A DNA stretch of 64,000 nucleotides from Pristiophorus japonicus (taxonomy: Eukaryota), in the NCBI RefSeq assembly GCF_044704955.1, contig NC_091998.1, forward strand, positions 12,338,001 through 12,402,000, in the 5' to 3' direction. The notes beneath the pieces were generated by a model. It had not been told where the DNA came from. It did not search any database and saw only the letters and a program-made list of their open reading frames with translations. Made by a program: the position numbers and the translations under genes. Each line of letters begins with the position of its first letter. Positions within the stretch are counted from its first letter, which is position 1. This document shows positions 1 through 64,000 of the stretch, in pieces.

Positions 1-3000
1 GGCAAGTCCGACTGTGGCAACTGCAGAGAAATCATCCTGTTGTCGGCCACTGGGAAAGTCATCGCTAGAATCCTCCTCAACCGCCTTCTCCCTGTGGCTG
101 AGGAGCTTCTCGCAGAGTCACAATGTGGACTCCATCCACTACGGGGTACAACGGACACGATCGTCATGGTGCAAGAGAAATGCAGGGAACAGCACCAACC
201 CTTGTACATGGCCGCCTTTGACCTCACAAAGGCCTTTGACACTTAACCGCGAGGGACTATGGAGCATCCTTCTCCATTTCAGCTGCCCCCAAAAGGTTGT
301 CGACATCCTCCACCTGCTCCACGACGACATCCAAGCAGTGATCCTGACCAATGGATCCACCACAGACCCAATCCAAGTTCGGACCGGGGTGAAGCAGGGC
401 TGAGTCATCATGCCAACCCTCTTAATCTTCCTCGCTGCAATGCTCCATCTCACGCCCAACAAGTTCCCTGCTGGAGTGGAACTAAGCTATAGAACCAGTG
501 GAAACCTGTTCAACCGTAGTCGCCTCCAGACTAGATCTTCGGTCATCAAACTACAATACGTGGATGCGCTTGCATCTGTGCAGAGGCTGAACTCCAAGCC
601 ATCGTCAACATCTTGACCGAGGCATAAGAAAGCATGGGCCTTACACTAAACATCTGTAAGACAAAGGTCCTCCACCAACCTGACCCCTGCCACACAGCAC
701 TGCTCCCCAGTCATCAAAATCCACATCAAAATTGGACAAAGTGGACCACCTTCCATACCGAGAGCCTACTATCAACAAGGGCAGACATCGATGTCTAGGT
801 CCAACACTGCCTCCAGTGCGCCAGCGCAGCCTTCGGTAGTGTTTGAAGACCAGGACCTCAAATCTGGCACCAAGCTTACGGGGACGTCGGAGCGGCCTAT
901 AAAAGGCCAGCTGGTGCAGCTGCAGCAGGGAGAGAAGGCAAAAAAGTAGAAAGAAATCAAAAGGTGACATCACAGTCAAGGAGGTAAGTGATTGGTGAGT
1001 AGTTTTTCTTTTTCTTTATCAGTAAGTAACCTTTAGCATTGTTGTTGCCAAATTAATGGGCTAGGAGCTAAATTAAAAAGTAGGACCTCAAAAGTAGTAA
1101 TCTCAGGATTGTTACCAGTGCCACGTGCTAGTCAGAGTAGGAATTGCAGGATTGCTCAGTGAATACGTGGCTTGAGGAGTGATGCACAAGGGAGGGATTC
1201 AAATTCCTGGGACATTGGAACCGGTTCTGGGGGAGGTGGGACCAGTACAAACCGGACGGTCTACACCTGGGCAGGATCGGAACCAGTGTCCTAGGGGGAA
1301 TATTTGCTTGTGCTGTTGGGGAGGGGTTAAACTAATGTGGCAGGGGGATGGGAACCTATGCAGGGAAACAGAGGGAAGTAGAATTGGGGCAGAAGCAAAA
1401 GATAGAAAGGAGAATAGTAAAAGTGGTGGGCAGAGAAACCCAAGGCAAAAAGCAAAGAGGACCACATTACAGCAAAATTCTAAAAGGGCAAAGGGTGTTA
1501 AAAAGTCAAGCCTGAAGGCTCTGAGCATTCGCAATAAAGTGGACGAATTAACTGCGTAGATAGCAGTCAACGGATATGATGCAATTGGCATCACGTAGAC
1601 AAGACTCCAGGGTGACCAAGGCTCAACATCCAGGGGTATTCAACATTTAGGAAGGATAGACAGAAAGGAACAGGAGGCAGGGTGGCGTTGCTGGTTAAAG
1701 AGGAAATTAATGCAATAGTAAGGAAGGACATTAGCTTGGATGATGTGGAATCGGTATGGGTGGAGCTACAGAATACGCTAGTGGGAGTTGTGTACAGACC
1801 ACCAAACAGTAGTGAGGTTGGGAACAGCATCAAGCAAGAAATTAGGGATGCATGCAATAAAGGGACAGCAGTCATCATAGGCGACTTTAATCTACATATT
1901 GATTGGGCTAACCAAACTGGTAGCAATGCGGTGGAGGAAGATTTCCTGGAGTGCATTAGGGATGGTTTTCTAGACCAATATGTCGAGGAGCCAACGATAG
2001 GGCTGGCCATCCTAGACTGGGTGATGTGTTTTGAGAAAGGAATAATTAGCAATCTTGTTGTAAGAGGCCCCTTGAAGAAGAGTGACCAAAATATGGTAGA
2101 ATTCCTTAAGATGGAGAGTGACAGTTAATTCAGAGACTCGGGTCCTGAACTTAAGGAAAGGTAACTTCGATGGTATGAGACGTGAATTGGCTAGAATAGA
2201 TGGCGAGTGATTCTTAAAGGGTTGACGGTGGATAGGCAATGGCAAACATTTAAAGATCACATGGATGAACTTCAACAATTGTACATCCCTGTCTGGAGTA
2301 AAAATAAAATGGGGAAGGTGGCTCAACCGTGGCTAACAAGGGAAATTAAGGATAGCATTAAATCCAAGGAAGAGGCATATAAATTTGCCAGAAATAGCAG
2401 CAAACCTGAGGACTGGAAGAATTTTATAATACAGCAGAGGATGACAAAAGGTTTAATTAGGAGGGGAAAAATAGAGTACGAGGGGAAGCTTGCTGGGAAC
2501 ATAAAAACTGACTGCAAAAGCTTCTATAGATATGGGAAGAGAAAAAGATTAGTGAAGACAAATGTAGGTCCCTTGCAGTCAGATTCAGGTGAATTTATAA
2601 TGGGGAACAAAGAAATGGTGGACCAGTTAAGCAAATACTTCGGTTCTGTCTTCACGAAGGAAGACACAAATAACCTTCCGGAAATACAAAGGGACCGAGG
2701 GTCTAGCAAGGAGGAACTGAAGGAAATTCTTATTAGACGAGAAATTGATGGGATTGAAGGTCGATAAATCCCCGGGGCCTGATAGTCTGCATCCCAGAGT
2801 ACTTAAGGAAGTAGCTCTAGAAATAGTGGATGCATTGGTGATAATTTTCCAACAGTCTATCGATCGGTTCGTATGGATTGGAGGGTAGCTAATGTAACAC
2901 CACTTTTTAAGGGAGGGAGGGAGAAGGCAATTATAGACATCAGCAGTGGGGAAAATGTTGGAATCAATTATTAAAGACGAAATAGCAGCATATTTGGAAA

Positions 3001-4940
3001 GCAGTGACAGGATCGATCCAAGTTAGCATGGATTTATGAAAGGGAAATCCTGCTTGACAAATCATCTAGAATTTTTTTTGAGGATGTAACTGGTAGAGTG
3101 GACAAGGGAGAACACGGTGAATGTGGTGCACTTAGACTTTCAAAAGGCTTTTGACAAGATCCCACACAAAATATTGGCGTGCAAAATGAAAGCACACGTT
3201 ACTGGGGGTAATGTACTGACATGGATAGAGAACTGGTTGGCAGACAGGAAGCAGAGTCAGGATAAACAGGTCCTTTTCAGAATGGCAGGCAGTGACTAGT
3301 GGGGTGCCGCAGGGCTCAGTGCTGGGACCCCAGCTATTTACAATATACATTAATGATTTGGATGAGGGAATTGAGTGTAATATCTCCAAGTTTGCAGATG
3401 ACACTAAGCTTGGTGGCGGTGTGAGCTGTGAGGAGGATGCTAAAAGGCTGCAGGGTGACTTGGACAGGTTAGGTGAGTGGGCAAATGCATGGCAGATGCA
3501 GTATAAGGTGGATAAATGTGAGGTTATCCACTTTGGGGGCAAAAACACGAAGGCAGATTATCTGAATGATGGCAGATTAGGAAAAGGGGAGCTGGGTGTT
3601 ATGGTATATCAGTCACTGAAAATTGGCATGCAGGTACAGCAGGCGGTGAAGGCAGCATATGGTATATTGGCCTTCATAGCTAGGGGATTTGAGTATAGGA
3701 GCAGGGAGGTCTTACTGCACTTCTACAGGGCCTTAGTGAGGCCTCACCTGGAACTTGTGTTCAGTTTTGGTCTCCTAATCTAAGGAAGAACGTTCTTGCT
3801 ATTGAGGGAGTGCAGCGAAGGTTCACCAGACGGATTCCCAGGATGGCAGGACTGACATATGAGGAGGGACTGAATCGACTGGGCCTATATTCACTGGAGT
3901 TTAGAAGGATCAGAGGGGATCTCAAACATATAAAATTCAGATGGGACTGGACAGGTTAGATGCAGGAAGAATGTTCCCGATGTTGGGGAAGTCCAGAACC
4001 AGGGGACATAGTCTAAGGATAAGGGGTAAGCCATTTAGGACTGAGCTGAGGAGAAACTTCACTCAGTTGTTAACCTGTGGAATTCCCTACCGCAGAGTGT
4101 TGTTGATGGCAGCTCATTGGCTATATTCAAGAGGGAGTTAGATATGGTCCTTACGGCTAAAGGGATCAAGGGGTATGGAGAGAAAGCAGGAAAGGGAAAC
4201 TGAGGGTGAATGATCAGCCATGATCTTATTGAATGGTGGTGCAGGCTCGAAGAGCCGAATGGCCTACTCCTGCACCTATCTTCTATGTTTCTATGTTTAC
4301 AGAGCTGTAGTAATACCCTCCCTCCTATATGGCTCAGACGTGGACCATATACAGTAGGCACCTCAAATCGCTGGAAAAATACCAACGCTGTCTCCGCAAG
4401 ATCTTGCAAATCCTCTGGGAGGATAGACGCACCAACCACCAGTGCTCTCGATCAGGCCAACATCTCCAGCATCGAAGCACTGACCACACTCTACCAGCTC
4501 CGTTTGGCGGGCCACACTTTCTGCATGCCGGACAAGACTCCCAAAGCAAGCGCTCTACTTGGAACTCTGACACGGCAGACGATCCCCTGGTGGGCAGAGG
4601 AAATGTTTCAAGACACCCTCAAAGCCTCCTTGATAAAGTGCAACATCCCCACCGACATCTGGGAGTCCCTGGCCAAAGACTGCCCTATGTGGAGGAAGAG
4701 CATCCAGGAGGGCGCTGAGCACCTTGAGTTTCTTCACAGAAAGCATGCAGAAAACATGCGCAGGCAGCGGAAGGAACGTGCGGCAAACCGGACTCCCCAT
4801 CCACCCGTTCCTTCAACGACTCTGTCACAGGTGGGACAGAGACTAATTCCTGAATTGGACTGTACAGCCACATGAGAACGCACTTTTTATATATATATAT
4901 GTGGAAGCAAGTCTTCCTTGATTGAGGTACTGCCTATAAT
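1..4940 (+). mobile_element. RTE-clade LINE (degenerate, runs off window start), interrupted by CR1 at ~880-4298
   Basis: RT peptides such as LLNRLLPVAEELLAESQCG, QEKCREQHQPLYMAAFDLTKAFDT and TGVKQG. RTE 3' part resumes at ~4299 and ends ...ctgcctataatg. Lies in copy 1 intron 4. Confidence 0.9.
880..4298 (+). mobile_element. CR1 LINE with 5'UTR, ORF1 esterase remnant and disrupted ORF2
   Basis: SGNH-like ORF1 remnant (~1085-1330), APE endonuclease (GDFN), RT motifs ([14 protein letters not shown]), tail ...ttctatgtttctatg. Confidence 0.92.
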
Positions 4941-6210
4941 GTATTCTTCTCCCTTATTGCTAGCATAAAGGCCCAGGTTGTTATCGGTAAAGATTTAGTT
5001 TTAACAATTGCTTTTGTTTGCTAATCAAAAATCACATTGGTGAATATTTTCACTATATCATCATAACTGCACTTCCCAGGTAAACACCCACTAATCCACT
5101 AATTGATCCCCAATAATGGTTCTCACATGCAAGGCTGACGTACAGCACTGTTGTGATGTTTAGTGAAGATGGCGTTGTGTTTAAAAATGACAACCGCTTA
5201 AGACCACAACTCAGGTACTTTTAAACAGTCAGATCATCATACATTGGTTACAGCACAGAAGACGACTATTTGGCCCGTAGAGCCCATGCCAGCTCTCTGC
5301 AAGAGCACTTCAGCCCTGCAAATTATTTTCTGAGGTGTGTGTGCAACACCCTTTTGAAAGCAGTGACCGAGTCTGCCTCCACTATCTCTTCTGCCAGTGC
5401 ATTCCAAATACTAACCACTCGCTGTGTTAGAAAAAGTTTCTTATGCTGCCTTTGGTTATTTGACCAATCACCTTAAATCTTTGTCCTCTGGTTCTCAACC
5501 CTTCTGCCAATGGGGAACAGTTTCTCTATCTACTCTGTCCAGACCCATTTCTGTAGATTGGTAACTACTTCTGAATGCCTGGCACACACCCAGAGGAGCA
5601 GCCAGGTAATGAGAATTAAAGCCAGCAGAAACCAGATCTCTATTTCCTCCTCCTTTTTAATAAAAGAGATCATTTAGTTGAAGTGTGGCACCTCAAGTAC
5701 AACAGATGCAGCTTATCCAAAACTTGGGCAAACCTGAAAGGTCCCAAGGCATGGATATATTGCTCATCTACAGCTTAGAAACAACATTAGCCCAGCAAAG
5801 ACTGGTCATATTTTCAGTAAGTGTAATGAACAGATGATGCCGTTCAAAAATGTAGCAAATGTAGCTACGACTCAAAACTGAAAGTAACAATTTGATTTGC
5901 AGAACTATTCATATAGAAATAAACAGTTGCTTATATATGACACCTTGTCAGAAATGTCTCAAAAGCTATGACTTCGGCTTCGATATAATTTACTTGGGAT
6001 TCTCCAATGATATTTTATACAATGATATTTGATAATATTCTATCTCGCAGCCCTCATTTTTCACACCGCTTCCATCTGGTCCCCATGTCCCCGCTACCCA
6101 CACCGTCCTTCACCCCAACAAACTCAACATTCCCTTCCGCCTACCTCCTCCACTCTTCCCACCCCACCCCTGAAACACATCAATACAAATATGCCAAGCA
6201 TCCTACTTAC

Positions 6211-9036
6211 CAGGCTCTGTGTGCTTCAGTGTGAAATTCTCATCCTCAAACTTGGTCCCGTAGATGGACTTTCCACCCGTGCCATTGTGCTGTGTGAAGT
6301 CACCGCCCTGTACAATGGAAAGTTGAGCAGGTCATTGACCATTTACTGAAACAGGCACAGAGATATTCCCAAATATTCGCAAAATAAAGTTGCTCCTCAC
6401 CTGACACATGAAGTCAGGAATGATTCTGTGGAATGTGGAGCTCTTGTAACCAAAACCCTTCTCCCCGGTGCACAATGCACGGAAGTTTTCTGCAACAAAG
6501 CCATTCAGAGTAAGACCACCGATCTAAAAGACAGACTTTCTTCAACTCAACAGTTCGTTTATGGGACTTACCTGCAGTCTTTGGGACCACATCAGCCCTG
6601 AGCTGAAAGAGACAACAGTGCACAGCTTCAGTATATCGACCATGTACAATAATAAAACACTACAGATTCATATCATAGCCGTAATTACTGTTCAAACATT
6701 ATATTGAGAAGACTTGTAAAAGCTACATATCACGTACACATGAACAAGTTTTATACAGAGCAACGGTAACAATTGTAGCAACACTGCTGCTGCAATTATT
6801 TTACCACATAGCTGATCAATAAGCATTTAACAGTGATTCTTAAACGTGTGTGGGGAAATTCCTGTAATTCACAACATACTCCTGGGGTCCCTTACAAATG
6901 AGGGGAACTCTCATTTCACAAAGACAATGTCAGCGAGTCAATGGAAACCAGTGGCATCACTGCAGGACTTACTGGAAATCAAATTATTTTTTAAAGCTGT
7001 TAACACATTAGGGAAAGAGGGAGAAAAGTGCAAAGAAGCCAAAACACCTGCAATGGCTCTTGTTGCTACCTCATGAGTAGCAACCCAACTTCAGTGTGCC
7101 AGTGCAGCCTTCGGTCAAGGACCATAAACTCAGCACCAAGCTCATGGTCTACAGAGCAGTAGTGATACCCACCCTGCTACATGATAGAGACATGTTCTAT
7201 CTACTGCAAGCACCTCAAAGCACTGGGGAAAGTACGACCAACGCTGCCTCTGCAAGATCCTGCCAATGTTCTCGCTCAGGCCAACATCCCCAGCATCGAA
7301 GCATTGACCACGCTCGATTAGCTCCGATGGACGGGCCACATTGACCGCATGCCCGACACTAGACTCCCGAAACAAACGCTCTACTCAGAGCTCCGACACG
7401 GCAATCGAGGCCCAGGTGGGTAGAGGAAATGCTTCAAGAACACCCTCAAAGCCTCATTGAAAAAGTGCAATGACCCCCAACCGACATCTGGGAATCGCTG
7501 GCTCAAGGCCGCTCAAAGTAGAGAACCATCTGGGAAGACACCCAACACCGAGTCACAGAAACATAGAAAATAGGTGCAGGAGTAGGCCATTCAGCCCATC
7601 GAGCCTGCACCACCATTCAATGAGTTCATGGCTGAACATGCAACTTCAGTACCCCATTCTTGTTTTCTCGCCATACCCCTTGATCCCCCTAGTAGTAAGG
7701 ACTACATCTATAACTCCTCTTTGAATATATTTAGTGAATTGGCCTCAACAACTTTCTGTGGTAGAGAATTCCACAGGTTCACCACTCTCTGGGTGAAGAA
7801 GTTTCTCATCTCGGTCCTAAATGGCTTACCCCTTATCCTTAGCCTGTGACCCCTGGTTCTGGACTTCCAACATTGGGAACATTCTTCGTGCATCTAACCT
7901 GTCTGAAGCAGTCAGAATTTTAAACGTTTCGATGAGATCCCCTCTCATTCTACTGAACTCCAGTGAATACAAGCCCAGTTGATCCAGTCTTTCTTGATAT
8001 GTCAGTCCCGCCATCCTGGGAATCAGTCTGGTGAACCTTCGCTGCACTCCCTCAATAGCAAAAATGTCCTTCCTCAAGTTAGGAGACCAAAACTGTACAC
8101 AATACTCCAGGGTGTGGCCTCACCAAGGCCCTGTACAACTGTAGCAACACCTCCCTGCCCCTGTACTCAAATACCCTCGCTATGAAGGCTAACATGCCAT
8201 TTCCTTTCTTAACCGCCTGCTGTACCTGCATGCCAACCTTCAATGACTGATGTACCATGACACCCAGGTCTCTTTGCACCTCCCCTTTTCCTAATCTGTC
8301 ACCATTCAGATAATAGTCTGTCTCTCTGTTTTTACCACCAAAGTGGATAACCTCACATTTATCCACATTATACTTCATCTGTCATGCATTTGCCCACTCA
8401 CCTAACCTATCCAAGTCGCTCTGCAGCCTCATAGCATCCTCCTCGCAGCTCACACTGCCACCCGCAAATTTGGATACTACATTTAATCCCCTCGTCCAAA
8501 TCAGTAATGTACAGTGTAAACAGCTGTTCGTTGGGAGCAAGCGGAAGCCAAGCTCTAACAGCGGAAGGAGTGCACGACAACCCAAGCACCCCATCACCTG
8601 TGACAGACTGCAGGTCCCGCATCAGACACCTGAGAACTCATTAACATGGAAACAAGTCACCCTCGACTCCGAGGGACTGCCCAAGAATAGAATATAGCCA
8701 CACATGTACACAGGACTCCAAAGTGTGGTCTAGTATTGCACGCTTACGGTTAGTTTTTAAACCCAGTTTTGCAGCGACTGCACACATTCCAGAGGAGCCA
8801 CACCTTGCTGCTCTTGGCCCGCGCAGGCGCACTGGTCCGGGGGGAACAGCTCCCCCAGCGGCCGGTCTGTCTCGGCTCAGCCTAGGACCGCGCAGGCGCA
8901 CTGGTCCCGGGAACAGCTCCCCCAGCGGCCGGCGGCCCGCGCGCGGCAAGGCTTTCCTCACCGCCATCACGATCCGGCCCAGTCTTTTGCCGTTGATATC
9001 GATGTCCATGAAGACCCGGGGATTGTTGCCGGCCAT
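6211..9036 (-). CDS. Cyclophilin-type peptidyl-prolyl cis-trans isomerase, copy 1 (partial: exons 1-4; exons 5-6 expected left of the window)
   Basis: Exons complement(8962-9036, 6572-6602, 6401-6489, 6211-6307) = 75/31/89/97 nt, with canonical GT/AG splice sites. Translation [97 protein letters not shown]. Strong Kozak context (gcaccATGG). Intron 4 matches copy 2 down to ~4942, then is interrupted by RTE/CR1 to the window edge. PPIA- vs PPIF-orthology is unresolved. Confidence 0.93.
7090..8690 (+). mobile_element. 5'-truncated RTE in copy 1 intron 1 (orthologous to the one in copy 2), containing a minus-strand CR1 at ~7557-8527
   Basis: RTE C-terminal peptides; 5' junction identical to that at ~32210. 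Nested CR1 3' fragment. Confidence 0.85.
8820..8932. repeat. Same 67-bp unit (~1.7 copies) in copy 1 intron 1
   Basis: Matches the 33943-34256 unit. Confidence 0.85.
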
Positions 9037-9139
9037 GGTGCGGGAGGGTTTGCCGAGTTGTCGAGCTCAGTGTGTGTGAGAGACCGTGAGGTAAACTGGC
9101 GCGGAGAGCTGCTCGCAGGCGGAAGGGAAGGGCGGGGCT

Positions 9140-9460
9140 CGGCGGCGCCTTAAGTAGCGTTTCCTGTCAATCACGCGTTGGGCGGGGCTGCGCTCCTCAT
9201 TGGCTGGCAATCACAGAGGGCGGGGCCACGCTCCCCATTGGCTGTGAATCAGAGGGGTGGGCGAAGCAGCGCTTCCCATTGACTGTCAATCAAACGGAGG
9301 GCGGGGCCGCTCTCCCCATTGGTTGCCAATCAGAGGGGGCGGGGCCACATCCCCATTGACTGTCGGACGGCAGGACCACACTCCCCATTGGCTGCCAAGC
9401 ACACGGAGGGCGGGGCCGCTCTCCCCATTGGCTGTCAGTCGCGGAGGGCGGGGCTATAAT
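9140..9460 (-). promoter_or_regulatory. Copy 1 promoter: TATA-like CTTAAG plus ~8 diverged ~40-bp modules (GC box + TGAYTGACAG + CCAAT)
   Basis: CpG-rich. Repeated gggcgggg...ccccattggctgtcaatca units start ~9164, 9204, 9242, 9283, 9323, 9360, 9392 and 9432; cttaag at 9149-9154. Confidence 0.75.
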
Positions 9461-9593
9461 CTCGCACAATGTCTCTGTTCCTGTCTCAGAGTCCCATGTG
9501 GCGACTGGTTCTCGCCAAACCTTATAAAAATAAACACTTGCATTTATATAGCGCCTTTCATGACCACCAGATGTCTCAAAGTGCTTTATCCAT

Positions 9594-10530
9594 TAGAAAC
9601 ATAGAAAATAGGAGTAGGCCATTTGGCCCTTCGAGCCTGCACCACCATTCAATAAGATCATGGCTGATCATTCCCTCAGTACCCCTTTCCTGCTTTCTCT
9701 CCATATCCCTTGATTCCTTTAGCCGTAAGGGCCATATCTAACTCCCTCTTGAATATATCCAGTGAACTGGCCTCAACAACTCTCTGCGCCAGGGAATTCC
9801 AGAGGTTAACAACTCTGAGTGAAGAAGTTTCTCCTCATCTCGGTCCTAAACGGCCTACCCCTTATCCTTAGGCTGTGTCCCCTGGTTCTGGACTTCCCCA
9901 ACATTGGGAACATTCTTCCTGCATCTAACCTGTCCAGTCCCGTCAGAATTTTATATGTTTCTATGAGATCCCCTCTCTTCCTTCTAAACTCCAGTGAATA
10001 TAAGCCCAGTCGCTCCAGTCTTATATATCAGCTGCCATCCCGGGAATCAGTCTGGTGAACCTTCGCTGCACTCTCTCAATAGCAAGAGTGTCCTTCCTCA
10101 GATTAGGAGACCAAAACTGTACACAATATTCAAAGTGTGGCCTCACCAAGGCCCTGTACAATTGCAGTAAGACCTTCCTGCTCCTATACTCAAATGCCCT
10201 AGCTATGAAGGCCAACATACCATTTGCCTTCTTCACCGCCTGCTGTACCTGCATGCTTTCAATGACTGCTGTACCATGACACCCAGGTCTCATTGCACCT
10301 CCCCTTTTCCTAATCTGCCGCCATTCAGATAATATTCTGCCTGTGTGTTTTTGCCACCAAAGTGGATAACCTCACATTTATCCACATTATACTGCATCTG
10401 CCACGCATTTGCCCACTCACCTAACCTGTCCAAGTCACCCTGCAGCCTTTTAGCGTCCTCCTCACAGCTCACACCGCCAGCCAGCTAAGTGTCATCTGCA
10501 AACTTGGAGATATTACATTCAATTCCCTCA
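9594..10530 (-). mobile_element. CR1 LINE 3' fragment
   Basis: RT C-terminus ([25 protein letters not shown]) and CR1 tail. Confidence 0.9.
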
Positions 10531-10625
10531 ACCACCTGCCTCATTGTGGATCCCCTGATCCCAACTGGCTGGGGTTTTATTGAGTCTTGTGAACATCACG
10601 TGACTGGCTAAGCCACTCACAACTC

Positions 10626-10946
10626 TTTTGGGGGGTGAACAAAATAAACATTAAATCAAGTGCCCCCCGATCTGGGGGACACTCCAAACACTTTTCACGT
10701 GCACTTTTTTTTTTTGTTTGTTTTTATGGTGATTTTTGTGGGGTTTTTTGGGCACTAAAATCATGATTTTTTCCAAGTACCCCCTATAAAAGGGGAGGGG
10801 CACACTAAAACCAGCATTTAAAATAAATTAGACTTTAAAACAAATAAAATCAAATTAAAATTTGGTTGCCGGGGGTGATGATGCACTCCAGTCCCTCCGG
10901 TGCCCACCTCTCGCGAAAGGCCGCGAGCGTACCGGTGGACACCGCG
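10626..10946 (-). mobile_element. Tx1-clade (L1 group) non-LTR retrotransposon, short 3' fragment
   Basis: ORF2 end AVSTGTLAAFRERWAPEGLECIITPGNQILI* plus 3'UTR; flanked by a 19-bp direct repeat. Confidence 0.85.
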
Positions 10947-10965
10947 GCTAAGCCACTCACAACTC

Positions 10966-12416
10966 TTTTAGAGGAGACAAATAAACAGTAGGTCAAGTGA
11001 CCCCCGATCTGGGGGACACTCCAAACATTTTTCAACTGCCCTTTTTTTAAAACTTTTTTTGGGGGGGTTTTTGTGATTTTTTGGGGCAATAAAATCATAA
11101 ATTTTACAAGTGCCCCCTATAAAAGGGGAGGGGGACATTAAAAACCCCGGCAATTAAAACAAATTAAACTTTAAACCAGATCAAATCAAATTAAAATTTG
11201 GTTGCCGGGCGTGATGATGCACTCCAGTCCCTCCGGCGCCCACCTCTCGCGGAAGGCCGCGAGCGTACCGGTGGACACCGCGTGCTCCATCTCTAGGGAC
11301 ACCCTGGCCCGGATATAGGCCCGGAAGAGAGGCAGGCAGTCAGGCTGAACGACCCCCTCGACCGCCCGCTGCCTGGACCGGCTGATGGCACCCTTGGCCG
11401 TGCCCAGGAGCAGTCCTACGAGGAGGCCCTCGGACCTACCCGCTCCCCTCCGCACAGGGTGCCTAAAGATCAGGAGTGTGGGACTGAAGTGCAACCAGAA
11501 TTTCAGGAGCAGCCCCTTTAAATATTGGAACAGGGGCTGCAACCTCACACATTCAGTAAAAACATGGAACACGGACTCCTCCAGACCGCAGAAATTGCAG
11601 GCGGCTTGGGAGCACATGAACCGGCTTAAAAATTAGTTGCACAGGACTGCTCCGTGCACCACCCTCCAGGCCAAGTCCCCGATAAATAATGGGAGGACTC
11701 CCGCGTAATGTGCACTCCATCGGGGACCCCCGCCTCCTCCGGACGGCACTATGGTACGCCATGGCGTGTCCGGAAGGCAGACGAGGATGGCAAGGTTGAG
11801 AGTGTGCAGGAGCAGCCCGTACAGGAAACCCCTCCGCGCAGAACTGAAAGGCACGGAGGGGATTTCCCCGAGGCGGCTCAAGTTGTGAAGCGCCGGCTCC
11901 CAAGGGAGGTTCTGGGGTTTGGCGCTGATGAGGAATTCCGTCCGGACGGGGGTCAGTTCGGTCGGGATCTCCCCACGTGCTTGAGCCTCCTCGACGCACC
12001 TAATGGAGTCGGGGCCCAGTGCTGTTTTTAGCGACTCGATGGCATCGGCCGAGCGGCGGACGTCGGCCGAATTTAGGCGCCGCGCCAGCATGTCTGCCGC
12101 CATCCAGCCCGCTCCTCCGCCATCGAGCAGGTCCCTGACCCTGGTCACCTCACCAGCCACAGCCCTCTCGTCCGACTGCCACCTAAAACCTCGGAAGTGG
12201 AGGTACGGATTCCTGAGCAGCGGCTCCTGCAGGACAGCCGCCACTCCAGCCGGTGGAGAGCTGCGCTTGGTGGAGACTTTGTTCCAGACCCTGGTGAGTT
12301 CCTTGTAAAAGACAGGCAGCTCCTGGACGGCGGTCCTGACGCCCCCCAAGCTCACAAACAGGAGCTGCGTGTCGTAGTTGAGGTCGTGCTGCTGGCGGAA
12401 GAAATGCGTCGCCAGC
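10966..12416 (-). mobile_element. Tx1-clade non-LTR retrotransposon, 5'-truncated
   Basis: ORF2 C-terminus with LPVFYKEL..VW, DLAWRVVHGA and zf-RVT CCHC motif CNFCGLEESVFHVFTEC; one premature stop; 19-bp TSDs. Confidence 0.88.
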
Positions 12417-12435
12417 GCTAAGCCACTCGCAACTC

Positions 12436-13898
12436 TTTTAGGGAGTACAAAACAAACATTAGATCAAGTGCCCCCCAATCTGGGGGACACTCCAGACACT
12501 TATACCTGCCCTCTTTTTTTTTTGTTATTTTTGACTGTTTTTTGGGGGTTTTTTGTGATTTTTTTTTTGGGCAATAAAATCATAAATTTTACAAGTGCCC
12601 CCGATAAAAGGGGAGGGGGACACTAAAAACCCCGGCAATTAAAACAAATTAAACTTTAAAACATAAAATCAAATTAAAATTTGGTTGCCAGTCGTGATGA
12701 TGCACTCCAGTCCCTCCGGCGCCCATCTCTCGCGGAAGGCCACGAGCGTACCGGTGGACACCGCGTGCTCCATCTCTAGGGACACCCTGGCCCGGATGTA
12801 GGCTCGGAAGAGAGGCAGGCAGTCAGTCTGAACGACCCTCTCGACCATCCGCTGCCTGGACCGGCTGATGGCACCCTTGGCCGTGCCCAGGAGCAGTCTA
12901 CGAGGAGGCCCTCGGACCTACTCGCTCCCCTCCGCACAGGGTGCCCAAAGATCAGGAGTGTGGGACTGAAGTGCAACCAGAATTTCAGGAACAGCCCCTT
13001 TAAATATTGGAACAGGGGCTGCAACCTCGCACACTCCATAAAAACATGGAACATGGACTCCTCCAGACCGCAGAAATTGCAGGCGGCCTGGGAGCCCGTG
13101 AACCGACTTAAAAATGTATTGCACGGGACTGCTCCGTGCACCACCCTCCAGGCCAAGTCCCCGATGAATAGTGGGAGAACTCCCGCGTAGAGTGCCCTCC
13201 ATCGGGGACTCCCGCCTCCTCCGGACGGCAAGATGGTACACCATGGCGTGTCCGGACGGCAGGCGAGGATGGCAAAGTTGAGAGTGTGCAGAAGCAGCCC
13301 GTACAGGAAACCCCTCCGCGCAGAACTGAAAGGCATGGAGGGGATTTCCCCGAGGCGGCTCAAGTTGTGAGGCGCCGGCTCCCGAGGGAGGTTCCGGGGT
13401 TTGGCGCCGATAGGAATTCCGTCCGGGCGGGGGTCAGTTCGGTCGGGATCGCCCCACATGCTTGAGCCTCCTCGATGCACCTAACTGAGTCAGGGCCCAG
13501 TGCTGTTTTTAGCGACTCGATAGCGTCGGCCGCGCGCCTGACGTCGGCCGAATTTAGGCGCCGCGCCAGCGTGTCTGGCGCCATCCAGCCCGCTCCTCCG
13601 CCATCGAGCAGGTCCCTGACCCTGGTCACCTCACCAGCCACAGCCCTCTCGTCCGACTGCCACCTAAAACCTCGGTCGTGGAGGTACGGATTTCCGAGCA
13701 GCAGCTTCTGCAGGACAGCCGCCACTCCAGCCGGTGGAGAGCTGCGCTTGGTGGAGACTTTGTTCCAGACCCTGGTGAGTTCCTTGTAAAAGACAGGCAG
13801 CTCCTGGACGGCGGTCCTGACGCCCCCCTAAGCTCACAAACAGGAGCTGCGTGTCGTAGTTGAGGCCGTGCTGCTGGCGGAAGAAATACGTCGCCAGC
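12436..13898 (-). mobile_element. Tx1-clade non-LTR retrotransposon, 5'-truncated
   Basis: Same family and same 5' end as 10966-12416; frameshifted; 19-bp TSDs. Confidence 0.88.
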
Positions 13899-14017
13899 GC
13901 TAAGCCACTCACAACTCAATAGCTCTACAAACAGGTGCATACATTACAGCTTCCAGTAGCAGTATACAGAAGCAGGCTTTTCCGAGAGGAACATTTGTCA
14001 TTAATAACACGCACCTC

Positions 14018-14135
14018 CAACGTTCCCCCGAATCGATCGCGAGATCCTGCGCAGGCCGCTAGAAGAGATACCGCGCATACGCGGCCGCTGCGTATTTAAA
14101 GGGACCGCGCACAAAAAAAATTAGAAGGAACTTTG
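14018..14135. mobile_element. Short hAT-like MITE
   Basis: Imperfect TIRs caacgttccc / ggaactttg around a GC-rich core; partly matching 8-bp flanks. Confidence 0.45.
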
Positions 14136-14704
14136 CTTGCCTCTCTCATCTGTCGCTCTGTACCTGTGTGATCTGGCAGCCCCCAGTCTGCTTGTTTTTC
14201 TGAGGTTCAAATGTTTTATTTATTTTCTTAAAGCAGCGTTCAGAACTGAAAAACGCTGCAGAGAATCAGTCTTCAATATTACTGTTTGTGCACCCAGGTT
14301 AGCAACTCGTGCTGCTCAGCATTCCGATTGTTTGTAATCTGGACAAGTTAAATTGAAGGTAGCGATATTTCAGTCTCAGCTTAATATAAACTAAGAAAAG
14401 ATTTAACTTGAATCATAGAATTTATAGCACGGAAGCTAGCTGTTCGTCCCAACTAGTCTTAGCCAGCGTATATGCTCCACACCAGCCTCCTCCCACCTCT
14501 CTTCATCTCATCCTATTAATATATCCTTCTATTCCTTTCTCCCTCGTGTGCTTATCCAGCTTCCTCTTAAATGCATCTATGCTAGTCACCTCAACCACTC
14601 CCTGTGGTAGTGAGTACCACATTCTCACCATCCTCTGGGTAAAAAGGTTTATCCTGAATTCCCTATTTACTTGGTAGTGATAATCTTATATTTGTGGACC
14701 CTAG

Positions 14705-15428
14705 GAGGACAGGCGCACCAACATCAGTGTCCTTGTCCAGGCTAACATCTCCAGTATTGAAGCACTGACCACATTCGATCAGCTTCGCTGGGCAGGCCAC
14801 ATAGTTCGTATTGTGTTCCTAACACAGATGAGACTGCACACAGGGAGGTTAAAGTAACAGTGACCTCAGTCTTTATTTTGACACTCCAGAGTGAGGAACG
14901 GGCCTTAGGGGCCGGCTTATATACAGTGCTCCCAAGGGATGCTGGGATCCCTTGAGACTTCAGAGGATGCGCTCCCTGGTGGCAGAACATGGGAGTGCAT
15001 GCTTTACAGATACACCACAGTTCGCATGCCACCCGAAGCAAATGCTCTATGCGGAGCTCCTTAATGGTAAACGAGCCAAAGGTGGACAGCGGAAATGTTA
15101 CAAGGACACCCTGAAAGCCTCCATGGTAAAGTGCGACATCACCACTGATGCCTGGGAGACCCTGGCCGAAGACTGCCCGAGGTGGGGAAAATGCATCCGG
15201 GAGGGCGCTGAGCTCCTCGAGTCTCATCGCAAAGAGCGTGAAGAGGTCAAGCGTAGACAGTGGAAGGAGCACGCGGCAAACCAGCCCCACCCACTCCTTC
15301 CATCGACAAATGTCTATCCCACCTGTAACAGGGTCTGTGGCTCTCATATCGGACTGTTCAGCCACCAAAGAACTCACTTTGGGAGTGGAAGCAAGTCTTC
15401 CTCAATGCCGAGGGACTGCCTATAATGA
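14705..15428 (+). mobile_element. RTE 3' fragment inserted in an old CR1 tail (14410-15590)
   Basis: RTE peptides; 12-bp TSD tgtggaccctag at 14693-14704 and 15429-15440. Confidence 0.85.
14809..15019 (-). mobile_element. Solo LTR (Gypsy-type), 211 bp
   Basis: 5-bp TSD gttcg (14804-14808 and 15020-15024). Minus strand starts TG and has TATATAA and AATAAA. Interrupts the RTE exactly. Confidence 0.85.
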
Positions 15429-16131
15429 TGTGGACCCTAGTTTTGGACTCACCCACAAGTGGAAATACTCTCTCTACACCTACCCTCTCAAACGTTTCAT
15501 AATCATAAAGACCTCTATTAAGTCACCCCTCAGTCTCTTTTCCAGAGCAAAAGATTCCTTGTCTGTTCAGTCTCTCCTGATACTAACAGATCGCCAATGG
15601 CATTGCTTACAATAGGGCACTGGATTTGCTGTTAAATAAGGACAGAAACATTATAAGATATAACTCACAACGTGTTATTCTGTTGCTAAAATGCAGCTGT
15701 GTGTGACTGGGGGTGATTTTAACCCTACTCAACAATAGAATTTAGGCAGGTGGATAATTAAAATGCCCCAGATTCCCATCAGGGGATTCTTACTTCATAG
15801 AATCATAGAATGGTTACAGCACAGGAGGTCACCATTCGGCCCGTCAAGCCCGTGCCGGCTCTCTGCAAGAGCACTTAAACTAATCCCACTCCTCCCACCC
15901 CTTTCCCATAGCCCTGCAAAACTTTTTCCTTCAGGTACTTATCCAATTCCCTTTTGAAAGCCACAATTTAATGCATCTCCACCACCCTTTCAGGCAGTGC
16001 ATTCCAGATCCTAACCGCTCGCTGCGTATAAAAGCTATTCCTCGTGTCTTCTTTGGTTCTTCTGCCAATTACCTTAAATCTGACTCCTCTGGTTCTCGAC
16101 CCTTCTACCAATGGGAACAGTTTCTCTCTAT

Positions 16132-16540
16132 ATGTGGCTCAGTGCATTGCACACTCGCTTCTGAGACATGAAGGTTGTGAGTTCAAGTCCCATTCTAGAG
16201 ACTTGAGCACAAAAATCTAGGCTGACACTCCAGCGCTGCACTGTCGGAGGAGCCATCTTTTGGATGAGACATTAAACCGAGGCCCCGTCTGCCCTCTCAA
16301 GTGAACGTAAAAGATCCCATGTCGCTATTTCAAAGAAGAGCAGGGGAGTTATCTCCAGTGTCCTGGCCAAGATTTATCCTTCAATCAACATCGCTAAAAA
16401 GATTATCTGGCCATTGTCACATTGGTGTCTGTGGGAGCTTGCTGTGTGCAAATTGGCTGCCGTGGTTCCCACGTTACAAAGCACTTTGAGACGTCAGGTG
16501 GTTGTGAAAGGCGCTATATAAATGCAAGTCTGTCTGTGAG
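16132..16540 (+). mobile_element. tRNA-derived Deu-domain SINE (SacSINE1-like)
   Basis: A box gtggctcagtg, B box gttcaagtccc, central Deu-like domain, L2-like tail aggcgctatataaatgcaagt (tail tandemly duplicated to ~16590). Confidence 0.7.
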
Positions 16541-16589
16541 ACATCTGGTGGTTGTGAAAGTCGCTATTGAAATGCAAGTCTTTCTTTCT

Positions 16590-19500
16590 AACTGATCAAC
16601 AAGCATTTAACAGTGATTCTTAAACTTGTTAATCCCAACATACTCCCAGGGTCATTTGCAAATATTGTCTGGGGAATCCTCATTTCACAAAGAGAATGCC
16701 AGCAAGTCAATGGTAACCAGTGGTATCATCGCAATAATTATTATTTTTTATATTAGTAATCAGCAATAAAAAATAAATGAAATCTACAGATGCTGAAAAT
16801 CAAACAAAAACGTTGAGCTGTAAACACATTAGGGAAAGAGGGAGAAAAGAGCAAAAAGGGAGCAGCCAAAATGTACAGCTACCCCCAACCTCCCTCTTGG
16901 CACTTGTCCAAAGTCCAATCATGACACTTACTTCATGAGTAGGAACCGAACTACCCCATCAGACGCTCTCACCAACCGTTGTTTCCTGGTCCCTATGCCA
17001 GCTGACATAAGTGATTCCCTCCCTTCAGGTTAAGTTCTCTATTCCTTTCATAGCTGCCATCACTACCCTCCTCAAAAAACTACGCTCGACCCCTCCCGCC
17101 CGACTGGGAAAGCAGGGGCGGGGTGGGGAGTTTAGTCTTAATGGGTGGGTAGTGGTGGTGCAGGAAGTTAAAGTGTTAAAAATCTGAATCCCAACCAGAA
17201 GCTGCCTTTTTCCGGTTTTAACGGAGCGGGATGGGGCACGCAGCCAATCTGCTCCCAGACGACGGGTTCGCCTAGTTAATTATGATGAGGCTGGAAGCCT
17301 CCGATTTAACCTCTATTTAACTTCAGTTGGTCAGTTTTCGCAGGCCTTGTGAAACCCGCCAGCAAATGGAAGGCAAAGCCTGCTGGATCCAGGAAGATAG
17401 TGCCTTTACACTTACCTCCTCGATAGAAACATAGAAAATAGGTGCAGGAGTAGGCAATTCGGCCCTTCTAGCCTGCACCGCCATTCAGTGAGTTCATGGC
17501 TGAACATACAACTTCAGTACCCCATTCCTGCTTTCTCGCCATACCCCTTGATCCCCCTAGTAGTAAGGACTTCATCTAACTCCTTTTTGAATATATTTAA
17601 TGAATTGGCCTCAACAACTTTCTGTGGTAGAGAATTCCACAGGTTCACCACTCTCTGGGTGAAGAAGTTCCTCCTCATCTCAGTCCTAAATGGCTTACCC
17701 CTTATCCTTAGACTGTGACCCCTGGTTCTGGACTTCCCCAACATTGGGAACATTTTTCCTGCATCTAACCTGTCTAAACCCATCAGAATTTTAAACATTT
17801 CTATGAGGTCCCCTCTCATTCTTCTGAACTCCAGTGAATACAAGCCCAGTTGATCCAGTCTTTCTTCATAGATCAGTCCCGCCATCCCGGGAATCAGTCT
17901 GGTGAACCTTCGCTGCACTCCCTCAAAAGCAAGAATGTCCTTCCTCAGGTTAGGAGACCAAAACTGTACACAATACTCCAGGTGTGGCCTCACCAAGGCC
18001 CTGTACAACTGTAGCAACACCTCCCTGCCCCTGTACTCAAATACCCTCGCTATGAAGGCCAACATGCCATTTGCTTTCTTAACCGCCTGCTGTACCTGCA
18101 TGCCAACCTTCAATGACTGATGTACCATGACACCCAGGTCTTGTTGCATCTCCCCTTTTCCTAATCTGTCACCATTCAGATAATAGTCTGTCTCTCTGTT
18201 TTTACGACCAAAGTGGATAACCTCACATTTATCCACATTATACTTCATCTGCCATGCATTTGCCCACTCACCTAACCTATCCAAGTCGCTCTGCAGCCTC
18301 ATAGCATCCTCCTTGCAGCTCACACTGCCATCCAACTTAGTGTCATCTGCAAATTTGGAGATACTACATTTAATCCCCTCGTCTAAATCATTAATGTACA
18401 GTGTAAACAGCTGGGGCCCCAGCACAGAACCTCGCGGTACCCCACTAGTCACTGCCTGCCATTCTGAAAAGTCCCCATTTACTCCCACTCTTTGCTTCCT
18501 GTCTGACAACCAGTTCTCAATCCATGTCAGCACACTACCCCCAATCCCATGTGCTTTAACTTTGCACATTAATCTCTTGTGTGGGACCTTGTCGAAAGCC
18601 TTCTGAAAGTCCAAATATACCACATCAACTGGTTCTCCCTCGTCCACTCTACTGGAAACATCCTCAAAAAATTCCAGAAGATTTGTCAAGCATGATTTCC
18701 CTTTCACAAATCCATGCTGACTTGGACCTATCATGTCACCTCTTTCCAAATGCGCTGCTATGACATCCTTAATAAATCCATGCTGACTGGCCTATAATTC
18801 CCTGTTTTCTATCTCCCTCCTTTTTTAAAAAGTGGGGTTACATTGGCTACCCTCTACTCGATAGGAACTGATCCAGAGTCAATGGAATGTTGGAAAATGA
18901 CTGTCAATGCATCCGCTATTTCCAAGGCCACCTCCTTAAGTACTCTGGGATGCAGTCCATCAGGCCCTGGGGATTTATCGGCCTTCAATCCCATCAATTT
19001 CCCCAACACAATTTCCCGACTAATAAGGATTTCCCTCAGTTCCTCCTTCTTACTAGACCCTCTGACCCCTTTTATATCCGGAAGGTAGTTTGTGTCCTCC
19101 TTAGTGAATACCGAGCCAAAGTACTTGTTCAAGTGGTCCGCCATTTCTTTGTTCCCCGTTATGACTTCCCCTGATTCTGACTGCAGGGGACCTACATTTG
19201 TCTTTACTAACCTTTTTCTCTTTACATATCTATAGAAACTTTTTCAGTCCGTCTTAATGTTTCCTGCAAGCTTCTTCTCGTACTCCATTTTCCCTGCCCT
19301 AATCAAACCCTTTGTCCTCCTCTGCTGAGTTCTAAATTTCTCCCAGTCCCCGGGTTCGCTGCTATTTCTGGCCAATTTGTATGCCACTTCCTTGGCTTTA
19401 ATACTATCCTTGATTTCCCTTGATAGCCACGGTTGAGCCACCTTCCCTTTTTTATTTTTACGCCAGACAGGAATGTACAATTGTTGTAGTTCATCCATGC

Positions 19501-20700
19501 AGTCTCTACATGTCTGCCATTGCCCATCCACAGTCAACCCCTTAAGTATCATTCGCCAATCTATCCTAGCCAATTCACGCCTCATACCTTCAAAGTTACC
19601 CTTCTTTAAGTTCTGGACCATGGTCTCTGAATTAACTGTTTCATTCTCCATCCTAATGCAGAATTCCACCATATTATGGTCACTCTTCCCCAAGGGGCCT
19701 CACACAACGAGATTGCTAATTAATCCTCTCTCATTACACAACACCCAGTCTAAGATGGCCTCCCCCCTCGTTGGTTCCTCGACATATTGGTCTAGAAAGC
19801 CATCCCTTATGCACTCCAGGAAATCCTCCTCCACCGTATTGCTTCCAGTTTGGTTAGCCCAATCTATGTGCATATTAAAGTCACCCATTATAACTGCTGC
19901 ACCTTTATTGCATGCACCCCTAATTTCCTGTTTGATGCCCTCCCCAACATCACTACTACTGTTTGGAGGTCTGTACACAACTCCCACTAACGTTTTTTGC
20001 CCTTTGGTGTTCTGCAGCTCTACCCATATAGATTCCACATCATCCAAGCTAATGTCCTTCCTAACTATTGCATTAATCTCCTCCTTAACCAGCAATGCTA
20101 CCCCACCTCCTTTTCCTTTTATTCTATCCTTCCTGAATGTTGAATACCCCTGGATGTTGAGTTCCCAGCCCTGATCATCCTGGAGCCATGTCTCTGTAAT
20201 CCCAATCGCATCATATTTGTTAACATCTATTTGCACAGTTAATTCATCCACTTTATTACGGATACTCCTTGCATTAAGACACAAAGCATCCCTGCCTAAC
20301 CCCATCCTAATGGGCATCTAACGTCGCGTTAGAGGTTCTAATCCTGGAACCCCCTCCCCAACAGCACTGCGGGAGCATCTTCACCACACGGACTGCAGCG
20401 GTTCAAGAAGGCGGCTCACCACCACCTTCTCACGGGCAATTAGAGATGAGCAATAAATGCTGGCCTAGCCCAAATCACAGACTCAATAACAAAAATATGT
20501 TGCATTAGTGCGTCTAATGTTGTAGTCCTACTGTTAGTTTCGAACCCAGTTTTGCAGCTGCTCCACACATTCCAGAGGCTGTTGCACTGATGGCCAGTTG
20601 CGAGGAACAGCTTCCTCCAGCGACCGGGGCCCGCCCCAACTCACCCGCCCGCCGCCTCTGCCTTGCGCAGGCGCACTTGTCCCGGGAACAGTTCCCACCT
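16590..20700 (-). pseudogene. Exon-less relic of a cyclophilin gene unit (intron 1 homolog), split by a CR1
   Basis: 16590-17420 is colinear with intron 1 of copy 3 (49210-49820) and copies 1/2; 20286-20335 and 20525-20700 match the rest of intron 1. No exon 1 or exon 2 sequence found. Confidence 0.7.
17424..20286 (-). mobile_element. Young CR1 LINE (ORF2 APE + RT, few disruptions)
   Basis: ORFs 19700-20317, 19244-19693, 18854-19144 and 17514-18749; CR1 tail. Confidence 0.95.
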
Positions 20701-20716
20701 GAATTTCACAAGTGCT

Positions 20717-21323
20717 TTCCATTCAAAGATCAGTGTTTCTGCACAAGGTCCTGCAAATCCATTGGCAGGATAGGCGCACCGATGTCAGTGTTCTCTCTCA
20801 GGCCAATATCCCCAGCTTCGAGGCATTGACCATGCTCAATCAGCTCCGATAGACGGGCCACATTGTCCACATGCCTGATGCTAGACTCCCGAAACAATAT
20901 GCTAGACTCCCGAAACAAGTAATCTACTCCGAGCTACGTCACGCAGGCGAGTTCCCAGGAGGCAGAGAAAATGCTTCGAGGACGCCTTCTAGGCTTCCCT
21001 GTAAAAGATCTAACATCCCGACCGACACTTGGGAATCCCTGGCCCAAGACCCTCAAAGCGGAGGAGAAGCATCCGAGAAGGCGCCGGACACTTTCGAGTC
21101 TCTTCGCCGGGAGCACGCGGAAGGCAAACTCAAACAGCGGAAGGAGCACACATCAAACCGAGCACACGTCAAACCAAGCACCCCACCCACCCATCCCTCC
21201 AACCACCGTCTGCCCCACCTGTGACAAGAGACTGTAGATTGGTCTCATCAGTCACCTTAGAACTCATTTTAGTGTGGAAGCAAGTCACCCTCGACTCTGA
21301 GGGACTGCCTAAGAAGAAGAAAC
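20717..21323 (+). mobile_element. RTE 3' fragment
   Basis: MPDARLPKQ...LRH peptides, (aag)n tail, cacaag(t/c)gc flanking repeat. Confidence 0.82.
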
Positions 21324-21355
21324 ACAAGCGCAGTAACTGCAAGGCTCAGAAACTA

Positions 21356-22982
21356 AAGCTGAGATTTTGCGGGGGGCGGTCAGGGGTGGGAAAGTGGTTT
21401 TTCTCCCCAGCGGGTCAGGACCCCACTGCCATGCGTGCTTTTCCTCGATGTCGGTTCTGTTAGCGCTGAGCAGACCCTACAAGCAGCGGCAGCGGACCCA
21501 ATTCAGGTAATCATGACCTTCTTTGGAGATCATTAAGAATACATTTGATTTTTTACATGCTCGCCCACGGGGATCACTTCTGTTATGCTGAGGCGGGAAA
21601 TGAATGGCCATTGAATCAGCTGATTATTTGACTGCATGAATTGTGCTATAAAAGTTCCCACTTCACAGCTGTTCACTCTCCAAGCTCAGAAGTGGTTGCT
21701 TACTGCATTTGGAAGACAGATTGAGCTTTATGCAGGTCGCAAGTGTTTGGAGCAAACTCTCTTTCCAGTGTCACCTCATTGGAACAACCTCTCTCACCAT
21801 CTATTCCATCAGCATGGATGCCCTTTATACTCTCCCACTTGGTCCTCAAACTCCCACCACGATCAGCCCCAACACACACACCAGCATCACTGACAACACC
21901 AACCTCTGCAATCAACTGATGCTGCACAGGGCAGAGAGCATCAACGCCCAACCAGATTGCTGCCCGGGTGCCAGGGATGGCCTCACCATGGCCAGATTTA
22001 CTTCACTTGACACTATATCCTGGCTGCCACATGATGCACCAGGTTGGCACTACACCAACACCATAAAGCATCCCTGCAATGTCCAAGCTATTCCTTTCAC
22101 AATCTGGACGATTGAGGGGTACCGTTAAGTCTCACCATTCACTGCAAATCACTGAGCCACTTCCAAAGGTGCACACAAATCTGTTGAACGCAAAACGTTG
22201 AAAATAAAAGGTTTCAGTGTTTGACACCACATTACTAGAAGCTTCACATGAACATTGCATAAAACACCCAAATGCCTAACCTTGTGTGTTGTTAGTTGGT
22301 ATGATTGTACTAGGATGAGGGCATGTGAGAGAGGTGGCGAGTGAGGTGGGGATCTGATAATAGAGGAATGGCTGGAGGTGCAAGGTGAGTTTTATTGAGT
22401 AAAGATGTGCAGGAATGGGGTAGGTTAGGCAGAGTGATGGGAATGTGATGAGAGGCACAGCAGGATGAGGTTGAGTGTGGCTTTGTACTAACGTTTTGTG
22501 ATGTACTGAGATCATTGAAAGGTTTATGGCACTGCACCCAGGTCATACTGACCACATCCCTGCTTGTGCCCTCCTCCACAAATGAGCAACTAGGCTGTGT
22601 TGATCTCCTGGGGACATCTCTTCCGCCTATGGGAAGGGAAGAGAACCTCCCTGGTGCTGTGATTTCCTCCATAAGTATATGAAGGGCATCATGGGAGAGC
22701 CAGTGTGCAACCCTGTGGCTCTGTGCAGCCATTATCACTGTTTGCAGTACCTCAATGCTGCAGAACACTGACAAAACAAATGTCAAAATGAAGTTGGCCA
22801 TGGTCCCTTTGAGGAAACCGGCTGATGACACATCAAATGACATCACCAGACTTGCTTCCTCGAAATGCACTGGGCAGGCTTAACAAGCCCAAACAATGCA
22901 AGATCATTTCATAGAGCGGGATCGGGACACACCCTTGACACCGCCCACCACAGACCCGCCGAGGTCAGCAAAATCGCAGCCC
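21356..22982 (-). mobile_element. Degenerate PIF/Harbinger-type DNA transposon with Myb/SANT-like ORF remnant
   Basis: TIRs gctgagattttgc / gcaaaatcgcagccc. Remnant ...DALHILMEE...EEGTSRDVVSMTWVQCHKPFNDL resembles the Harbinger Myb-like DNA-binding protein. Confidence 0.6.
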
Positions 22983-23375
22983 AAGACTTTAGTCCTTCTA
23001 AATTTACCAACCATTTGTGCATTTGATCATACAGCCTTTGAGAGACACCTCACGGTGAATTTTAACCCTCAAAAACGGGTGGGTTGGCGTCGGGCCTGAA
23101 AGTCATTAAAAAAAAATCTCAAACTCGACCACTTCTGGGTTTAACAGCCAGGACAAAGGGGCAGACAGCAAACCCGCTCCCAGGAGGCGGGTTGGCAATT
23201 TAAATATTTTAATGAAGCTGGCAGCCTCTGATTTAACCTACTTTGCAGTTTTACTGTGGCAGCCGGATTTCCCAAGCCTCGGGAAACCCAGCAGCTGAAA
23301 GGAAGGCAAGGACAGCTGCAGGAAGGCGATAAGTGCCTTTACAACACTGCTTGTCGGCCAGGGGGATCTGGGGTA

Positions 23376-26063
23376 CATAGAAACATAGAAAATAGGTGCA
23401 GGAGTAGGCCATTCGGCCCTTCTAGCCTGCACCGCCATTCAATGAGTTCATGGCTGAACATTCAACTTCAGTACCCCATTCCTGCTTTCTCGCCATACCC
23501 CTTGATCCCCCGAGTAGTAAGGACCTCATCTAACTTCTTTTTGAATATATTTAGTGAATTGGCCTCAACAACTTTCTGTGGTAGAGAATTCCACAGGTTC
23601 ACCACTCTCTGGGTGAAGAAGTTCCTCCGCATCTCGGTCCTAAATGGCTTACCCCTTATCCTTAGACTGTGACCTCTGGTTCTGGACTTCCCCAACATTG
23701 GGAACATTCTTCCTGCATCTAACCTGTCTAACCCCGTCAGAATTTTAAATGTTTCTATGAGGTCCCCTCTCATTCTTTTGAACTCCAGTGAATACAAGCC
23801 CAGTTGATCCAGTCTTTCTTGATAGGTCAGTCCCGCCATCCCGGGAATCAGTCTGGTGAACCTTCGCTGCACTCCCTCAATAGCAAGAATGTCCTTCCTC
23901 AGGTTAGGAGACCAAAACTGTACACAATACTCCAGGTGTGGCCTCACCAATGCCCTGTACAACTGTAGTAACACCTCCCTGCCCCTGTACTCAAATCCCC
24001 TTGCTATGAAGGCCAACATGCCATTTGCTTTCTTAACCGCCTGCTGCACCTGCATGCCAACCTTCAATGACTGATGTACCATGACACCCAGGTCTCTTTG
24101 CACCTCCCCTTTTCCTAATCTGTCACCATTCAGATAATAGTCTGTCTCTCTGTTTTTACCACCAAAGTGGATAACCTCACATTTATCCACATTATACTTC
24201 ATCTGCCATGCATTTGCCCACTCACCTAACCTATCCAAGTCGCTCTGCAGCCTCACAGCATCCTCCTCGCAGCTCACACTGCCACCCAACTTAGTGTCAT
24301 CCGCAAATTTGGAGATACTACATTTAATCCCCTCATCTAAATCATTAATGTACAGTGTAAACAGCTGGGGCCCCAGCACAGAACCTTGCGGTACCCCACT
24401 AGTCACTGCCTGCCATTCTGAAAAGTCCCCATTTACTCCTACTCTTTGCTTCCTGTCTGACAACCAGTTCTCAATCCATGTCAGTACACTACCCCCAATC
24501 CCATGTGCTCTAACTTTGCACATCAATCTCTTGTGTGGGACCTTGTCGAACGCCTTCTGAAAGTCCAAATATACCACATCAACTGGTTCTCCCTTGTCCA
24601 CTCTACTGGAAACATCCTCAAAAAATTCCAGAAGATTTGTCAAGCATGATTTCCCTTTCACAAATCCATGCTGACTTGGACCTATCATGTCACCTCTTTC
24701 CAAATGCACTGCTATGACATCCTTAATAATTGATTCCATCATTTTACCCACTACCGATGTCAGGCTGACCGGTCTATAATTCCCTGTTTTCTCTCTCCCT
24801 CCTTTTTTAAAAAGTGGGGTTACATTGGCTACCCTCCACTCCATAGGAACTGATCCAGAGTCAATGGAATGTTGGAAAATGACTGTCAACGCATCCACTA
24901 TTTCCAAGGCCACCTCCTTAAGTACTCTGGGATGCAGTCCATCAGGCCCTGGGGATTTATCGGCCTTCAATCCCATCAATTTCCCCAACACAATTTCCCG
25001 ACTAATAAGGATTTCCCTCAGTTCCTCCTCCTTACTAGACCCCCCGACCCCTTTTATAACCGGAAGGTTGTTCGTGTCCTCCTTCGTGAATACCGAACCA
25101 AAGTACTTGTTCAATTGGTCCGCCATTTCTTTGTTCCCCGTTATGACTTCCCCTGATTCTGACTGCAGGGGACCTACGTTTGTCTTTACTAACCTTTTTC
25201 TCTTTACATATCTATAGAAACTTTTGCAATCCGTCTTAATGTTCCCTGCAAGCTTCTTCTCATACTCCATTTTCCCTGCCCTAATCAAACCCTTTGTCCT
25301 CCTCTGCTGAGTTCTAAATTTCTCCCAGTCCCCAGGTTCGCTGCTATTTCTGGCCAATTTGTATGCCACTTCCTTGGCTTTAATACTATCCTTGATTTCC
25401 CTTGATAGCCACGGTTGAGCCACCTTCCCTTTTTTATTTTTATGCCAGACAGGAATGTACAATTGTTGTAGTTCATCCATGCGGTCTCTAAATGTCTGCC
25501 ATTGCCCATCCACAGTCAACCCCTTCAGTATCATTCGCCAATCCATCCCAGCCAATTCATGCCTCATACCTTCAAAGTTAGCCTTCTTTAAGTTCTGGAC
25601 CATGGTCTCTGAATTAACTGTTTCATTCTCCATCCCAATGCAGAATTTCACCATATTATGGTCACTCTTCCCCAAGGGGCCTCGCACAACGAGATTGCTA
25701 ATTAATCCTCTCTCATTACATAACACCCAGTCTAAGATGGCCTCCCCCCTAGTTGGTTCCTCGACATATTGGTCTAAAAAACCATCCCTTATGCACTCCA
25801 GGAAATCCTCCTCCACCGTATTGCTTCCAGTTTGGTTAGCCCAATCTATGTGCATATTAAAGTCACCCATTATAACTGCTGCACCTTTATTGCACGCACC
25901 CCTAATTTCCTGTTTGATGCCCTCCCCAACATCACAACTACTGTTTGGAGGTCTGTACACAACTCCCACTAACATTTTTGCCCTTTGGTATTCTGCAGCT
26001 CTACCCATATAGATTCCACATCATCCAAGCTAATGCCCTTCCTAACTATTGCCTTAATCTCCT
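23376..26063 (-). mobile_element. Young CR1 LINE, 5'-truncated, with uninterrupted 846-aa ORF2 portion
   Basis: ORF 23468-26008 covers the C-terminal half of the APE endonuclease and the complete RT. Confidence 0.96.
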
Positions 26064-27624
26064 CTGCCCTCTCCTACGTCACTGCCCTGCCCCCCCCCCC
26101 CCCCCACACAAAGATCCCTGGTGTTGGGGATTAGACCCCCCAAGGATCGGTCTACCCTAGGATCAGCTCCACACTCTCCACATTAGTGATTGAGCCCACC
26201 CCAGGCTCTGGGATCAGGCCTCCCCTCGCCCCCAGTAGCAGCTGCAGGCTCCCTACCTGCTCCTGCAGGCTGCTCCAGAGTCCTCCCCATCCTATTGGAA
26301 GCCAAGCCTTCTAATCAGGCTGACATCCCAGGGATAATTAAACTAAACTTAATTTTGAAGGCAGCCAAATAGTATAATCTAAATAGGGATCAGTTATGTG
26401 TGTCAGCCATGGCTCAGTGGGTGCCACTCTCACCTCAGTCGTATATCCTAATGTACACCAAAAACAGGTAGTGTTGAGAACAGATGCCAATAGTGAAGGA
26501 CTGGATAGCCAATGGCGTTGAACACCAGGCATTTAGCTCTGGCGCCTAGGCTTAAATCCAGATGCATCATAGAATAAAGCCTGTTTGATTATGTCTGTAT
26601 CTGACAATTACATTTTAATGCCCCATGCATGTGGATTCAGAAGTCTTTTTGGACCCCCACTGTTTCTAGCTTGTCACCATTCAGAAAGCACGCTGATCTA
26701 TCCTTTTCCAGTCCAACATGGATGACCTCACACTTGCCTACATTGAAATCCATGCGCCAGTTTTGCCCATTCACTTAATTAATCTATTATCTTTCCATCT
26801 ACACAGCATACAATGCCACCCATGTGTCATCAGCAAACTTAGATATATGATGCTCCATCTGGTTATCAAAGTAATTAATAAATACAATTAATAGTTGAGG
26901 CTCCAACACAGATCCCTGTGGGACACCACTAGTCACATCCTGCCAATTAGAGTACCTGCCTAATACCCCTACTGTCTCCTGCCACTCAACCAATTGCCAA
27001 ACTCCCCTGGATGGGTACAGCTGCAATACTAAAGAAGCTCGACACCAACCAGGATAAAGCAGTCTTATTTAATAGGCTGCCGCCCCAGCACTTTAAATAT
27101 CCACTCACTCACTCTGCTGCCAGCACACTGTGGCTAGTGTGTGTTATCCATAGGATTGACTGCAATACACCAAGGCTTCTGCAACAACACCTCCCGGACC
27201 CACAATCTCCACCACCTAAAAAATAAATACATGGGCAGCAGGAGTCTGGGAACACCATCACCTCCACTTTTCCCTGCACATCACATCATCCTCACTTGGA
27301 CATATACCACTGTTATACTTCACAGTAGCTGGGTCAAAATCCCAGAACTCCCTACCCAACAGTAGGGAGTACTTGATTGCAGCAATTCAAGATGGCAGCT
27401 CCACCATCAACTTCTGACCTTGCTAGCGACACCCATATCCAAAGAATTAAATTTTTTTAAACTTGGAGAACCTTTTTCTCAAGTGACGCTCCTCGGGTTA
27501 TCTGCCTGTTTGACACATTTGAGTTGAATTCAGCTAAGAGAATACAGTGATCTTAAGCAATTAGTCATTAATATGAAATACTACAGTGCAAAGCAAAAAA
27601 AACTAGAAATGCAAGTGATCAAGT

Positions 27625-27630
27625 TTTATT
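27625..27630 (-). terminator. AATAAA polyadenylation signal of cyclophilin copy 2
   Basis: tttatt on + strand ~30 nt past the stop codon; same position in copy 3. Confidence 0.75.
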
Positions 27631-27660
27631 TAAATTCTATAATTTCATTTGGAAAAATAA

Positions 27661-30600
27661 TTAGTCCAGCTGTCCACAATCAGCGATGGTAACTTTTTTT
27701 TTGGTTTTGCCACTTGAATCGCCCAACGCTTCCATCTTCTTCACAACTTCATCATACCCCTCTGTCACAGATCCAAATACAACATGCTTTCCATTCAACC
27801 TTCAAGATTCAACAACAGACATTAGTGACCACAGAATCGTGCAGTGAATCATGGAGAGAATACTAAGTCACCATACACTTACCACGAAGTAGCCTTGGTG
27901 CATAAAAAAAACTGGGATCCATTCGTATTTGGCCCACTATTGGCCATGGACAGGATACCTGCAACAGTAAGGTGACAAGTAGTAAACATTCCATAAATGT
28001 GTATTGAAATGTTAAAATGCATTTCTGGGCCTTGGAGAAAGATCAGGGTGAGACACTGAGCACAAGTTGGGGGGGACACAGATGACTGAAGATGAACAAG
28101 GTAGGTTTGGAAGCAATTTTGAAAGTGGGTAGAAATACAACAGAAGACTTTGAAATCAATAAATCCAAGCAACAAATTCCTCCAGCTACCTTATAGAAAC
28201 ATAGAAAATAGGTGCAAGAGCAGGCCATTCGGCCCTTCGAGGCTGCACCGCATTCAATATCATGGCTGATCATTCAACCTCAGTATCCCACCCCTGCCTT
28301 CTCTCCAGAACCCTGATCTCTTTAGCCATAAGGACCACATCTAGCTCCCTTTTGAATATGTCCAACAAACTGGGCTCAACAACTTTCTGTGGCAGAGAAT
28401 TCCACAAGTTTACAACTCTCTGGGTGTAATCTTCTCCCTTATTACTAGCATAAAGGCCCAGGTTTGTTATAGGTAAAGATTAAGTTCAACAATTGCTTTT
28501 GTTTATCAAAAATAATATTTTCACTATATTACCATACCTGCACTTCCCAGGTAAACACCCACTAAATGATCTCCAATAGTGGTTCTCACAGGCAAGGCTG
28601 AGGTCTACAGCACTGCGGTGATGTTTATCAAAGATGGAGTGGTGTTTAAAAACAACCACCATTTAAAACAACGACTCAGCTACTTGTAAACAGTCAGATT
28701 ATCATAGAATAGTTACAGCACGGAAGATAACCATTCTGCCCATCAAGGCTGTGTGGCTTTCTCCAAGAGCACTTCAGCCAGTCCCACTCCCCTCCCCTGC
28801 CCTTTCCCCAAAGCCCTGCAATTTATTTTCTGAGGTACTTATCCAACTCCCTTTTGAAATCAGTGATCGAGTCTGCCTCCACTATCCCTTTTGCCAGTGA
28901 ATTCCAAATTCTAACCAACTTGCTGTGTAAAAAAAAAAAGTTGCTTCTTGTGTTGCCTTTGGTTCATTTGCCAATCACCTTAAATCTTTGTCCTCTGGTT
29001 CTCGACCTTTCTGCCAATGGGGAACAGTTTCTCTATCTACTCTGTCCAGACCCCAAATTATGAAGCCTCATGTACCATTTCTGTAGATTGGTAACTACTT
29101 CTGAATGCCTGGCACACACCCTGGGGAGCAGCCAGGTAATGACAATGAAAGCCAGCAGAAACCAGATCTCTATTTCCCCCCCTTTTTTAATAAAAGAGAC
29201 CGTTTAGTTGAAGTGTGGCACCTCAAGTACAACAGATGCAGCTTATCCAAAACTTGGGCAAACCTGAAAGGTCCCAAGACATGGATATATTGGTCATCTA
29301 CACCTTAGAAACAACATTAGCCCAGCTAAGACTTGTCATATTTTCAGTAAGTGTAATGAACAGATGATGCCGTTCAAAAATGTTGCAAATGTAGCCACTT
29401 AAAACTGAAAGTAACAATTTGATTTGCAGAACTATTCATATAGAAATAAACAGTTGCTTATTATATGACACCTTGTCAGAAATGTCTCAAAAGCAATGAC
29501 TTTGGCTTCAATATAATTTACTTGGGATTCTCCAATGATATTTTATACAATGGTATTTGATAATATTCCATCTCGCAGCCCTCATTTTTCACACCGCTTC
29601 CATCTGGTCCCCATCTTCCCGCTACCCACACCGTCCTTCACTCCAACAAACTCAACATTCCCTTCCTCCTACCTCCTCCACTCTTCCCACCCCACCCCTG
29701 AAACACATCCTACTTACCAGGCCCTGTGTGCTTCAGTGTGAAGTTCTCATCCGCAAACTTGGTCCCATAGATGGACTTTCCACCCGTGCCGTTGTGCGCT
29801 GTGAAGTCACCGCCCTGTACAATGGAAAGTTGAGCAGGTCATTAACCATTGACTGAAACTGAGAGAAATCATTATTAGTCAGGAAATTGTGTTAGGGAAA
29901 TTGATGGTATTGAAGGTCGATAAATCCCCAGGGCCTGATAGTCTGCATCCCAGAGTACTTAAGGAAGTGGCCATAGAAATAGTGGATGCATTGGTGATCA
30001 TTTTCCAACAGTCTATCAACTCTGGATCAGTTCCTATGGACTGGAGGGTAGCTAATGTAACACCACTTTTTAAAAAAGGGAGAGAAAACAGGGAATTATA
30101 GACCGGTTAGCCTGACATCAGTAGTGGGGAAAATGTTGGAATCAATTATTAAAGATGAAATAGCAGCGCATTTGGAAAGCAGTGACAGGATCGGTCCAAG
30201 TCAGCATGGAATTATGAAAGGGAAATCATGCTTGACAAATCTTCTAGAATTTTGTGAGTATGTAACTAGTAGTGGACAAGGGAGAATCAGTGGATGTGGT
30301 GTATTTGGACTTTCAAAAGGCTTTTGACAAGGTCCCACACAAGAGATTGGTCTGCAAAATTAAAGCACATGGTATTGGGGGTAATGTATTGACATGGATA
30401 GAGAACTGGTTGGCAGACAGGAAGCAGAGAGTCGGATAAACGGGTCCTTTTCAGAATGGCAAGCAGTGACTAGTAGGGTGCCGCAGGGCTCAGTGCTGGG
30501 ACCACAGCTATTTACAATATACATCAATGATTTAGATGAAGGAATTGAGTATAATATCTCCAGGTTTGCAGATGGCACTAAGCTTGGTGGTGGTGTAAGC

Positions 30601-33600
30601 TGTGAGGAGGATGCTAAGAGGCTGCAGGATGACTTGCACAGGTTAGGTGAGTGGGCAAATGCATGGCAGATGCAGTATAATGTGGATAAATGTGAGGTTA
30701 TCCACTTCGGTGGCAAACACAAGACAACAGAATATCTGAATGGCAGCAGATTAGGAAAAGGGGAGGTGCAACAAGACCTGAGTGCCATGGTACATCAGTC
30801 ATTGAAGGTTGGCATGCAGGTGCAGCAGGCGATGAAGAAAGCAAATGGCATGTTGGCCTTCATAGGTAGGGGATTTGAGTATAGGAGCAGGGAGATCTTG
30901 CTGCAGCTGTACAGGGGCTTGGTGAGGCCTCACCTGGAATATTGTGTTCAGTTTTAGTCTCCTAATCTGAAGAAGGACATTCTTGTTATGAGGGAGTGCA
31001 ATGAAGGTACACCAGACTGATTCCCGGGATGGCAGGACTGACGTATGAGAGACTGGATCGACTGGGCCTGTATCATAGAAACATATAAAATTCTGATGGG
31101 ATTGGACAGGTTAGATGCAGGAAGAATGTTCCCGATGTTGGGGGAGTCCAGAACCAAGGGTCACAGTTTAAGGATAAGGGCTAGGCCATTTAGGACCGAG
31201 ATAAGGAAAAGCTTCTTCACTCAGAGTTGTTAACCTGTGGAATTCCGTACCACAGAGAGTTGTTGATGCCAGCTCGTTGGATATATTCAAGAGCGAGTTG
31301 GATATGGCCCTTATGGCTAAAGGGATCAAGGGGTATGGAGAGAAAGCAGGAAAGGGGTACTGAGGTGAATGATCAGTCATGATCTTATTGAATGGCGGTG
31401 CAGGCTCGAAGGACCGAATGGGCTACTCCTGCACCTATTTTCCATGTTTCTATGAAACAGGCACAGAGACATTCCCAACTATTCGCAAAATAAACTTGCT
31501 CCTCACCTGGCACATGAATTCAGGAATGATTCTGTGGAATGTGGAGCCCTTGTAACCAAAACCCTTCTCACCGGTGCACAACGCACGGAAGTTTTCTGTA
31601 ACAAAACCATTCAGAGTAAGACCAGACATCGATACAACGGAGACTTTCTTCAGCTCAACACAGTCAGTTCCTGGGACTTACCTGCAGTCTTTGGGACCAC
31701 ATCAGCCCTGAGCTGAAAGAGACAACAGTGCACAGCTTCAGTATATCGACCACGTACAATAATAAAACACTACAGATTTACAGCCGTAATCCCTGTTCAA
31801 ACATTATATTGAGAAGATTTGTAAAAGCTAAATCACACGTACACATGAACAAGTTTTATACAGACCAACAGTAACAATTGTAGCGACACTGCTGCTGGAC
31901 TTGGATGCAATTATTTTACCACATAGCTGATCAATAAGCATTTAAAAGTGGTTCTTAAACTTGTGTGGGGTAATTCCTGTAATTCCCAACATAACCCTGG
32001 AGTCCCTTACAAATATTGTCTGAGGAACCTTAATTTCACACAGACAATGTCAGCTAGTCAATGGAAACCAGTGGCATCACTGCAGGAATTACTGGAAATC
32101 ATTTTTTTTTTTAAAGCTGTTAACACATTGGGGAAAGAGGGAGAAAAGTGCAAAGAAGCCAAAACACCTGCAATGGCTCTTGTTGCTACCTCATGAGTAG
32201 CAACCCAACTTCAGTGTGCCAGTGCAGCCTTCGGTAAAGGACCATAAACCCGGCACCAAGCTCATGCTCTACAGAGCAGTAGTGATACCCACCCTGCTAC
32301 ATGATTCAGAGACATGTTCTATCTACTGCAAGCACCTCAAAGCACTGGAAGTACCACCAACGCTGCCTCCGCAAGATCCTGCCAATCCATTGGCAGGATA
32401 GACGCACCAACGTCAGTGTTCTCGCTCAGGCCAACATCCCCAGCATCGAAGCATTGACCACATTCAATCAACTCCAATGGACAGGCCACATTGTCCGCAT
32501 GCCCAACACTAGATCCCGAAACAAACACTCTACTCAGAGCTCCAACAGGGCAATCGAGTCCCAGGTGGGTCGAGGAAATGCTTCAAGAACACCCTCAAAG
32601 CCTTGTTGAAAAAGTGCAATGACCCCACCGACACCTGGGAATCGCTGGCTCAAGGCCTCTCAAAGTAGAGAAGCATCTGGGAAGGCGCCCAACACCGAGT
32701 CTGTTCATCGGGAGCAAGCGGAAGCCAAGCTCAAACAGCGGAAGGAGCGCACGACAACCCAAGCACCCCACCCACCTGCAACAGACTGCAGATCCCGCAC
32801 CAGACTCATCATCACCTGAGAACTCTCATTAGCATGGAAGCAAGTCATCCTCGACTCCAAGGGACTGCCTAAGAAGCAATTCAACTGCCCCATCAGACAC
32901 TCTCACCAACCATCTATTCTTGATCCCTGCGCCAGCTGACATTATAAGTGGTTCCCTCTTTTCAGGTTCATTTCCCACTTCCTTTCACAGCTGCCATCAC
33001 TCCTCTCCTCAAAACCCATGCTTGACCCCCACCGCTCACGGCCTTGGGGGGCGGCGGGGGAATAATAGAGTTCAGCCTTAAAAATGGGTGGTTTGGGGTC
33101 GTGCACAAAGATAAAGTGTTAAAAATCTGTATCCCACCCAGTTTCAGTTTTAATAGAGGTAGAATGGGGTGCACAGCCAACCTGTTCCCAGGAGACAGGT
33201 CGCCCATTTAATTATGAGCTGGAAACCTCTGATTTAACTTCAGCTGGTTGGGTTTCGCAGGCCTCCTGGATCCAGTGTCCATGCCCAAGTCCAACCCCTA
33301 CTAATGTTACGTTAGTGAGTTTATTTACATTGGATACACGGGCACGGAAACAGGACATTCGGCCCAACTAGTCCATGCCGGCGTTTATGTTCCACTTGAG
33401 CCTCCTCCAGTCTTTCTTCATCTAAATGCAACCCTCGATTCCTTTCTCCCTCATATGCTTATCTCGCCTCTGCTAAAATGCATCGATACTATTCACCCCA
33501 ACCCCTCCCTGTGGTAGTGAGTTCCACATTCTTACCACTCTCTGGGTAAAGAAGTTTTCTCCTGAATTTGATTTCTTGGTGACTATCTTATATTGATGGT

Positions 33601-34359
33601 CTCTAGTTTTGCTCTTCCCCACAAGTGGAAACATTCTCTCTCCATCCACTCTATCGAAACCCTTCATAATTTTAAAAGACCTCTATCAGGTCACCCCGCA
33701 GCAGTTTCAAACAAAAAGGGCCCCAGCCTATTCATCCTTTCCTAACCTCACATTTCTGGTATCATCCTTGTAAATCTACTCTGCACCCTCTCCAGTGCCT
33801 CTATCATTCCGGGAATATAGCCACACATGTACACAGGACTCCAAAGTGTGGTCTAGTGTTGCACGCTTACTGTTAGTTTTTAAACCCAATTTTGCAGCGA
33901 CTGCACACATTCCAGAGGCGCCACACCTTGCTGCTCTTGGCCCGCGCAGGCGCACTGGTCCGGGGAACAGCTCCCCCAGCGGCCGGTCTGTCTCGGCTCA
34001 GCCCAGGACCGCGCAGGCGCACTGGTCCCGGGAACAGCTCCCCCAGCGGCCGGTCTGTCTCGGCTCAGCCCAGGACCGCGCAGGCGCACTGGTCCCGGGA
34101 ACAGCTCCCCCAGCGGCCGGTCTGTCTCGGCTGAGCCCAGGGCCGCGCAGGCGCACTGGTCCCGGGAACAGCTTCCCCCAGCGGCCGGTCTGTCTCGGCT
34201 GAGCCCAGGACCGCGCAGGCGCACTGGTCCCGGGAACAGCTCCCCCAGCGGCCGGCGGCACCGCCTCCGGGAAGCGCAGCTCACCGTCATCACGATCCGG
34301 CCCAGTCTTTTGCCTTCGATATCGATGTCCATGAAAACCCGGGGATTGTTGCCGGCCAT
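27661..34359 (-). CDS. Cyclophilin-type peptidyl-prolyl cis-trans isomerase, copy 2 (complete, 168 aa)
   Basis: Exons complement(34285-34359, 31682-31712, 31507-31595, 29718-29814, 27883-27958, 27661-27799) = 75/31/89/97/76/139 nt = 507 nt, all GT-AG, open frame to [171 protein letters not shown]. Equivalents of CypA R55, F60, Q63, W121 and H126 are intact. Confidence 0.96.
28194..28428 (-). mobile_element. CR1 3' end fragment in copy 2 intron 4
   Basis: CR1 tail; absent at the homologous site of copy 3. Confidence 0.8.
29860..31452 (+). mobile_element. CR1 LINE in copy 2 intron 3
   Basis: RT motifs; flanked by tgaaac (29854-29859 and 31453-31458); this intron is ~90 bp in copies 1 and 3. 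Confidence 0.93.
32210..32875 (+). mobile_element. 5'-truncated RTE in copy 2 intron 1
   Basis: RTE peptides; TSD-like agcaacccaact / agcaattcaact; empty site in copy 3 (~49515). Confidence 0.87.
33943..34256. repeat. 67-bp minisatellite (~4.7 copies) at the 5' end of copy 2 intron 1, carrying an NRF1-like GCGCCTGCGC motif
   Basis: cgcgcaggcgcactggtcccgggaacagctcccccagcggccggtctgtctcggctcagcccaggac at 33943, 34010, 34077, 34144 and 34212. Confidence 0.92.
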
Positions 34360-34459
34360 GGTGCGGGAGGGTTTGCCGAGCTCAGTGTGTGAGAGACCGT
34401 TCGGTAAAGTGGCGCAGAGGAGCGGCTCGCGGGTAAAAGGGCAGGACTGGGCTTTGGCG

Positions 34460-34815
34460 GGGCCTTAAGTCGCGTTTCCTGTCAATCACACGGAGGGCGG
34501 GGCCACGCTCCCCATTGGCTGTCAGTCACACAGCGGGCGGGGCCGCTCTCCCCATTGGCTGTCAGTCACGGAGGGCGGGGCCGCTCTCTCATTTGGCTGT
34601 CAGTCACGGAGGGCGGGGCCGCTCTCCCCATTGGCTGTCAGTCACGGAGGGCGGGGCCGCTCTCCCCATTGGCTGTCAGTCACGGAGGGCGGGGCCGCTC
34701 TCCCCATTGACTGTCAGTCACACAGCGGGCGGAGCCGCTCTCCCCATTGGCTGTCAGTCACGGAGGGCGGGGCCGCTCTCCCCATTGGCTGTCAGTCACG
34801 GAGGGCGGGGCTATA
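34460..34815 (-). promoter_or_regulatory. Copy 2 promoter: 9 near-identical 38-40-bp tandem modules (GC box + TGACTGACAG + CCAAT)
   Basis: ctgtcagtcacggagggcggggccgctctccccattgg units start at 34479, 34519, 34559, 34597, 34635, 34673, 34711, 34751 and 34789; cttaag at 34464-34469. Confidence 0.8.
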
Positions 34816-35093
34816 ATCCCGCACAATGTCTCTGTTCCTGTCTCCATGTGGCGACTGGTTCCCGCTGCTCCCGCCAAACTTTATATAAAAAAACACTTGC
34901 ATTTATATAGCGCCTTTCACGACCACCGGATCTCTCAAAGCGCTGTACAGCCGATGAAGTACTTTTGAAGTGCAGTCACTGTTGTAATGTGGGAAATGCG
35001 GCAGCCAATTTGCGCACAGCAAGCTCCCACACACAGCAATGTGATAAATGACCAGATCATCTCTTTTTGTTATGTTGATTGAGGGATAAATAT

Positions 35094-35838
35094 TGCGATT
35101 GTACTGTGTTTTTTCTGTCCGGTGCATGCGTCTACCCTAATGCCGCCGGGGGGTGGGGGGAGGGGGGGGAAGAGAGAGAACGAGGGGGAGCAGAGGGGGA
35201 GGAGAGAGAAAGCCTGGGAGGGGTGCAATAGAAGTCATCAGGCTTGTAGTGGAAATGAAGCGACTTCAGGTTCCAGTTCAGGTGCCTCTGTTGGCTGTTC
35301 AAAGACATCGTGATACTTGTATTCTCCATGTGCAGGGAGAAAGAGAGAGCCTGGGGTGGGAGGGAGGGAGAGAGAGTCTGGCGCTGGGAAGAGAGAGCCT
35401 GGATGGCGGGGGGGGAGTGGGAAGCGGAGTGGAGAGAGGGAACCCTGTACAAGGGACATCGTTGGAGTGGATGAAATCCAGAAGTCATGACTGTCACCAC
35501 TTCATACCCAATAAACCCCATCTATAGTGTGGAGGGGAGTGGTGCGGTTGGTAAGGGCATGCACTTGCGCTGGTGTAAGGAGGGACTTCGGTTGGGGGAG
35601 GGATGCACTTATGCTGCTGGGGCAAGGACTTCGGCTGGCACTTGGTGGCTGCTGGGGAGATCTATCCTCTGTGGCATCTGGAAGTCAAAATAGATCGAGT
35701 TACAATTTGCGAAGTTAGTGAGAACTTCGGAAGGGCGGTTCCAGTTACACATTCCAGAGAAACTTCAAAGTGTGCATTATCCTCCGAGGGGACCAGACAC
35801 AAAGGGCGACCATTTTTACAGTACAAATAAACACGTCC
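35094..35838 (+). repeat. Unclassified interspersed repeat inserted in the promoter-upstream SINE
   Basis: Flanked by ataaatat on both sides; 35445-35790 is homologous in inverse orientation to 61440-61800 and 37730-37850. Confidence 0.5.
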
Positions 35839-35897
35839 ATAAATATCAGCCAGGACACTGGGGCAAACTGCCCTACTCTGCTTCGATATAGTGCCAT

Positions 35898-36789
35898 GGT
35901 GACGGTGTGAGCTGTGAGGAGGACGCTAAAAGGCTGCAGGGTGACTTGGACAGGTTAGGCGAGTGGGCAAACGCATGGCAGATGCAGTATAATGTGGATA
36001 AATGTGAGGTTATCCACTTTGGTGGCAAAAACACGAAGGCAGAATATTATCTGAATGGCGGCAGATTAGGAAAAGGGGAGGTGCAACGACACCTGGGTGT
36101 CATGATACATCAGTCATTGAAAGTTGGCATGCAGGTACAGCAGGTGGTGAAGAAGGCAAATGGTATGTTGGCCTTCATAGCTAGGGGATTTGAGTATAGG
36201 AGCAGGGAGGTCTTACTGCAGTTGTACAGGGCCTTAGTGAGGCCTCACCTGGAATATTGTGTTCAGTTTTGGTCTCCTAATCTGAGGAAGGACGTTCTTG
36301 CTAATGAGGGAGTGCAGCGAAGGTTCACCAGACTGATTCCCGGATTGGCAGGACTGACATATGAGGAGAGACTGGATCGACTGGGCCTATATTCACTGGA
36401 GTTTAGAAGGATGAGAGGGGATCTCATAGAAACATAAAATTCTGACGGGACTGGACAGGTTAGATGCAGGAAGAATGTTCCCAATGTTGGTGAAGTCCAG
36501 AACCAGGGGACATAGTCTAAGGATAAGGGGTAAGCCATTTAGGACTGAGATGAGGAGAAATTTATTTATTCAGAGAGTTGTTAACCTGTGGAATTCCCTA
36601 CCGCAGAGAGTTGTTTGATGCCAGTTCATTGGATATATTCAAGAGGGAGTTAGATATGGCTCTTACGGGGTATGAAGCAAATGCGGGAAAGGAGTACTGA
36701 GGTGAATGATCAGCCATGATCTTACTGAATGGTGGTGCAGGCTCGAAGGCCGAATGGCCTACTCCTGCACCTATTTTCTATGTTTCTAT
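35898..36789 (+). mobile_element. CR1 3' fragment
   Basis: ORF 35907-36437 RT C-terminus; tail. Confidence 0.92.
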
Positions 36790-37029
36790 TCACCTAAGAA
36801 GGCTAAACCTTTATGATACACAATTAGGCATCAACTGGAGTATTATGTTCAAATCGGAGCACCACACTTTAAGCAAGATATTCAGGCTTTAACAAGGGTA
36901 CAGACTTCAGTTACATGGAGAGACTGGAGAAGCTGGGGTTGTTCTTAGAGCAGAAAAGGTCAAGAGGAGATTTCATGGAGGCGTTCAAAATCATAAACTG
37001 TTTTAAGGAGAAACTGTTTCCAGTTCTAT

Positions 37030-37650
37030 GAAGTTAGAGTTTTTAATAGTTTATAAGCAAGTACAGAGCCAAATAAAAGTTTGGGCAGGTAGGAACGAAC
37101 AAAAGGGAATGTTTGTGATAGCACGGAGAGCAGGTCTGATGAAATGACAAAAGGAATGATGGTTCAAGGCAAATGGGAATGGTAATGGCACAATAAAGAA
37201 ACAAAAGATGGGTCCAGAGGAGGTATAAATGCTTTCAGCAAAACAATTGCCTCATCTTTCAATTAGGCATTTTACAGTCTTCCGACCTCAACACTGAGTC
37301 CAACAACTTCAGATTATAACCACCCATTATCTGGGACAGCAGGTCCAGACTTGATGCGAATTAGGATACGGACAACAGAGATTTGGATGAACTCAAATTT
37401 ATGGGGAGTGGAAGATGAGAGGCTGGCCAGGAGAGTATTGGAATAGCCAAGTCAAGAAGTAACAAAGGCATGGGTGAGGGTTCCAGCAACAGAAGACCTG
37501 AGGGAGGGAAGCTGTCGGGCGATACGGAGATAAAATAGGCAGACCCGGTGAAGTGGTCGGAAGCTCACCTCGGGGTAAGAATTACCACCACGGTTGTGAA
37601 CTTCTGGTTCGGCCTCAGACAGTTGCCAGGGAGTTGGTGGCTAGGGAAAA
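37030..37650. mobile_element. Old Penelope-like fragment (+) followed by L2-like fragment (-); paralogous to 60670-61355
   Basis: cctcatctttcaattaggcattttacag...aacaacttc resembles a GIY-YIG C-terminus (LIFRLG.LQP.GLN.EFNNF). The adjacent segment encodes the L2-type HAFVTSRLDY motif. Confidence 0.6.
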
Positions 37651-38124
37651 GAGTGTGTGTCGGAGACGTAGTTATTTGCACGAGAGAAATGCTCTAATTG
37701 GGTCTCCGTGATCACATGACCTGATTGCTGATTGGAGGATAAGACACATCCAGCAGTTTCTCTGAAATGTGCAATTAGAACCGCCCAGCCCAAGTTCTCA
37801 GTGACTTTGTAAAGTGTAATTCGACCCATTATGACTACCGACTCCAGACAAAAGAGAGTTCTCCCCACTCTGCCCAAGTTCCTGCCCCATCCCAGCCGAT
37901 GTTCCTGCCTCATCCGAGCCCACGTTCCTCACTCCCCCAGCCCAAGTTCATGCCCCTTCCAGCCCCCCCAGCCCAAGTTCATGCCCCCCCCCCAGCACAA
38001 GTTACTGCCCCCCAGACCAAGTTCCTTCCCCCCCCAACCCAAGTTCATGTCTCCCAGCCCAAGTTCCTCCCCCCCCCCCAAATCTGAGTTAATTCCCCGC
38101 AGCCCAAGTTCCTACCCCATCCCA

Positions 38125-41100
38125 GCCGATCATGGCTGATTTGATCCGATCCTCAACTCTACTTCCCCACCCGCTCTCCATAACCCTTAACTCCCTTATC
38201 GTTTAAAAATCTGTCTATCTCCGCCTTAAATGCATTCAATAACCCAGCCTCTATAACTCTGAGGTTGAGAATTCCAAAGATTCACGACCCTCTGAGAGAA
38301 GAAATTTCTCCTCATTTTCATTTTGAATGGGCGATCCCTTATTCTTAAACTATGCCCCCTAGTTCCCTATTCCCCCTCTCTGCATCTACCCTGTCAAGCC
38401 CCCTCAGAATCTTATACATTTCAATAAGATCACCTCTCAGTCTGCTAAACCCCAATGAGTATAGGCCCAACCTGCTCAATCTTCATATGACAACCCCTTC
38501 ATCTCAGGAATCAACCTCGTGAACCTTCTCTGAACTGCCTCCAATGTAAGTATATCTTTCCTTAAATAAGAAAACCAAAACTGTATGCAGTACTCCAGAT
38601 GTGGTTTTACCAATGCCTTGTACAGTTGTAGCAGGACTTTCTTACTTTTATACTCAATCCCCTTTACAATAAAGACCAACATTCCATTTGCGTTCCTAAT
38701 TACTTGCTGTACCTGCATGCTAACTTTTTGTGTTTCATGTACAAGGACCCCCAGGTCTATCTGTACCACAGCATTTTGTAATCTCTCCCTATTTAAATAA
38801 TAATTTACTTTTTTATTTTTCCTACCAAAATGGATAACCTCACATTTTCCCACATTATACTCCATCTGCCAAATTTTTGTCAAGTCATTTAGCCTGTCTA
38901 TATTCCTTTGCAGATTCTTTGCTTTCCTCCTCAAAATTTGCTTTTCCACCTATCAGCAGCAAACTTGGCTACATTACACTCGGTGCCTTCATCCAAGTCA
39001 TTAATATAAATTGGTAATAGTTGAGGCCCCAGCACTGATTCCTGTGGCACCCCACTAGTTAGTTTGCCAACCTGAAAATGACCCCGACTCTTTGCTTTCT
39101 GTTAGTTAGCCAATCCTCTATCCACTTTAATATATTACCTCCAACCCCGAGAGCTCTTATCTTGTGCAGTAACCTTCTCTGTGGCTCGTTATCGAATGCT
39201 TTCTGGAAATCCAAATACACATCTACTGGTTCCCCTTCATCTATCCTGCTTACTACATCCACAAAAAGAATTTCAGTAAGTTTGTCAAACATTATTTCTC
39301 TTTCATAAACTCTGCTCGACTGCATTTTGATTTTCTGCTTCCTTAATGATGGACTCCAATATTTTCCCAATGACAGATGTTAGGCTAACTAGTATATAGT
39401 TTTCTGCTTTCTGTCTCCCTCCTTTCTTAAATACGGGCGTTACATTTGCGGTTTTCCAGTCCACTGGAACCTCTTCAGAATCCAGGGAATTCTGGTAGCT
39501 TATAACCAATGCATACACTATTCCTGCAACCACCTTTTTAAGAACCTAGGATGCAGGCCATCAGGTCCAGGGAACTTGTCCACCCTTAATCCCATTAGTT
39601 TGCCTCGTACTTTTTCTCCAGTGAAAGAGATTATTTTAAGTCCACCCTCCCCCCGCCCCTTAATTATTGATTATTGGGATGCTTTTAGTGTCTTCTACTG
39701 TGAAGACGATACAAAATATTTGCTCAAAGTCTCTGCCATTTCCCTGTTTCCCATTATTAATTCCCCAGGCTCATCCCCTAAGGGACCAATGTTTACTTTA
39801 GCTACTTGCTTCTTTTTTATATACCTGTAGAAGCTCTGACTGTTTTTTATATTTCTTATAATTTTCTCTCATAAGCTATTTTCTCTCCCTTTATAAATTT
39901 ATTTTAGTTGTCCTTTGCTGATTTCTAAAAATTTCCCAATCCACTGGTCTTTAGCTACTCTTCGCAACATTGTATGCCTTTGTTTTCAATTTGATACCAT
40001 CCTTTACTTCCTCAGTTAGCCACCGTTGGTTCATCCTTCTCTTAGATTCTTTCATTCTCACTGGAATATCTCTTTGCTGAGAAGTTATGAAATATTTTCC
40101 TAAATGTTTGCCACTGTTTTTCTACACTCTTACTCTTTAATATATTTTCCTAGCTTTCTCATCCTCAAACTGAATTTCAAATTCTAACATGCTATGATCA
40201 CTCTTCCCAAAAGGATATTTCACTATGAGATCATTAATTAATCCAGACTTGTTACACATTACCAGATTTAAAATAATCTGTTTCCTGGTTAGTTCCACAC
40301 AATTTGTTCCAAGAAATCATCCCGCATACACTCTATGAACTCTTCCTCAAGGCTACCTTTGCCAATTTGATTTGTCCACAATCAATATGAAGATTAAAAT
40401 CGCCCATAGAAACATAGAAAATAGGTGCATGAGTAGGCCATTCAGCCCTTCTAGCCTGCACCGCCATTCAATGAGTTCATGGCTGAACATGCAACTTCAG
40501 TACCCCATTCCTGCTTTCTCACCATGCCCCTTGATCCCCCGAGTAGTAAGGACTTCATCTAACTCCCTTTTGAATATATTTAGTGAATTGGCCTCAACTA
40601 CTTTCTGTGGTAGAGAATTCCACAGGTTCACCACTCTCTGGGTGAAGAAGTTTCTCCTCATCTCGGTCCTAAATGGCTTACCCCTTATCCTTAGACTGTG
40701 ACCCCTGGTTCTGGACTTCCCCAACATTGGGAACATTCTTCCTGCATCTAACCTGTCTAAACCCGTCAGAATTTTAAACGTTTCTATGAGGTCCCCTTTC
40801 ATTCTTCTGAACTTCAGTGAATACAAGCCCAGTTGATCCAGTCTTTCTTGATAGGTCAGTCCCACCATCCCGGGAATCAGTCTGTTGAATCTTCGCTGCA
40901 CTCCCTCAATAGCAAGAATGTCCTTCCTCAAGTTAGGAGACCAAAACTGTACATAATACTCCAGGTGTGGCCTCACCAAGGCCCTGTACAACTGTAGTAA
41001 CACCTCCCTGCCCCTGTACTCAAATCCCCTCGCTATGAAGGCCAAAATGCCATTTGCTTTCTTAACCGCCTGCTGTACCTGCATGCCAACCTTCAATGAC

Positions 41101-42372
41101 TGATGTACCATGACACCCAGGTCTCTTTGCACCTCCCCTTTTCCTAATCTGTCACCATTCAGATAATAGTCTGTCTCTCTGTTTTTACCCCCAAAGTGGA
41201 TAACCTCACATTTATCCACATTATACTTCATCTGCCACGCATTTGCCCACTCACCTAACCTATCCAAGTCACTCTGCAGCCTCATAGCATCCTCCTCGCA
41301 GCTCACACTGCCACCCAACTTAGTGTCATCCGCAAATTTGGAGATACTACATTTAATCCCCTCGTCTAAATCATTAATGTACAATGTAAACAGCTGGGGC
41401 CCCAGCACAGAACCTTGCGGTACCCCACTAGTCACTGCCTGCCATTCTGAAATGTATCCATTTACTCCTACTCTTTGCTTCCTGTCTGACAACCAGTTCT
41501 CAATCCACGTCAGCACACTACCCCCAATCCCATGTGCTTTAACTTTGCACATTAATCTCTTGTGTGGGACCTTGTCTGAAGTCTTCTGAAATTCCAAATA
41601 TACCACATCAACTGGTTCTCCCTTGTCCACTTTACTGGAAACATCCTCAAAAAATTCCAGAAGGTTTGTCAAGCATGATTTCCCTTTCACAAATCCATGC
41701 TGACTTGGACCTATCATGTCACCATTTTCCAAATGCACTGCTATGACATCCTTAATAATTGATTCCATCATTTTACCCACTACTGAGGTCAGGCTGACCG
41801 GTCTATAATTCCCTGTTTTCTCTCTCCCTCCCTTTTTTAAAAAGTGGGGTTACATTGGCTACCCTCCACTCGATAGGAACTGATCCAGAGTAATGGAATG
41901 TTGGAAAATGACTGTCAATGCATCCGCTATTTCCAAGGCCACCTCCTTAAGTACTCTGGGATGCAGTCCATCAGGCCCTGGGGATTTATCGGCCTTCAAT
42001 CCCATCAATTTCCCCAACACAATTTCCCGACTAATAAAGATTTCCCTCAGTTCCTCCTCCTTACTCGACCCTCTGACCCCTTTTATATCCGGAAGGTTGT
42101 TGGTGTCCTCCTTAGTGAATACCGAACCAAAGTACTTGTTCAATTGGTCTGCCATTTCTTTGTTCCCCGTTATGACTTCCCCTGATTCTGACTGCAGGGG
42201 ACCTACGTTTGTCTTTATTAACCTTTTTCTCTTTACATACCTATAGAAACTTTTGCAATCCGCCTTAATGTTCCCTGCAAGCTTCTTCTCGTACTCCATT
42301 TTCCCTGCCCTAATCAAACTCTTTGTCATATCTTTATTATTGCCATATCTTTCTTACAAGCCTCTATTATGA
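38125..42372 (-). mobile_element. Older CR1 LINE, interrupted by a young CR1
   Basis: Decayed RT/APE peptides at 38476-39533; the APE segment resumes after 42325 (IEACKKDMAII). Confidence 0.85.
40405..42325 (-). mobile_element. Young CR1 LINE, 5'-truncated
   Basis: ORFs 41859-42329 and 40497-41780. Confidence 0.95.
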
Positions 42373-43107
42373 AATCTTGCTGCAAACAGTCCCAGATTCT
42401 GTTGATAGTTCTCCAATTTGTTTGAAGACATCCAGACTTTGCCCTAGGAACAATTCCAAAAGTGCCTTCCCTCCTGTACTGAAAGTGCTGCCTCAAGTGC
42501 CCATCCGTCATGTTGAAATCTGGACAGCCCCCGTCAAGAACCTGGATTCTCCAGAATGGAGTGTTGGTCACTCCTCAACGGACAGCTGCAGGAAACCTAG
42601 TTGATTTCATCTGGCCTCTCTAGCATAATTGCATAAACCCCACTGCCGGACAGCAGTTGAGCACAGAAAGGGGAATCAAACCGGAGCATTTCTCATCTGC
42701 CGGACGTTGTACGCCTGGGTGGCGAATGGTGTTGAAAACCAGCCATTTACCTCTGGTATCTGGGCTTGAATCCAGCCTAGACTTGGACATATATCACTGT
42801 TCCTTCACAATAGCTGGGTCAAAATCCCAGAACCCCCTACCCAATAAGCACTGCAGGAGTACCTTCACCACATGACTGCAGCAGTTCAAGGTGGTGACTC
42901 CACCTGCACTTTCTGCCCTTGCTCACGACACTCTATCCAGAATGAATTTTCTAAACCTGGAGAAAACTTTTCTCACGTGAAGGTCCCTGTTTGAGGTACT
43001 TTAGTTGAACTCAGCTGAGACATTAGTAATCTAAAGCAATTAGTCATCAAACAATATGTAATACTACAGTGTGAAGCAAAAAAACCTGGAAATGCAAGTG
43101 ACCAAGT

Positions 43108-43113
43108 TTTATT
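43108..43113 (-). terminator. AATAAA polyadenylation signal of cyclophilin copy 3
   Basis: tttatt on + strand ~30 nt past the stop codon, conserved with copy 2. Confidence 0.75.
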
Positions 43114-43143
43114 TAAATTGTATAATTTCACTTGCAAAAATAA

Positions 43144-46100
43144 TTAGGGGAGCTGTCCACAATCGGCGATGGTAACTTTTTTGCCGGGCGTGCCACTTTC
43201 ACTGCCGCATTTTTCCATCTTCTTTACAACTTCTTTGTACCCCTCCGTCACAGTTCCAAATACAACATGCTTTCCATCCAACCTGCAAGATTCAATAACA
43301 GATATGAATGACCACAGAATCGTGCTGTGAATACGTAGAGAGAGAATACTAAATCACCACTGACTTACCACGGAGTATCGCTAGTGCACAAAAAAAACTG
43401 GGATCCATTCGTATTTTTACCAGCATTGGCCATGGACAGGATACCTGCAACAGTAAGATGACTAAATGTAAACATTCCATAAATGTTTTTACAGGAGGTG
43501 TTTAGCTTCTCTCCTGTAGAACTTGCACTTAGATGGTGCCTTCGAGGTAATACAATGTTAAAATGCATTTCTGGGCCTGAGAGAAAGAACAGGGTGAGAC
43601 ACTGAGCACAAGTTGGTGGAAAAAGATTTGAGTGACGGTCAGCGAGGTAGGTTTGCAGGCAATTTTGAAAGTGGGTAGAAATACAACAGGGAGAAGGATT
43701 TTGAAATCAGTAAATCCAAGCAACAAAGTCCTCCACAGCCCCCTTATATTCTTCTCCCTTATTGCTAGCATAAAGGCTCAGGTTTGCTATAGGAAAAGAT
43801 TGGGGGTAAAATTCCAGTTAAAGGCTTCCTTCGGACGAACGCCTCCAACCCGAGAATTTTTTGCGAAAGTACCTGGTGGTCCCGGAGGCCTTCTCTTCCC
43901 GCGCATCAGAGAGCATCCACGTCTTGGAAGTTCGGACGCAGAAGCTGGAGCTGGAGAAGCTGGAGTCACGTGGGCCTAGACAACCACAGTACAGTATTCT
44001 CACTGATAAAATGGGAACTCCGTAACTCCGAGTTCCCACTACTATCAATGAGAAGGACCCTCTAATACATCCAAACACAACATAATAAATTTTTAAAAAA
44101 ATTAAAGTTAATTAAATGTTTTAGAAAAATAAATTTGCGGGTGAAGGGGGAATGTTTTTTTTAAATGTGTTTTAGTCGGGTTTTAAATTAACTTACCTTA
44201 GTGGACAGGACCTCCACTTTAAAAATGTGATTAAATTTTATTTTTGTGTGTTTTTTAAAACTCTTACACTGGTAAAAGTAGGCTATGCACCTGCTTTTAC
44301 CAGGCGTAAAAGTTTTAAGGACATTCGCTGGGCAAGAAATGGCCAAATAGCCCAATCTCGCCTGCGCGCATGTCCTTTTCCCGGGGATGCGGAAGATCTG
44401 TCAAGCGAAACTTAGACAGATGGGAAAAGCCGCTTTTCGGTGTATGGACATGCGCGCCGAAAACCAGCTTTTGTGAGACCTCACCGGTTCCGTACACACT
44501 CCCTATGGACATGGCGAGACCGGGATGTTACAGCCACTAAGTTTAACAATTGCTTTTATTTGCTAATCATAAATCAGGTTGATGAATATTTTCACTGTAT
44601 TACCATACCAGCACTTACAGAAGAACATAAGAACATAAGAATTAGGAACAGGAGGAGGCCATCTAGTCCCTCGAGCCTGCTCCGCCATTCAACAAGATCA
44701 TGGCTGATCTGGCCGTGAACTCAGCTCCACTTACCCGTCCGCTCCCCATAACCCTTAATTCCCTTATTGATTAAAAATCTATCTATCTGTGACTTGAATA
44801 CATTCAATGAGCTAGCCTCAACTGCTTCCTTGGGCAGAGAATTCCACAGATTCACAACCCTCTGGGAGAAGAAATTCCTTCTCAACTCGGTTTTAAATTG
44901 GCTCCCCTGTATTTTGAGGCTGTGCCCCCTAGTTTTAGTCTCCCCGACCAGTGGAAACAACCTCTCTGCCTGGATCTTGTCTATCCCTTTCATTATTTTA
45001 AATGTTTCTGTAAGATCACCCCTCATCCTTCTGAACTCCAACGAGTAAAGACCCAGTCTGCTCAATCTATCATCATAAGGTAACCCCCTCATCTCCGGAA
45101 TCAGCCTAGTGAATCGTCTCTGTACCCCCTCCAAAGCTAGTATATCCTTCCTTAAGTAAGGGGACCAAAACTTCTCATGTAGACACCCACTAAATTCATA
45201 ACTAATCCCCAATACGGGTACAACTTCGAGAATCTGGAGTTCCGGAATCCGTACTGTTCTGGAATCAGGACACCGGAATGATCTGTGGTGGGGGTTGTCC
45301 AGAATCCGAAAAATGTTCCAGAATCCGGACTCCCACCTCGGGCCACTGCGGACCTCACCCAGACCTCAAGCTGCCGCAGACCTGCTCCCGCCTCGGGCCA
45401 ACCTCCCCTCCCCTATCTACCTACCTACCTACCTAGGCCCAGGCGTTTCCGGATTTGGGACATCGGAAAGACGTTCCGAAGTCCGGAAATACACAAACCT
45501 GGGCTTGGGCGTTTCCGGCTTTGGGACGTCATAATGACGTTCCGAAGTCCGGAAATACACAGAATCCGGAGCAGCCTCGGACCCGAGGCTTCCGCATTCT
45601 CGACATTGTACTCACAGGCAAGTCTGAGGTCTACAGCACTGTTGTGACGTTTAGCCAAGATGGAGTTGTGTTTAAAAACGACAAACCGTTTAAGGCCATG
45701 ACTCAGGTACTTGTTAACAGTCAGAATATCACAGAATCATAGAATGGTTACAGCACAGAAGGAGGCCATTCGGCCCGTCGAACCCGTGCCAGCTCTCTGC
45801 AAGAGCACTTCAGCCAGTCCCACTCCCCCACCCTTTCCCCGTAGCCCTGCAAATCTTTTTCCTTCAGGTATTTATCCAACTCCCTTTTGAAAGCCATGAT
45901 TGAGTCTGCCTCCACCACCCTTTCAGGCCGCACATTCCAGAGTCTAACCACTCAAGGCATAAAAAAAAATTTTCTTATGTCGTTTTGGTTCTTTTGCCAA
46001 TCACCTTACATCCAGATATAAAAGGGGTCAGAGGGTCTAGTAAGGAGGAGGAACTGAGGGAAATCTTTATTAGTCGGGAAATTGTGTTGGGGAAATTGAT

Positions 46101-49100
46101 GGGATTGAAGGCCAATAAATCCCCAGGGCCTGATGAACTGCATCCCAGAGTACTTAAGGAGGTGGCCTTGGAAATAGCAGATGCATTGACAGTCATTTTC
46201 CAACATTCCATTGACTCTGGATCAGTTCCTATCGAGTGGAGGGTAGCCAATGTAACCCCACTTTTTAAAAAAGGAGGGAGAGAGAAAACAGGAAATTATA
46301 GACCGGTCAGCCTGACATCGGTAGTGGGTAAAATGATGGAATCAATTATTAAGCATATCATAGAATGCATTTGGAAAGAGGTGACATGATAGGTCCAAGT
46401 CAGCATGGATTTGTGAAAGGGAAATCATGCTTGACAAATCTTCTATAATTTTTTGAGGATGTTTCCAGTAGAGTGGACAAGGGAGAACCAGATGATGTGG
46501 TATATTTGGACTTTCAGAAGGCTTTCGACAAGTTCCCAGACAAGAGATTAATGTGCAAAGTTAAAGCACATGGGATTGGGGGTAGTGTGCTGACATGGAT
46601 TGAGAACTGGTTGTCAGACAGGAAGCAAAGAGTAGGAGTAAATGGGGACTTTTCAGAATGGCAAGCGGTGACTAGTGGGGTACCGCAAGGTTCTGTGCTG
46701 GGGCCCCAGCTGTTTACACTGTACATTAATGATTTAGACGAGGGGATTAAATGTATCTCCAGATTTGCGGATGACACTAAGTTAGGTGGCAGTGTGAGCT
46801 GCGAGGAGGATGCTATGAGGCTGCAGAGCGACTTGGATAGGTTAGGTGAGTGGGCAAATGCATGGCAGATGAAGTATAATGTGGATAAATGTGAGGTTAT
46901 CCACTTTGGTCGTAAAAACAGAGAGACAGACTATTATCTGAATGGTGACAGATTAGGAAACGGGGAGGTGCAACGAGACCTGGGAATCATGGTACATCAG
47001 TCGTTGAAGGTTGGCATGCAGGTACAGCAGGCGGTTAAGAAAGCAAATGGCATGTTGGCCTTCATAGCGAGGGGATTTGAGTACAGGGGCAGGAAGGTGT
47101 TGCTACAGTTGTACAGGGCCTTGGTGAGGCCACACCTGGAGTATTGTGTACAGTTTTGGTCTCCTAACTTGAGGAAAGACATTCTTGCTATTGAGGGAGT
47201 GCAGCGAAGGTTCACCAGACTGATTCCCGGATTGGTGGGACTGATCTATCAAGAAAGACTGGATCAACTGGGCTTGTATTCACTGGAGTTCAGAAGAATG
47301 AGAGGGGACCTCATAGAAACGTTTAAAATTCTGACGGGTTTAGACAGGTTAGATGCAGGAAGAATGTTCCCAATGTTGGGGAAGTCCAGAACCAGGGGTC
47401 ACAGTCTAAGGATAAGGGGTAAGCTATTTAGGACCGAGACGAGGAGAAACCTCTTCACCCAGAGAGTGGTGAACCTGTGGAATTCTCTACCACAGAAAGT
47501 TGTTGAGGCCAATTCACTAAATATATTCAAAAGAGAGTTAGATGAAGTCCTTACTATTAGGGGGATCAAGGGGTATGACGAGAAAGCAGGAATGGGGTAC
47601 TGAAGTTGCATGTTCAGCCATGAACTCATTGAATGGCGGTGCAGGCTAGAAGGGCCGAATGGCCTACTCCTGCACCTATTTTCTATGTTTCTATGTATCC
47701 TCTCATTCTCGACTCCTCTGCCAATGTGAACAGTTTTGCTGCCCAGACCCCAAGTTATGAAGTCACAATTGCCATTTCTGTAGATTGTCTGGCTCACACC
47801 CCTGGGGAGAGGCCAGGTAATGACAGCGATGAATGCCAGCAGAAAGCAGCTCTTTCTCCCGCCCCCACCCCATTTTTTAATAAAAGAGTACAGTTGAAGC
47901 GTGGTACCTCAAGTATGATCAATGCAGCTCATCCAAGACTTGTGCAAACCTGAAAGGTCCCAAGACATGGATATATTGGTCAGCTACACCTTAAAGCAAC
48001 ATTAGCCCAGTTAAGACTGGTCATATTTTCAGAAATTGTAATGAACAGATGGTGCCGTTCAAAAATATAGCGAATGTAGTCAGGACTCAAAATTGAAAGT
48101 AACAATTTGATTAGCAGAATTATTCATACAGAAATAAACAGTTGCCTATATATGGCACCTTGTCAGAAATGTCTCAAAAGCTATGACTTTTGCTTCAATA
48201 TAATTTATTTGGGATTCTCCACAAGATGCAAATTTTATTTAAAAAAAAGTAATGTACATTTAATATACATGAACAGTGAGTGGTGTGAGAATTGCAAACG
48301 GTTCTGCTCGTGATTGTCACATTAAATGACTAATTAAGGACCTGCAACATTTGTAACATTGTGTGACAGACCCAAACTGCACCTTCAGTAATCCCCAGGT
48401 ACTCTTTCTCGACAAGACACACAATTGCAGTCACCCAGGAGTCCGCCCACAATGAGCATCACTGAGCCGATTGAACCTCTTCTGGTTTCCCCCCCACCCC
48501 GTCCCTCCCCGACCCCTTCCTTCACCCCAACGATCTCAACTCCCTCCCACCTCCTCCATTCCTCCCACCCCCCGCCCCTGAAAATTAATGCAAATATGGC
48601 CGCACGGATTTACCTTTGCATTTGTGTGTCAGTTTGAAGTTCTCATCCTCAAACTTCTCACCGTAGATGGACTTTCCACCTGTGCCATTGTGATTTGTGA
48701 AGTCACCACCCTGTACAATTGAAAGTGGAACATGTCATTAGTCGCTTACAAGCACAGAGACATTCCAACTATTCGCAAAATAAAGTTGCTCCTCACCTGG
48801 CACATGAAGCCAGGAATGATTCTGTGGAATGTGGAGCCATTGTATCCAAAACCCTTCTCACCGGTGCACAATGCACGAAAGTTTTCTGCAACAAAGCCAT
48901 TCAGAGTAAGACCAGACATCGATACAACTGAGACTTTCTTCAGCTCAACAGTCAGTTCCTGGGACTTACCTGCAGTCTTTGGGACCACATCAGCCCTGAG
49001 CTGAAAGAGACAACAGTGCACAGCTTCAGTATATCGACCATGTACAATAATAAAACACTACAGATTTACAGCCGTAATCACGGTTCAAACATTATATTGA

Positions 49101-51306
49101 GAAGATTTGTAAAAGCTAATCACAATCACATATGAACAAGTTTTATACAGACCAACGGTAACAACGGTAACTGCTGCTGGACTTGGATGCAATTATTTTA
49201 CCATTTACCTGATCATTAAGCATCTAACAGTGATTCTTAAACTTGTGTGGGGAAATTCCTGTAATTCCCAACATACTCCCGGGGTCCCTTACTAATATTG
49301 TCTGGGGAACCCTCATTTCACAAAGACAATGCCAGCGAGTCAATGGAAACCAGTGGTATCATTGCAGGAATTACTGGGATTTTTTGTAGTTGTAAACACA
49401 TTGGGGAAAGAGGGAGAAAAGAGCGAAAAGGAGAAGCCCAAACTTACGGCTACCCTCTGCCCCCCGTCTTGGCACCGGCCCAAAGTCCTATCATGGAACT
49501 TGTTACCTCATGAGTAGCAACCCCAACTGCCCCATCAGACGCTCTCACCAATCATTGATTCCTGGTCCCTATGCCAGCTGACATTATAAGTGGTTCCTTC
49601 TCTTCAGGTTCTGTTCGTGGAAAGTTAAAGTGTTAAAAATCTGAGTCCCAACCGGAACCTGCCCACTTCCGATTTTAATGGAGGTAGAACGGGGCGCACA
49701 GCCAACCTGCTCCCAGGAGACGGGTCGCCCATTTAAATTTAATGAGGCTGGAAGCCTCTGATTTAACTTCAGCTGGTCGGGTTTTGCAGGCCTCGTGAAA
49801 TTTTACACTTACCTCCTGGATCCAGCATCCGTGCCTAACTCCACCCCCCACTAATGTTGCGTTAGTGAGTTTATTTACATAGGATATACGGCACGGAAAT
49901 AGTACATTCAGCCCGTCCAGTCCATGCTGGCGTTTATGTTCCACTCGAGCCTCCCGTCTTTCCTCATCTAAATCTATCAGCATAACCCTCTACTCGCTTC
50001 CCGCTCATGTACTTATCTAGCCTCCGCTAAAATGCATTTATACTTCAACCACTCCCTGTGGTAGCGAGTTCTACATTCTCACCACTCTGGGTAAAGAAGC
50101 TTCTTCCGAATTCCCCATTGAATTTCTTGGCGACTAACTTATATTGATGGTCTCTATTTATGCTCTTCCCCATAAGTGGAAACATACTCTCTGTATCCAC
50201 TTTATCAAAACTTTTCATCATTTTTAAGACCTCTATTAGGTCGCCCCTCAGCCTTCTCTTTTAAAGCAAAAAGAGACCCAGCCTGTTCACCCTTTCCTGA
50301 CAGGTATAACCTTCCATTTCTGGTATCATCCTTGTAAATCTTCTCTACACCCACTCCAGTGCCTCTATATCATTCGTAGAATATGACGACAATGTCTGTA
50401 CACAGTACTCCAAGCATGGTCCGACTCGTGTTGCATTCCTACTGTTAGTTTTGAACCCAGTTTTGCAGCGGCTCCACACATTCCAGATGCTCCACACCCA
50501 GTGGCTGTTGCTCTGCACAGGCCTGCACCTGAGCCCCGCCCCGCACCCCTCCCAGCGACGCGTGATCTCGGGAACTGCTCCCCCAGCGGCCGGCCCGCGG
50601 AGAGGTATTAGGCGGTCCCTCGTGTCGTGGATGACCCACTTCCACACCAAAAAGGGATGAGTTCACCGGTGTTTCAATGGGGGAACCTGACATTCCGAGC
50701 TCCGAACTACATATTGAAGGGATGAGTTCACCGGTGTTTCAATGGGGGAACCTGACATTCCGAGCTCCGAACTACATATTGAAGGGCGGAAGATGCCTGT
50801 GTGTGGATTTTTTAACGTGGGATGGCTGTTGCACACCAGCCACCACACGGGCTTGACAGAGCTAGGTCTTGGTCCAGTGGCAAGGGTTAACCAGGACAAC
50901 TGGAGACCAGGCTGTGCTGCATGGACCTGGAGCACACACATACTCCGACTATCCATAGATCTCAGAATGGGCTGGCCCGTGCTGCTAGTCTAAAAGGCTT
51001 GTGATTAAATCCAATTGGCAACAGCAGCAATATCATCATCTTCCTCTGAAAAAAAAGATCAATACTCATCAGTGGCTGTTGGAACCAGTCAAACTACTCC
51101 AATCCCAGGCCACTGAAATAGGAGACAAACGGTATCACCATGCAGCAAAATAGGACCTTTAGAGAGTAATTTCTTAGTAAATTGGACATTGCGAGCACTA
51201 TCATTCACTGACTCCTGGAAGCGCAACTCACCGTCATCACGATCCGGCCCAGACTTTTGCCGTCTATATCGATGTCCATGAAAACCCGGGGATTGTTAGC
51301 AGCCAT
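43144..51306 (-). CDS. Cyclophilin-type peptidyl-prolyl cis-trans isomerase, copy 3 (complete, 168 aa)
   Basis: Exons complement(51232-51306, 48970-49000, 48797-48885, 48614-48710, 43369-43444, 43144-43282) = 75/31/89/97/76/139 nt, GT-AG, open frame. [168 protein letters not shown]. Confidence 0.96.
43801..44537. mobile_element. Non-autonomous DNA transposon (Harbinger-like MITE) in copy 3 intron 4
   Basis: Imperfect TIRs ggggtaaaattcc / gggatgttacagcc; absent at the homologous site in copies 1 and 2. Confidence 0.6.
44622..45172 (-). mobile_element. CR1 3' fragment (different subfamily, ttcttatg tail)
   Basis: ORF 44721-45212 RT C-terminus. Confidence 0.9.
45221..45608. mobile_element. Tc1/mariner-pogo-type MITE
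   Basis: TA at both ends (45219-20 and 45609-10), TIRs caacttcgagaatc / cattctcgacattg, internal tccgga repeats; empty site in copy 2. Confidence 0.7.
46010..47695 (+). mobile_element. Young CR1 LINE in copy 3 intron 4
   Basis: ORFs 45985-46389 and 46473-47603; tail. Confidence 0.94.
50610..50990 (-). mobile_element. Short RTE-related element (RTE 5' region) containing an exact 65-bp tandem duplication (50652-50786)
   Basis: Reverse-complement similarity to the RTE 5' region at ~51990-52140. Confidence 0.6.
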
Positions 51307-51344
51307 CGCGCAGGGTTTGCGGAGATGCCGAGCTCAGTGTGTTC

Positions 51345-51842
51345 GAATAGCGCTGGTGGCTCTGGCGGGGAACTCGCTCCGAAATTGGCTCCAAGTGGTG
51401 TTACCTGCCAATCACACGGAGGACGGGGTCACGCTCCCCATTGGCTGTCAATCTCATAGAGGGCGGCGCTATCATCATGCACTGATCAGCACAATGCCTT
51501 CTGTTTTTGTTTGAGAGTCCCATGTGGCGACTTGTGTCTGCAACTCACCAAACCTTATAAAAAGAAATACTTGCATTTATATAGCGCCTTTCATGACCAC
51601 CAGGCGTCCTAATGCGCTTTAGAGTCAATGCAGTCACTGTTGTAATGTGGGAAACGCGGCAGCCAACTTGTGCACAGCAAGCTCCCACAAACAGCAACAC
51701 GATAACAACTCGATCATTTGTTTTTGTGATGTTGATTGAGGTATAAATATCAGCTAAGACACTGGGGAGTACTCCCTTACTCTGCTTCGATACAGTGCCA
51801 CAGGATCATTTATGTTTACCTGAGAGGACTAAACCTTTATGA
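51345..51842 (-). promoter_or_regulatory. Copy 3 proximal promoter (2 modules plus SINE tail); left copy of ~500-bp direct repeat
   Basis: Homologous to the copy 1 and 2 promoters. Modules at ~51405 and ~51445; the CTTAAG element is degraded to ctccaag. Confidence 0.7.
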
Positions 51843-54800
51843 GAGAGAGAATCATTGCCTCAGATATCTTATTCTCACTCGCTACATCTTGGATTCTCAC
51901 CATCTCTCCTAAAGGCACTGTTTAGTGCCAAGCTTACAGTTTACATCTCACCATATGCAACTAGGCCCATACAGCAGAGCCTAGTATCCAGTCGTCTTGG
52001 ATCCCCTTGACATTGGACCAAGACCTTGCTCTGCCAAACCCGTGTGGTGGCTGGTGTGCAACGACTAGCCCACATTAAAAGAATTCATCAACAGGCATCT
52101 TCCACCCTTCAAAATGAAGTTTGGGACCTGGAACATCAGGACCCTCATTGAAAACCCCAACAGCCACAGACTGGAACGTCGCACTGCTATCGTTGCCCGG
52201 GCACACAGATGTTTCGATGTAGACATCGTCGCCCTAAGCAAGACCCGGCGGGCAGGGGAAGGCCAGCTCAAAGAATAAGGTAGTGGTTACACCTCCTTAA
52301 TAGGAACATAAGAAATAGGAACACGAGTAGGCCATATGGCCCCTCAAGCCTGCTCCGCCATTCAATAAGATCATGGCTGATCTGATCATGGACTCAGCTC
52401 CACTTCCCTGCCCGCTCCCCATAACCCCTTATCTCCTTATCGTTTAAGAAACTATCTATTTCTGTCTTAAATTTATTCAATGACCCAGCTTCCACAGCTC
52501 TCTGAGGCAGTGAATTCCACAGATTTACAACCTTCGGAGACAAGAAATTTCTCTTCATCTCCGTTTTACATGAGCGGCCCCTTATTCTAAGATCATGCCC
52601 TCTTGTTCTAGTCTCCCCCATCAGTGGAAAATCCTTTCTGCATCCACCTTGTCAAGCCCTCTCATAATCTTATACGTTTCGATAAGATCACCTCTCATTC
52701 TTCTGAATTCCAATGACGAGAGACCCAATCTACTCAACCTTTCCTCATAAGTCAACCCCCTGATCAGGAAGGCCAATGGAATCAACCTAGTGAACCTTCT
52801 CTGAACTGCCTCCAAAGCAAGTATATCCTTCCTTAAATATGGAAACCAAAACTACACGCATTATTCCAGGTGTGGCCTCACCAATACCTTGTATAGTTGT
52901 AGCAAGACTTCCCTACTTCCCTACAAGATTCCATTGGCCTTCCTGATCACTTGCTGTACCTGTATACTAACCTTTTGTGTTTCATGCACAAGTACCCCCA
53001 GGTCCCGCTGTACTGTGGCACTTTGCAATCTTTCTTGCTCTTTGATTTTTTTCTGCCAAACTGCATGACCTCACACTTTCCATCTTCCAAATTTTTGCCC
53101 AGTCACTTAGCCTGTCTGGAAAGGCAAACCAGAAGAAGAACACCGCTCCATGGGGTAGGCTTCGCCGTAAAAAATGAGCTAGTGGGCCGTCTCAGAGACT
53201 CCCCTTGCGGGATAAATGAATGCCTCATGACTCTTTGGCTCACCTTAGCCCAGAACCAGTGCACTACAGTCATCAGCACGTATGCCCCAACACTGGAAGC
53301 TACAGATGGCACCAAAGAGGAATTCTACTCCAGTCTCGAACAATCCCTGTCCCGAGTTCCAATGGGCGACAAGCTGATCCTCCTCGGCAACTTCAACGCC
53401 AGAGTTGGAAAGGACACAGACCTCTGGGGAGTTGTGATCGGCAGAAAGGGGCTAGGGAAATCCAAATCCAGCGGTAGCCTGGTCCTGACAAAATGCCGAG
53501 AACATGGCCTTGTCATCACCAAGGCCTTGTTCCATCAGAGAGACAAGTACAAGGCTTCATGGCAACACCCTCGCTCCAAGAACTGGCATCTGCTCGACTA
53601 CATTCATTGTCTGAGCGAGGGACCACAAGGACGTGCGCATCACCCGCACCTTGACAGGAGCTGACGACTGCTGGATGGTTTAATCCACTCTGTCATCAAC
53701 ATCACAGCAGTGATGATAACAGAAACAATACCGCAGGAAAATCAACGCTGGGGCACTCAAAGACCCTAATAAGAAAGCCCTATTCAACCAGCATCTCACT
53801 GCCGTCCTGACAACTCCCAGTGACCCAGAGATGCAGAATGTCCACAGTGCCTGGTCTGCCCTCAAGGCCTCCATAATTAGTGCCTGCGAAGAGATACTCG
53901 GTCACTCGTCCAGGAAACACCAAGACTGGTTCGACAAGAACGACCAGGAGATCCAGGAGCTAATAAACCACAAGCGCAAGGCATTTCTGAACTTGAAACA
54001 GCAACCCAACTCGAGAGCAAAACAACAGCTCTACAGACAGCTGAAGGCCGACGTCCAACAAAAAAACCCATGACGTAAAGAACAGATGGTGGGTGGGGAA
54101 AGTGCAGGAGATCCAGCAGTTAGCTGACAACCATGACGTGTGAGGATTCTTCAGCGCAGTCAAGACCACCTACGGCTCAAGCACCCAAGGCCCTACTCCA
54201 CTGCTGGCCAAGAATGGAGAAGTACTCATCAAGGACAGAGGCAATCAGTGCCCGTTGGAAAGAGCACTTCGAAGATCTCCTTAACCGAGACTCTGTTCTC
54301 AACGCGAGTGTCCATGACTCCATCCTACAGCATGCTACCCGCCACCATCTGAGCAAAACCCCAGACCAGCACGAGGTAGAAAAGGCCATCCAACAGCTGA
54401 AGAACAACAAGGCATCAGGAGCAGATGGAATCTCCGCCAAAGCACTAAATCATGGCGGAGAAGCACTACTAGCATGAATACATGACCTAATTTCTCTTAT
54501 CTGGAAGGAGGAGAGCATGCCAGGAGATCTGAGAGATGCCGTAATCGTGACCAGCTTCAAGAAAGGAGACAAGTCCGATTGCGGTAATTACAGAGGAGTT
54601 TCCCTGCTGTCGGCCACAGGGAAAGTCATTGCAAGAATCCTCCTCAATCGTCTTCTCCCTGTGGCTAATGAGCTCCTCCCAGAGTTGCAATGCAGATTCC
54701 GCCCACTAAGGGACACAACAGACGTGATATTCACCACGCGGCAATTACAAGAGAAATGCAGGGAACAGCACCAACCCTTTTACATGGCCTTCTTTGACCT

Positions 54801-57800
54801 CACTAAGACCTTTGACACTGTCAACCATGAGGGATTATGGAGCGTCCTCCTCCGTTTCGGCTGCCCTCAAAAGTTTGTCACCATTTTTACTCATTGGTGT
54901 TCAGAAGAATGAGAGGTGATCTTATCGAAACATAAAAGATAATGAGGGGGCTCAACAAGGTGGATGCAGAGAAGATATTTTAACTCATAGTGGAAACTAA
55001 AACTCAGGGGCATAGTCTCAGAATAAGGGGCCGCCCATTTAAAACTTTAATGAGGAGAAATATCTTCTCTCAGAGGGTTATAAATCTGTGGAATTCTCTG
55101 CCCCAGAGAGCTGGGGAGGCTGGTTTATTGAATATATTTAAGGCGGAGATAAAGAGATTTTTGAGTGATAAGGGAATAAAGGGTTATGGGGAGCAGGCAG
55201 GGAAGTGGAGCCGAGTCCATGATCAGATCAGCCATGATCTTATTAAATAGCGGAGCAGGGTCGAGGGGCCAAATGGCCTACTCCTGCTCCTATTTCTTAT
55301 GTTCTTATGTTCATCCTCCACCTGCTCCACGATGACATGCAAGCCGTGATCCTGACCAACGCATCCACCACAGACCCAATTCATGTCCAGACCAGGGTTA
55401 AGCAAGGCTGTGTCATCGCACCAACGCTCTTCTCGATCTTCCTTGCTGCAATGCTACGTCTCACCCTCAGCCAGCTCCCCGCTGGAGTGGAGCTAAATTA
55501 TAGAACAAATGGGAATCTGTTCAACCTCTGCTGCCTCCAGGCCAGATCCAAGGTTGTCCCATTCTCTGTCATTGAACTACAGTTCGCCGATGACACTTGC
55601 ATCTGTGCACACTCGGAGGCCGAACTCCAAGCCATCGTCAACACCTTCACCGAGGCGTACGAGAGTATGACCCTTACACTAAACATCCGCAGGTCAAAGA
55701 TCCTCTACCAACCTGACCCTACTATACAGCACTGCCCCCCAGGTTATCAAAATCCACGACGAGGCCTTGGACAACGTGGATCATTTTCCATACCTCGGGA
55801 GCCTACTTCAACAAGGGTAGACATCGACGACGACGTCCAACACTGCCTTCAGTGTGCCAGTGCAGCCTTCGGTTGCCTGAGGAAGAGAGTGTTTGAAGAC
55901 CAGGACCTCAAACCCGGCATCAAGCTTATGGCCTACAGGGCAATAGTGATACCCACCCTCCTATATGGCTCAGAGGCGTGGACAGTGTACAGCAGACACC
56001 TCAAAGTGCTGGAAGTACCACCAACGCTGTCTCCGCAAGATCTTGCAAATCCACTGGCAGGATAGGCGCACCAACGTCAGTTTTCTCGCTCAGGCCAACA
56101 TCCCCAGCATCGAAGCACTGATCACACTCGACCAGCTCCGTTGGGCGGGCCACATCATCCGCATGCCAGACACGAGACTCCCAAAGCAAGCGCTCTACTC
56201 GGAGCTTCAACACATCAAACGAGCCCCAGGTGGGCAGAGGAAACGCTTCACGGACACCCTCAAAGCCTCCTTGAAAAGTGCAACATCCTCACCGACACCT
56301 GGGAATCGCTGGCCCAAGACTGCCCAGAGTAGAAAAAGAGCATCCGGGAAGGCGCTGAGCACCTCAAGTCTTGTCGCTGAGAGCCTGCAGAAAGCAAGCG
56401 CAGACAGCGGAAGGAGCTTATGGCAAACCAGGCTCCCCACCCACCCTTTCCTCCAACCTTTATGTCTTCAGATGCTCTGATAATGACACCACGAGACAAT
56501 GTGTTGTGCTTGAACTGTAGTGACCTTAGTTCATTTAATGTAACTCCAGAGTGAGGATCACACATCGTGGCCTGCCTTTTATACTAGGCCTGGCACACCT
56601 GTACAGGTAACCTACAAGTCTCCCACTGCAGTGCCCTCTGGTGGCACACCTTGTAATAGTACAAGCAGTAACCATGTAGGATACATGACATCACTCTCCC
56701 CAAGTCCTTAGTGCAAATCGCCTTTGCATTGACTGTGCTCTGGGCTTAACTCTATCTGGTTGACCCTTGGAGGGTCGTTTCCATCTGGTGTTTCGTTGGT
56801 AGTAGAGGTGCTGGTGATTTCTGTTTGTGCGTCCATGACCACTCCATTCTCTCCCCCCCACCCCCTCTCCTCCCCCCAACCCCCCACGTACAGATTGTGC
56901 CATTGGCTCATTATATTCAAATACATTCAAGTCCAAAAAATAATTTGCATTTACAGTATTACATTCGTGGTACCGTAGAGAGGCAAGTACATTTGAATGA
57001 TGAGGTACATACTTGGAATATACTTGAAATCAGTGCTGGGGTCAGCACCGGTACGTGAGGACAAACTAGTGCCAGAACTGCTGGATGGTGTCCAGGTCGT
57101 CTGGTGGTGGTGTGGTGCCCAATGCTGGCAGTGGGAACCCAGTTGGCTCAAGTTGCCTGCTCTTAGGACTTTTGCCGTTGCTCCTAGCGTCGGGCAGGTT
57201 CACAGATGCCTGTGACCTCCCTGTCCTCTCCTTGCGCCCCGGGTCGCTGCTGCTCCCTGAGGAGCAGTCATCTAGCAGTGCGCAGTGAACTGCTGACTCG
57301 CTTGCCTGGGCGTTCTTTGGTTTGGAGTCCTAGCTGGTCCCAGTCCCATTTGGGAGAACCGTTGCGGGTGACCCTTCGTTCCCGGGTGTGGCCTTGGTGG
57401 CGATGGGGTCTGGGGGCTGCGCCTTAGCGCGGTTTGCTCTTTCAGGCTCATGGCGGTTGGTGCCATCGGGTGCTTGAGAGGTGGAGCCGATTGAGGACAT
57501 GGTATCGATACCGGTGCTGTTGCTCTCCTGAGATCGCTTGCTCTGCAGCTTGTATATATTATTTGCATGTGGCCACACTCCATGGTGCATCACTCTGGTC
57601 CCAGGGACACAGGCCACAGCATTGGGTAGCTCGCTGGATCTGTGTGCTCCCGATGGGTGTTTGCCCGTTGTATTGACTATATGCAGTTGAAATCCTACAT
57701 TGCACAATGCTTCATTACTCATTGTAAATAACCTGTAGCTCCGATCGCAATCGCGCGACTTTTCCTTGCTTATTGCATGTACACAACTCTGATCATCAAT

Positions 57801-59919
57801 TACACATTTTACATCTAACTCACAGTTGCTATTGCATTGATTGAGAGTGTGGAACTGTCCCTTTAAGTGTGTTGAGTTGCTGGCCTCCTATAAGAGAGTC
57901 TTGCTATCTTTACCCCAATCCTCTTCTTCGCTTGGTGCCACGTGATGCTCCATCAGCGCTGCAGGTGATGGTCTGGCCACTGCCATCTTTTTCTTCAGCG
58001 CCTCACCTCGTGGTTTGGGTGCCATCTTTCTTCCATCTATGATGTCGACTGATTGATCCTCTTCTCCTCGGGTTCTGCCACCGAGGCTGGGAAGTCACCT
58101 CTGGATCCGATTTTCTTCCTCCGGAGTCCTGCCACTGGAGCCCGGAAGGTGCGGTCGGGTCATCTCAGCTGGATCACCTCCACGCAGTCGTGCTGAGCGG
58201 TCTGTGCCTCCGTGCTGTGCTGGCCTGCTCTCCGGTGCCGGATCCAACCTTAGGTGAGGGCTTGTTTTGCCTCTGAGCGCGGAGGACATCGATAGCTGGA
58301 GGGATTAAATCTTCTCAGCTCCAATGGATCTTCTCCATCCACCTTCTTCCGAATAGCGTTGGTCCATCACTTGCAACAATCCACAAGGGTAACTTGTGCA
58401 CCGCGCCATCATGGAGTACCTTTACATCCGCACTACCAATGACTGGGATAAGTTCATTGGTATAGGTGCGCAGCTTTGCCTGAACCGGGAGCGACTTCGG
58501 TCGTTCAGCCTGATTGTCCCATAGCCTCTCAAAGGCTTCTTGATTCATTACTGACTGGCTCTCCCCAGTGTCCACTTCCACGAAGACTGGAACACCATTT
58601 ATCTCGACTTCCATCCTCAACGGTGAACATTCGGTGGTGCAGGTAAACATGCCATATACCTCATCGTGGGGCTGAGCTGCATCTCTGACTATCGCTTTAT
58701 AATCCACGCTGGATTCATGGCCAACTGCAGATTCTTCATCAACACAATGAGTCATATTTCTTTTATATATTCGCTGGCCCTTTGTGCTGCAGCCTTTATA
58801 CACAGTCTTTCAAATGGCACTGGTGAGCCCTGTGATTCCCTCCGCAACGGCAGCATGGTGCTACTCGATTAGCCCCCCTCGGCGTTAAGCGACTCGGAGG
58901 CCTGTTCTCTCTCCCCTGAGAAGATTCATTTTCTACAGTCCAGCCTCTAAAAGGCGCCATTCTGTGCACAGTAGTTGCCGGGTTCGAGTCCTGAGGATGA
59001 GTCATCCGCCTAGAGCCGCAGGTCGAGGTCATGAATGCCTGGCTCACGGAGATGGCCTTCTGCAGTGTGACTGTGGTATCCGCAGATAGTAGCTTATGAA
59101 GAAGGCCCTCATGGCTGATTCCGATGACAAAGATATCCCGCAGCGCTTCGGTGAGCTGGTCGCTGAAATCACACGGTGCCGCCAGCCTCCTGAGGTCTGC
59201 AGCATATTTTGTGATTTCCTGGTCTTTGGGCCATCGGTGGGTATAAAACTGGTGTCTGGGCTGTGAGGATGCTCTCTTTGGGCTTGAGTTGTTCTTGGAT
59301 CAGAATTACAAGCTCCTCGTATGTCTTGGTTGTTGTCTTCGCTGGTGCCAGCAAGTCCCTACCGAGGCCATAGACGGTGGACCCACAACTGGTTAGCAGG
59401 AGAGCTCTGCGCTTATCAGCCAGTGTGGCCGGGTTATCGCCTGCCAGGTTGATTGCTGTGAAGAAATGGTCGAGCCTCTCCACAAAGGCATCTCAATCAT
59501 CACCATCGACAAACTGCTGCAACGTACCAAAGTTAGCCATTTTCGCGTGTAGGACTGTAATCTCGTCGCCAATTGTTATGTCTTCAGATGCTCTGATAAT
59601 GACTCCACAAGACAATGTGTTGTGCTTGAACTGTAGTGACCTTAGTCCATTTAATGTAACTCCAGAGTGAGGATTACTCATGGTGGCCTGCTTTTTATAC
59701 AGGTAACCTACAAGACTCCCACTGCAGTGCCCTCTGGTGGTACAGCTTGTAATAGTACAAGCAGTAACCATGTAGGATACATGACACCAACCTCTGTCTG
59801 CCCCACCTGTGGCAGAGACTGGAGGACCCGCATAGGACTGACTCATCAGTCACATGAGAACTCATTTTTGGTTTGGAATCAAGTGAACCACGAATCTGAA
59901 GAACTGCCTAAGAAGAAGA
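51843..59919 (+). mobile_element. Near full-length degenerate RTE LINE with nested CR1s (52303-53105 minus; 54886-55308 plus) and an LTR element
   Basis: 5'UTR, APE (GTWNIRTL, GVGFAV, LILLGNFNARVG), RT (FDLTKTFDTV, VKQGCVIAP, FADD), 3' tail ctgcctaagaagaag. Confidence 0.92.
56458..59786 (-). mobile_element. Non-autonomous Ty3/Gypsy LTR retrotransposon (gag + protease only)
   Basis: LTRs 56458-56690 and 59574-59786; 5-bp TSD ccaac; PBS TGGCGACGAG; PPT GGGGAGAGTGA; gag (ERLDHFF..., CCRCGGNHRAHQC knuckle); aspartic protease VDTG. No RT, RNase H or integrase seen. Confidence 0.9.
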
Positions 59920-60441
59920 GAACAGTGGTGGCTCTGAGGGGAAGTCGCTCCGAAAGCGGGGTGGGGCTGGGCAGAGACTTAAGTAGTGTTACCTGTCAAT
60001 CACATGGAGGGCGGAGCCACGCTCCCCATTGGCTGTCAATCAGGCGGAGGACGGGGCTATAGTCCTCACTGGCTGTCAATCACAGAGACAGGGGGGCTAT
60101 AATCATGGACTGATTCAGCACAATGTGGTGACTTGTGCCTATAGCTCGCCAACCTTATAAAAAGAAATATTTGCATTTATATAGCGCCTTCATGAGCACC
60201 GGACGTCCCAAAGCGCTTTACAGTCAATGCAGTCACTGTTGTAATGTGGAAAATGCGGCAGCCAACTTGAGCACAGCAAGCTCCCACAAACAGCAACACG
60301 ATAACAACTAGGTAATCTGTTTTTGTGATGTTGATTGAGGTATAAATATCAGCCAGGACACTGGGGAGAACTGCCCTACTCTGCTTTGATATAGTGCCAT
60401 GGGATCGTTTATATTCTCCTGAGAGGGCTAAATGTTTATGA
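59920..60441 (-). repeat. Distal duplicate of the copy 3 promoter (3 modules, CTTAAG retained); right copy of ~500-bp direct repeat
   Basis: Colinear with 51345-51842. Starts immediately after the RTE 3' tail, with no exon 1 adjacent. Confidence 0.85.
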
Positions 60442-60669
60442 AACACAAGTTAGGCTTCAGCTGGAGTATTGTTTTCAATTCTGGGCACCACACTTTAAGC
60501 AGGATTTTCAGGCTTTAACAAAGATGCAGACTTCAGTTACATGGAGAGACTGGAGAAGCTGGGGTTGTTCTTAGAGCAGAAAAGGTCAAGAGGCGATTTG
60601 ATGGAGGCGTTCAAAATCATGAACTGTTTTAAGGACAAACTGTTTCCAGTTCTATGAAGTTAGAGTTTT

Positions 60670-61355
60670 TAATAGTTTATAAGCAAGTACAGAGCCAGGT
60701 AAAAGATTGGCTGGGTAGGAACGAAAAAAAGGGAATGTTTGTGATAGCACGGAGGGCAGGCGTGATTAAATGGCAAAAGGAATGATGACGCAAGACAAAT
60801 GGGGATAGTAATGGCACAATAAAGAAACAAAAGATCAATCCAGAGGAGGTGTAAATGTTTACAGCAAAACCATTACCTCATCTTTCAATTAGGCATTTTA
60901 CAGTCTTCCGACCTCAACACTGAGTCCAACAACTTCAGATTATAACCACCGTGCCCATTATCTGGGACAGCATAGAAACATAGAAAACAGGTGCAGGAGC
61001 AGGCCATTCAGCCCTTCTAGCCTGCACCGCCATTCAATGAGTTCATGGCTGAACATGAAACATGCAGGTCCAGACTTGATACGAATTAGGATACGGACAA
61101 GAGAGATTTGGATGAACTCAAGTTTATGGGGAGTGGAAGATGGGAGGCTGGCCAGAAGAATATTGGAATAGTCAAGTCTAGAAGTAACAAAGGCATGGGT
61201 GAGGGCTCCAGCTGCAGATGAGCTGAGGGAGGGACGCAGTCGGGCGATACGGAGATAAAATAGGTGGACCCAGTGAAGTGGTCGGAAGCTCACCTCGGGG
61301 TAAGAATTACCACCACGGTTGTGAATGTCTGGTTCGGCCTCAGACAGTTGTCAGG
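60670..61355. mobile_element. Penelope-like and L2-like fragments with a short CR1 tail (60971-61060)
   Basis: Paralog of 37030-37650; RLRPSLSSSAAGALTHAFVTSRLDYSN peptide. Confidence 0.6.
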
Positions 61356-61984
61356 GAGTTTGTGTCGGAGATATAGTTATTTGCACTAGAGAAATGCTCT
61401 AATTGGGTCTCTATGATCACATGACCTGATTGCTGATTGGGGGATAAGACACACCCAGCAGTTTCGCTGAAATGTGTAATTAGAACCGCCCAGCCCCATT
61501 TCTCAGTGACTTTGTAAAGTGTAATTCGACCCATTATGACTACCGACTCTAGACAGGAGAGCTCACCCCACTCTGCCCAAGTTCTTGATCCTCCCAGCCC
61601 AAGTTTCAAGTTTTTGAACCCCCCCCCCCAGCCCAAGTTCCCGCCCCATCCCAGCCTGACCTTACCTCTTCCCCCACCACACCATAGCTGGGGCATTTTG
61701 TGTGGGTCACGGATTGTTAACAGGCTTATTAGGTTTGAAGTGAATAGTGACAGTCGTGCCTTTCGGATTTCATTCACTCCAATGATGTCCCTTGTAACAC
61801 ATGCACCAAGCGTTCTAAGAAATTGGGTATGGGTGTAAAGGGGGTTGGAAAAACGTGATCCGTCTTCCCTGAGTTCCCTATCTCCGCTCCGATCCCTTCT
61901 CCCTCATCCCCTCTCTCTCCCCCAGTGCATCTCACTCTCCCCCCAGACTCTCTGTCTCAGTCTCTCTCACTCCAGCCTTCTTCC

Positions 61985-62330
61985 CCCCCGTCTCTCTTTC
62001 TCCCCCCCCCCCCGTCTCTTTCTCCCCCCCCCCCGTCTCTTTCTCCCCCCCCCCCCCCGTCTCTTTCTCCTCCCCCCCCCCCCCCCCGTCTCTTTCTCCC
62101 CCCCCCCCCGTCTCTTTCTCCCCCCCCCCCCCCCGTCTCTTTCTCCCCCCCCCCCCCCCCGTCTCTTTCTCCTCCCCCCCCCCCCCCCGTCTCTTTCTCC
62201 TCCCCCCCCCCCCCCGTCTCTTTCTCCTCCCCCCCCCGTCTCTTTCTCCTCCCCCCCCCCCCCGTCTCTTTCTCCTCCCCCCCCCCCCCGTCTCTTTCTC
62301 CCCCCCCCCCCCCCCGTCTCTTTCTCCCCC
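61985..62330. repeat. Low-complexity tandem repeat (CGTCTCTTTCTC + poly-C)n; G-quadruplex-prone on the minus strand
   Basis: Repeated ~20-30-bp units with variable C-run length, in a polypyrimidine tract from ~61860 to 62455. Confidence 0.92.
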
Positions 62331-62584
62331 AGTCTCTCTCACTCTCCTTCCAGCCTCTCTTCCCTCCCACCCCCACTCTCTCTCTCTCCCCCCCAGTCTC
62401 TCTCTCTCCCCCACCCCCTCAGTCTCTCTCTCTCTCTCTCTCTCTCCCACCTCCGATGTTTTCTCTCCCACAGAAGGCCGTGAAAATGTTTGTACAGATA
62501 ATCACAGCGATATTCTCGGCAAAAGTCCTGAAGATAATCCTAAAGCTAGACACACGCGGCAGAGCTCCTCATGATACAGGCCCT

Positions 62585-62764
62585 ACTTCCGGTTTCGGGT
62601 TCGAGGAGTCTGCGCATGCGCAGGAGGATGGGGCGGTAGTCCAGGGGATGGTGGTGCGCATGCGAGGTGTGGGGGCGGAGTCGAGGGGATGGTGGTGCGC
62701 ATGCGAGGTGTGGGGGCGGATTTTAGGGGATGGTGGTGCGCATGCGAGGTGTGGGGGCGGAGTC
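62585..62764. promoter_or_regulatory. Candidate CpG promoter: ETS site, NRF1 palindrome and three 41-bp NRF1+GC-box repeats
   Basis: acttccgg at 62585-62592; tgcgcatgcgca at 62611-62622; units at 62643, 62684 and 62725. Confidence 0.55.
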
Positions 62765-62919
62765 TCGGGCGCATAGGCACAGAAGGACGCTCAAACAATG
62801 AGTGCAAGCAATCACTTTGTTGCCTCGGGGACCGAAAACAATGGCTTCGGTCTTCCCAACAGTTAGTTGGTGGAAATTTCTGCTCATCCAGTACTGGATG
62901 TCAGACAAGGGTCGTTGAG

Positions 62920-64000
62920 GGCAGTGCATTTGATGGATTTTAGCAAGGCTTTTGACAAGGTCCCACAGGGCAGGCCGATCAAAAAAATAAAAGCCCATTG
63001 GATCCAAGGGAGTGTGGCAAATTGGATCTAAAATGGACTCAGTGGCAGTAAGCAAAGGGTAATGGTTGACGGGTGTTTTTGCGACTGGAAGGCTGTTTCT
63101 AGTGGAGGTCCACAGGGCTCAGTACTCGGTCCCTTGCTTTTTGTAGTATATATTAATGATTTAGACAAATGTAGAAGGCATGATAAAGAAATTTGCAGAT
63201 AATACAAGAATTGGCCGTGTGGTTGAGGAACAAAGTTGTAGACTGCAGGAAGATATCGATGAACTGGTCAGTTGGGCAGAAAAGTGAAAAATGGAATTCA
63301 ATCTGGAAAAGTGAGGTAATGCATTTGGAGAGGGGCAACAAGGCAAGGGAATACACAATAAATGGGAGAATGCTGAGAGGAGTGCATGTCCACAGATCCT
63401 TAAAGGTAGCAGGACAGGTCGATAAGGTAGTCAAAAAGGCATACGGAATGTTTTCCTTTATTAGGAAGTTTGCAGATGACACTAAACTGGGTGGCGGTGT
63501 GAGCTGTGAGGAGGTTGCTAAGAGGCTGCAGGGTGATTTGGACAGGTTAGGTGAGTTGGCAAATGCATAGCAGATGCAGTATAATGTGGATAAATGTGAG
63601 GTTATCCACTTTGGTGGCAAAAATACGAAGGCAGAATATTATCTGGATGGTGGCAGATTAGGAAAAGGGGAGGTGCAACGAGACCTGGGTGTCATGGTTC
63701 ATCAGTCATTGAAAATTGGCATGCAGGTACAGCAGGTGGTGAAGAAGGCAAATGGTATGTTGGCCTTCATAGCTAGGGGATTTGAGTATAGGAGCAGGGA
63801 GGTCTTACTGCAGTTGTACAGGGCCTTGGTGAGGCCTCACCTGGAATATTGTGTTCAGTTTTGGTCTCCTAATCTGAGGAAGGACGTTCTTGCTATTGAG
63901 GGAGTGCAGCGAAGGTTCACCAGATTGATTCCAGGGATGGCTGGACTGACATATGAGGAGAGACTGGATCAACTGGGCCTTTATACACTGGAGTTTAGAA
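62920..64000 (+). mobile_element. Old CR1 fragment followed by a younger CR1 (from ~63465), running off the window
   Basis: RT motifs ([36 protein letters not shown]). Confidence 0.9.

Follow-up and report, generated by a model that had tools for sequence, protein, structure and literature searches.

The window, the whole 64,000-nucleotide stretch analysed here from the sawshark Pristiophorus japonicus, carries three intact six-exon cyclophilin genes, which we call A, B and C, all on the minus strand. Their coding exons measure 75/31/89/97/76/139 nt in 3/3 copies, and GT-AG boundaries were found at 15/15 introns. The spliced translations are letter-for-letter identical to the UniRef P. japonicus proteins P0001 (A), P0014 (B) and P0012 (C), and PF00160 is recognized in all three at 158.7-162.9 bits against a Pfam cut-off of 21.7. 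The original observation of at least three paralogs in one orientation with this exon series is thus borne out. Positions below refer to the window, and those prefixed C22 to the contig.

43144..51306, minus strand: copy A (P0001), intact 168-aa cyclophilin, ATG 51306, stop 43144; exons 51306-51232, 49000-48970, 48885-48797, 48710-48614, 43444-43369 and 43282-43144; identified by GT-AG introns, translation identity and PF00160
27661..34359, minus strand: copy B (P0014), intact 168-aa cyclophilin, ATG 34359, stop 27661; exons 34359-34285, 31712-31682, 31595-31507, 29814-29718, 27958-27883 and 27799-27661; identified by GT-AG introns, translation identity and PF00160
6211..9036, minus strand: copy C (P0012), exons 1-4 of an intact 168-aa gene, ATG 9036; exons 9036-8962, 6602-6572, 6489-6401 and 6307-6211; identified by introns, translation identity and PF00160
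1..6210, minus strand: the part of copy C intron 4 inside the window
C22:12336579-12336280, minus strand: copy C exons 5-6, just left of the window
about C22:12331362-12326827: pseudogene E, left of copy C, part of the same array
34479..34811, minus strand: promoter-like array of B, a 38-bp unit repeated 8.4 times and containing TGAYTGACAG, CCAAT and GC-box motifs
9164..9454, minus strand: promoter-like array of C, built of a 40-bp unit that contains TGAYTGACAG, CCAAT and GC-box motifs like that of B
59981..60441, minus strand: orphan duplicate of the copy A upstream region, matching 51393-51842 at 81% and not followed by an exon 1
60442..64000, no strand: spacer between the window copies and parent D
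C22:12411012-12415485, minus strand: parent D, likely the true PPIF, 199 aa, 9-13 kb beyond the right edge of the window
about C22:12425399-12425493: F, an orphan frameshifted copy of parent D exon 1, beyond D

Three further array members lie outside the window: parent D to the right, pseudogene E to the left and the orphan exon 1, F. The paralog count left of the window, proposed earlier as a check, yields exons 5-6 of copy C and then E, which is damaged by a frameshift and early stop in exon 1, loss of the exon 2 donor and deletions in exons 5-6. A genome-wide protein search returned at least five exon sets at this locus, and no further copies were found in the 224 kb examined.

Parent D has exons of 171/31/89/97/76/136 nt and encodes a 32-residue presequence followed by an internal Met at 12415389. 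With five Arg/Lys, one acidic residue and a peak hydrophobic moment of 0.74, and resembling the presequences of Pristis and Hypanus proteins, this extension is, judged by its composition, likely a mitochondrial targeting peptide. Copies A-C begin at the equivalent of the internal Met, which D and two ray proteins keep at the domain start. Separately, D, the likely CypD, carries Arg at the conserved SIRT3-regulated lysine.

Coding constraint and variation

The nine active-site residues listed in PMC2911226 (R55, F60, M61, Q63, A101, F113, W121, L122 and H126) are invariant (9/9) in D, A, B, C and a processed retrocopy described below. The one-residue exon 6 insertion, first noted wherever the last exon was visible, is present in A, B and C and extends to the retrocopy. 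Neither the solved mammalian CypD chains nor a separate cyclophilin gene at 57.9 Mb has it, and it is also missing from the group's 15 other elasmobranch proteins, D among them; among teleosts, 1/25 proteins has an extra residue at this site. In a predicted structure with cyclophilin-like strand/helix order (mean pLDDT 71, two segments below 50), the insertion falls where helix 138-146 (helix 2) begins.

Pairwise dN/dS ranged from 0.36 to 0.59 over 10 pairs, and was below 1 at p<0.05 in 5/6 tested pairs. A ratio of about 0.5 is high for a cyclophilin and is compatible with relaxed selection. Together with pseudogene E, orphan exon F and the orphan promoter in the same array, this value could mean that A-C are redundant, decaying leaderless PPIF duplicates with no cytosolic job, kept open by recent origin and gene conversion; conversion with D is indeed evident from the sequence, as only 2/82 sites of intron 2 differ between D and C. 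We nonetheless regard such decay as unlikely, given that three open frames and 15/15 canonical introns persist at dS values of up to 0.34, that the active sites are invariant, that dN is lower than dS in A-B (p 0.005) and A-C (p 0.008), and that presequence-less relatives persist in other sharks.

In TRIMCyp domains, the substrate-binding surface changes under pathogen pressure. A similar diversification of A-C might be read from the 56/168 positions that vary among five sawshark proteins, and from the 18/22 Mustelus-variable positions that vary in the sawshark set too. However, across 25 teleost proteins more than two states occur at 18/22 of these same Mustelus-variable sites, dN/dS exceeds 1 in no pair, and only 2/7 of the gatekeeper residues named in PMC2911226 vary, compared to 56/168 positions overall. 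Gatekeeper diversification, tried as a candidate, was rejected as not enriched, and we hold pathogen-driven change to be very unlikely.

Translation starts, promoter-like arrays and a processed retrocopy

The mitochondrial presequence of the PPIF/CypD class is missing from A-C, as had been anticipated. Copy A has an in-frame TGA 30 nt before its ATG, and copy C has one at 33 nt, the stop that had originally been noticed in a single copy. In copy B, the nearest in-frame stop lies 108 nt upstream, with no ATG between. Copies A and C have no YAG acceptor in the interval from in-frame stop to ATG; copy B has one YAG, 87 nt before the ATG, which counts against the leaderless reading, although it comes with only 50% pyrimidines. 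At -3, the start context is a purine in A, B and C vs T at the internal Met of D. When the 5' UTRs were searched for presequence-coding DNA, the score of the comparison with D was reached by 858 (A), 33 (B) and 735 (C) of 1000 shuffles, so decay of a presequence in place is not demonstrated.

A TATA-like CTTAAG motif is located 110 nt before the ATG in copy B and 118 nt before it in copy C. The C19 processed retrocopy, having lost all five introns and bearing an A-run and a 12-bp target-site duplication, serves as a natural cDNA. Aligned to C, its 5' end falls 91 nt upstream of the ATG, and aligned to B, 83 nt, in both cases 27 nt after the TATA-like motif. It has the short exon 1 and no presequence exon, although retrocopies can be 5'-truncated. 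It is 91.7% identical to B, 90.8% to C and 88.2% to A. Since it exactly matches no living copy, it records a past germline mRNA.

The first exons of D, A, B and C all end in phase 0, exon 2 is identical in them (31/31 nt), and in Hemiscyllium a pair of models annotated as isoforms diverge only over the exon-1 part, where one has a presequence and the other none. Such an arrangement would permit a cassette locus, in which read-through joins the presequence exon of D to exons 2-6 of any of A-C to make mitochondrial isoforms as well. Against this, D ends in a stop and polyA signal of its own, 24 kb before copy A exon 2, each copy has its own exon 1, B and C each come with a promoter-like array, and the retrocopy uses the short exon 1; we consider read-through of this kind highly improbable.

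Relationship to PPIF and PPIA

Flanking-gene synteny, suggested earlier as a check, places a ZMIZ gene upstream of the array and a likely ZCCHC24 downstream, the latter being the genome's only PF17180 match, 285 kb from the cluster. We take this match to be ZCCHC24 and, from neighbours, the upstream gene to be ZMIZ1 and a ZMIZ gene at the 57.9-Mb locus to be ZMIZ2. The PF17180 match is on the cluster's strand; human ZCCHC24 is on the opposite strand, which counts against the PPIF-locus reading. No convincing motif match to a ZCCHC24 exon was found within 90 kb left of copy E, and no paper on ZCCHC24 with 3CxxC was found in the open literature. With these gene labels, the cluster sits at the PPIF locus between ZMIZ1 and ZCCHC24, the neighbours given for human PPIF in the literature.

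The likely PPIA orthologue is a separate ZMIZ-linked gene at C22:57.90 Mb, 45 Mb from the array, with exons of 69/31/89/97/76/133 nt and no presequence. It falls in what is likely a ZMIZ2-PPIA-PURB block with its own cyclophilin (C22:57.7-59.3 Mb), and A-C lie outside this block; within 50 kb downstream of the gene, no convincing motif match to an H2A.Z exon was found. Human PPIA was originally given as having five exons, with 97+76 fused as 173 nt. This layout is absent from A-C, nor is it diagnostic in this shark: because the likely PPIA orthologue also has six exons, the 97/76 split, originally read as PPIF-type, is no PPIF marker here, and the six-exon layout is, from these gene structures, probably ancestral.

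Alignments of the short introns and 3' UTR of D with those of A, B and C run at 78-88%; the 57.9-Mb gene matches the three copies at exons, plus intron stretches of 64-71% that resemble shared repeats. Most of intron 1 is not clearly shared with D (in its last 200 nt, 65-68 of about 190 sites differ), nor are the 5' UTRs, of which 1/3 is marginally similar. Exon 1 is 75 nt in A-C, as in D counted from the internal Met, and 69 nt in the 57.9-Mb gene. Exon by exon, A-C match D better than they match the 57.9-Mb gene in 18/18 comparisons, including exon 1 (49-50/75 vs 41-42/69) and exon 6 (98-100/136 vs 75-79/133), a likeness that conversion could inflate. Similarity among the array copies is patchy (mosaic).

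In protein trees whose rows included elasmobranch presequence-bearing proteins, and from which mammal, teleost-PPIF, lamprey and amphioxus rows were left out, all 19 elasmobranch proteins of this group formed one clade with D (support 95/89; 96/95). The likely PPIA orthologue sat on a long branch in both trees. The AU test did not reject A-C with the 57.9-Mb gene (p 0.082); D plus A-C was not the best tree (p 0.143), and a single ancient clade of short copies across sharks was neither recovered nor rejected (p 0.182). A clade of long copies was rejected, but since exons 2-6 are common to the two Hemiscyllium models, this rejection is uninformative. The best PDB matches were PPIF chains (E 6e-81), ahead of PPIA (4e-79).

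That A-C derive from a PPIA with an ancestral intron, moved beside PPIF and later homogenised with it, is barely credible: the shared presequence-less six-exon layout and the AU result would allow it, but the least-converted exons 1 and 6 are closer to D, the copies agree with D in exon 1 length and in the 3' UTR, and they stand head-to-tail behind D. Of the two origins first offered, PPIF-derived stands and PPIA-like is disfavoured by DNA and synteny, the AU value of 0.082 notwithstanding. Mustelus has four 167-aa relatives with near-consecutive accessions, which suggest a comparable set of copies there. The description as lineage-specific accordingly fits the insertion and these particular copies, and perhaps not the arrangement. 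No paper on tandem PPIF duplication in sharks or elasmobranch cyclophilin expansion was found in the open literature, among the titles of the matches listed.

Proposed leader loss and division of compartments

In sum, we hold with good confidence that the cluster is a tandem expansion of the likely shark PPIF, in which A-C are leaderless and likely active cytosolic prolyl isomerases. Descent from PPIF is indicated because a presequence-bearing parent adjoins the copies, non-coding DNA is common with D, and the retrocopy has no presequence exon; a start at the internal Met without a targeting peptide makes cytosolic enzymes likely. Cytosolic location and present-day expression are inferred from sequence. 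The parent mRNA may already have given a short form from its internal Met, and the gene would have been duplicated by unequal crossing-over. In the copies, the first ATG and presequence would have been lost, or a new promoter and 5' UTR would have taken their place, leaving an ATG with a stronger start context than that of D, while gene conversion or unequal exchange may have kept patches homogenised. Labour would thereby be split by compartment, with D supplying mitochondrial CypD and A-C an extra cytosolic CypA-like isomerase, acting alongside the more diverged ZMIZ2-linked PPIA.

Human PPIF is single-copy, unlike the three intact tandem copies plus relics of the sawshark, and mammalian PPIA expansions are mostly retrocopies, whereas A-C keep their introns. 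Mammalian PPIF/cyclophilin D (PDB 3r49, 2bit, 2z6w) is the best solved-structure match to A-C and shares their catalytic residues and ZMIZ-linked locus; A-C differ in lacking the presequence and in the added residue where helix 2 begins. The N-terminal extension of D is similar in size to the 29-aa human targeting sequence cited in PMC12865271. Like human PPIA/cyclophilin A (7p13 in PMC11552246 and PMC9169364), A-C are single-domain proteins of about 18 kDa without a targeting peptide, likely with the same compartment and reaction, and are not its orthologues, this role falling to the gene at C22:57.90 Mb. In fungal CypA genes (Neurospora CypA, Botrytis BCP1), as described in PMC3688495, one gene yields mitochondrial and cytosolic forms. 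One cyclophilin domain likewise serves two compartments there, with or without an N-terminal leader, but as isoforms of one gene, whereas in the sawshark the two forms come from separate tandem genes. Compartment-split paralogue pairs such as Dictyostelium TRNT1 and human TOP1/TOP1MT, described in PMC12718117, similarly combine duplication with differing mitochondrial targeting signals; the sawshark case differs in loss from a targeted parent, multiple copies and a separate cytosolic paralogue already present.

More tentatively, sharks and rays may have re-made cytosolic CypA-like isomerases from the CypD locus more than once, by tandem copying from the internal Met (sawshark, Mustelus, perhaps catsharks and carpet sharks), with these copies doing much of the cytosolic work while the true PPIA orthologue drifted. 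Duplication, leader loss and gene conversion are already well known as a mechanism, and the case is real but modest. If true, it would be a clean vertebrate example of a mitochondrial gene giving rise to cytosolic paralogues through a dropped targeting peptide, with a natural cDNA as record. It would also caution that neither short 'PPIA-like' database entries from sharks nor the six-exon layout is a guide to orthology, with consequences for annotation and for work on the mitochondrial permeability transition in sharks.

Three intact genes in a tandem cyclophilin array

A six-frame motif scan and a self-comparison of the window revealed three intact cyclophilin genes, A, B and C, and a DNA search of the 5.9-Gb assembly matched A's exons 5-6 to five copies on contig C22 and two places elsewhere. 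The array comprises the following elements, with coordinates outside 1-64000 given as the C22 position minus 12338000.

51306-43144, minus strand: gene A, coding exons of 75/31/89/97/76/139 nt, 168-aa open frame
34359-27661, minus strand: gene B, coding exons of 75/31/89/97/76/139 nt, 168-aa open frame
9036 to -1720, minus strand: gene C, coding exons of 75/31/89/97/76/139 nt, 168-aa open frame
77485-73012, right of the window, minus strand: gene D, 199 aa, first exon of 171 nt
Left of the window: pseudogene E, with damage to exon 1, the donor of exon 2 and exons 5-6
Between D and the upstream ZMIZ gene: F, an orphan D exon 1 duplicate carrying a frameshift

The original observation of at least three same-strand paralogs with these exon lengths is confirmed by A, B and C, whose introns are GT-AG in 15 of 15 cases at exact exon limits and whose spliced products are identical to UniRef proteins named Pristiophorus japonicus. 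The in-frame TGA noted 33 nt before the ATG is seen in C, with stops at 30 nt in A and 108 nt in B. Between stop and start, no further ATG occurs in any of the three genes and no YAG acceptor in A or C, B having a single weak candidate. Comparison with solved chains of cyclophilin D (CypD, the PPIF product) established that the proposed one-residue insertion in the last exon is real in A, B and C; this exon 6 residue is common to the three genes and a retrocopy on contig C19, plus 1 of 51 other aligned proteins, and a predicted structure of moderate confidence (mean pLDDT 71) locates the residue where helix 138-146 begins. By membership, A, B and C are cyclophilins, and by their lack of a presequence they are not CypD. 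Databases already list the genes as 'peptidyl-prolyl cis-trans isomerase-like'; a paper describing the sawshark cluster was not found in the open literature, subscription journals being mostly outside the scope of the search. Left of the window, where a count of paralogs had been proposed, exons 5-6 of C are followed by the broken copy E, and no further cyclophilin copies were found at the array in the 224 kb examined.

A LINE-like repeat with many copies, 80-96% alike, occupies A-C introns and intergenic DNA (e.g. 17233-20267, 23158-26065, 40405-42329, 46011-47696). Intron 1 of B starts with a 67-bp GC-rich tandem repeat (33942-34255), related to a stretch in C (~8690-8930). Upstream of C, 10606-13917 is locally duplicated (336-bp tandem and 1.5-kb repeat at 92%). 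Between C and B, ~14400-17350 contains stretches resembling the first intron of A and of B (e.g. 16589-17347); no exon matches were detected in them, and they may be the remnant of a further partial duplication.

Descent from the probable PPIF locus

The first exon of D encodes a 32-residue extension, followed by a Met exactly at the A-C start position. The extension resembles those of Pristis and Hypanus proteins, both of which also retain the internal Met, and because of its composition (5 Arg/Lys, 1 acidic residue, amphipathic start) it is likely a mitochondrial presequence. Exon 6 of D starts with WLDDRH (C22:12411147-12411130) vs the WLDGKH usual in cyclophilins, and D has Arg at the position of the lysine deacetylated by SIRT3 in mouse CypD (K166; excerpt of PMC3034180). 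Arg is present there in 14 of 155 proteins compared as well, Asp-Asp-Arg as in D in 0 of 155.

The short introns of D, its exon flanks and its 3' UTR match their counterparts in all three window genes at 78-88% identity, and in 18 of 18 comparisons the exons of A-C are closer to D than to a six-exon cyclophilin gene at 57.9 Mb of C22. Immediately upstream of the array lies a ZMIZ gene, which we take to be ZMIZ1; its zf-MIZ is at 12.448 Mb and its N-terminal domain at 12.57-12.61 Mb. The sole genomic match to PF17180, presumably a marker of ZCCHC24, is at C22 12.04 Mb, and an RPS24-family exon is found at 13.96 Mb, RPS24 being, we assume, a neighbour of ZMIZ1. For human PPIF, a preprint excerpt gives ZMIZ1 and ZCCHC24 as two nearby genes (bioRxiv 10.64898/2026.10.08.756856), so the suggested check of flanking synteny, with ZMIZ upstream and PF17180 at 12.04 Mb, came out positive. 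A-C are PPIF paralogues by descent: of the two origins initially considered, D's DNA and the synteny favour a PPIF-derived gene with a lost presequence, and the 18 exon comparisons argue against a PPIA-like one.

The 57.9-Mb gene (57900298-57910837, 164-aa product P0128) follows a second ZMIZ gene (C22:57.67-57.81 Mb). Its exons are 69/31/89/97/76/133 nt, a TATA box and in-frame stops precede its start, and it lacks a presequence; C22 also carries PurA-family (59.27 Mb), Nudc_N (43.4 Mb) and OGDH-family (65.3 Mb) genes. Because these neighbours parallel the cattle block of PURB, H2AFV, PPIA, ZMIZ2, OGDH and NUDCD3 (excerpt of PMC7464420), the gene is likely the PPIA orthologue, although 7 Mb separate it from the OGDH-family gene and a second gene of that family lies at 14.2 Mb, near the A-D array. 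An H2A.Z motif was not found within 50 kb downstream, and PDB scores for P0128 do not separate PPIA from PPIF. A-C are not PPIA by orthology. The premise that the 97/76 exon split is 'PPIF-type' fails, as the split is common to the PPIF-like array genes and the likely PPIA orthologue and is therefore probably ancestral. C22 holds the two ZMIZ-cyclophilin pairs as well as the two OGDH-family genes (12.0-14.2 Mb and 43-65 Mb), which suggests two paralogous segments joined by fusion.

Trees were built from 55 proteins, plus a 31-row subset, hand-picked as 53 of 153 collected proteins (named animals and two fungi), with D and an outgroup added from the genomic sequence; excluded were unnamed metagenomic and fused entries and some of the redundant ones. 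Because the set has no mammalian, teleost-PPIF, lamprey or amphioxus rows, the tree serves to support the DNA and synteny evidence. In the phylogeny called for earlier, the whole set of 19 elasmobranch proteins in D's group, whether long or short, falls into a single clade with D (95/89; 96/95). The retrocopy clusters with A, B and C (89/97; 99/93), and P0128 falls outside the D-containing clade on a long branch. AU tests were weak, whether A-C were joined with P0128 (p 0.082) or D (p 0.143), or all short shark copies formed one clade (p 0.182). Four 167-aa Mustelus asterias proteins (XP_078055628, 630, 632, 633), each placed on a contig of identical length, would be in tandem judging from their accessions, and they group by species. 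Two Scyliorhinus proteins are also short, and two Hemiscyllium models differ solely in their exon-1 part, with vs without the extension; some short shark entries may be annotations starting at the internal Met.

Retrocopies and upstream regions

The processed copy at C19:75044826-75045332 (P0002, 168 aa) has 5 of 5 introns removed and an intact frame, with an A-run 14 nt past AATAAA and a flanking 12-bp target-site duplication. It is 91.7% identical to B, 90.8% to C and 88.2% to A. The leader of 106 nt runs colinear with the sequence immediately 5' of exon 1, from a point 91 nt upstream of the ATG in C and 83 nt upstream in B; in both genes this is 27 nt past a TATA-like motif, and that motif in turn follows arrays of CCAAT and GC-box units. 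Given the missing introns and the colinear leader, a germline mRNA of the A-C subfamily was once made, correctly spliced and without a presequence exon. The retrocopy may be 5'-truncated, and it reports past mRNA, not present-day expression. Together with the in-frame stops before the ATGs of A-C, it bears out the claim that these genes have no presequence. Annotated as a protein, the copy has changes at conserved sites, and its leader has an upstream ATG with an in-frame stop; it is probably a young processed pseudogene.

Further processed fragments and upstream elements are listed here.

C18:48357229-48357405: likely processed fragment of D's 3' end (92%)
C7:202769317-202769481 and C10:17764732-17765386: likely processed fragments of the 57.9-Mb gene (98% and 78-80%)
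Window 9164-9454, 34479-34811 and 59993-60084: 38-41-bp tandem units with TGAYTGACAG, CCAAT and GC-box

The existence of fragments from both D and the 57.9-Mb gene suggests that both were transcribed in the germline. All 14 TGAYTGACAG sites of the window fall within the three tandem stretches, and the decamer, which we take to resemble a PBX-PREP promoter motif, is found ahead of D and the 57.9-Mb gene too. The region upstream of A is duplicated (51393-51842 and 59981-60441), the second copy lacking a following exon.

Evolution within the array and proposed function

Across the four genes D, A, B and C, 48 sites are informative and form 8 runs of like pattern, a number so low that 0 of 100000 shuffles reach it. 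Intron 2 groups D with C (2/82 differences) and A with B (3/84), and intron 5 with the first 60 nt of the 3' UTR is identical in B and C. This patchy similarity indicates gene conversion or unequal exchange among array copies. Pairwise dN/dS is 0.36-0.59, and 5 of the 6 tested pairs are significantly below 1 (p<0.05); the active-site residues listed in an excerpt of PMC2911226 are invariant (9/9), and 2 of 7 gatekeepers vary vs 56 of 168 positions overall. The pattern fits working enzymes under moderate constraint, without sign of targeted diversification.

Judging from its leader, D would yield matrix CypD and perhaps also a short form initiated at the internal Met, much as fungal CypA genes produce mitochondrial and cytosolic forms out of one gene (part of PMC3688495). 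Tandem copies of D most likely then retained the short form alone, with their own upstream regions; the ATG context is stronger in A-C than at D's internal Met. Of the originally proposed, probably cytosolic PPIF-derived subfamily, the descent is upheld by D's DNA and synteny, and the cytosolic role stays a likely reading of the sequences. The A-C cluster is real and explained: its members are likely cytosolic prolyl isomerases, the division of compartments among paralogues being a described strategy (excerpt of PMC12718117).

Follow-up and report, generated by a model that had tools for sequence, protein, structure and literature searches.

Stacked Tx1 insertions in a Gypsy LTR of Pristiophorus japonicus and the probable copying of a resident element's 5' junction

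The three Tx1 elements (E1, E2 and E3) stacked in a 64,000-nt window of the Pristiophorus japonicus genome (contig NC_091998.1, positions 12,338,001 to 12,402,000) are read here as separate insertions at TTG(T) in the LTR of a Gypsy retrotransposon, with the break point of E3 likely copied from E2 during integration. We give this reading a probability of roughly 0.7. The evidence comes from the window and from other copies of the family in the same genome, where neighbouring elements of different source lineages share 5' ends and younger tails lie upstream.

Results and discussion

Structure of the array

When the window was examined for the 19-mer that separates the inserts, four copies were observed, one of them with a mismatch, as reported in the initial annotation (Table 1). 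The mean number of copies in shuffled sequences was 0.02 and none reached four. The three 5'-truncated inserts of the same orientation described there were also confirmed. All three lie on the minus strand, end in a run of four A and consist of the 3' part of Tx1 ORF2 and the 3' UTR. E2 and E3 are 94 % identical and have the same start base and different tails, for which 67 (E3 type) and 52 (E2 type) exact matches were found in the genome. The two elements differ at four positions in the first 190 nt and at 67 in the next 1,047 nt, a split made post hoc, and one of the four early differences is a common-allele difference.

When the inserts are taken out, positions 1-144 of the 274-bp LTR are restored. 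The proposal that their removal would restore an LTR thus held for this part of it; the restored sequence lacks 16 nt immediately upstream of the usual site, and the 3' half of the LTR is missing, with a LINE fragment abutting the remainder. In 107 of the 119 copies of the E2 and E3 lineages, the A run leads into GAG(TT), whatever the flank (hand count). It is for this reason that at least the first three bases of the 19-mer are also the terminus of the element, and the 19-mer cannot be regarded as wholly target sequence, as had been assumed; a 19-mer belonging to the terminus of the element was among the observations that the initial annotation itself had named as speaking against its reading. 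The target-derived duplication at the window site most plausibly comprises the last 16 nt of the 19-mer.

A public contig spans the 5' junction of E3, the TSD, the start of the LTR and unique flank (13871-14182) with one other letter, and possibly derives from the assembled sample; short-read contigs cannot bridge the whole array. No tRNA was found in the window using ARAGORN.

Table 1 Features of the Tx1 array and of its LTR host (positions in the 64,000-nt window)
Feature	Position	Strand	Basis
5' part of Gypsy LTR (LTR 1-66; positions 18-33 deleted, 16 nt)	13899..13948	-	blastn against intact 274-bp copy
Main Tx1 target of the LTR (positions 35-48), unused, upstream context missing, one substitution	13917..13930	-	
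19-mer copy 1, native LTR positions 48-66; TSD proper is the last 16 nt (13899-13914)	13899..13917	-	
E3, 5'-truncated Tx1, 1,463 bp; first base is 5,707 of the 7,175-bp intact copy	12436..13898	-	
19-mer copy 2, element-terminal GAG plus 16-nt TSD; one substitution	12417..12435	-	
E2, 5'-truncated Tx1, 1,451 bp; start base identical to E3, tail type different	10966..12416	-	
19-mer copy 3	10947..10965	-	
E1, 321-bp Tx1 3' end, own start (base 6,841 of the intact copy), third tail type	10626..10946	-	
19-mer copy 4, runs on into the remaining LTR	10607..10625	-	
LTR positions 48-144, with first AATAAA; 145-274 absent from the window	10529..10625	-	
Fragment of the window's abundant APE/RT LINE family (probably CR1-like), adjoins the truncated LTR	10200..10528	-	

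The Tx1 family

A longer genomic copy contained reading frames for a reverse transcriptase (RT) and a partial endonuclease (EN), and the closest named protein was YTX2_XENLA (Xenopus Tx1L ORF2; 49 % identity over 99 % of a 640-aa query). Intact copies of about 7.2 kb encode a 703-aa ORF1 and a 1,306-aa ORF2, the latter with Exo_endo_phos, RVT_1 and zf-RVT domains. ORF1 lies upstream of ORF2 and contains a zf-CCHC match of 19 bits, slightly below the curated threshold. For the broken Tx1 frames of the window itself, Pfam returned nothing beyond a zf-RVT match below threshold, and a search of four loci (three full Tx1 copies and one Gypsy element) against Rfam gave no match.

The copies show the hallmarks of target-primed reverse transcription, namely intact 3' ends, 5' truncations and TSDs. 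With an APE and RT ORF2 nearest to that of Tx1L, two ORFs and these hallmarks, the family is a LINE of the Tx1 clade. TSDs of 14-17 nt, measured from TTG, were resolved by script in 6 of 8 single copies, located within the LTR or elsewhere, and in 4 of 16 further loci.

The host element

The flank of the array is a dispersed repeat (1,727 candidates, of which 40 were scored). The host LTR is 274 bp long, has TG..CA ends and a 10-bp terminal inverted repeat, and is bounded by 5-6-bp TSDs in several solo copies. A PBS-like 18-mer, which we take to match tRNA-Ser, recurs past the 3' end of the LTR; of 359 listed matches, the first 100 were considered, and about one fifth of these showed it. In four of ten PBS-bearing loci (L090, L091, L092 and L098), a second LTR start was found after a purine tract (PPT), and these loci have a common interior. 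It encodes an RT followed by an integrase (rve); the closest solved RT is that of Ty3 (E=3e-22), and the RT of foamy virus was matched with E=1e-16.

The host is a Ty3/Gypsy LTR retrotransposon, and the paired LTRs, PBS and PPT of these four loci bear out the earlier suggestion of a multicopy LTR. Classification of the host as a MITE or DNA transposon, based on the 10-bp inverted repeat, was dropped once the PBS, PPT and paired LTRs had appeared. Ten purines directly before the LTR start were found in 28 copies, which have no common interior except for one segmental repeat; the real PPT of the host is not ten pure purines.

Target preference

The main Tx1 site lies at LTR position 35, which is 16 nt upstream of the 19-mer site. 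It was filled in 1,696 and empty in 533 exact matches, an occupancy of about three quarters for two exact patterns, neither of which captures LTR variants. Another LTR variant, together with internal junctions, accounts for 3,606 additional matches. When 29 other LTR copies were chosen by the 3' part of the LTR, 15 had a Tx1 at the main site (by eye). The 19-mer site gave 22 matches.

The tail types differ in how often they are found there. Tails of the older T-type were at the main site in 69 of 100 copies (the first 100 listed of 3,887; hand count). For the E3 and E2 tail types, 34 of 119 copies were at the main site and five more elsewhere in the LTR, 39 of 119 in all (hand count; all 67 E3-type and all 52 E2-type matches, two of them placed from upstream flanks). 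About two thirds of the E2/E3-lineage copies are outside the LTR, and the only feature shared by their flanks is a TTG(T) motif.

By Kojima's criterion, a LINE is target-specific when one flank type is present in >20 % of its copies. The hand counts for the T-type and the E2/E3 lineages exceed this value, and so does a third count of 44 of 55 copies at a LINE site (see below). Strict specificity of the Tx1L/R1 type, with nearly all copies at one site, was not observed in the E2/E3 lineages. The family prefers a short TTG(T) site in the Gypsy LTR, and the preference is partial.

The initial annotation had proposed a parasite strictly specific for the 19-bp site, which would account for the four repeats in the window and for the 21 loci with a Tx1-type tail at that site. 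This reading is refuted as stated and we regard it as highly improbable, given the 22 matches against 1,696 at the main site, the share of E2/E3-lineage copies outside the LTR, and the structure of the 19-mer loci themselves: in most of them the upstream junction is at the main site, or the LTR is deleted or both TTGT motifs are collapsed. What stands of the proposal is the strong enrichment in the LTR; the 19-mer is a minor site, and the tabulated flanks reveal partial specificity, with the youngest lineage elsewhere.

The very high occupancy of the main site could also have arisen if Tx1 had spread by hitchhiking within the LTR during Gypsy replication. However, the filled LTRs show many truncation points and tails, and the two LTRs of one element differ: in L090 and L092 one LTR is empty at the site, and in L098 the tails are different. 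Hitchhiking is excluded for the paired elements examined because of these differences, and overall it is the least probable of the explanations considered here.

Separate origin of neighbouring copies

The distance of E3 from three other loci (4.5-5.0 %) is smaller than its distance from E2 (5.5 %), and in the phylogenetic tree E3 falls in a 99/96 clade without E2. At least two independent insertions had been postulated for the window from the start, and the tails and the tree extend this to the two elements with the same start. Thus the window stack grew by separate insertions, E2 and E3 included, and E3 was likely added after E2.

The same pattern was observed in other arrays. When 30 same-start pairs were compared (chosen by eye for shared starts from 6 arrays, with several pairs from one array), the neighbours usually differed at sites where both alleles are common elsewhere. 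A recurring start was found in 9 of 13 resolvable arrays, or 9 of 14 after one more array was resolved as not shared; these come from 50 loci chosen by junction pattern, six arrays having been left out because a unit was interrupted or ran past the end of the locus, and one of the six resolved later. Between loci, the same start was shared in 0.9 % of comparisons overall.

One explanation for the same starts is recurrent microhomology, in which the same TSD end would meet the same match in the cDNA each time, without contact with the resident element. A few starts do recur between loci (e.g. near reference positions 3,641 and 3,669), and E2 and E3 share 2 nt with the end of the TSD. This explanation is largely refuted, as starts coincide in only 25 of 1,936 between-locus comparisons (1.3 %) where the TSD is the same, and microhomology cannot transmit private alleles or the junction-specific extra bases that were passed on in L146, L160, L164 and L168. 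We consider it very unlikely.

Alleles inherited with the shared 5' end

In the 30 selected pairs, shared rare alleles were found at 14 per kb at nt 12-50, 7 at nt 50-100, about 3 at nt 100-400 and 5.4 beyond, while the controls gave 0.8-1.1. The values for 12 replicate pairs were 9, 28, 25, 2 and 0 per kb, with almost all of the signal coming from two arrays (L146 and L164). Past 400 nt, the private alleles of the selected pairs are still above the control; a few pairs drive this excess, and plain duplication would give the same.

Individual arrays illustrate how far the shared tracts extend, which ranges from undetectable to about 1,200 nt. In L164, 11 private alleles are shared in the first 165 nt and none after. 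In L104, private alleles are shared to about nt 1,190, and common-site differences occur only from nt 1,124 on. In L098 the newcomer opens with the resident's first 11 nt or so, after which a 7-nt match takes it to another position. Some arrays also repeat the stretch that separates the nick from the resident: about 290 bp of flank is duplicated between the same-start copies of L040/L115, and short-long dimers are repeated in L106, L160 and L166. The E2/E3 pair has one shared private allele in 1,237 columns, which is the background level; as this pair shows no excess, copy-back in the window rests on the family-wide pattern. The one hint from the pair itself is its low number of differences in the first 190 nt.

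Order of insertion

G-type tails are younger than T-type tails, with 15 against 33 private changes per kb and the nearest copy of the same type at 4.0 % against 8.8 %. They are found at 22 of 42 internal junctions and at 7 of 52 terminal ones (p=9e-5; hand count of the first 100 listed of 3,606 matches, six of which were set aside as unclear). Terminal tails are old, being T-type in 89 of 100 listed main-site junctions and in 45 of 52. In 12 arrays the G-type tail is the upstream one and in one array the T-type tail, L002 having been left out of this count because its two tails sit at different LTR sites.

When polarity was assessed by counting private mutations, the upstream copy was the younger in only 17 of 30 pairs, which is not significant. 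The order is reversed in L146, and in L110 and L168 short copies lie between same-start copies. These exceptions suggest that internal TSDs are used too.

Proposed mechanism

From these genomic products we infer the following course of events. The APE endonuclease would nick the bottom strand at TTG(T), and the end of the RNA (A run plus GAGUUG) would pair with the nicked strand and prime reverse transcription. Where the site is empty, a second nick at a distance of about 14-17 nt would produce both a fresh 5' junction and a TSD by which the site is re-formed. Both steps are standard target-primed reverse transcription. At an occupied site, the upstream TSD would be nicked and the new cDNA would anneal to the homologous resident just downstream; the cDNA would then be extended along the resident, back through its 5' junction and TSD, and joined. 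The product would be a chimera with the 5' end from the resident and the 3' part from the newcomer.

As the chimera would be built at the resident's upstream TSD, arrays should grow mostly at their 5' side. In combination, these steps would account, by a single event, for the common starts, the private alleles that are passed on, the duplicated spacers and the polarity. In the window, the 16-nt deletion took the context of the main site and likely diverted insertion to the next TTGT. The published accounts consulted describe pairing of the RNA end with the target for SART1 and R1Bm (PMC7265360), insertion into the resident's 5' TSD for R1 (PMC2718515) and, as a rare outcome for L1, annealing of the cDNA to nearby homologous DNA (10.1101/2024.08.27.596794).

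The same final chimera would be obtained if same-start pairs arose by tandem duplication between TSDs, followed by target-primed 3'-end replacement or gene conversion by a younger cDNA. Some pairs are indeed closest to each other (L103 4.2 %, L104 3.8 %, L113 3.4 %), and the three full-length units of the array ARR1, which differ by 2-3 nt in ORF2, could be plain duplicates. But replacement at the downstream TSD should renew terminal copies as well as internal ones, while the observed terminal tails are old and half of the internal tails are young. It also needs two events per added copy. We therefore consider duplication with replacement unlikely, though less so than microhomology, and favour copying from the resident.

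The youngest lineage and its LINE target

When endonuclease-bearing copies were analyzed, 44 of 55 were found at one 15-nt site in an APE/RT LINE (42 by script and two more visible in its printout). The remaining copies comprise five at the homologous site of a related LINE (by eye), one in the LTR, one with an A-run end and four without an ORF end. The 55 copies were drawn from 120 listed and ranked by similarity to one EN, which favours intact young copies. The flanks at the LINE site match the window's own LINE family. The target LINE has an APE and an RT, and its named matches are from rays, sharks and birds, none of them labelled CR1; we regard it as probably CR1-like.

The lineage at the LINE site is young. 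The median ORF2 difference was 1.1 % among the 15 intact copies compared, and in a midpoint-drawn tree the LINE-site copies are united in a short-branched 100/99 clade, and the branches of the T-type LTR copies are the longest. LINE-site copies end in GAGTTT, which agrees with the new site. The bases at their start can be aligned with the LTR TSD ahead of the heads of older LTR-hosted copies (L241-L243), and a 14-mer resembling the LTR target is kept at the head of the youngest, intact lineage.

The EN of this lineage shares 96 % identity with the EN of an LTR-hosted copy and has the same hairpin loop, a structure that contributes to site choice in L1 and Tx1L (PMC1950540). No residue cleanly separates the ENs of LINE-site copies from the two LTR-hosted ENs compared; A150V is nearest, but L100 has A. 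In the standard view, as put in PMC4494074, the endonuclease decides the site. An EN so nearly unchanged would allow a large role of the RNA end in site choice.

A tentative extension, which is possible but which we would not expect to hold in full, is that a few target-derived bases at the 3' end of the RNA outweighed the endonuclease and walked the family from the Gypsy LTR to the CR1-like LINE with an almost unchanged EN. The old target would be preserved as a fossil head, and invasion of the resident by the cDNA would build polar arrays in which the succession of source lineages is recorded.

Significance and comparison with known systems

To our knowledge, the joining of the 5' end is the least understood step of LINE target-primed reverse transcription. 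A single genome here contains thousands of natural arrays in which the junction and markers of the resident recur in the newcomers, and these would offer a direct read-out of homology-driven completion. Likewise, a target switch inside one family, with young intact copies about 1 % apart and so similar an EN, is a test case for APE site choice, a question of relevance to gene insertion by means of retrotransposons. That tandem LINEs begin at the same truncation point is no proof of duplication; distinct truncations are taken as a sign of double insertion by McGurk and Barbash (10.1101/158386).

Preference for LTR retrotransposons has been described for the crocodilian families Tx1-8_Crp and Tx1-4_AMi (Kojima 2015, PMC4494074), which resemble the shark family in this respect; an LTR is therefore not a new type of Tx1 target, a possibility that had initially been raised. 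The account given there of these families names neither the LTR element nor the position within it, and is silent on shared truncation points and on a switch to a LINE target. Tx1L of Xenopus laevis is like the shark family in having a zinc knuckle in ORF1, EN-RT-zf in ORF2 and a mobile element as target. Its target is the DNA transposon Tx1D, which it nicks almost only at the expected site in the experiments summarized in PMC1950540, whereas the preference of the shark family is looser and includes other targets.

The R1 arrays in the 28S genes of Drosophila (Stage and Eickbush 2009, PMC2718515) also consist of an APE LINE, in which a 14-bp TSD restores the site. Insertion of new copies takes place in the TSD on the 5' side of the resident, as is proposed here, and in melanogaster-type R1 carried target sequence anneals to form the 5' junctions. 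R1 differs in its clade and its rDNA target, and inheritance of the resident's truncation point is not among the features described in the sections on these arrays. No closer system appeared in the parts consulted of PMC1920257, PMC5105311 and 10.1101/2024.12.14.628481.

LTR preference and, from R1, stacking at a regenerated TSD are thus already known, and LTR preference alone is an ordinary new example. Neither inherited truncation points nor a Tx1 target in a CR1-like LINE was reported in the full-text literature searched, with most subscription papers outside its scope; the routine inheritance of the resident's 5' junction and the LTR-to-LINE switch with a fossil head are apparently new in this sense.

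The nearest parallel to the proposed copying is provided by L1, whose nascent cDNA can detach from the RNA, anneal to homologous DNA close by and duplicate a segment (10.1101/2024.08.27.596794). In L1 this is a rare outcome, with 22 instances given there among several thousand insertions. In the shark Tx1 it appears routine, because the site preference puts a homologous copy beside the nick.

Tx1 insertion sites

Among the matches listed (all 67 E3-tail and 52 E2-tail matches to two of the window's stacked Tx1 elements, and the first 100 of 3,887 tails of the older T-type), one flank motif was found five times at insertions outside the Gypsy LTR, and other flanks two to three times each. Because these flanks recur, they point to putative secondary target repeats for Tx1. 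A tRNA-like sequence adjoins two or three of the insertions listed. In the first 55 Mb of contig C1 of genome G000, the LTR site (position 35 of the 274-bp LTR) holds all of the earliest-listed T-type tails (31/31), and later C1 tails are mixed; regional differences in LTR density are a possible reason for this pattern.

Two partial LTR copies (L019 and L020) lie within 1.5 kb in opposite orientations. Five near-identical units of ~21.5 kb, each containing an LTR start, were observed at G000 C17:111.08-111.18 Mb (L079-L083), and this array is a young tandem segmental repeat.

Cyclophilin-like exons

The three cyclophilin-like first exons are included in a tandem segmental duplication with a spacing of ~25-27 kb. 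Each is directly followed 3' by GT, and 38-40-bp CCAAT/GC-box repeats lie upstream of at least two.

Coordinates of the features described
Feature	Location	Strand	Remark
Youngest Tx1 lineage	L181-L240; G000 C1:10634000-10663999, C1:345046500-345066499
Full-length Tx1 copies with target deletion at 5' junction	L193, L202, L205, L211, L218, L219
Cyclophilin-like first exon, three paralogous copies	window 9036	minus	best PDB match cyclophilin 40; Tx1 stack ~1.5 kb upstream
	window 34359	minus	as above (PDB)
	window 51306	minus	as above (PDB)

Youngest Tx1 lineage

The youngest lineage consists of intact copies with ~1% divergence. Most of them stand in arrays, full-length and head to tail, that occupy a single site in a presumably CR1-like LINE. 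The window's own copies of this LINE carry empty near-matches to the target at 38734 and 52981.

Six full-length copies share one 5' junction, from which ~30 bp of the LINE target are absent. This suggests a source element that may have carried upstream target sequence on board. The loss resembles the target deletion of melanogaster-type R1.

Follow-up and report, generated by a model that had tools for sequence, protein, structure and literature searches.

The analysed window, a stretch of 64 kb of DNA, carries three six-exon cyclophilin genes (Pfam Pro_isomerase) in tandem on the minus strand, spaced 17-25 kb apart. The first exon lies at 8961-9036 in copy 1, at 34284-34359 in copy 2 and at 51231-51306 in copy 3, whose coding sequence starts with the ATG at 51306 and runs through six exons, all open, to 43147; two of the copy 3 exons match Pro_isomerase. 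The frames of copies 2 and 3 are open across the 161 codons compared, where 18 codon differences are silent and 26 replacing, and their introns differ at 293 of 2277 positions (12.9%). A relic of a further cyclophilin paralog was found at 15795-20700, where pieces of the introns are present and the exons are absent. The divergence of these pieces is 12.5-15.7% when they are compared with copy 3, and 18% for copy 2. The introns of copies 1 and 2 (5484-8830 and 28991-33953) are just 3-7% apart, and the distance of each to copy 3 is 10-15%; this patchwork suggests that duplication or conversion took place recently. Intron 1 of copy 1 lacks 937 bp, and the loss starts exactly at the tail of an RTE-type element that is common to copies 1 and 2 (8687-8690 compared with 32876-33813), so that an RTE tail can come to adjoin a new neighbour.

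The promoters of copies 1 and 2 (9164-9454 and 34479-34811) are arrays of a 38-40-bp unit with a GC box and a CCAAT box. Each contains six CCAAT boxes, together with seven and nine GC boxes, respectively; such boxes are much scarcer in copy 3. Intron 1 of copy 2 holds about four tandem GC-rich units of 67 bp (33939-34255), with fewer in copy 1. Upstream of copy 1, repeats of about 340 bp bound a tandem block (10606-13917), which measures about 1470 bp and shows 92% likeness. Young CR1 copies, 93-96% alike, lie at 23468-26020, 17514-20317, 40497-42353 and 46011-47695, one of them with an open frame of 850 codons. A minus-strand element at 50652-50928 is 80% like the 5' UTR and ORF start of the LINE described below and terminates in an exact 65-bp tandem duplication; it is possibly a short non-autonomous relative.

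Upstream of copy 3, a direct repeat was found on both sides of the LINE. The left repeat L (51347-51842) is still joined to copy 3 and the right repeat R lies at 59920-60441. The two are collinear, with 57 differences in 463 aligned columns (12.3 +/- 1.5%) and 10 gaps (BLAST E 1e-121), which confirms the moderately diverged flanking repeats described in an earlier note on this DNA; outside CpG they differ at 44 of 419 positions (10.5%). The same note had taken the whole repeat for a copy of the cyclophilin promoter. This holds for about 205 bp of promoter-like sequence, and the remainder consists of about 280 bp of a SINE and 14 bp of an old CR1 element. In L, the promoter-like part (51347-51550, minus strand) has three CCAAT boxes, one GC box and a CpG observed/expected ratio of 0.65, and its position and motifs suggest a promoter function. 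It is followed by the SINE (51551-51828, minus strand) and by the first 14 bases of the CR1 (51829-51842, plus strand). The SINE is a high-copy element, which has a further copy at 16291-16535 and a very high depth in all four contig runs. R starts at the point corresponding to about 41 bp upstream of the copy 3 ATG and contains an orphan promoter-like part (59920-60150, one CCAAT box, CpG observed/expected 0.45), the SINE (60151-60427) and the CR1 start (60428-60441). The CpG counts of L and R, 10 and 8, are a weak contrast. Contigs of organism D reach a depth of 417 at 60051, a spot in R that matches the promoter arrays of copies 1 and 2.

The flank beyond R (60442-61605, plus strand) contains the remaining old CR1 and further sequence. 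Translation of R and this flank gave a motif 42% identical to the young CR1 copies (E 6e-13). L ends four codons into the motif, which carries on beyond R, and the end of L was thus formerly continuous with an R-type flank. An Rfam search over 50500-61700 returned 0 matches, and a search for tRNA genes found none.

The LINE fills the gap end to end (51843-59919, plus strand), as the earlier note had stated: its 5' part starts where L stops, and its (AAG)n tail at 59910-59919 reaches up to R. The last letter of the tail TAAGAAGAAGA is at 59919, directly in front of R. Both junctions are crossed with 0 differences by contigs of run X1 (51721-52021 and 59840-60188), which is possibly the window's own source. 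The insert of 8.1 kb consists of 3.5 kb of LINE and 4.6 kb of younger nested elements, without which the LINE has a net length of 3498 bp. It is full-length and decayed, with an ORF from 52114. In a collinear tblastn comparison, the frame aligned end to end, with about ten frameshifts, to 24 proteins of 900-1200 amino acids that were picked from 52 matches and mostly have endonuclease and reverse transcriptase domains. The closest named relative of the LINE protein is from a shark (74% over 136 amino acids), which suggests that the DNA comes from a cartilaginous fish. The LINE gave RVT_1 matches in Pfam, and the Pfam search with the endonuclease piece itself gave no match. A single frame with an AP endonuclease followed by a reverse transcriptase is the architecture of the RTE clade, to which we provisionally assign the element on this architecture. 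Its size and simple-repeat end also fit the clade (3.3-3.9 kb, short 3' UTR), as described in the available part of PMC1291365. A contig of organism C (run X9) spans 51849-51921 at a depth of 322. As this repeated contig begins at 51849, that position was taken as the 5' end of the LINE family, within about 6 bp of the end of L; the 5' end would lie there if the linkage of this one contig to the ORF is assumed. A scan of metagenomes for the tail motif yielded 2 loci, each matching over 23 bp only, and was of no use for a survey of the family.

Three elements are nested in the LINE. Two are 3' fragments of CR1, at 52294-53116 (minus strand) and 54887-55311 (plus strand), the latter being joined across by family contigs in all four runs. 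The third is an LTR retrotransposon at 56460-59789 (minus strand), with LTRs at 56460-56693 and 59576-59789 and a duplication of 5-6 bp. It shows a weak aspartyl-protease match under the cut-off of Pfam and is presumably Gypsy-like. It is abundant in organism A, and its interior is nearly without depth in organisms C, D and F. The two LTRs differ at 13 of 216 positions and are younger (p = 0.014), as is required if the element landed in the LINE later.

The kinship of L and R was then judged from informative sites. In the promoter-like part, 17 of 159 sites grouped L with R against copies 1 and 2, and the other two groupings had one site each. Over the first ~200 bp of the SINE, where copy 2 and an outgroup SINE were compared, 10 of 170 sites again grouped L with R (1 and 1 for the other groupings). 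In addition, L and R have in common a derived 16-bp deletion in the SINE, which is found neither in copy 2 nor in the family contigs. Over the first 400 bp, these sites make L and R sisters relative to the promoters of the other paralogs. A grouping of R with another paralog's promoter, which the earlier note had named as speaking against its idea, was not observed: over this stretch R groups with L rather than with copy 1 or copy 2.

By part, L and R differ at 27 of 172 promoter-like positions; in the SINE, the earlier stretch has 14 differences in 199 positions and the last part 16 of 92. The excess in the last 92 bp has a permutation p of 0.049 within the SINE and of 0.49 over the whole repeat. 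In this last part, derived sites common to L and R number 0 of 75, R is nearer to copy 2 than to L, and the sites that differ in the outgroup only rise to 16 of 75. The extra divergence and the absence of common derived sites in these 92 bp call for a later exchange with copy 2.

Copy 2 served as the comparator, as its promoter, SINE and flank are found at 34392-37903 without the LINE. Its SINE is interrupted at two places, once by a CR1 and once by an insert of 750 bp that has an 8-bp duplication. The 750-bp insert (35094-35846) resembles, in reverse orientation, the flank sequence at 61439-62440. The earlier note had let copy 2 define the empty site. Indeed, the sequence after R matches the flank of copy 2, with 43 differences in 523 and 41 in 542 positions (84/1065, 7.9%), and the layout of copy 2 is ancestral. 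However, this distance is younger than the L-R split (p = 0.007). Since the flank of copy 2 is nearer to the flank of R than L is to R, copy 2 is not an independent empty site. In the simplest reading, the distal SINE and flank of copy 2 were later overwritten from the lineage of R, a direction that a few sites suggest. Contigs of three related organisms (X9, X12 and X15; 80% likeness) were also inspected. Among the 15 of 4294 joints and the 33 pieces listed, none spans either junction or the empty site, which is no evidence of absence. Joints from near 51600 to 60201 occurred in all four runs and were rejected as an empty site, because their short side measures at most 29 letters and lies inside the SINE; they were read as family contigs that switch between the two SINE copies.

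The age of the LINE was estimated from its decay. At columns conserved in the 24 relatives, 12 of 82, 23 of 150 and 31 of 191 residues are changed at three thresholds, where the medians of a leave-one-out background are 1.2, 2.6 and 3.9%. The frame has 5 in-frame stops in 1005 codons (6 were counted, one of them beyond a frameshift). In a neutral simulation, this corresponds to a base change of about 6% since insertion, with a range of about 4-8%. The LINE is 19-26% diverged from five other RTE-type copies in the window, and these pairwise distances give its own branch a length of 7-10%, an upper bound. A decay of about 6% per lineage leads to an expected distance of about 12% (8-15%) between two copies born at the insertion. 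The comparison of these ages, which had been proposed in the earlier note, therefore gave 12.3% observed between L and R and about 12% predicted from the LINE, and the repeats are not older than the LINE.

Taken together, the best reading of the locus is that the promoter and the SINE were duplicated as a giant target-site duplication when the LINE inserted, and we consider this probable. The proposal of the earlier note, that staggered nicks or repair during target-primed reverse transcription duplicated the promoter, agrees with the geometry, the kinship and the age, and it has to share the field with one rival. R could have belonged, as its promoter, to a fourth tandem paralog that was the sister of copy 3. 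Everything from the copy 3 flank through the 5' UTR of that gene would then have been lost by a target-site deletion at the insertion, by a later deletion starting at the LINE tail, or through recombination of two LINEs with the same direction. The divergence of L and R equals that of the introns of copies 2 and 3 (12.9%; p = 0.82), so the age match does not exclude a sister paralog. The array does lose genes, as the relic at about 15.8-20.7 kb demonstrates with its 12.5-15.7% distance to copy 3, and the tail of an RTE borders the 937-bp loss in copy 1. At LINE junctions, deletions of up to 50 kb have been described for Ku70-null cells in the available part of PMC2666801. Moreover, the giant duplication needs the later exchange with copy 2 for the last 92 bp, and the two other RTE duplications that could be read in the window measure 11-12 bp. 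On the other hand, the loss of a paralog requires a gene of which nothing is seen, together with a deletion nearly as long as a whole repeat unit. Both ends of this deletion must lie no more than 500 bp from one homologous point, a coincidence that a rough estimate puts at a few percent. It also does not predict that the age of the LINE matches the L-R distance. Between 51843 and the end of the window no exon trace of a fourth gene is left, the search for exon-like remnants having returned a single 24-bp match on the opposite strand (E 0.04). We regard the deleted paralog as a serious but unlikely explanation; this grading and that of the giant duplication rest on rough priors and were not computed.

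A second rival places a tandem duplication of 500 bp first and lets the LINE insert later at its junction, with a duplication of 5-6 bp. It would draw on the best exact match across the LINE ends, the 6 bp AGAGAA at 51846-51851 and 59917-59922. However, the tail junction was matched equally well by 629 of 5000 random 30-mers from the window (12.6%), and at this chance level the purine match does not provide a competing short duplication. A conventional short duplication at the LINE ends, which the earlier note had counted against its own reading, was thus not seen. Furthermore, the repeated X9 contig begins within the AGAGAA match, at 51849, RTE duplications are mostly of 7-15 bp according to the part of PMC6007223 available, and an insertion exactly at the junction base is unlikely. 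This order of events appears highly improbable. An assembly artefact or a chance likeness of two SINE copies is largely refuted: a high-copy SINE accounts for more than half of the repeat, but the non-SINE part aligns as well (27/172 different), L and R have the derived 16-bp deletion in common, exact contigs span both junctions and a divergence of 12% is unlike a collapsed or duplicated haplotype.

The other RTE-type copies of the window were inspected for their flanks. The earlier note had ascribed duplications of about 9-12 bp to them. Two insertions, at 14704-15422 and at ~32210-32876, do have duplications of 11-12 bp, and for the second the empty site is visible in copy 3 and in a relic; three further copies, ending at 4936, 8687 and 21324, have no readable one. 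Long flanking repeats were not found at any of these five RTE-type 3' ends in the window. The five copies are 19-26% diverged from the focal LINE and 5'-truncated or cut by the window, and this makes them a weak test of the habit of the family. After the copy at 20738-21324 come 9 bases that resemble the beginning of the R flank. This copy was rejected as the same insertion because it differs from the focal LINE at 127 of 549 positions (23%), and the 9-base likeness was put down to chance.

For the giant target-site duplication, a single insertion event would yield both the LINE copy and the repeat. The LINE endonuclease would have placed a nick in the bottom strand, about 41 bp upstream of the copy 3 start codon, and reverse transcription would have been primed at the nick by the GA-rich target against the AAG tail. 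The top strand would then have been resolved about 495 bp farther upstream, via a distant nick or by repair synthesis, leaving promoter, SINE and 14 bp of CR1 on either side of the LINE. A distant nick and break-induced replication fit the sequence equally well. Afterwards, the two CR1 pieces and the LTR element would have landed in the LINE, R would have decayed and the distal SINE and flank of copy 2 would have been overwritten. The gene-side copy contains the whole proximal promoter, so the copy 3 gene kept its promoter. An ordinary duplication of 10 bp would place 3.5 kb between the gene and its promoter, and selection may therefore explain why the long one survived. The "regulatory duplication" advanced in the earlier note is not demonstrated: no gene lies behind R, which retains one of the three CCAAT boxes of L. 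If R fires, its transcripts would run antisense through the LINE and in sense through the LTR element. In regulatory terms, the gain seems to be a rescue of the host gene's promoter and not a new working promoter.

Long duplications are an established outcome of LINE insertion (PMC5223499; PMC2666801, both available in part). In cultured cells, engineered human L1 was found between long direct repeats of the target of 100 bp to more than 5 kb, and at most 10% of the HeLa insertions had duplications longer than 100 bp, as did most insertions in repair-deficient cells (PMC5223499). The authors proposed a distant second nick and pointed out that functional regions, for example exons, might be copied in this way and that recombination between the repeats is conceivable. 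Our locus likewise has a LINE flanked by long direct repeats of target DNA. Those insertions arose anew in HeLa or repair-deficient cells, whereas the present one is old, apparently fixed in the germline and of RTE type. In wild-type DT40 cells, one of the 25 insertions of the zebrafish element ZfL2-2 had a duplication of 1228 bp (PMC2666801); this element is also a non-L1 LINE with a long duplication, but belongs to the L2 clade and was studied in cell culture. In tumours and clones, L1-linked small tandem duplications of 1-10 kb have been interpreted as large target-site duplications made via break-induced replication (bioRxiv 10.1101/2024.12.14.628481, excerpts). Their geometry fits our locus equally well, but they are somatic and are outnumbered by L1-linked deletions.

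Nearly all duplications at inherited L1 insertions are below 30 bp (PMC4805530, in the part available), and those of the RTE clade are mostly of 7-15 bp (PMC6007223, PMC13295347, PMC1291365, PMC2887409, likewise). The focal LINE resembles the RTE-clade elements in its single endonuclease-reverse transcriptase frame, its length of about 3.3-3.9 kb and its short simple-repeat tail, but its flanking repeat is about 40 times longer. As far as the text of two RTE surveys was available, they considered perfect repeats of 10-49 bp within about 200 bases of flank (PMC6007223, PMC13295347), so cases like L and R would be undetectable there. No inherited vertebrate RTE case with a long duplication was met in the literature searched, mostly outside the subscription journals. 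The Rte-1 element of C. elegans (Youngman et al. 1996) is reportedly an RTE with flanking repeats of hundreds of bases. In our literature search, which included the available text of PMC11662393, no passage on these long repeats was found.

A fixed germline example would be unusual, although its mechanism would not be new. With one locus and one remaining rival, the model of LINE insertion is unchanged. It is tempting, but doubtful at present, to suppose that full-length copies of this RTE family fairly often make germline duplications of hundreds of bases that surveys capped at 49 bp miss, and that selection keeps them at start sites, where the promoter is handed back to the gene and the orphan promoter points antisense into the LINE. 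The locus suggests a cheap genome-wide test, namely a search for long diverged direct repeats in the flanks of RTE elements. If the giant target-site duplication is true, it would add a case, both old and fixed, from a different LINE clade, and would mean that a long duplication reaches the germline and can persist there.
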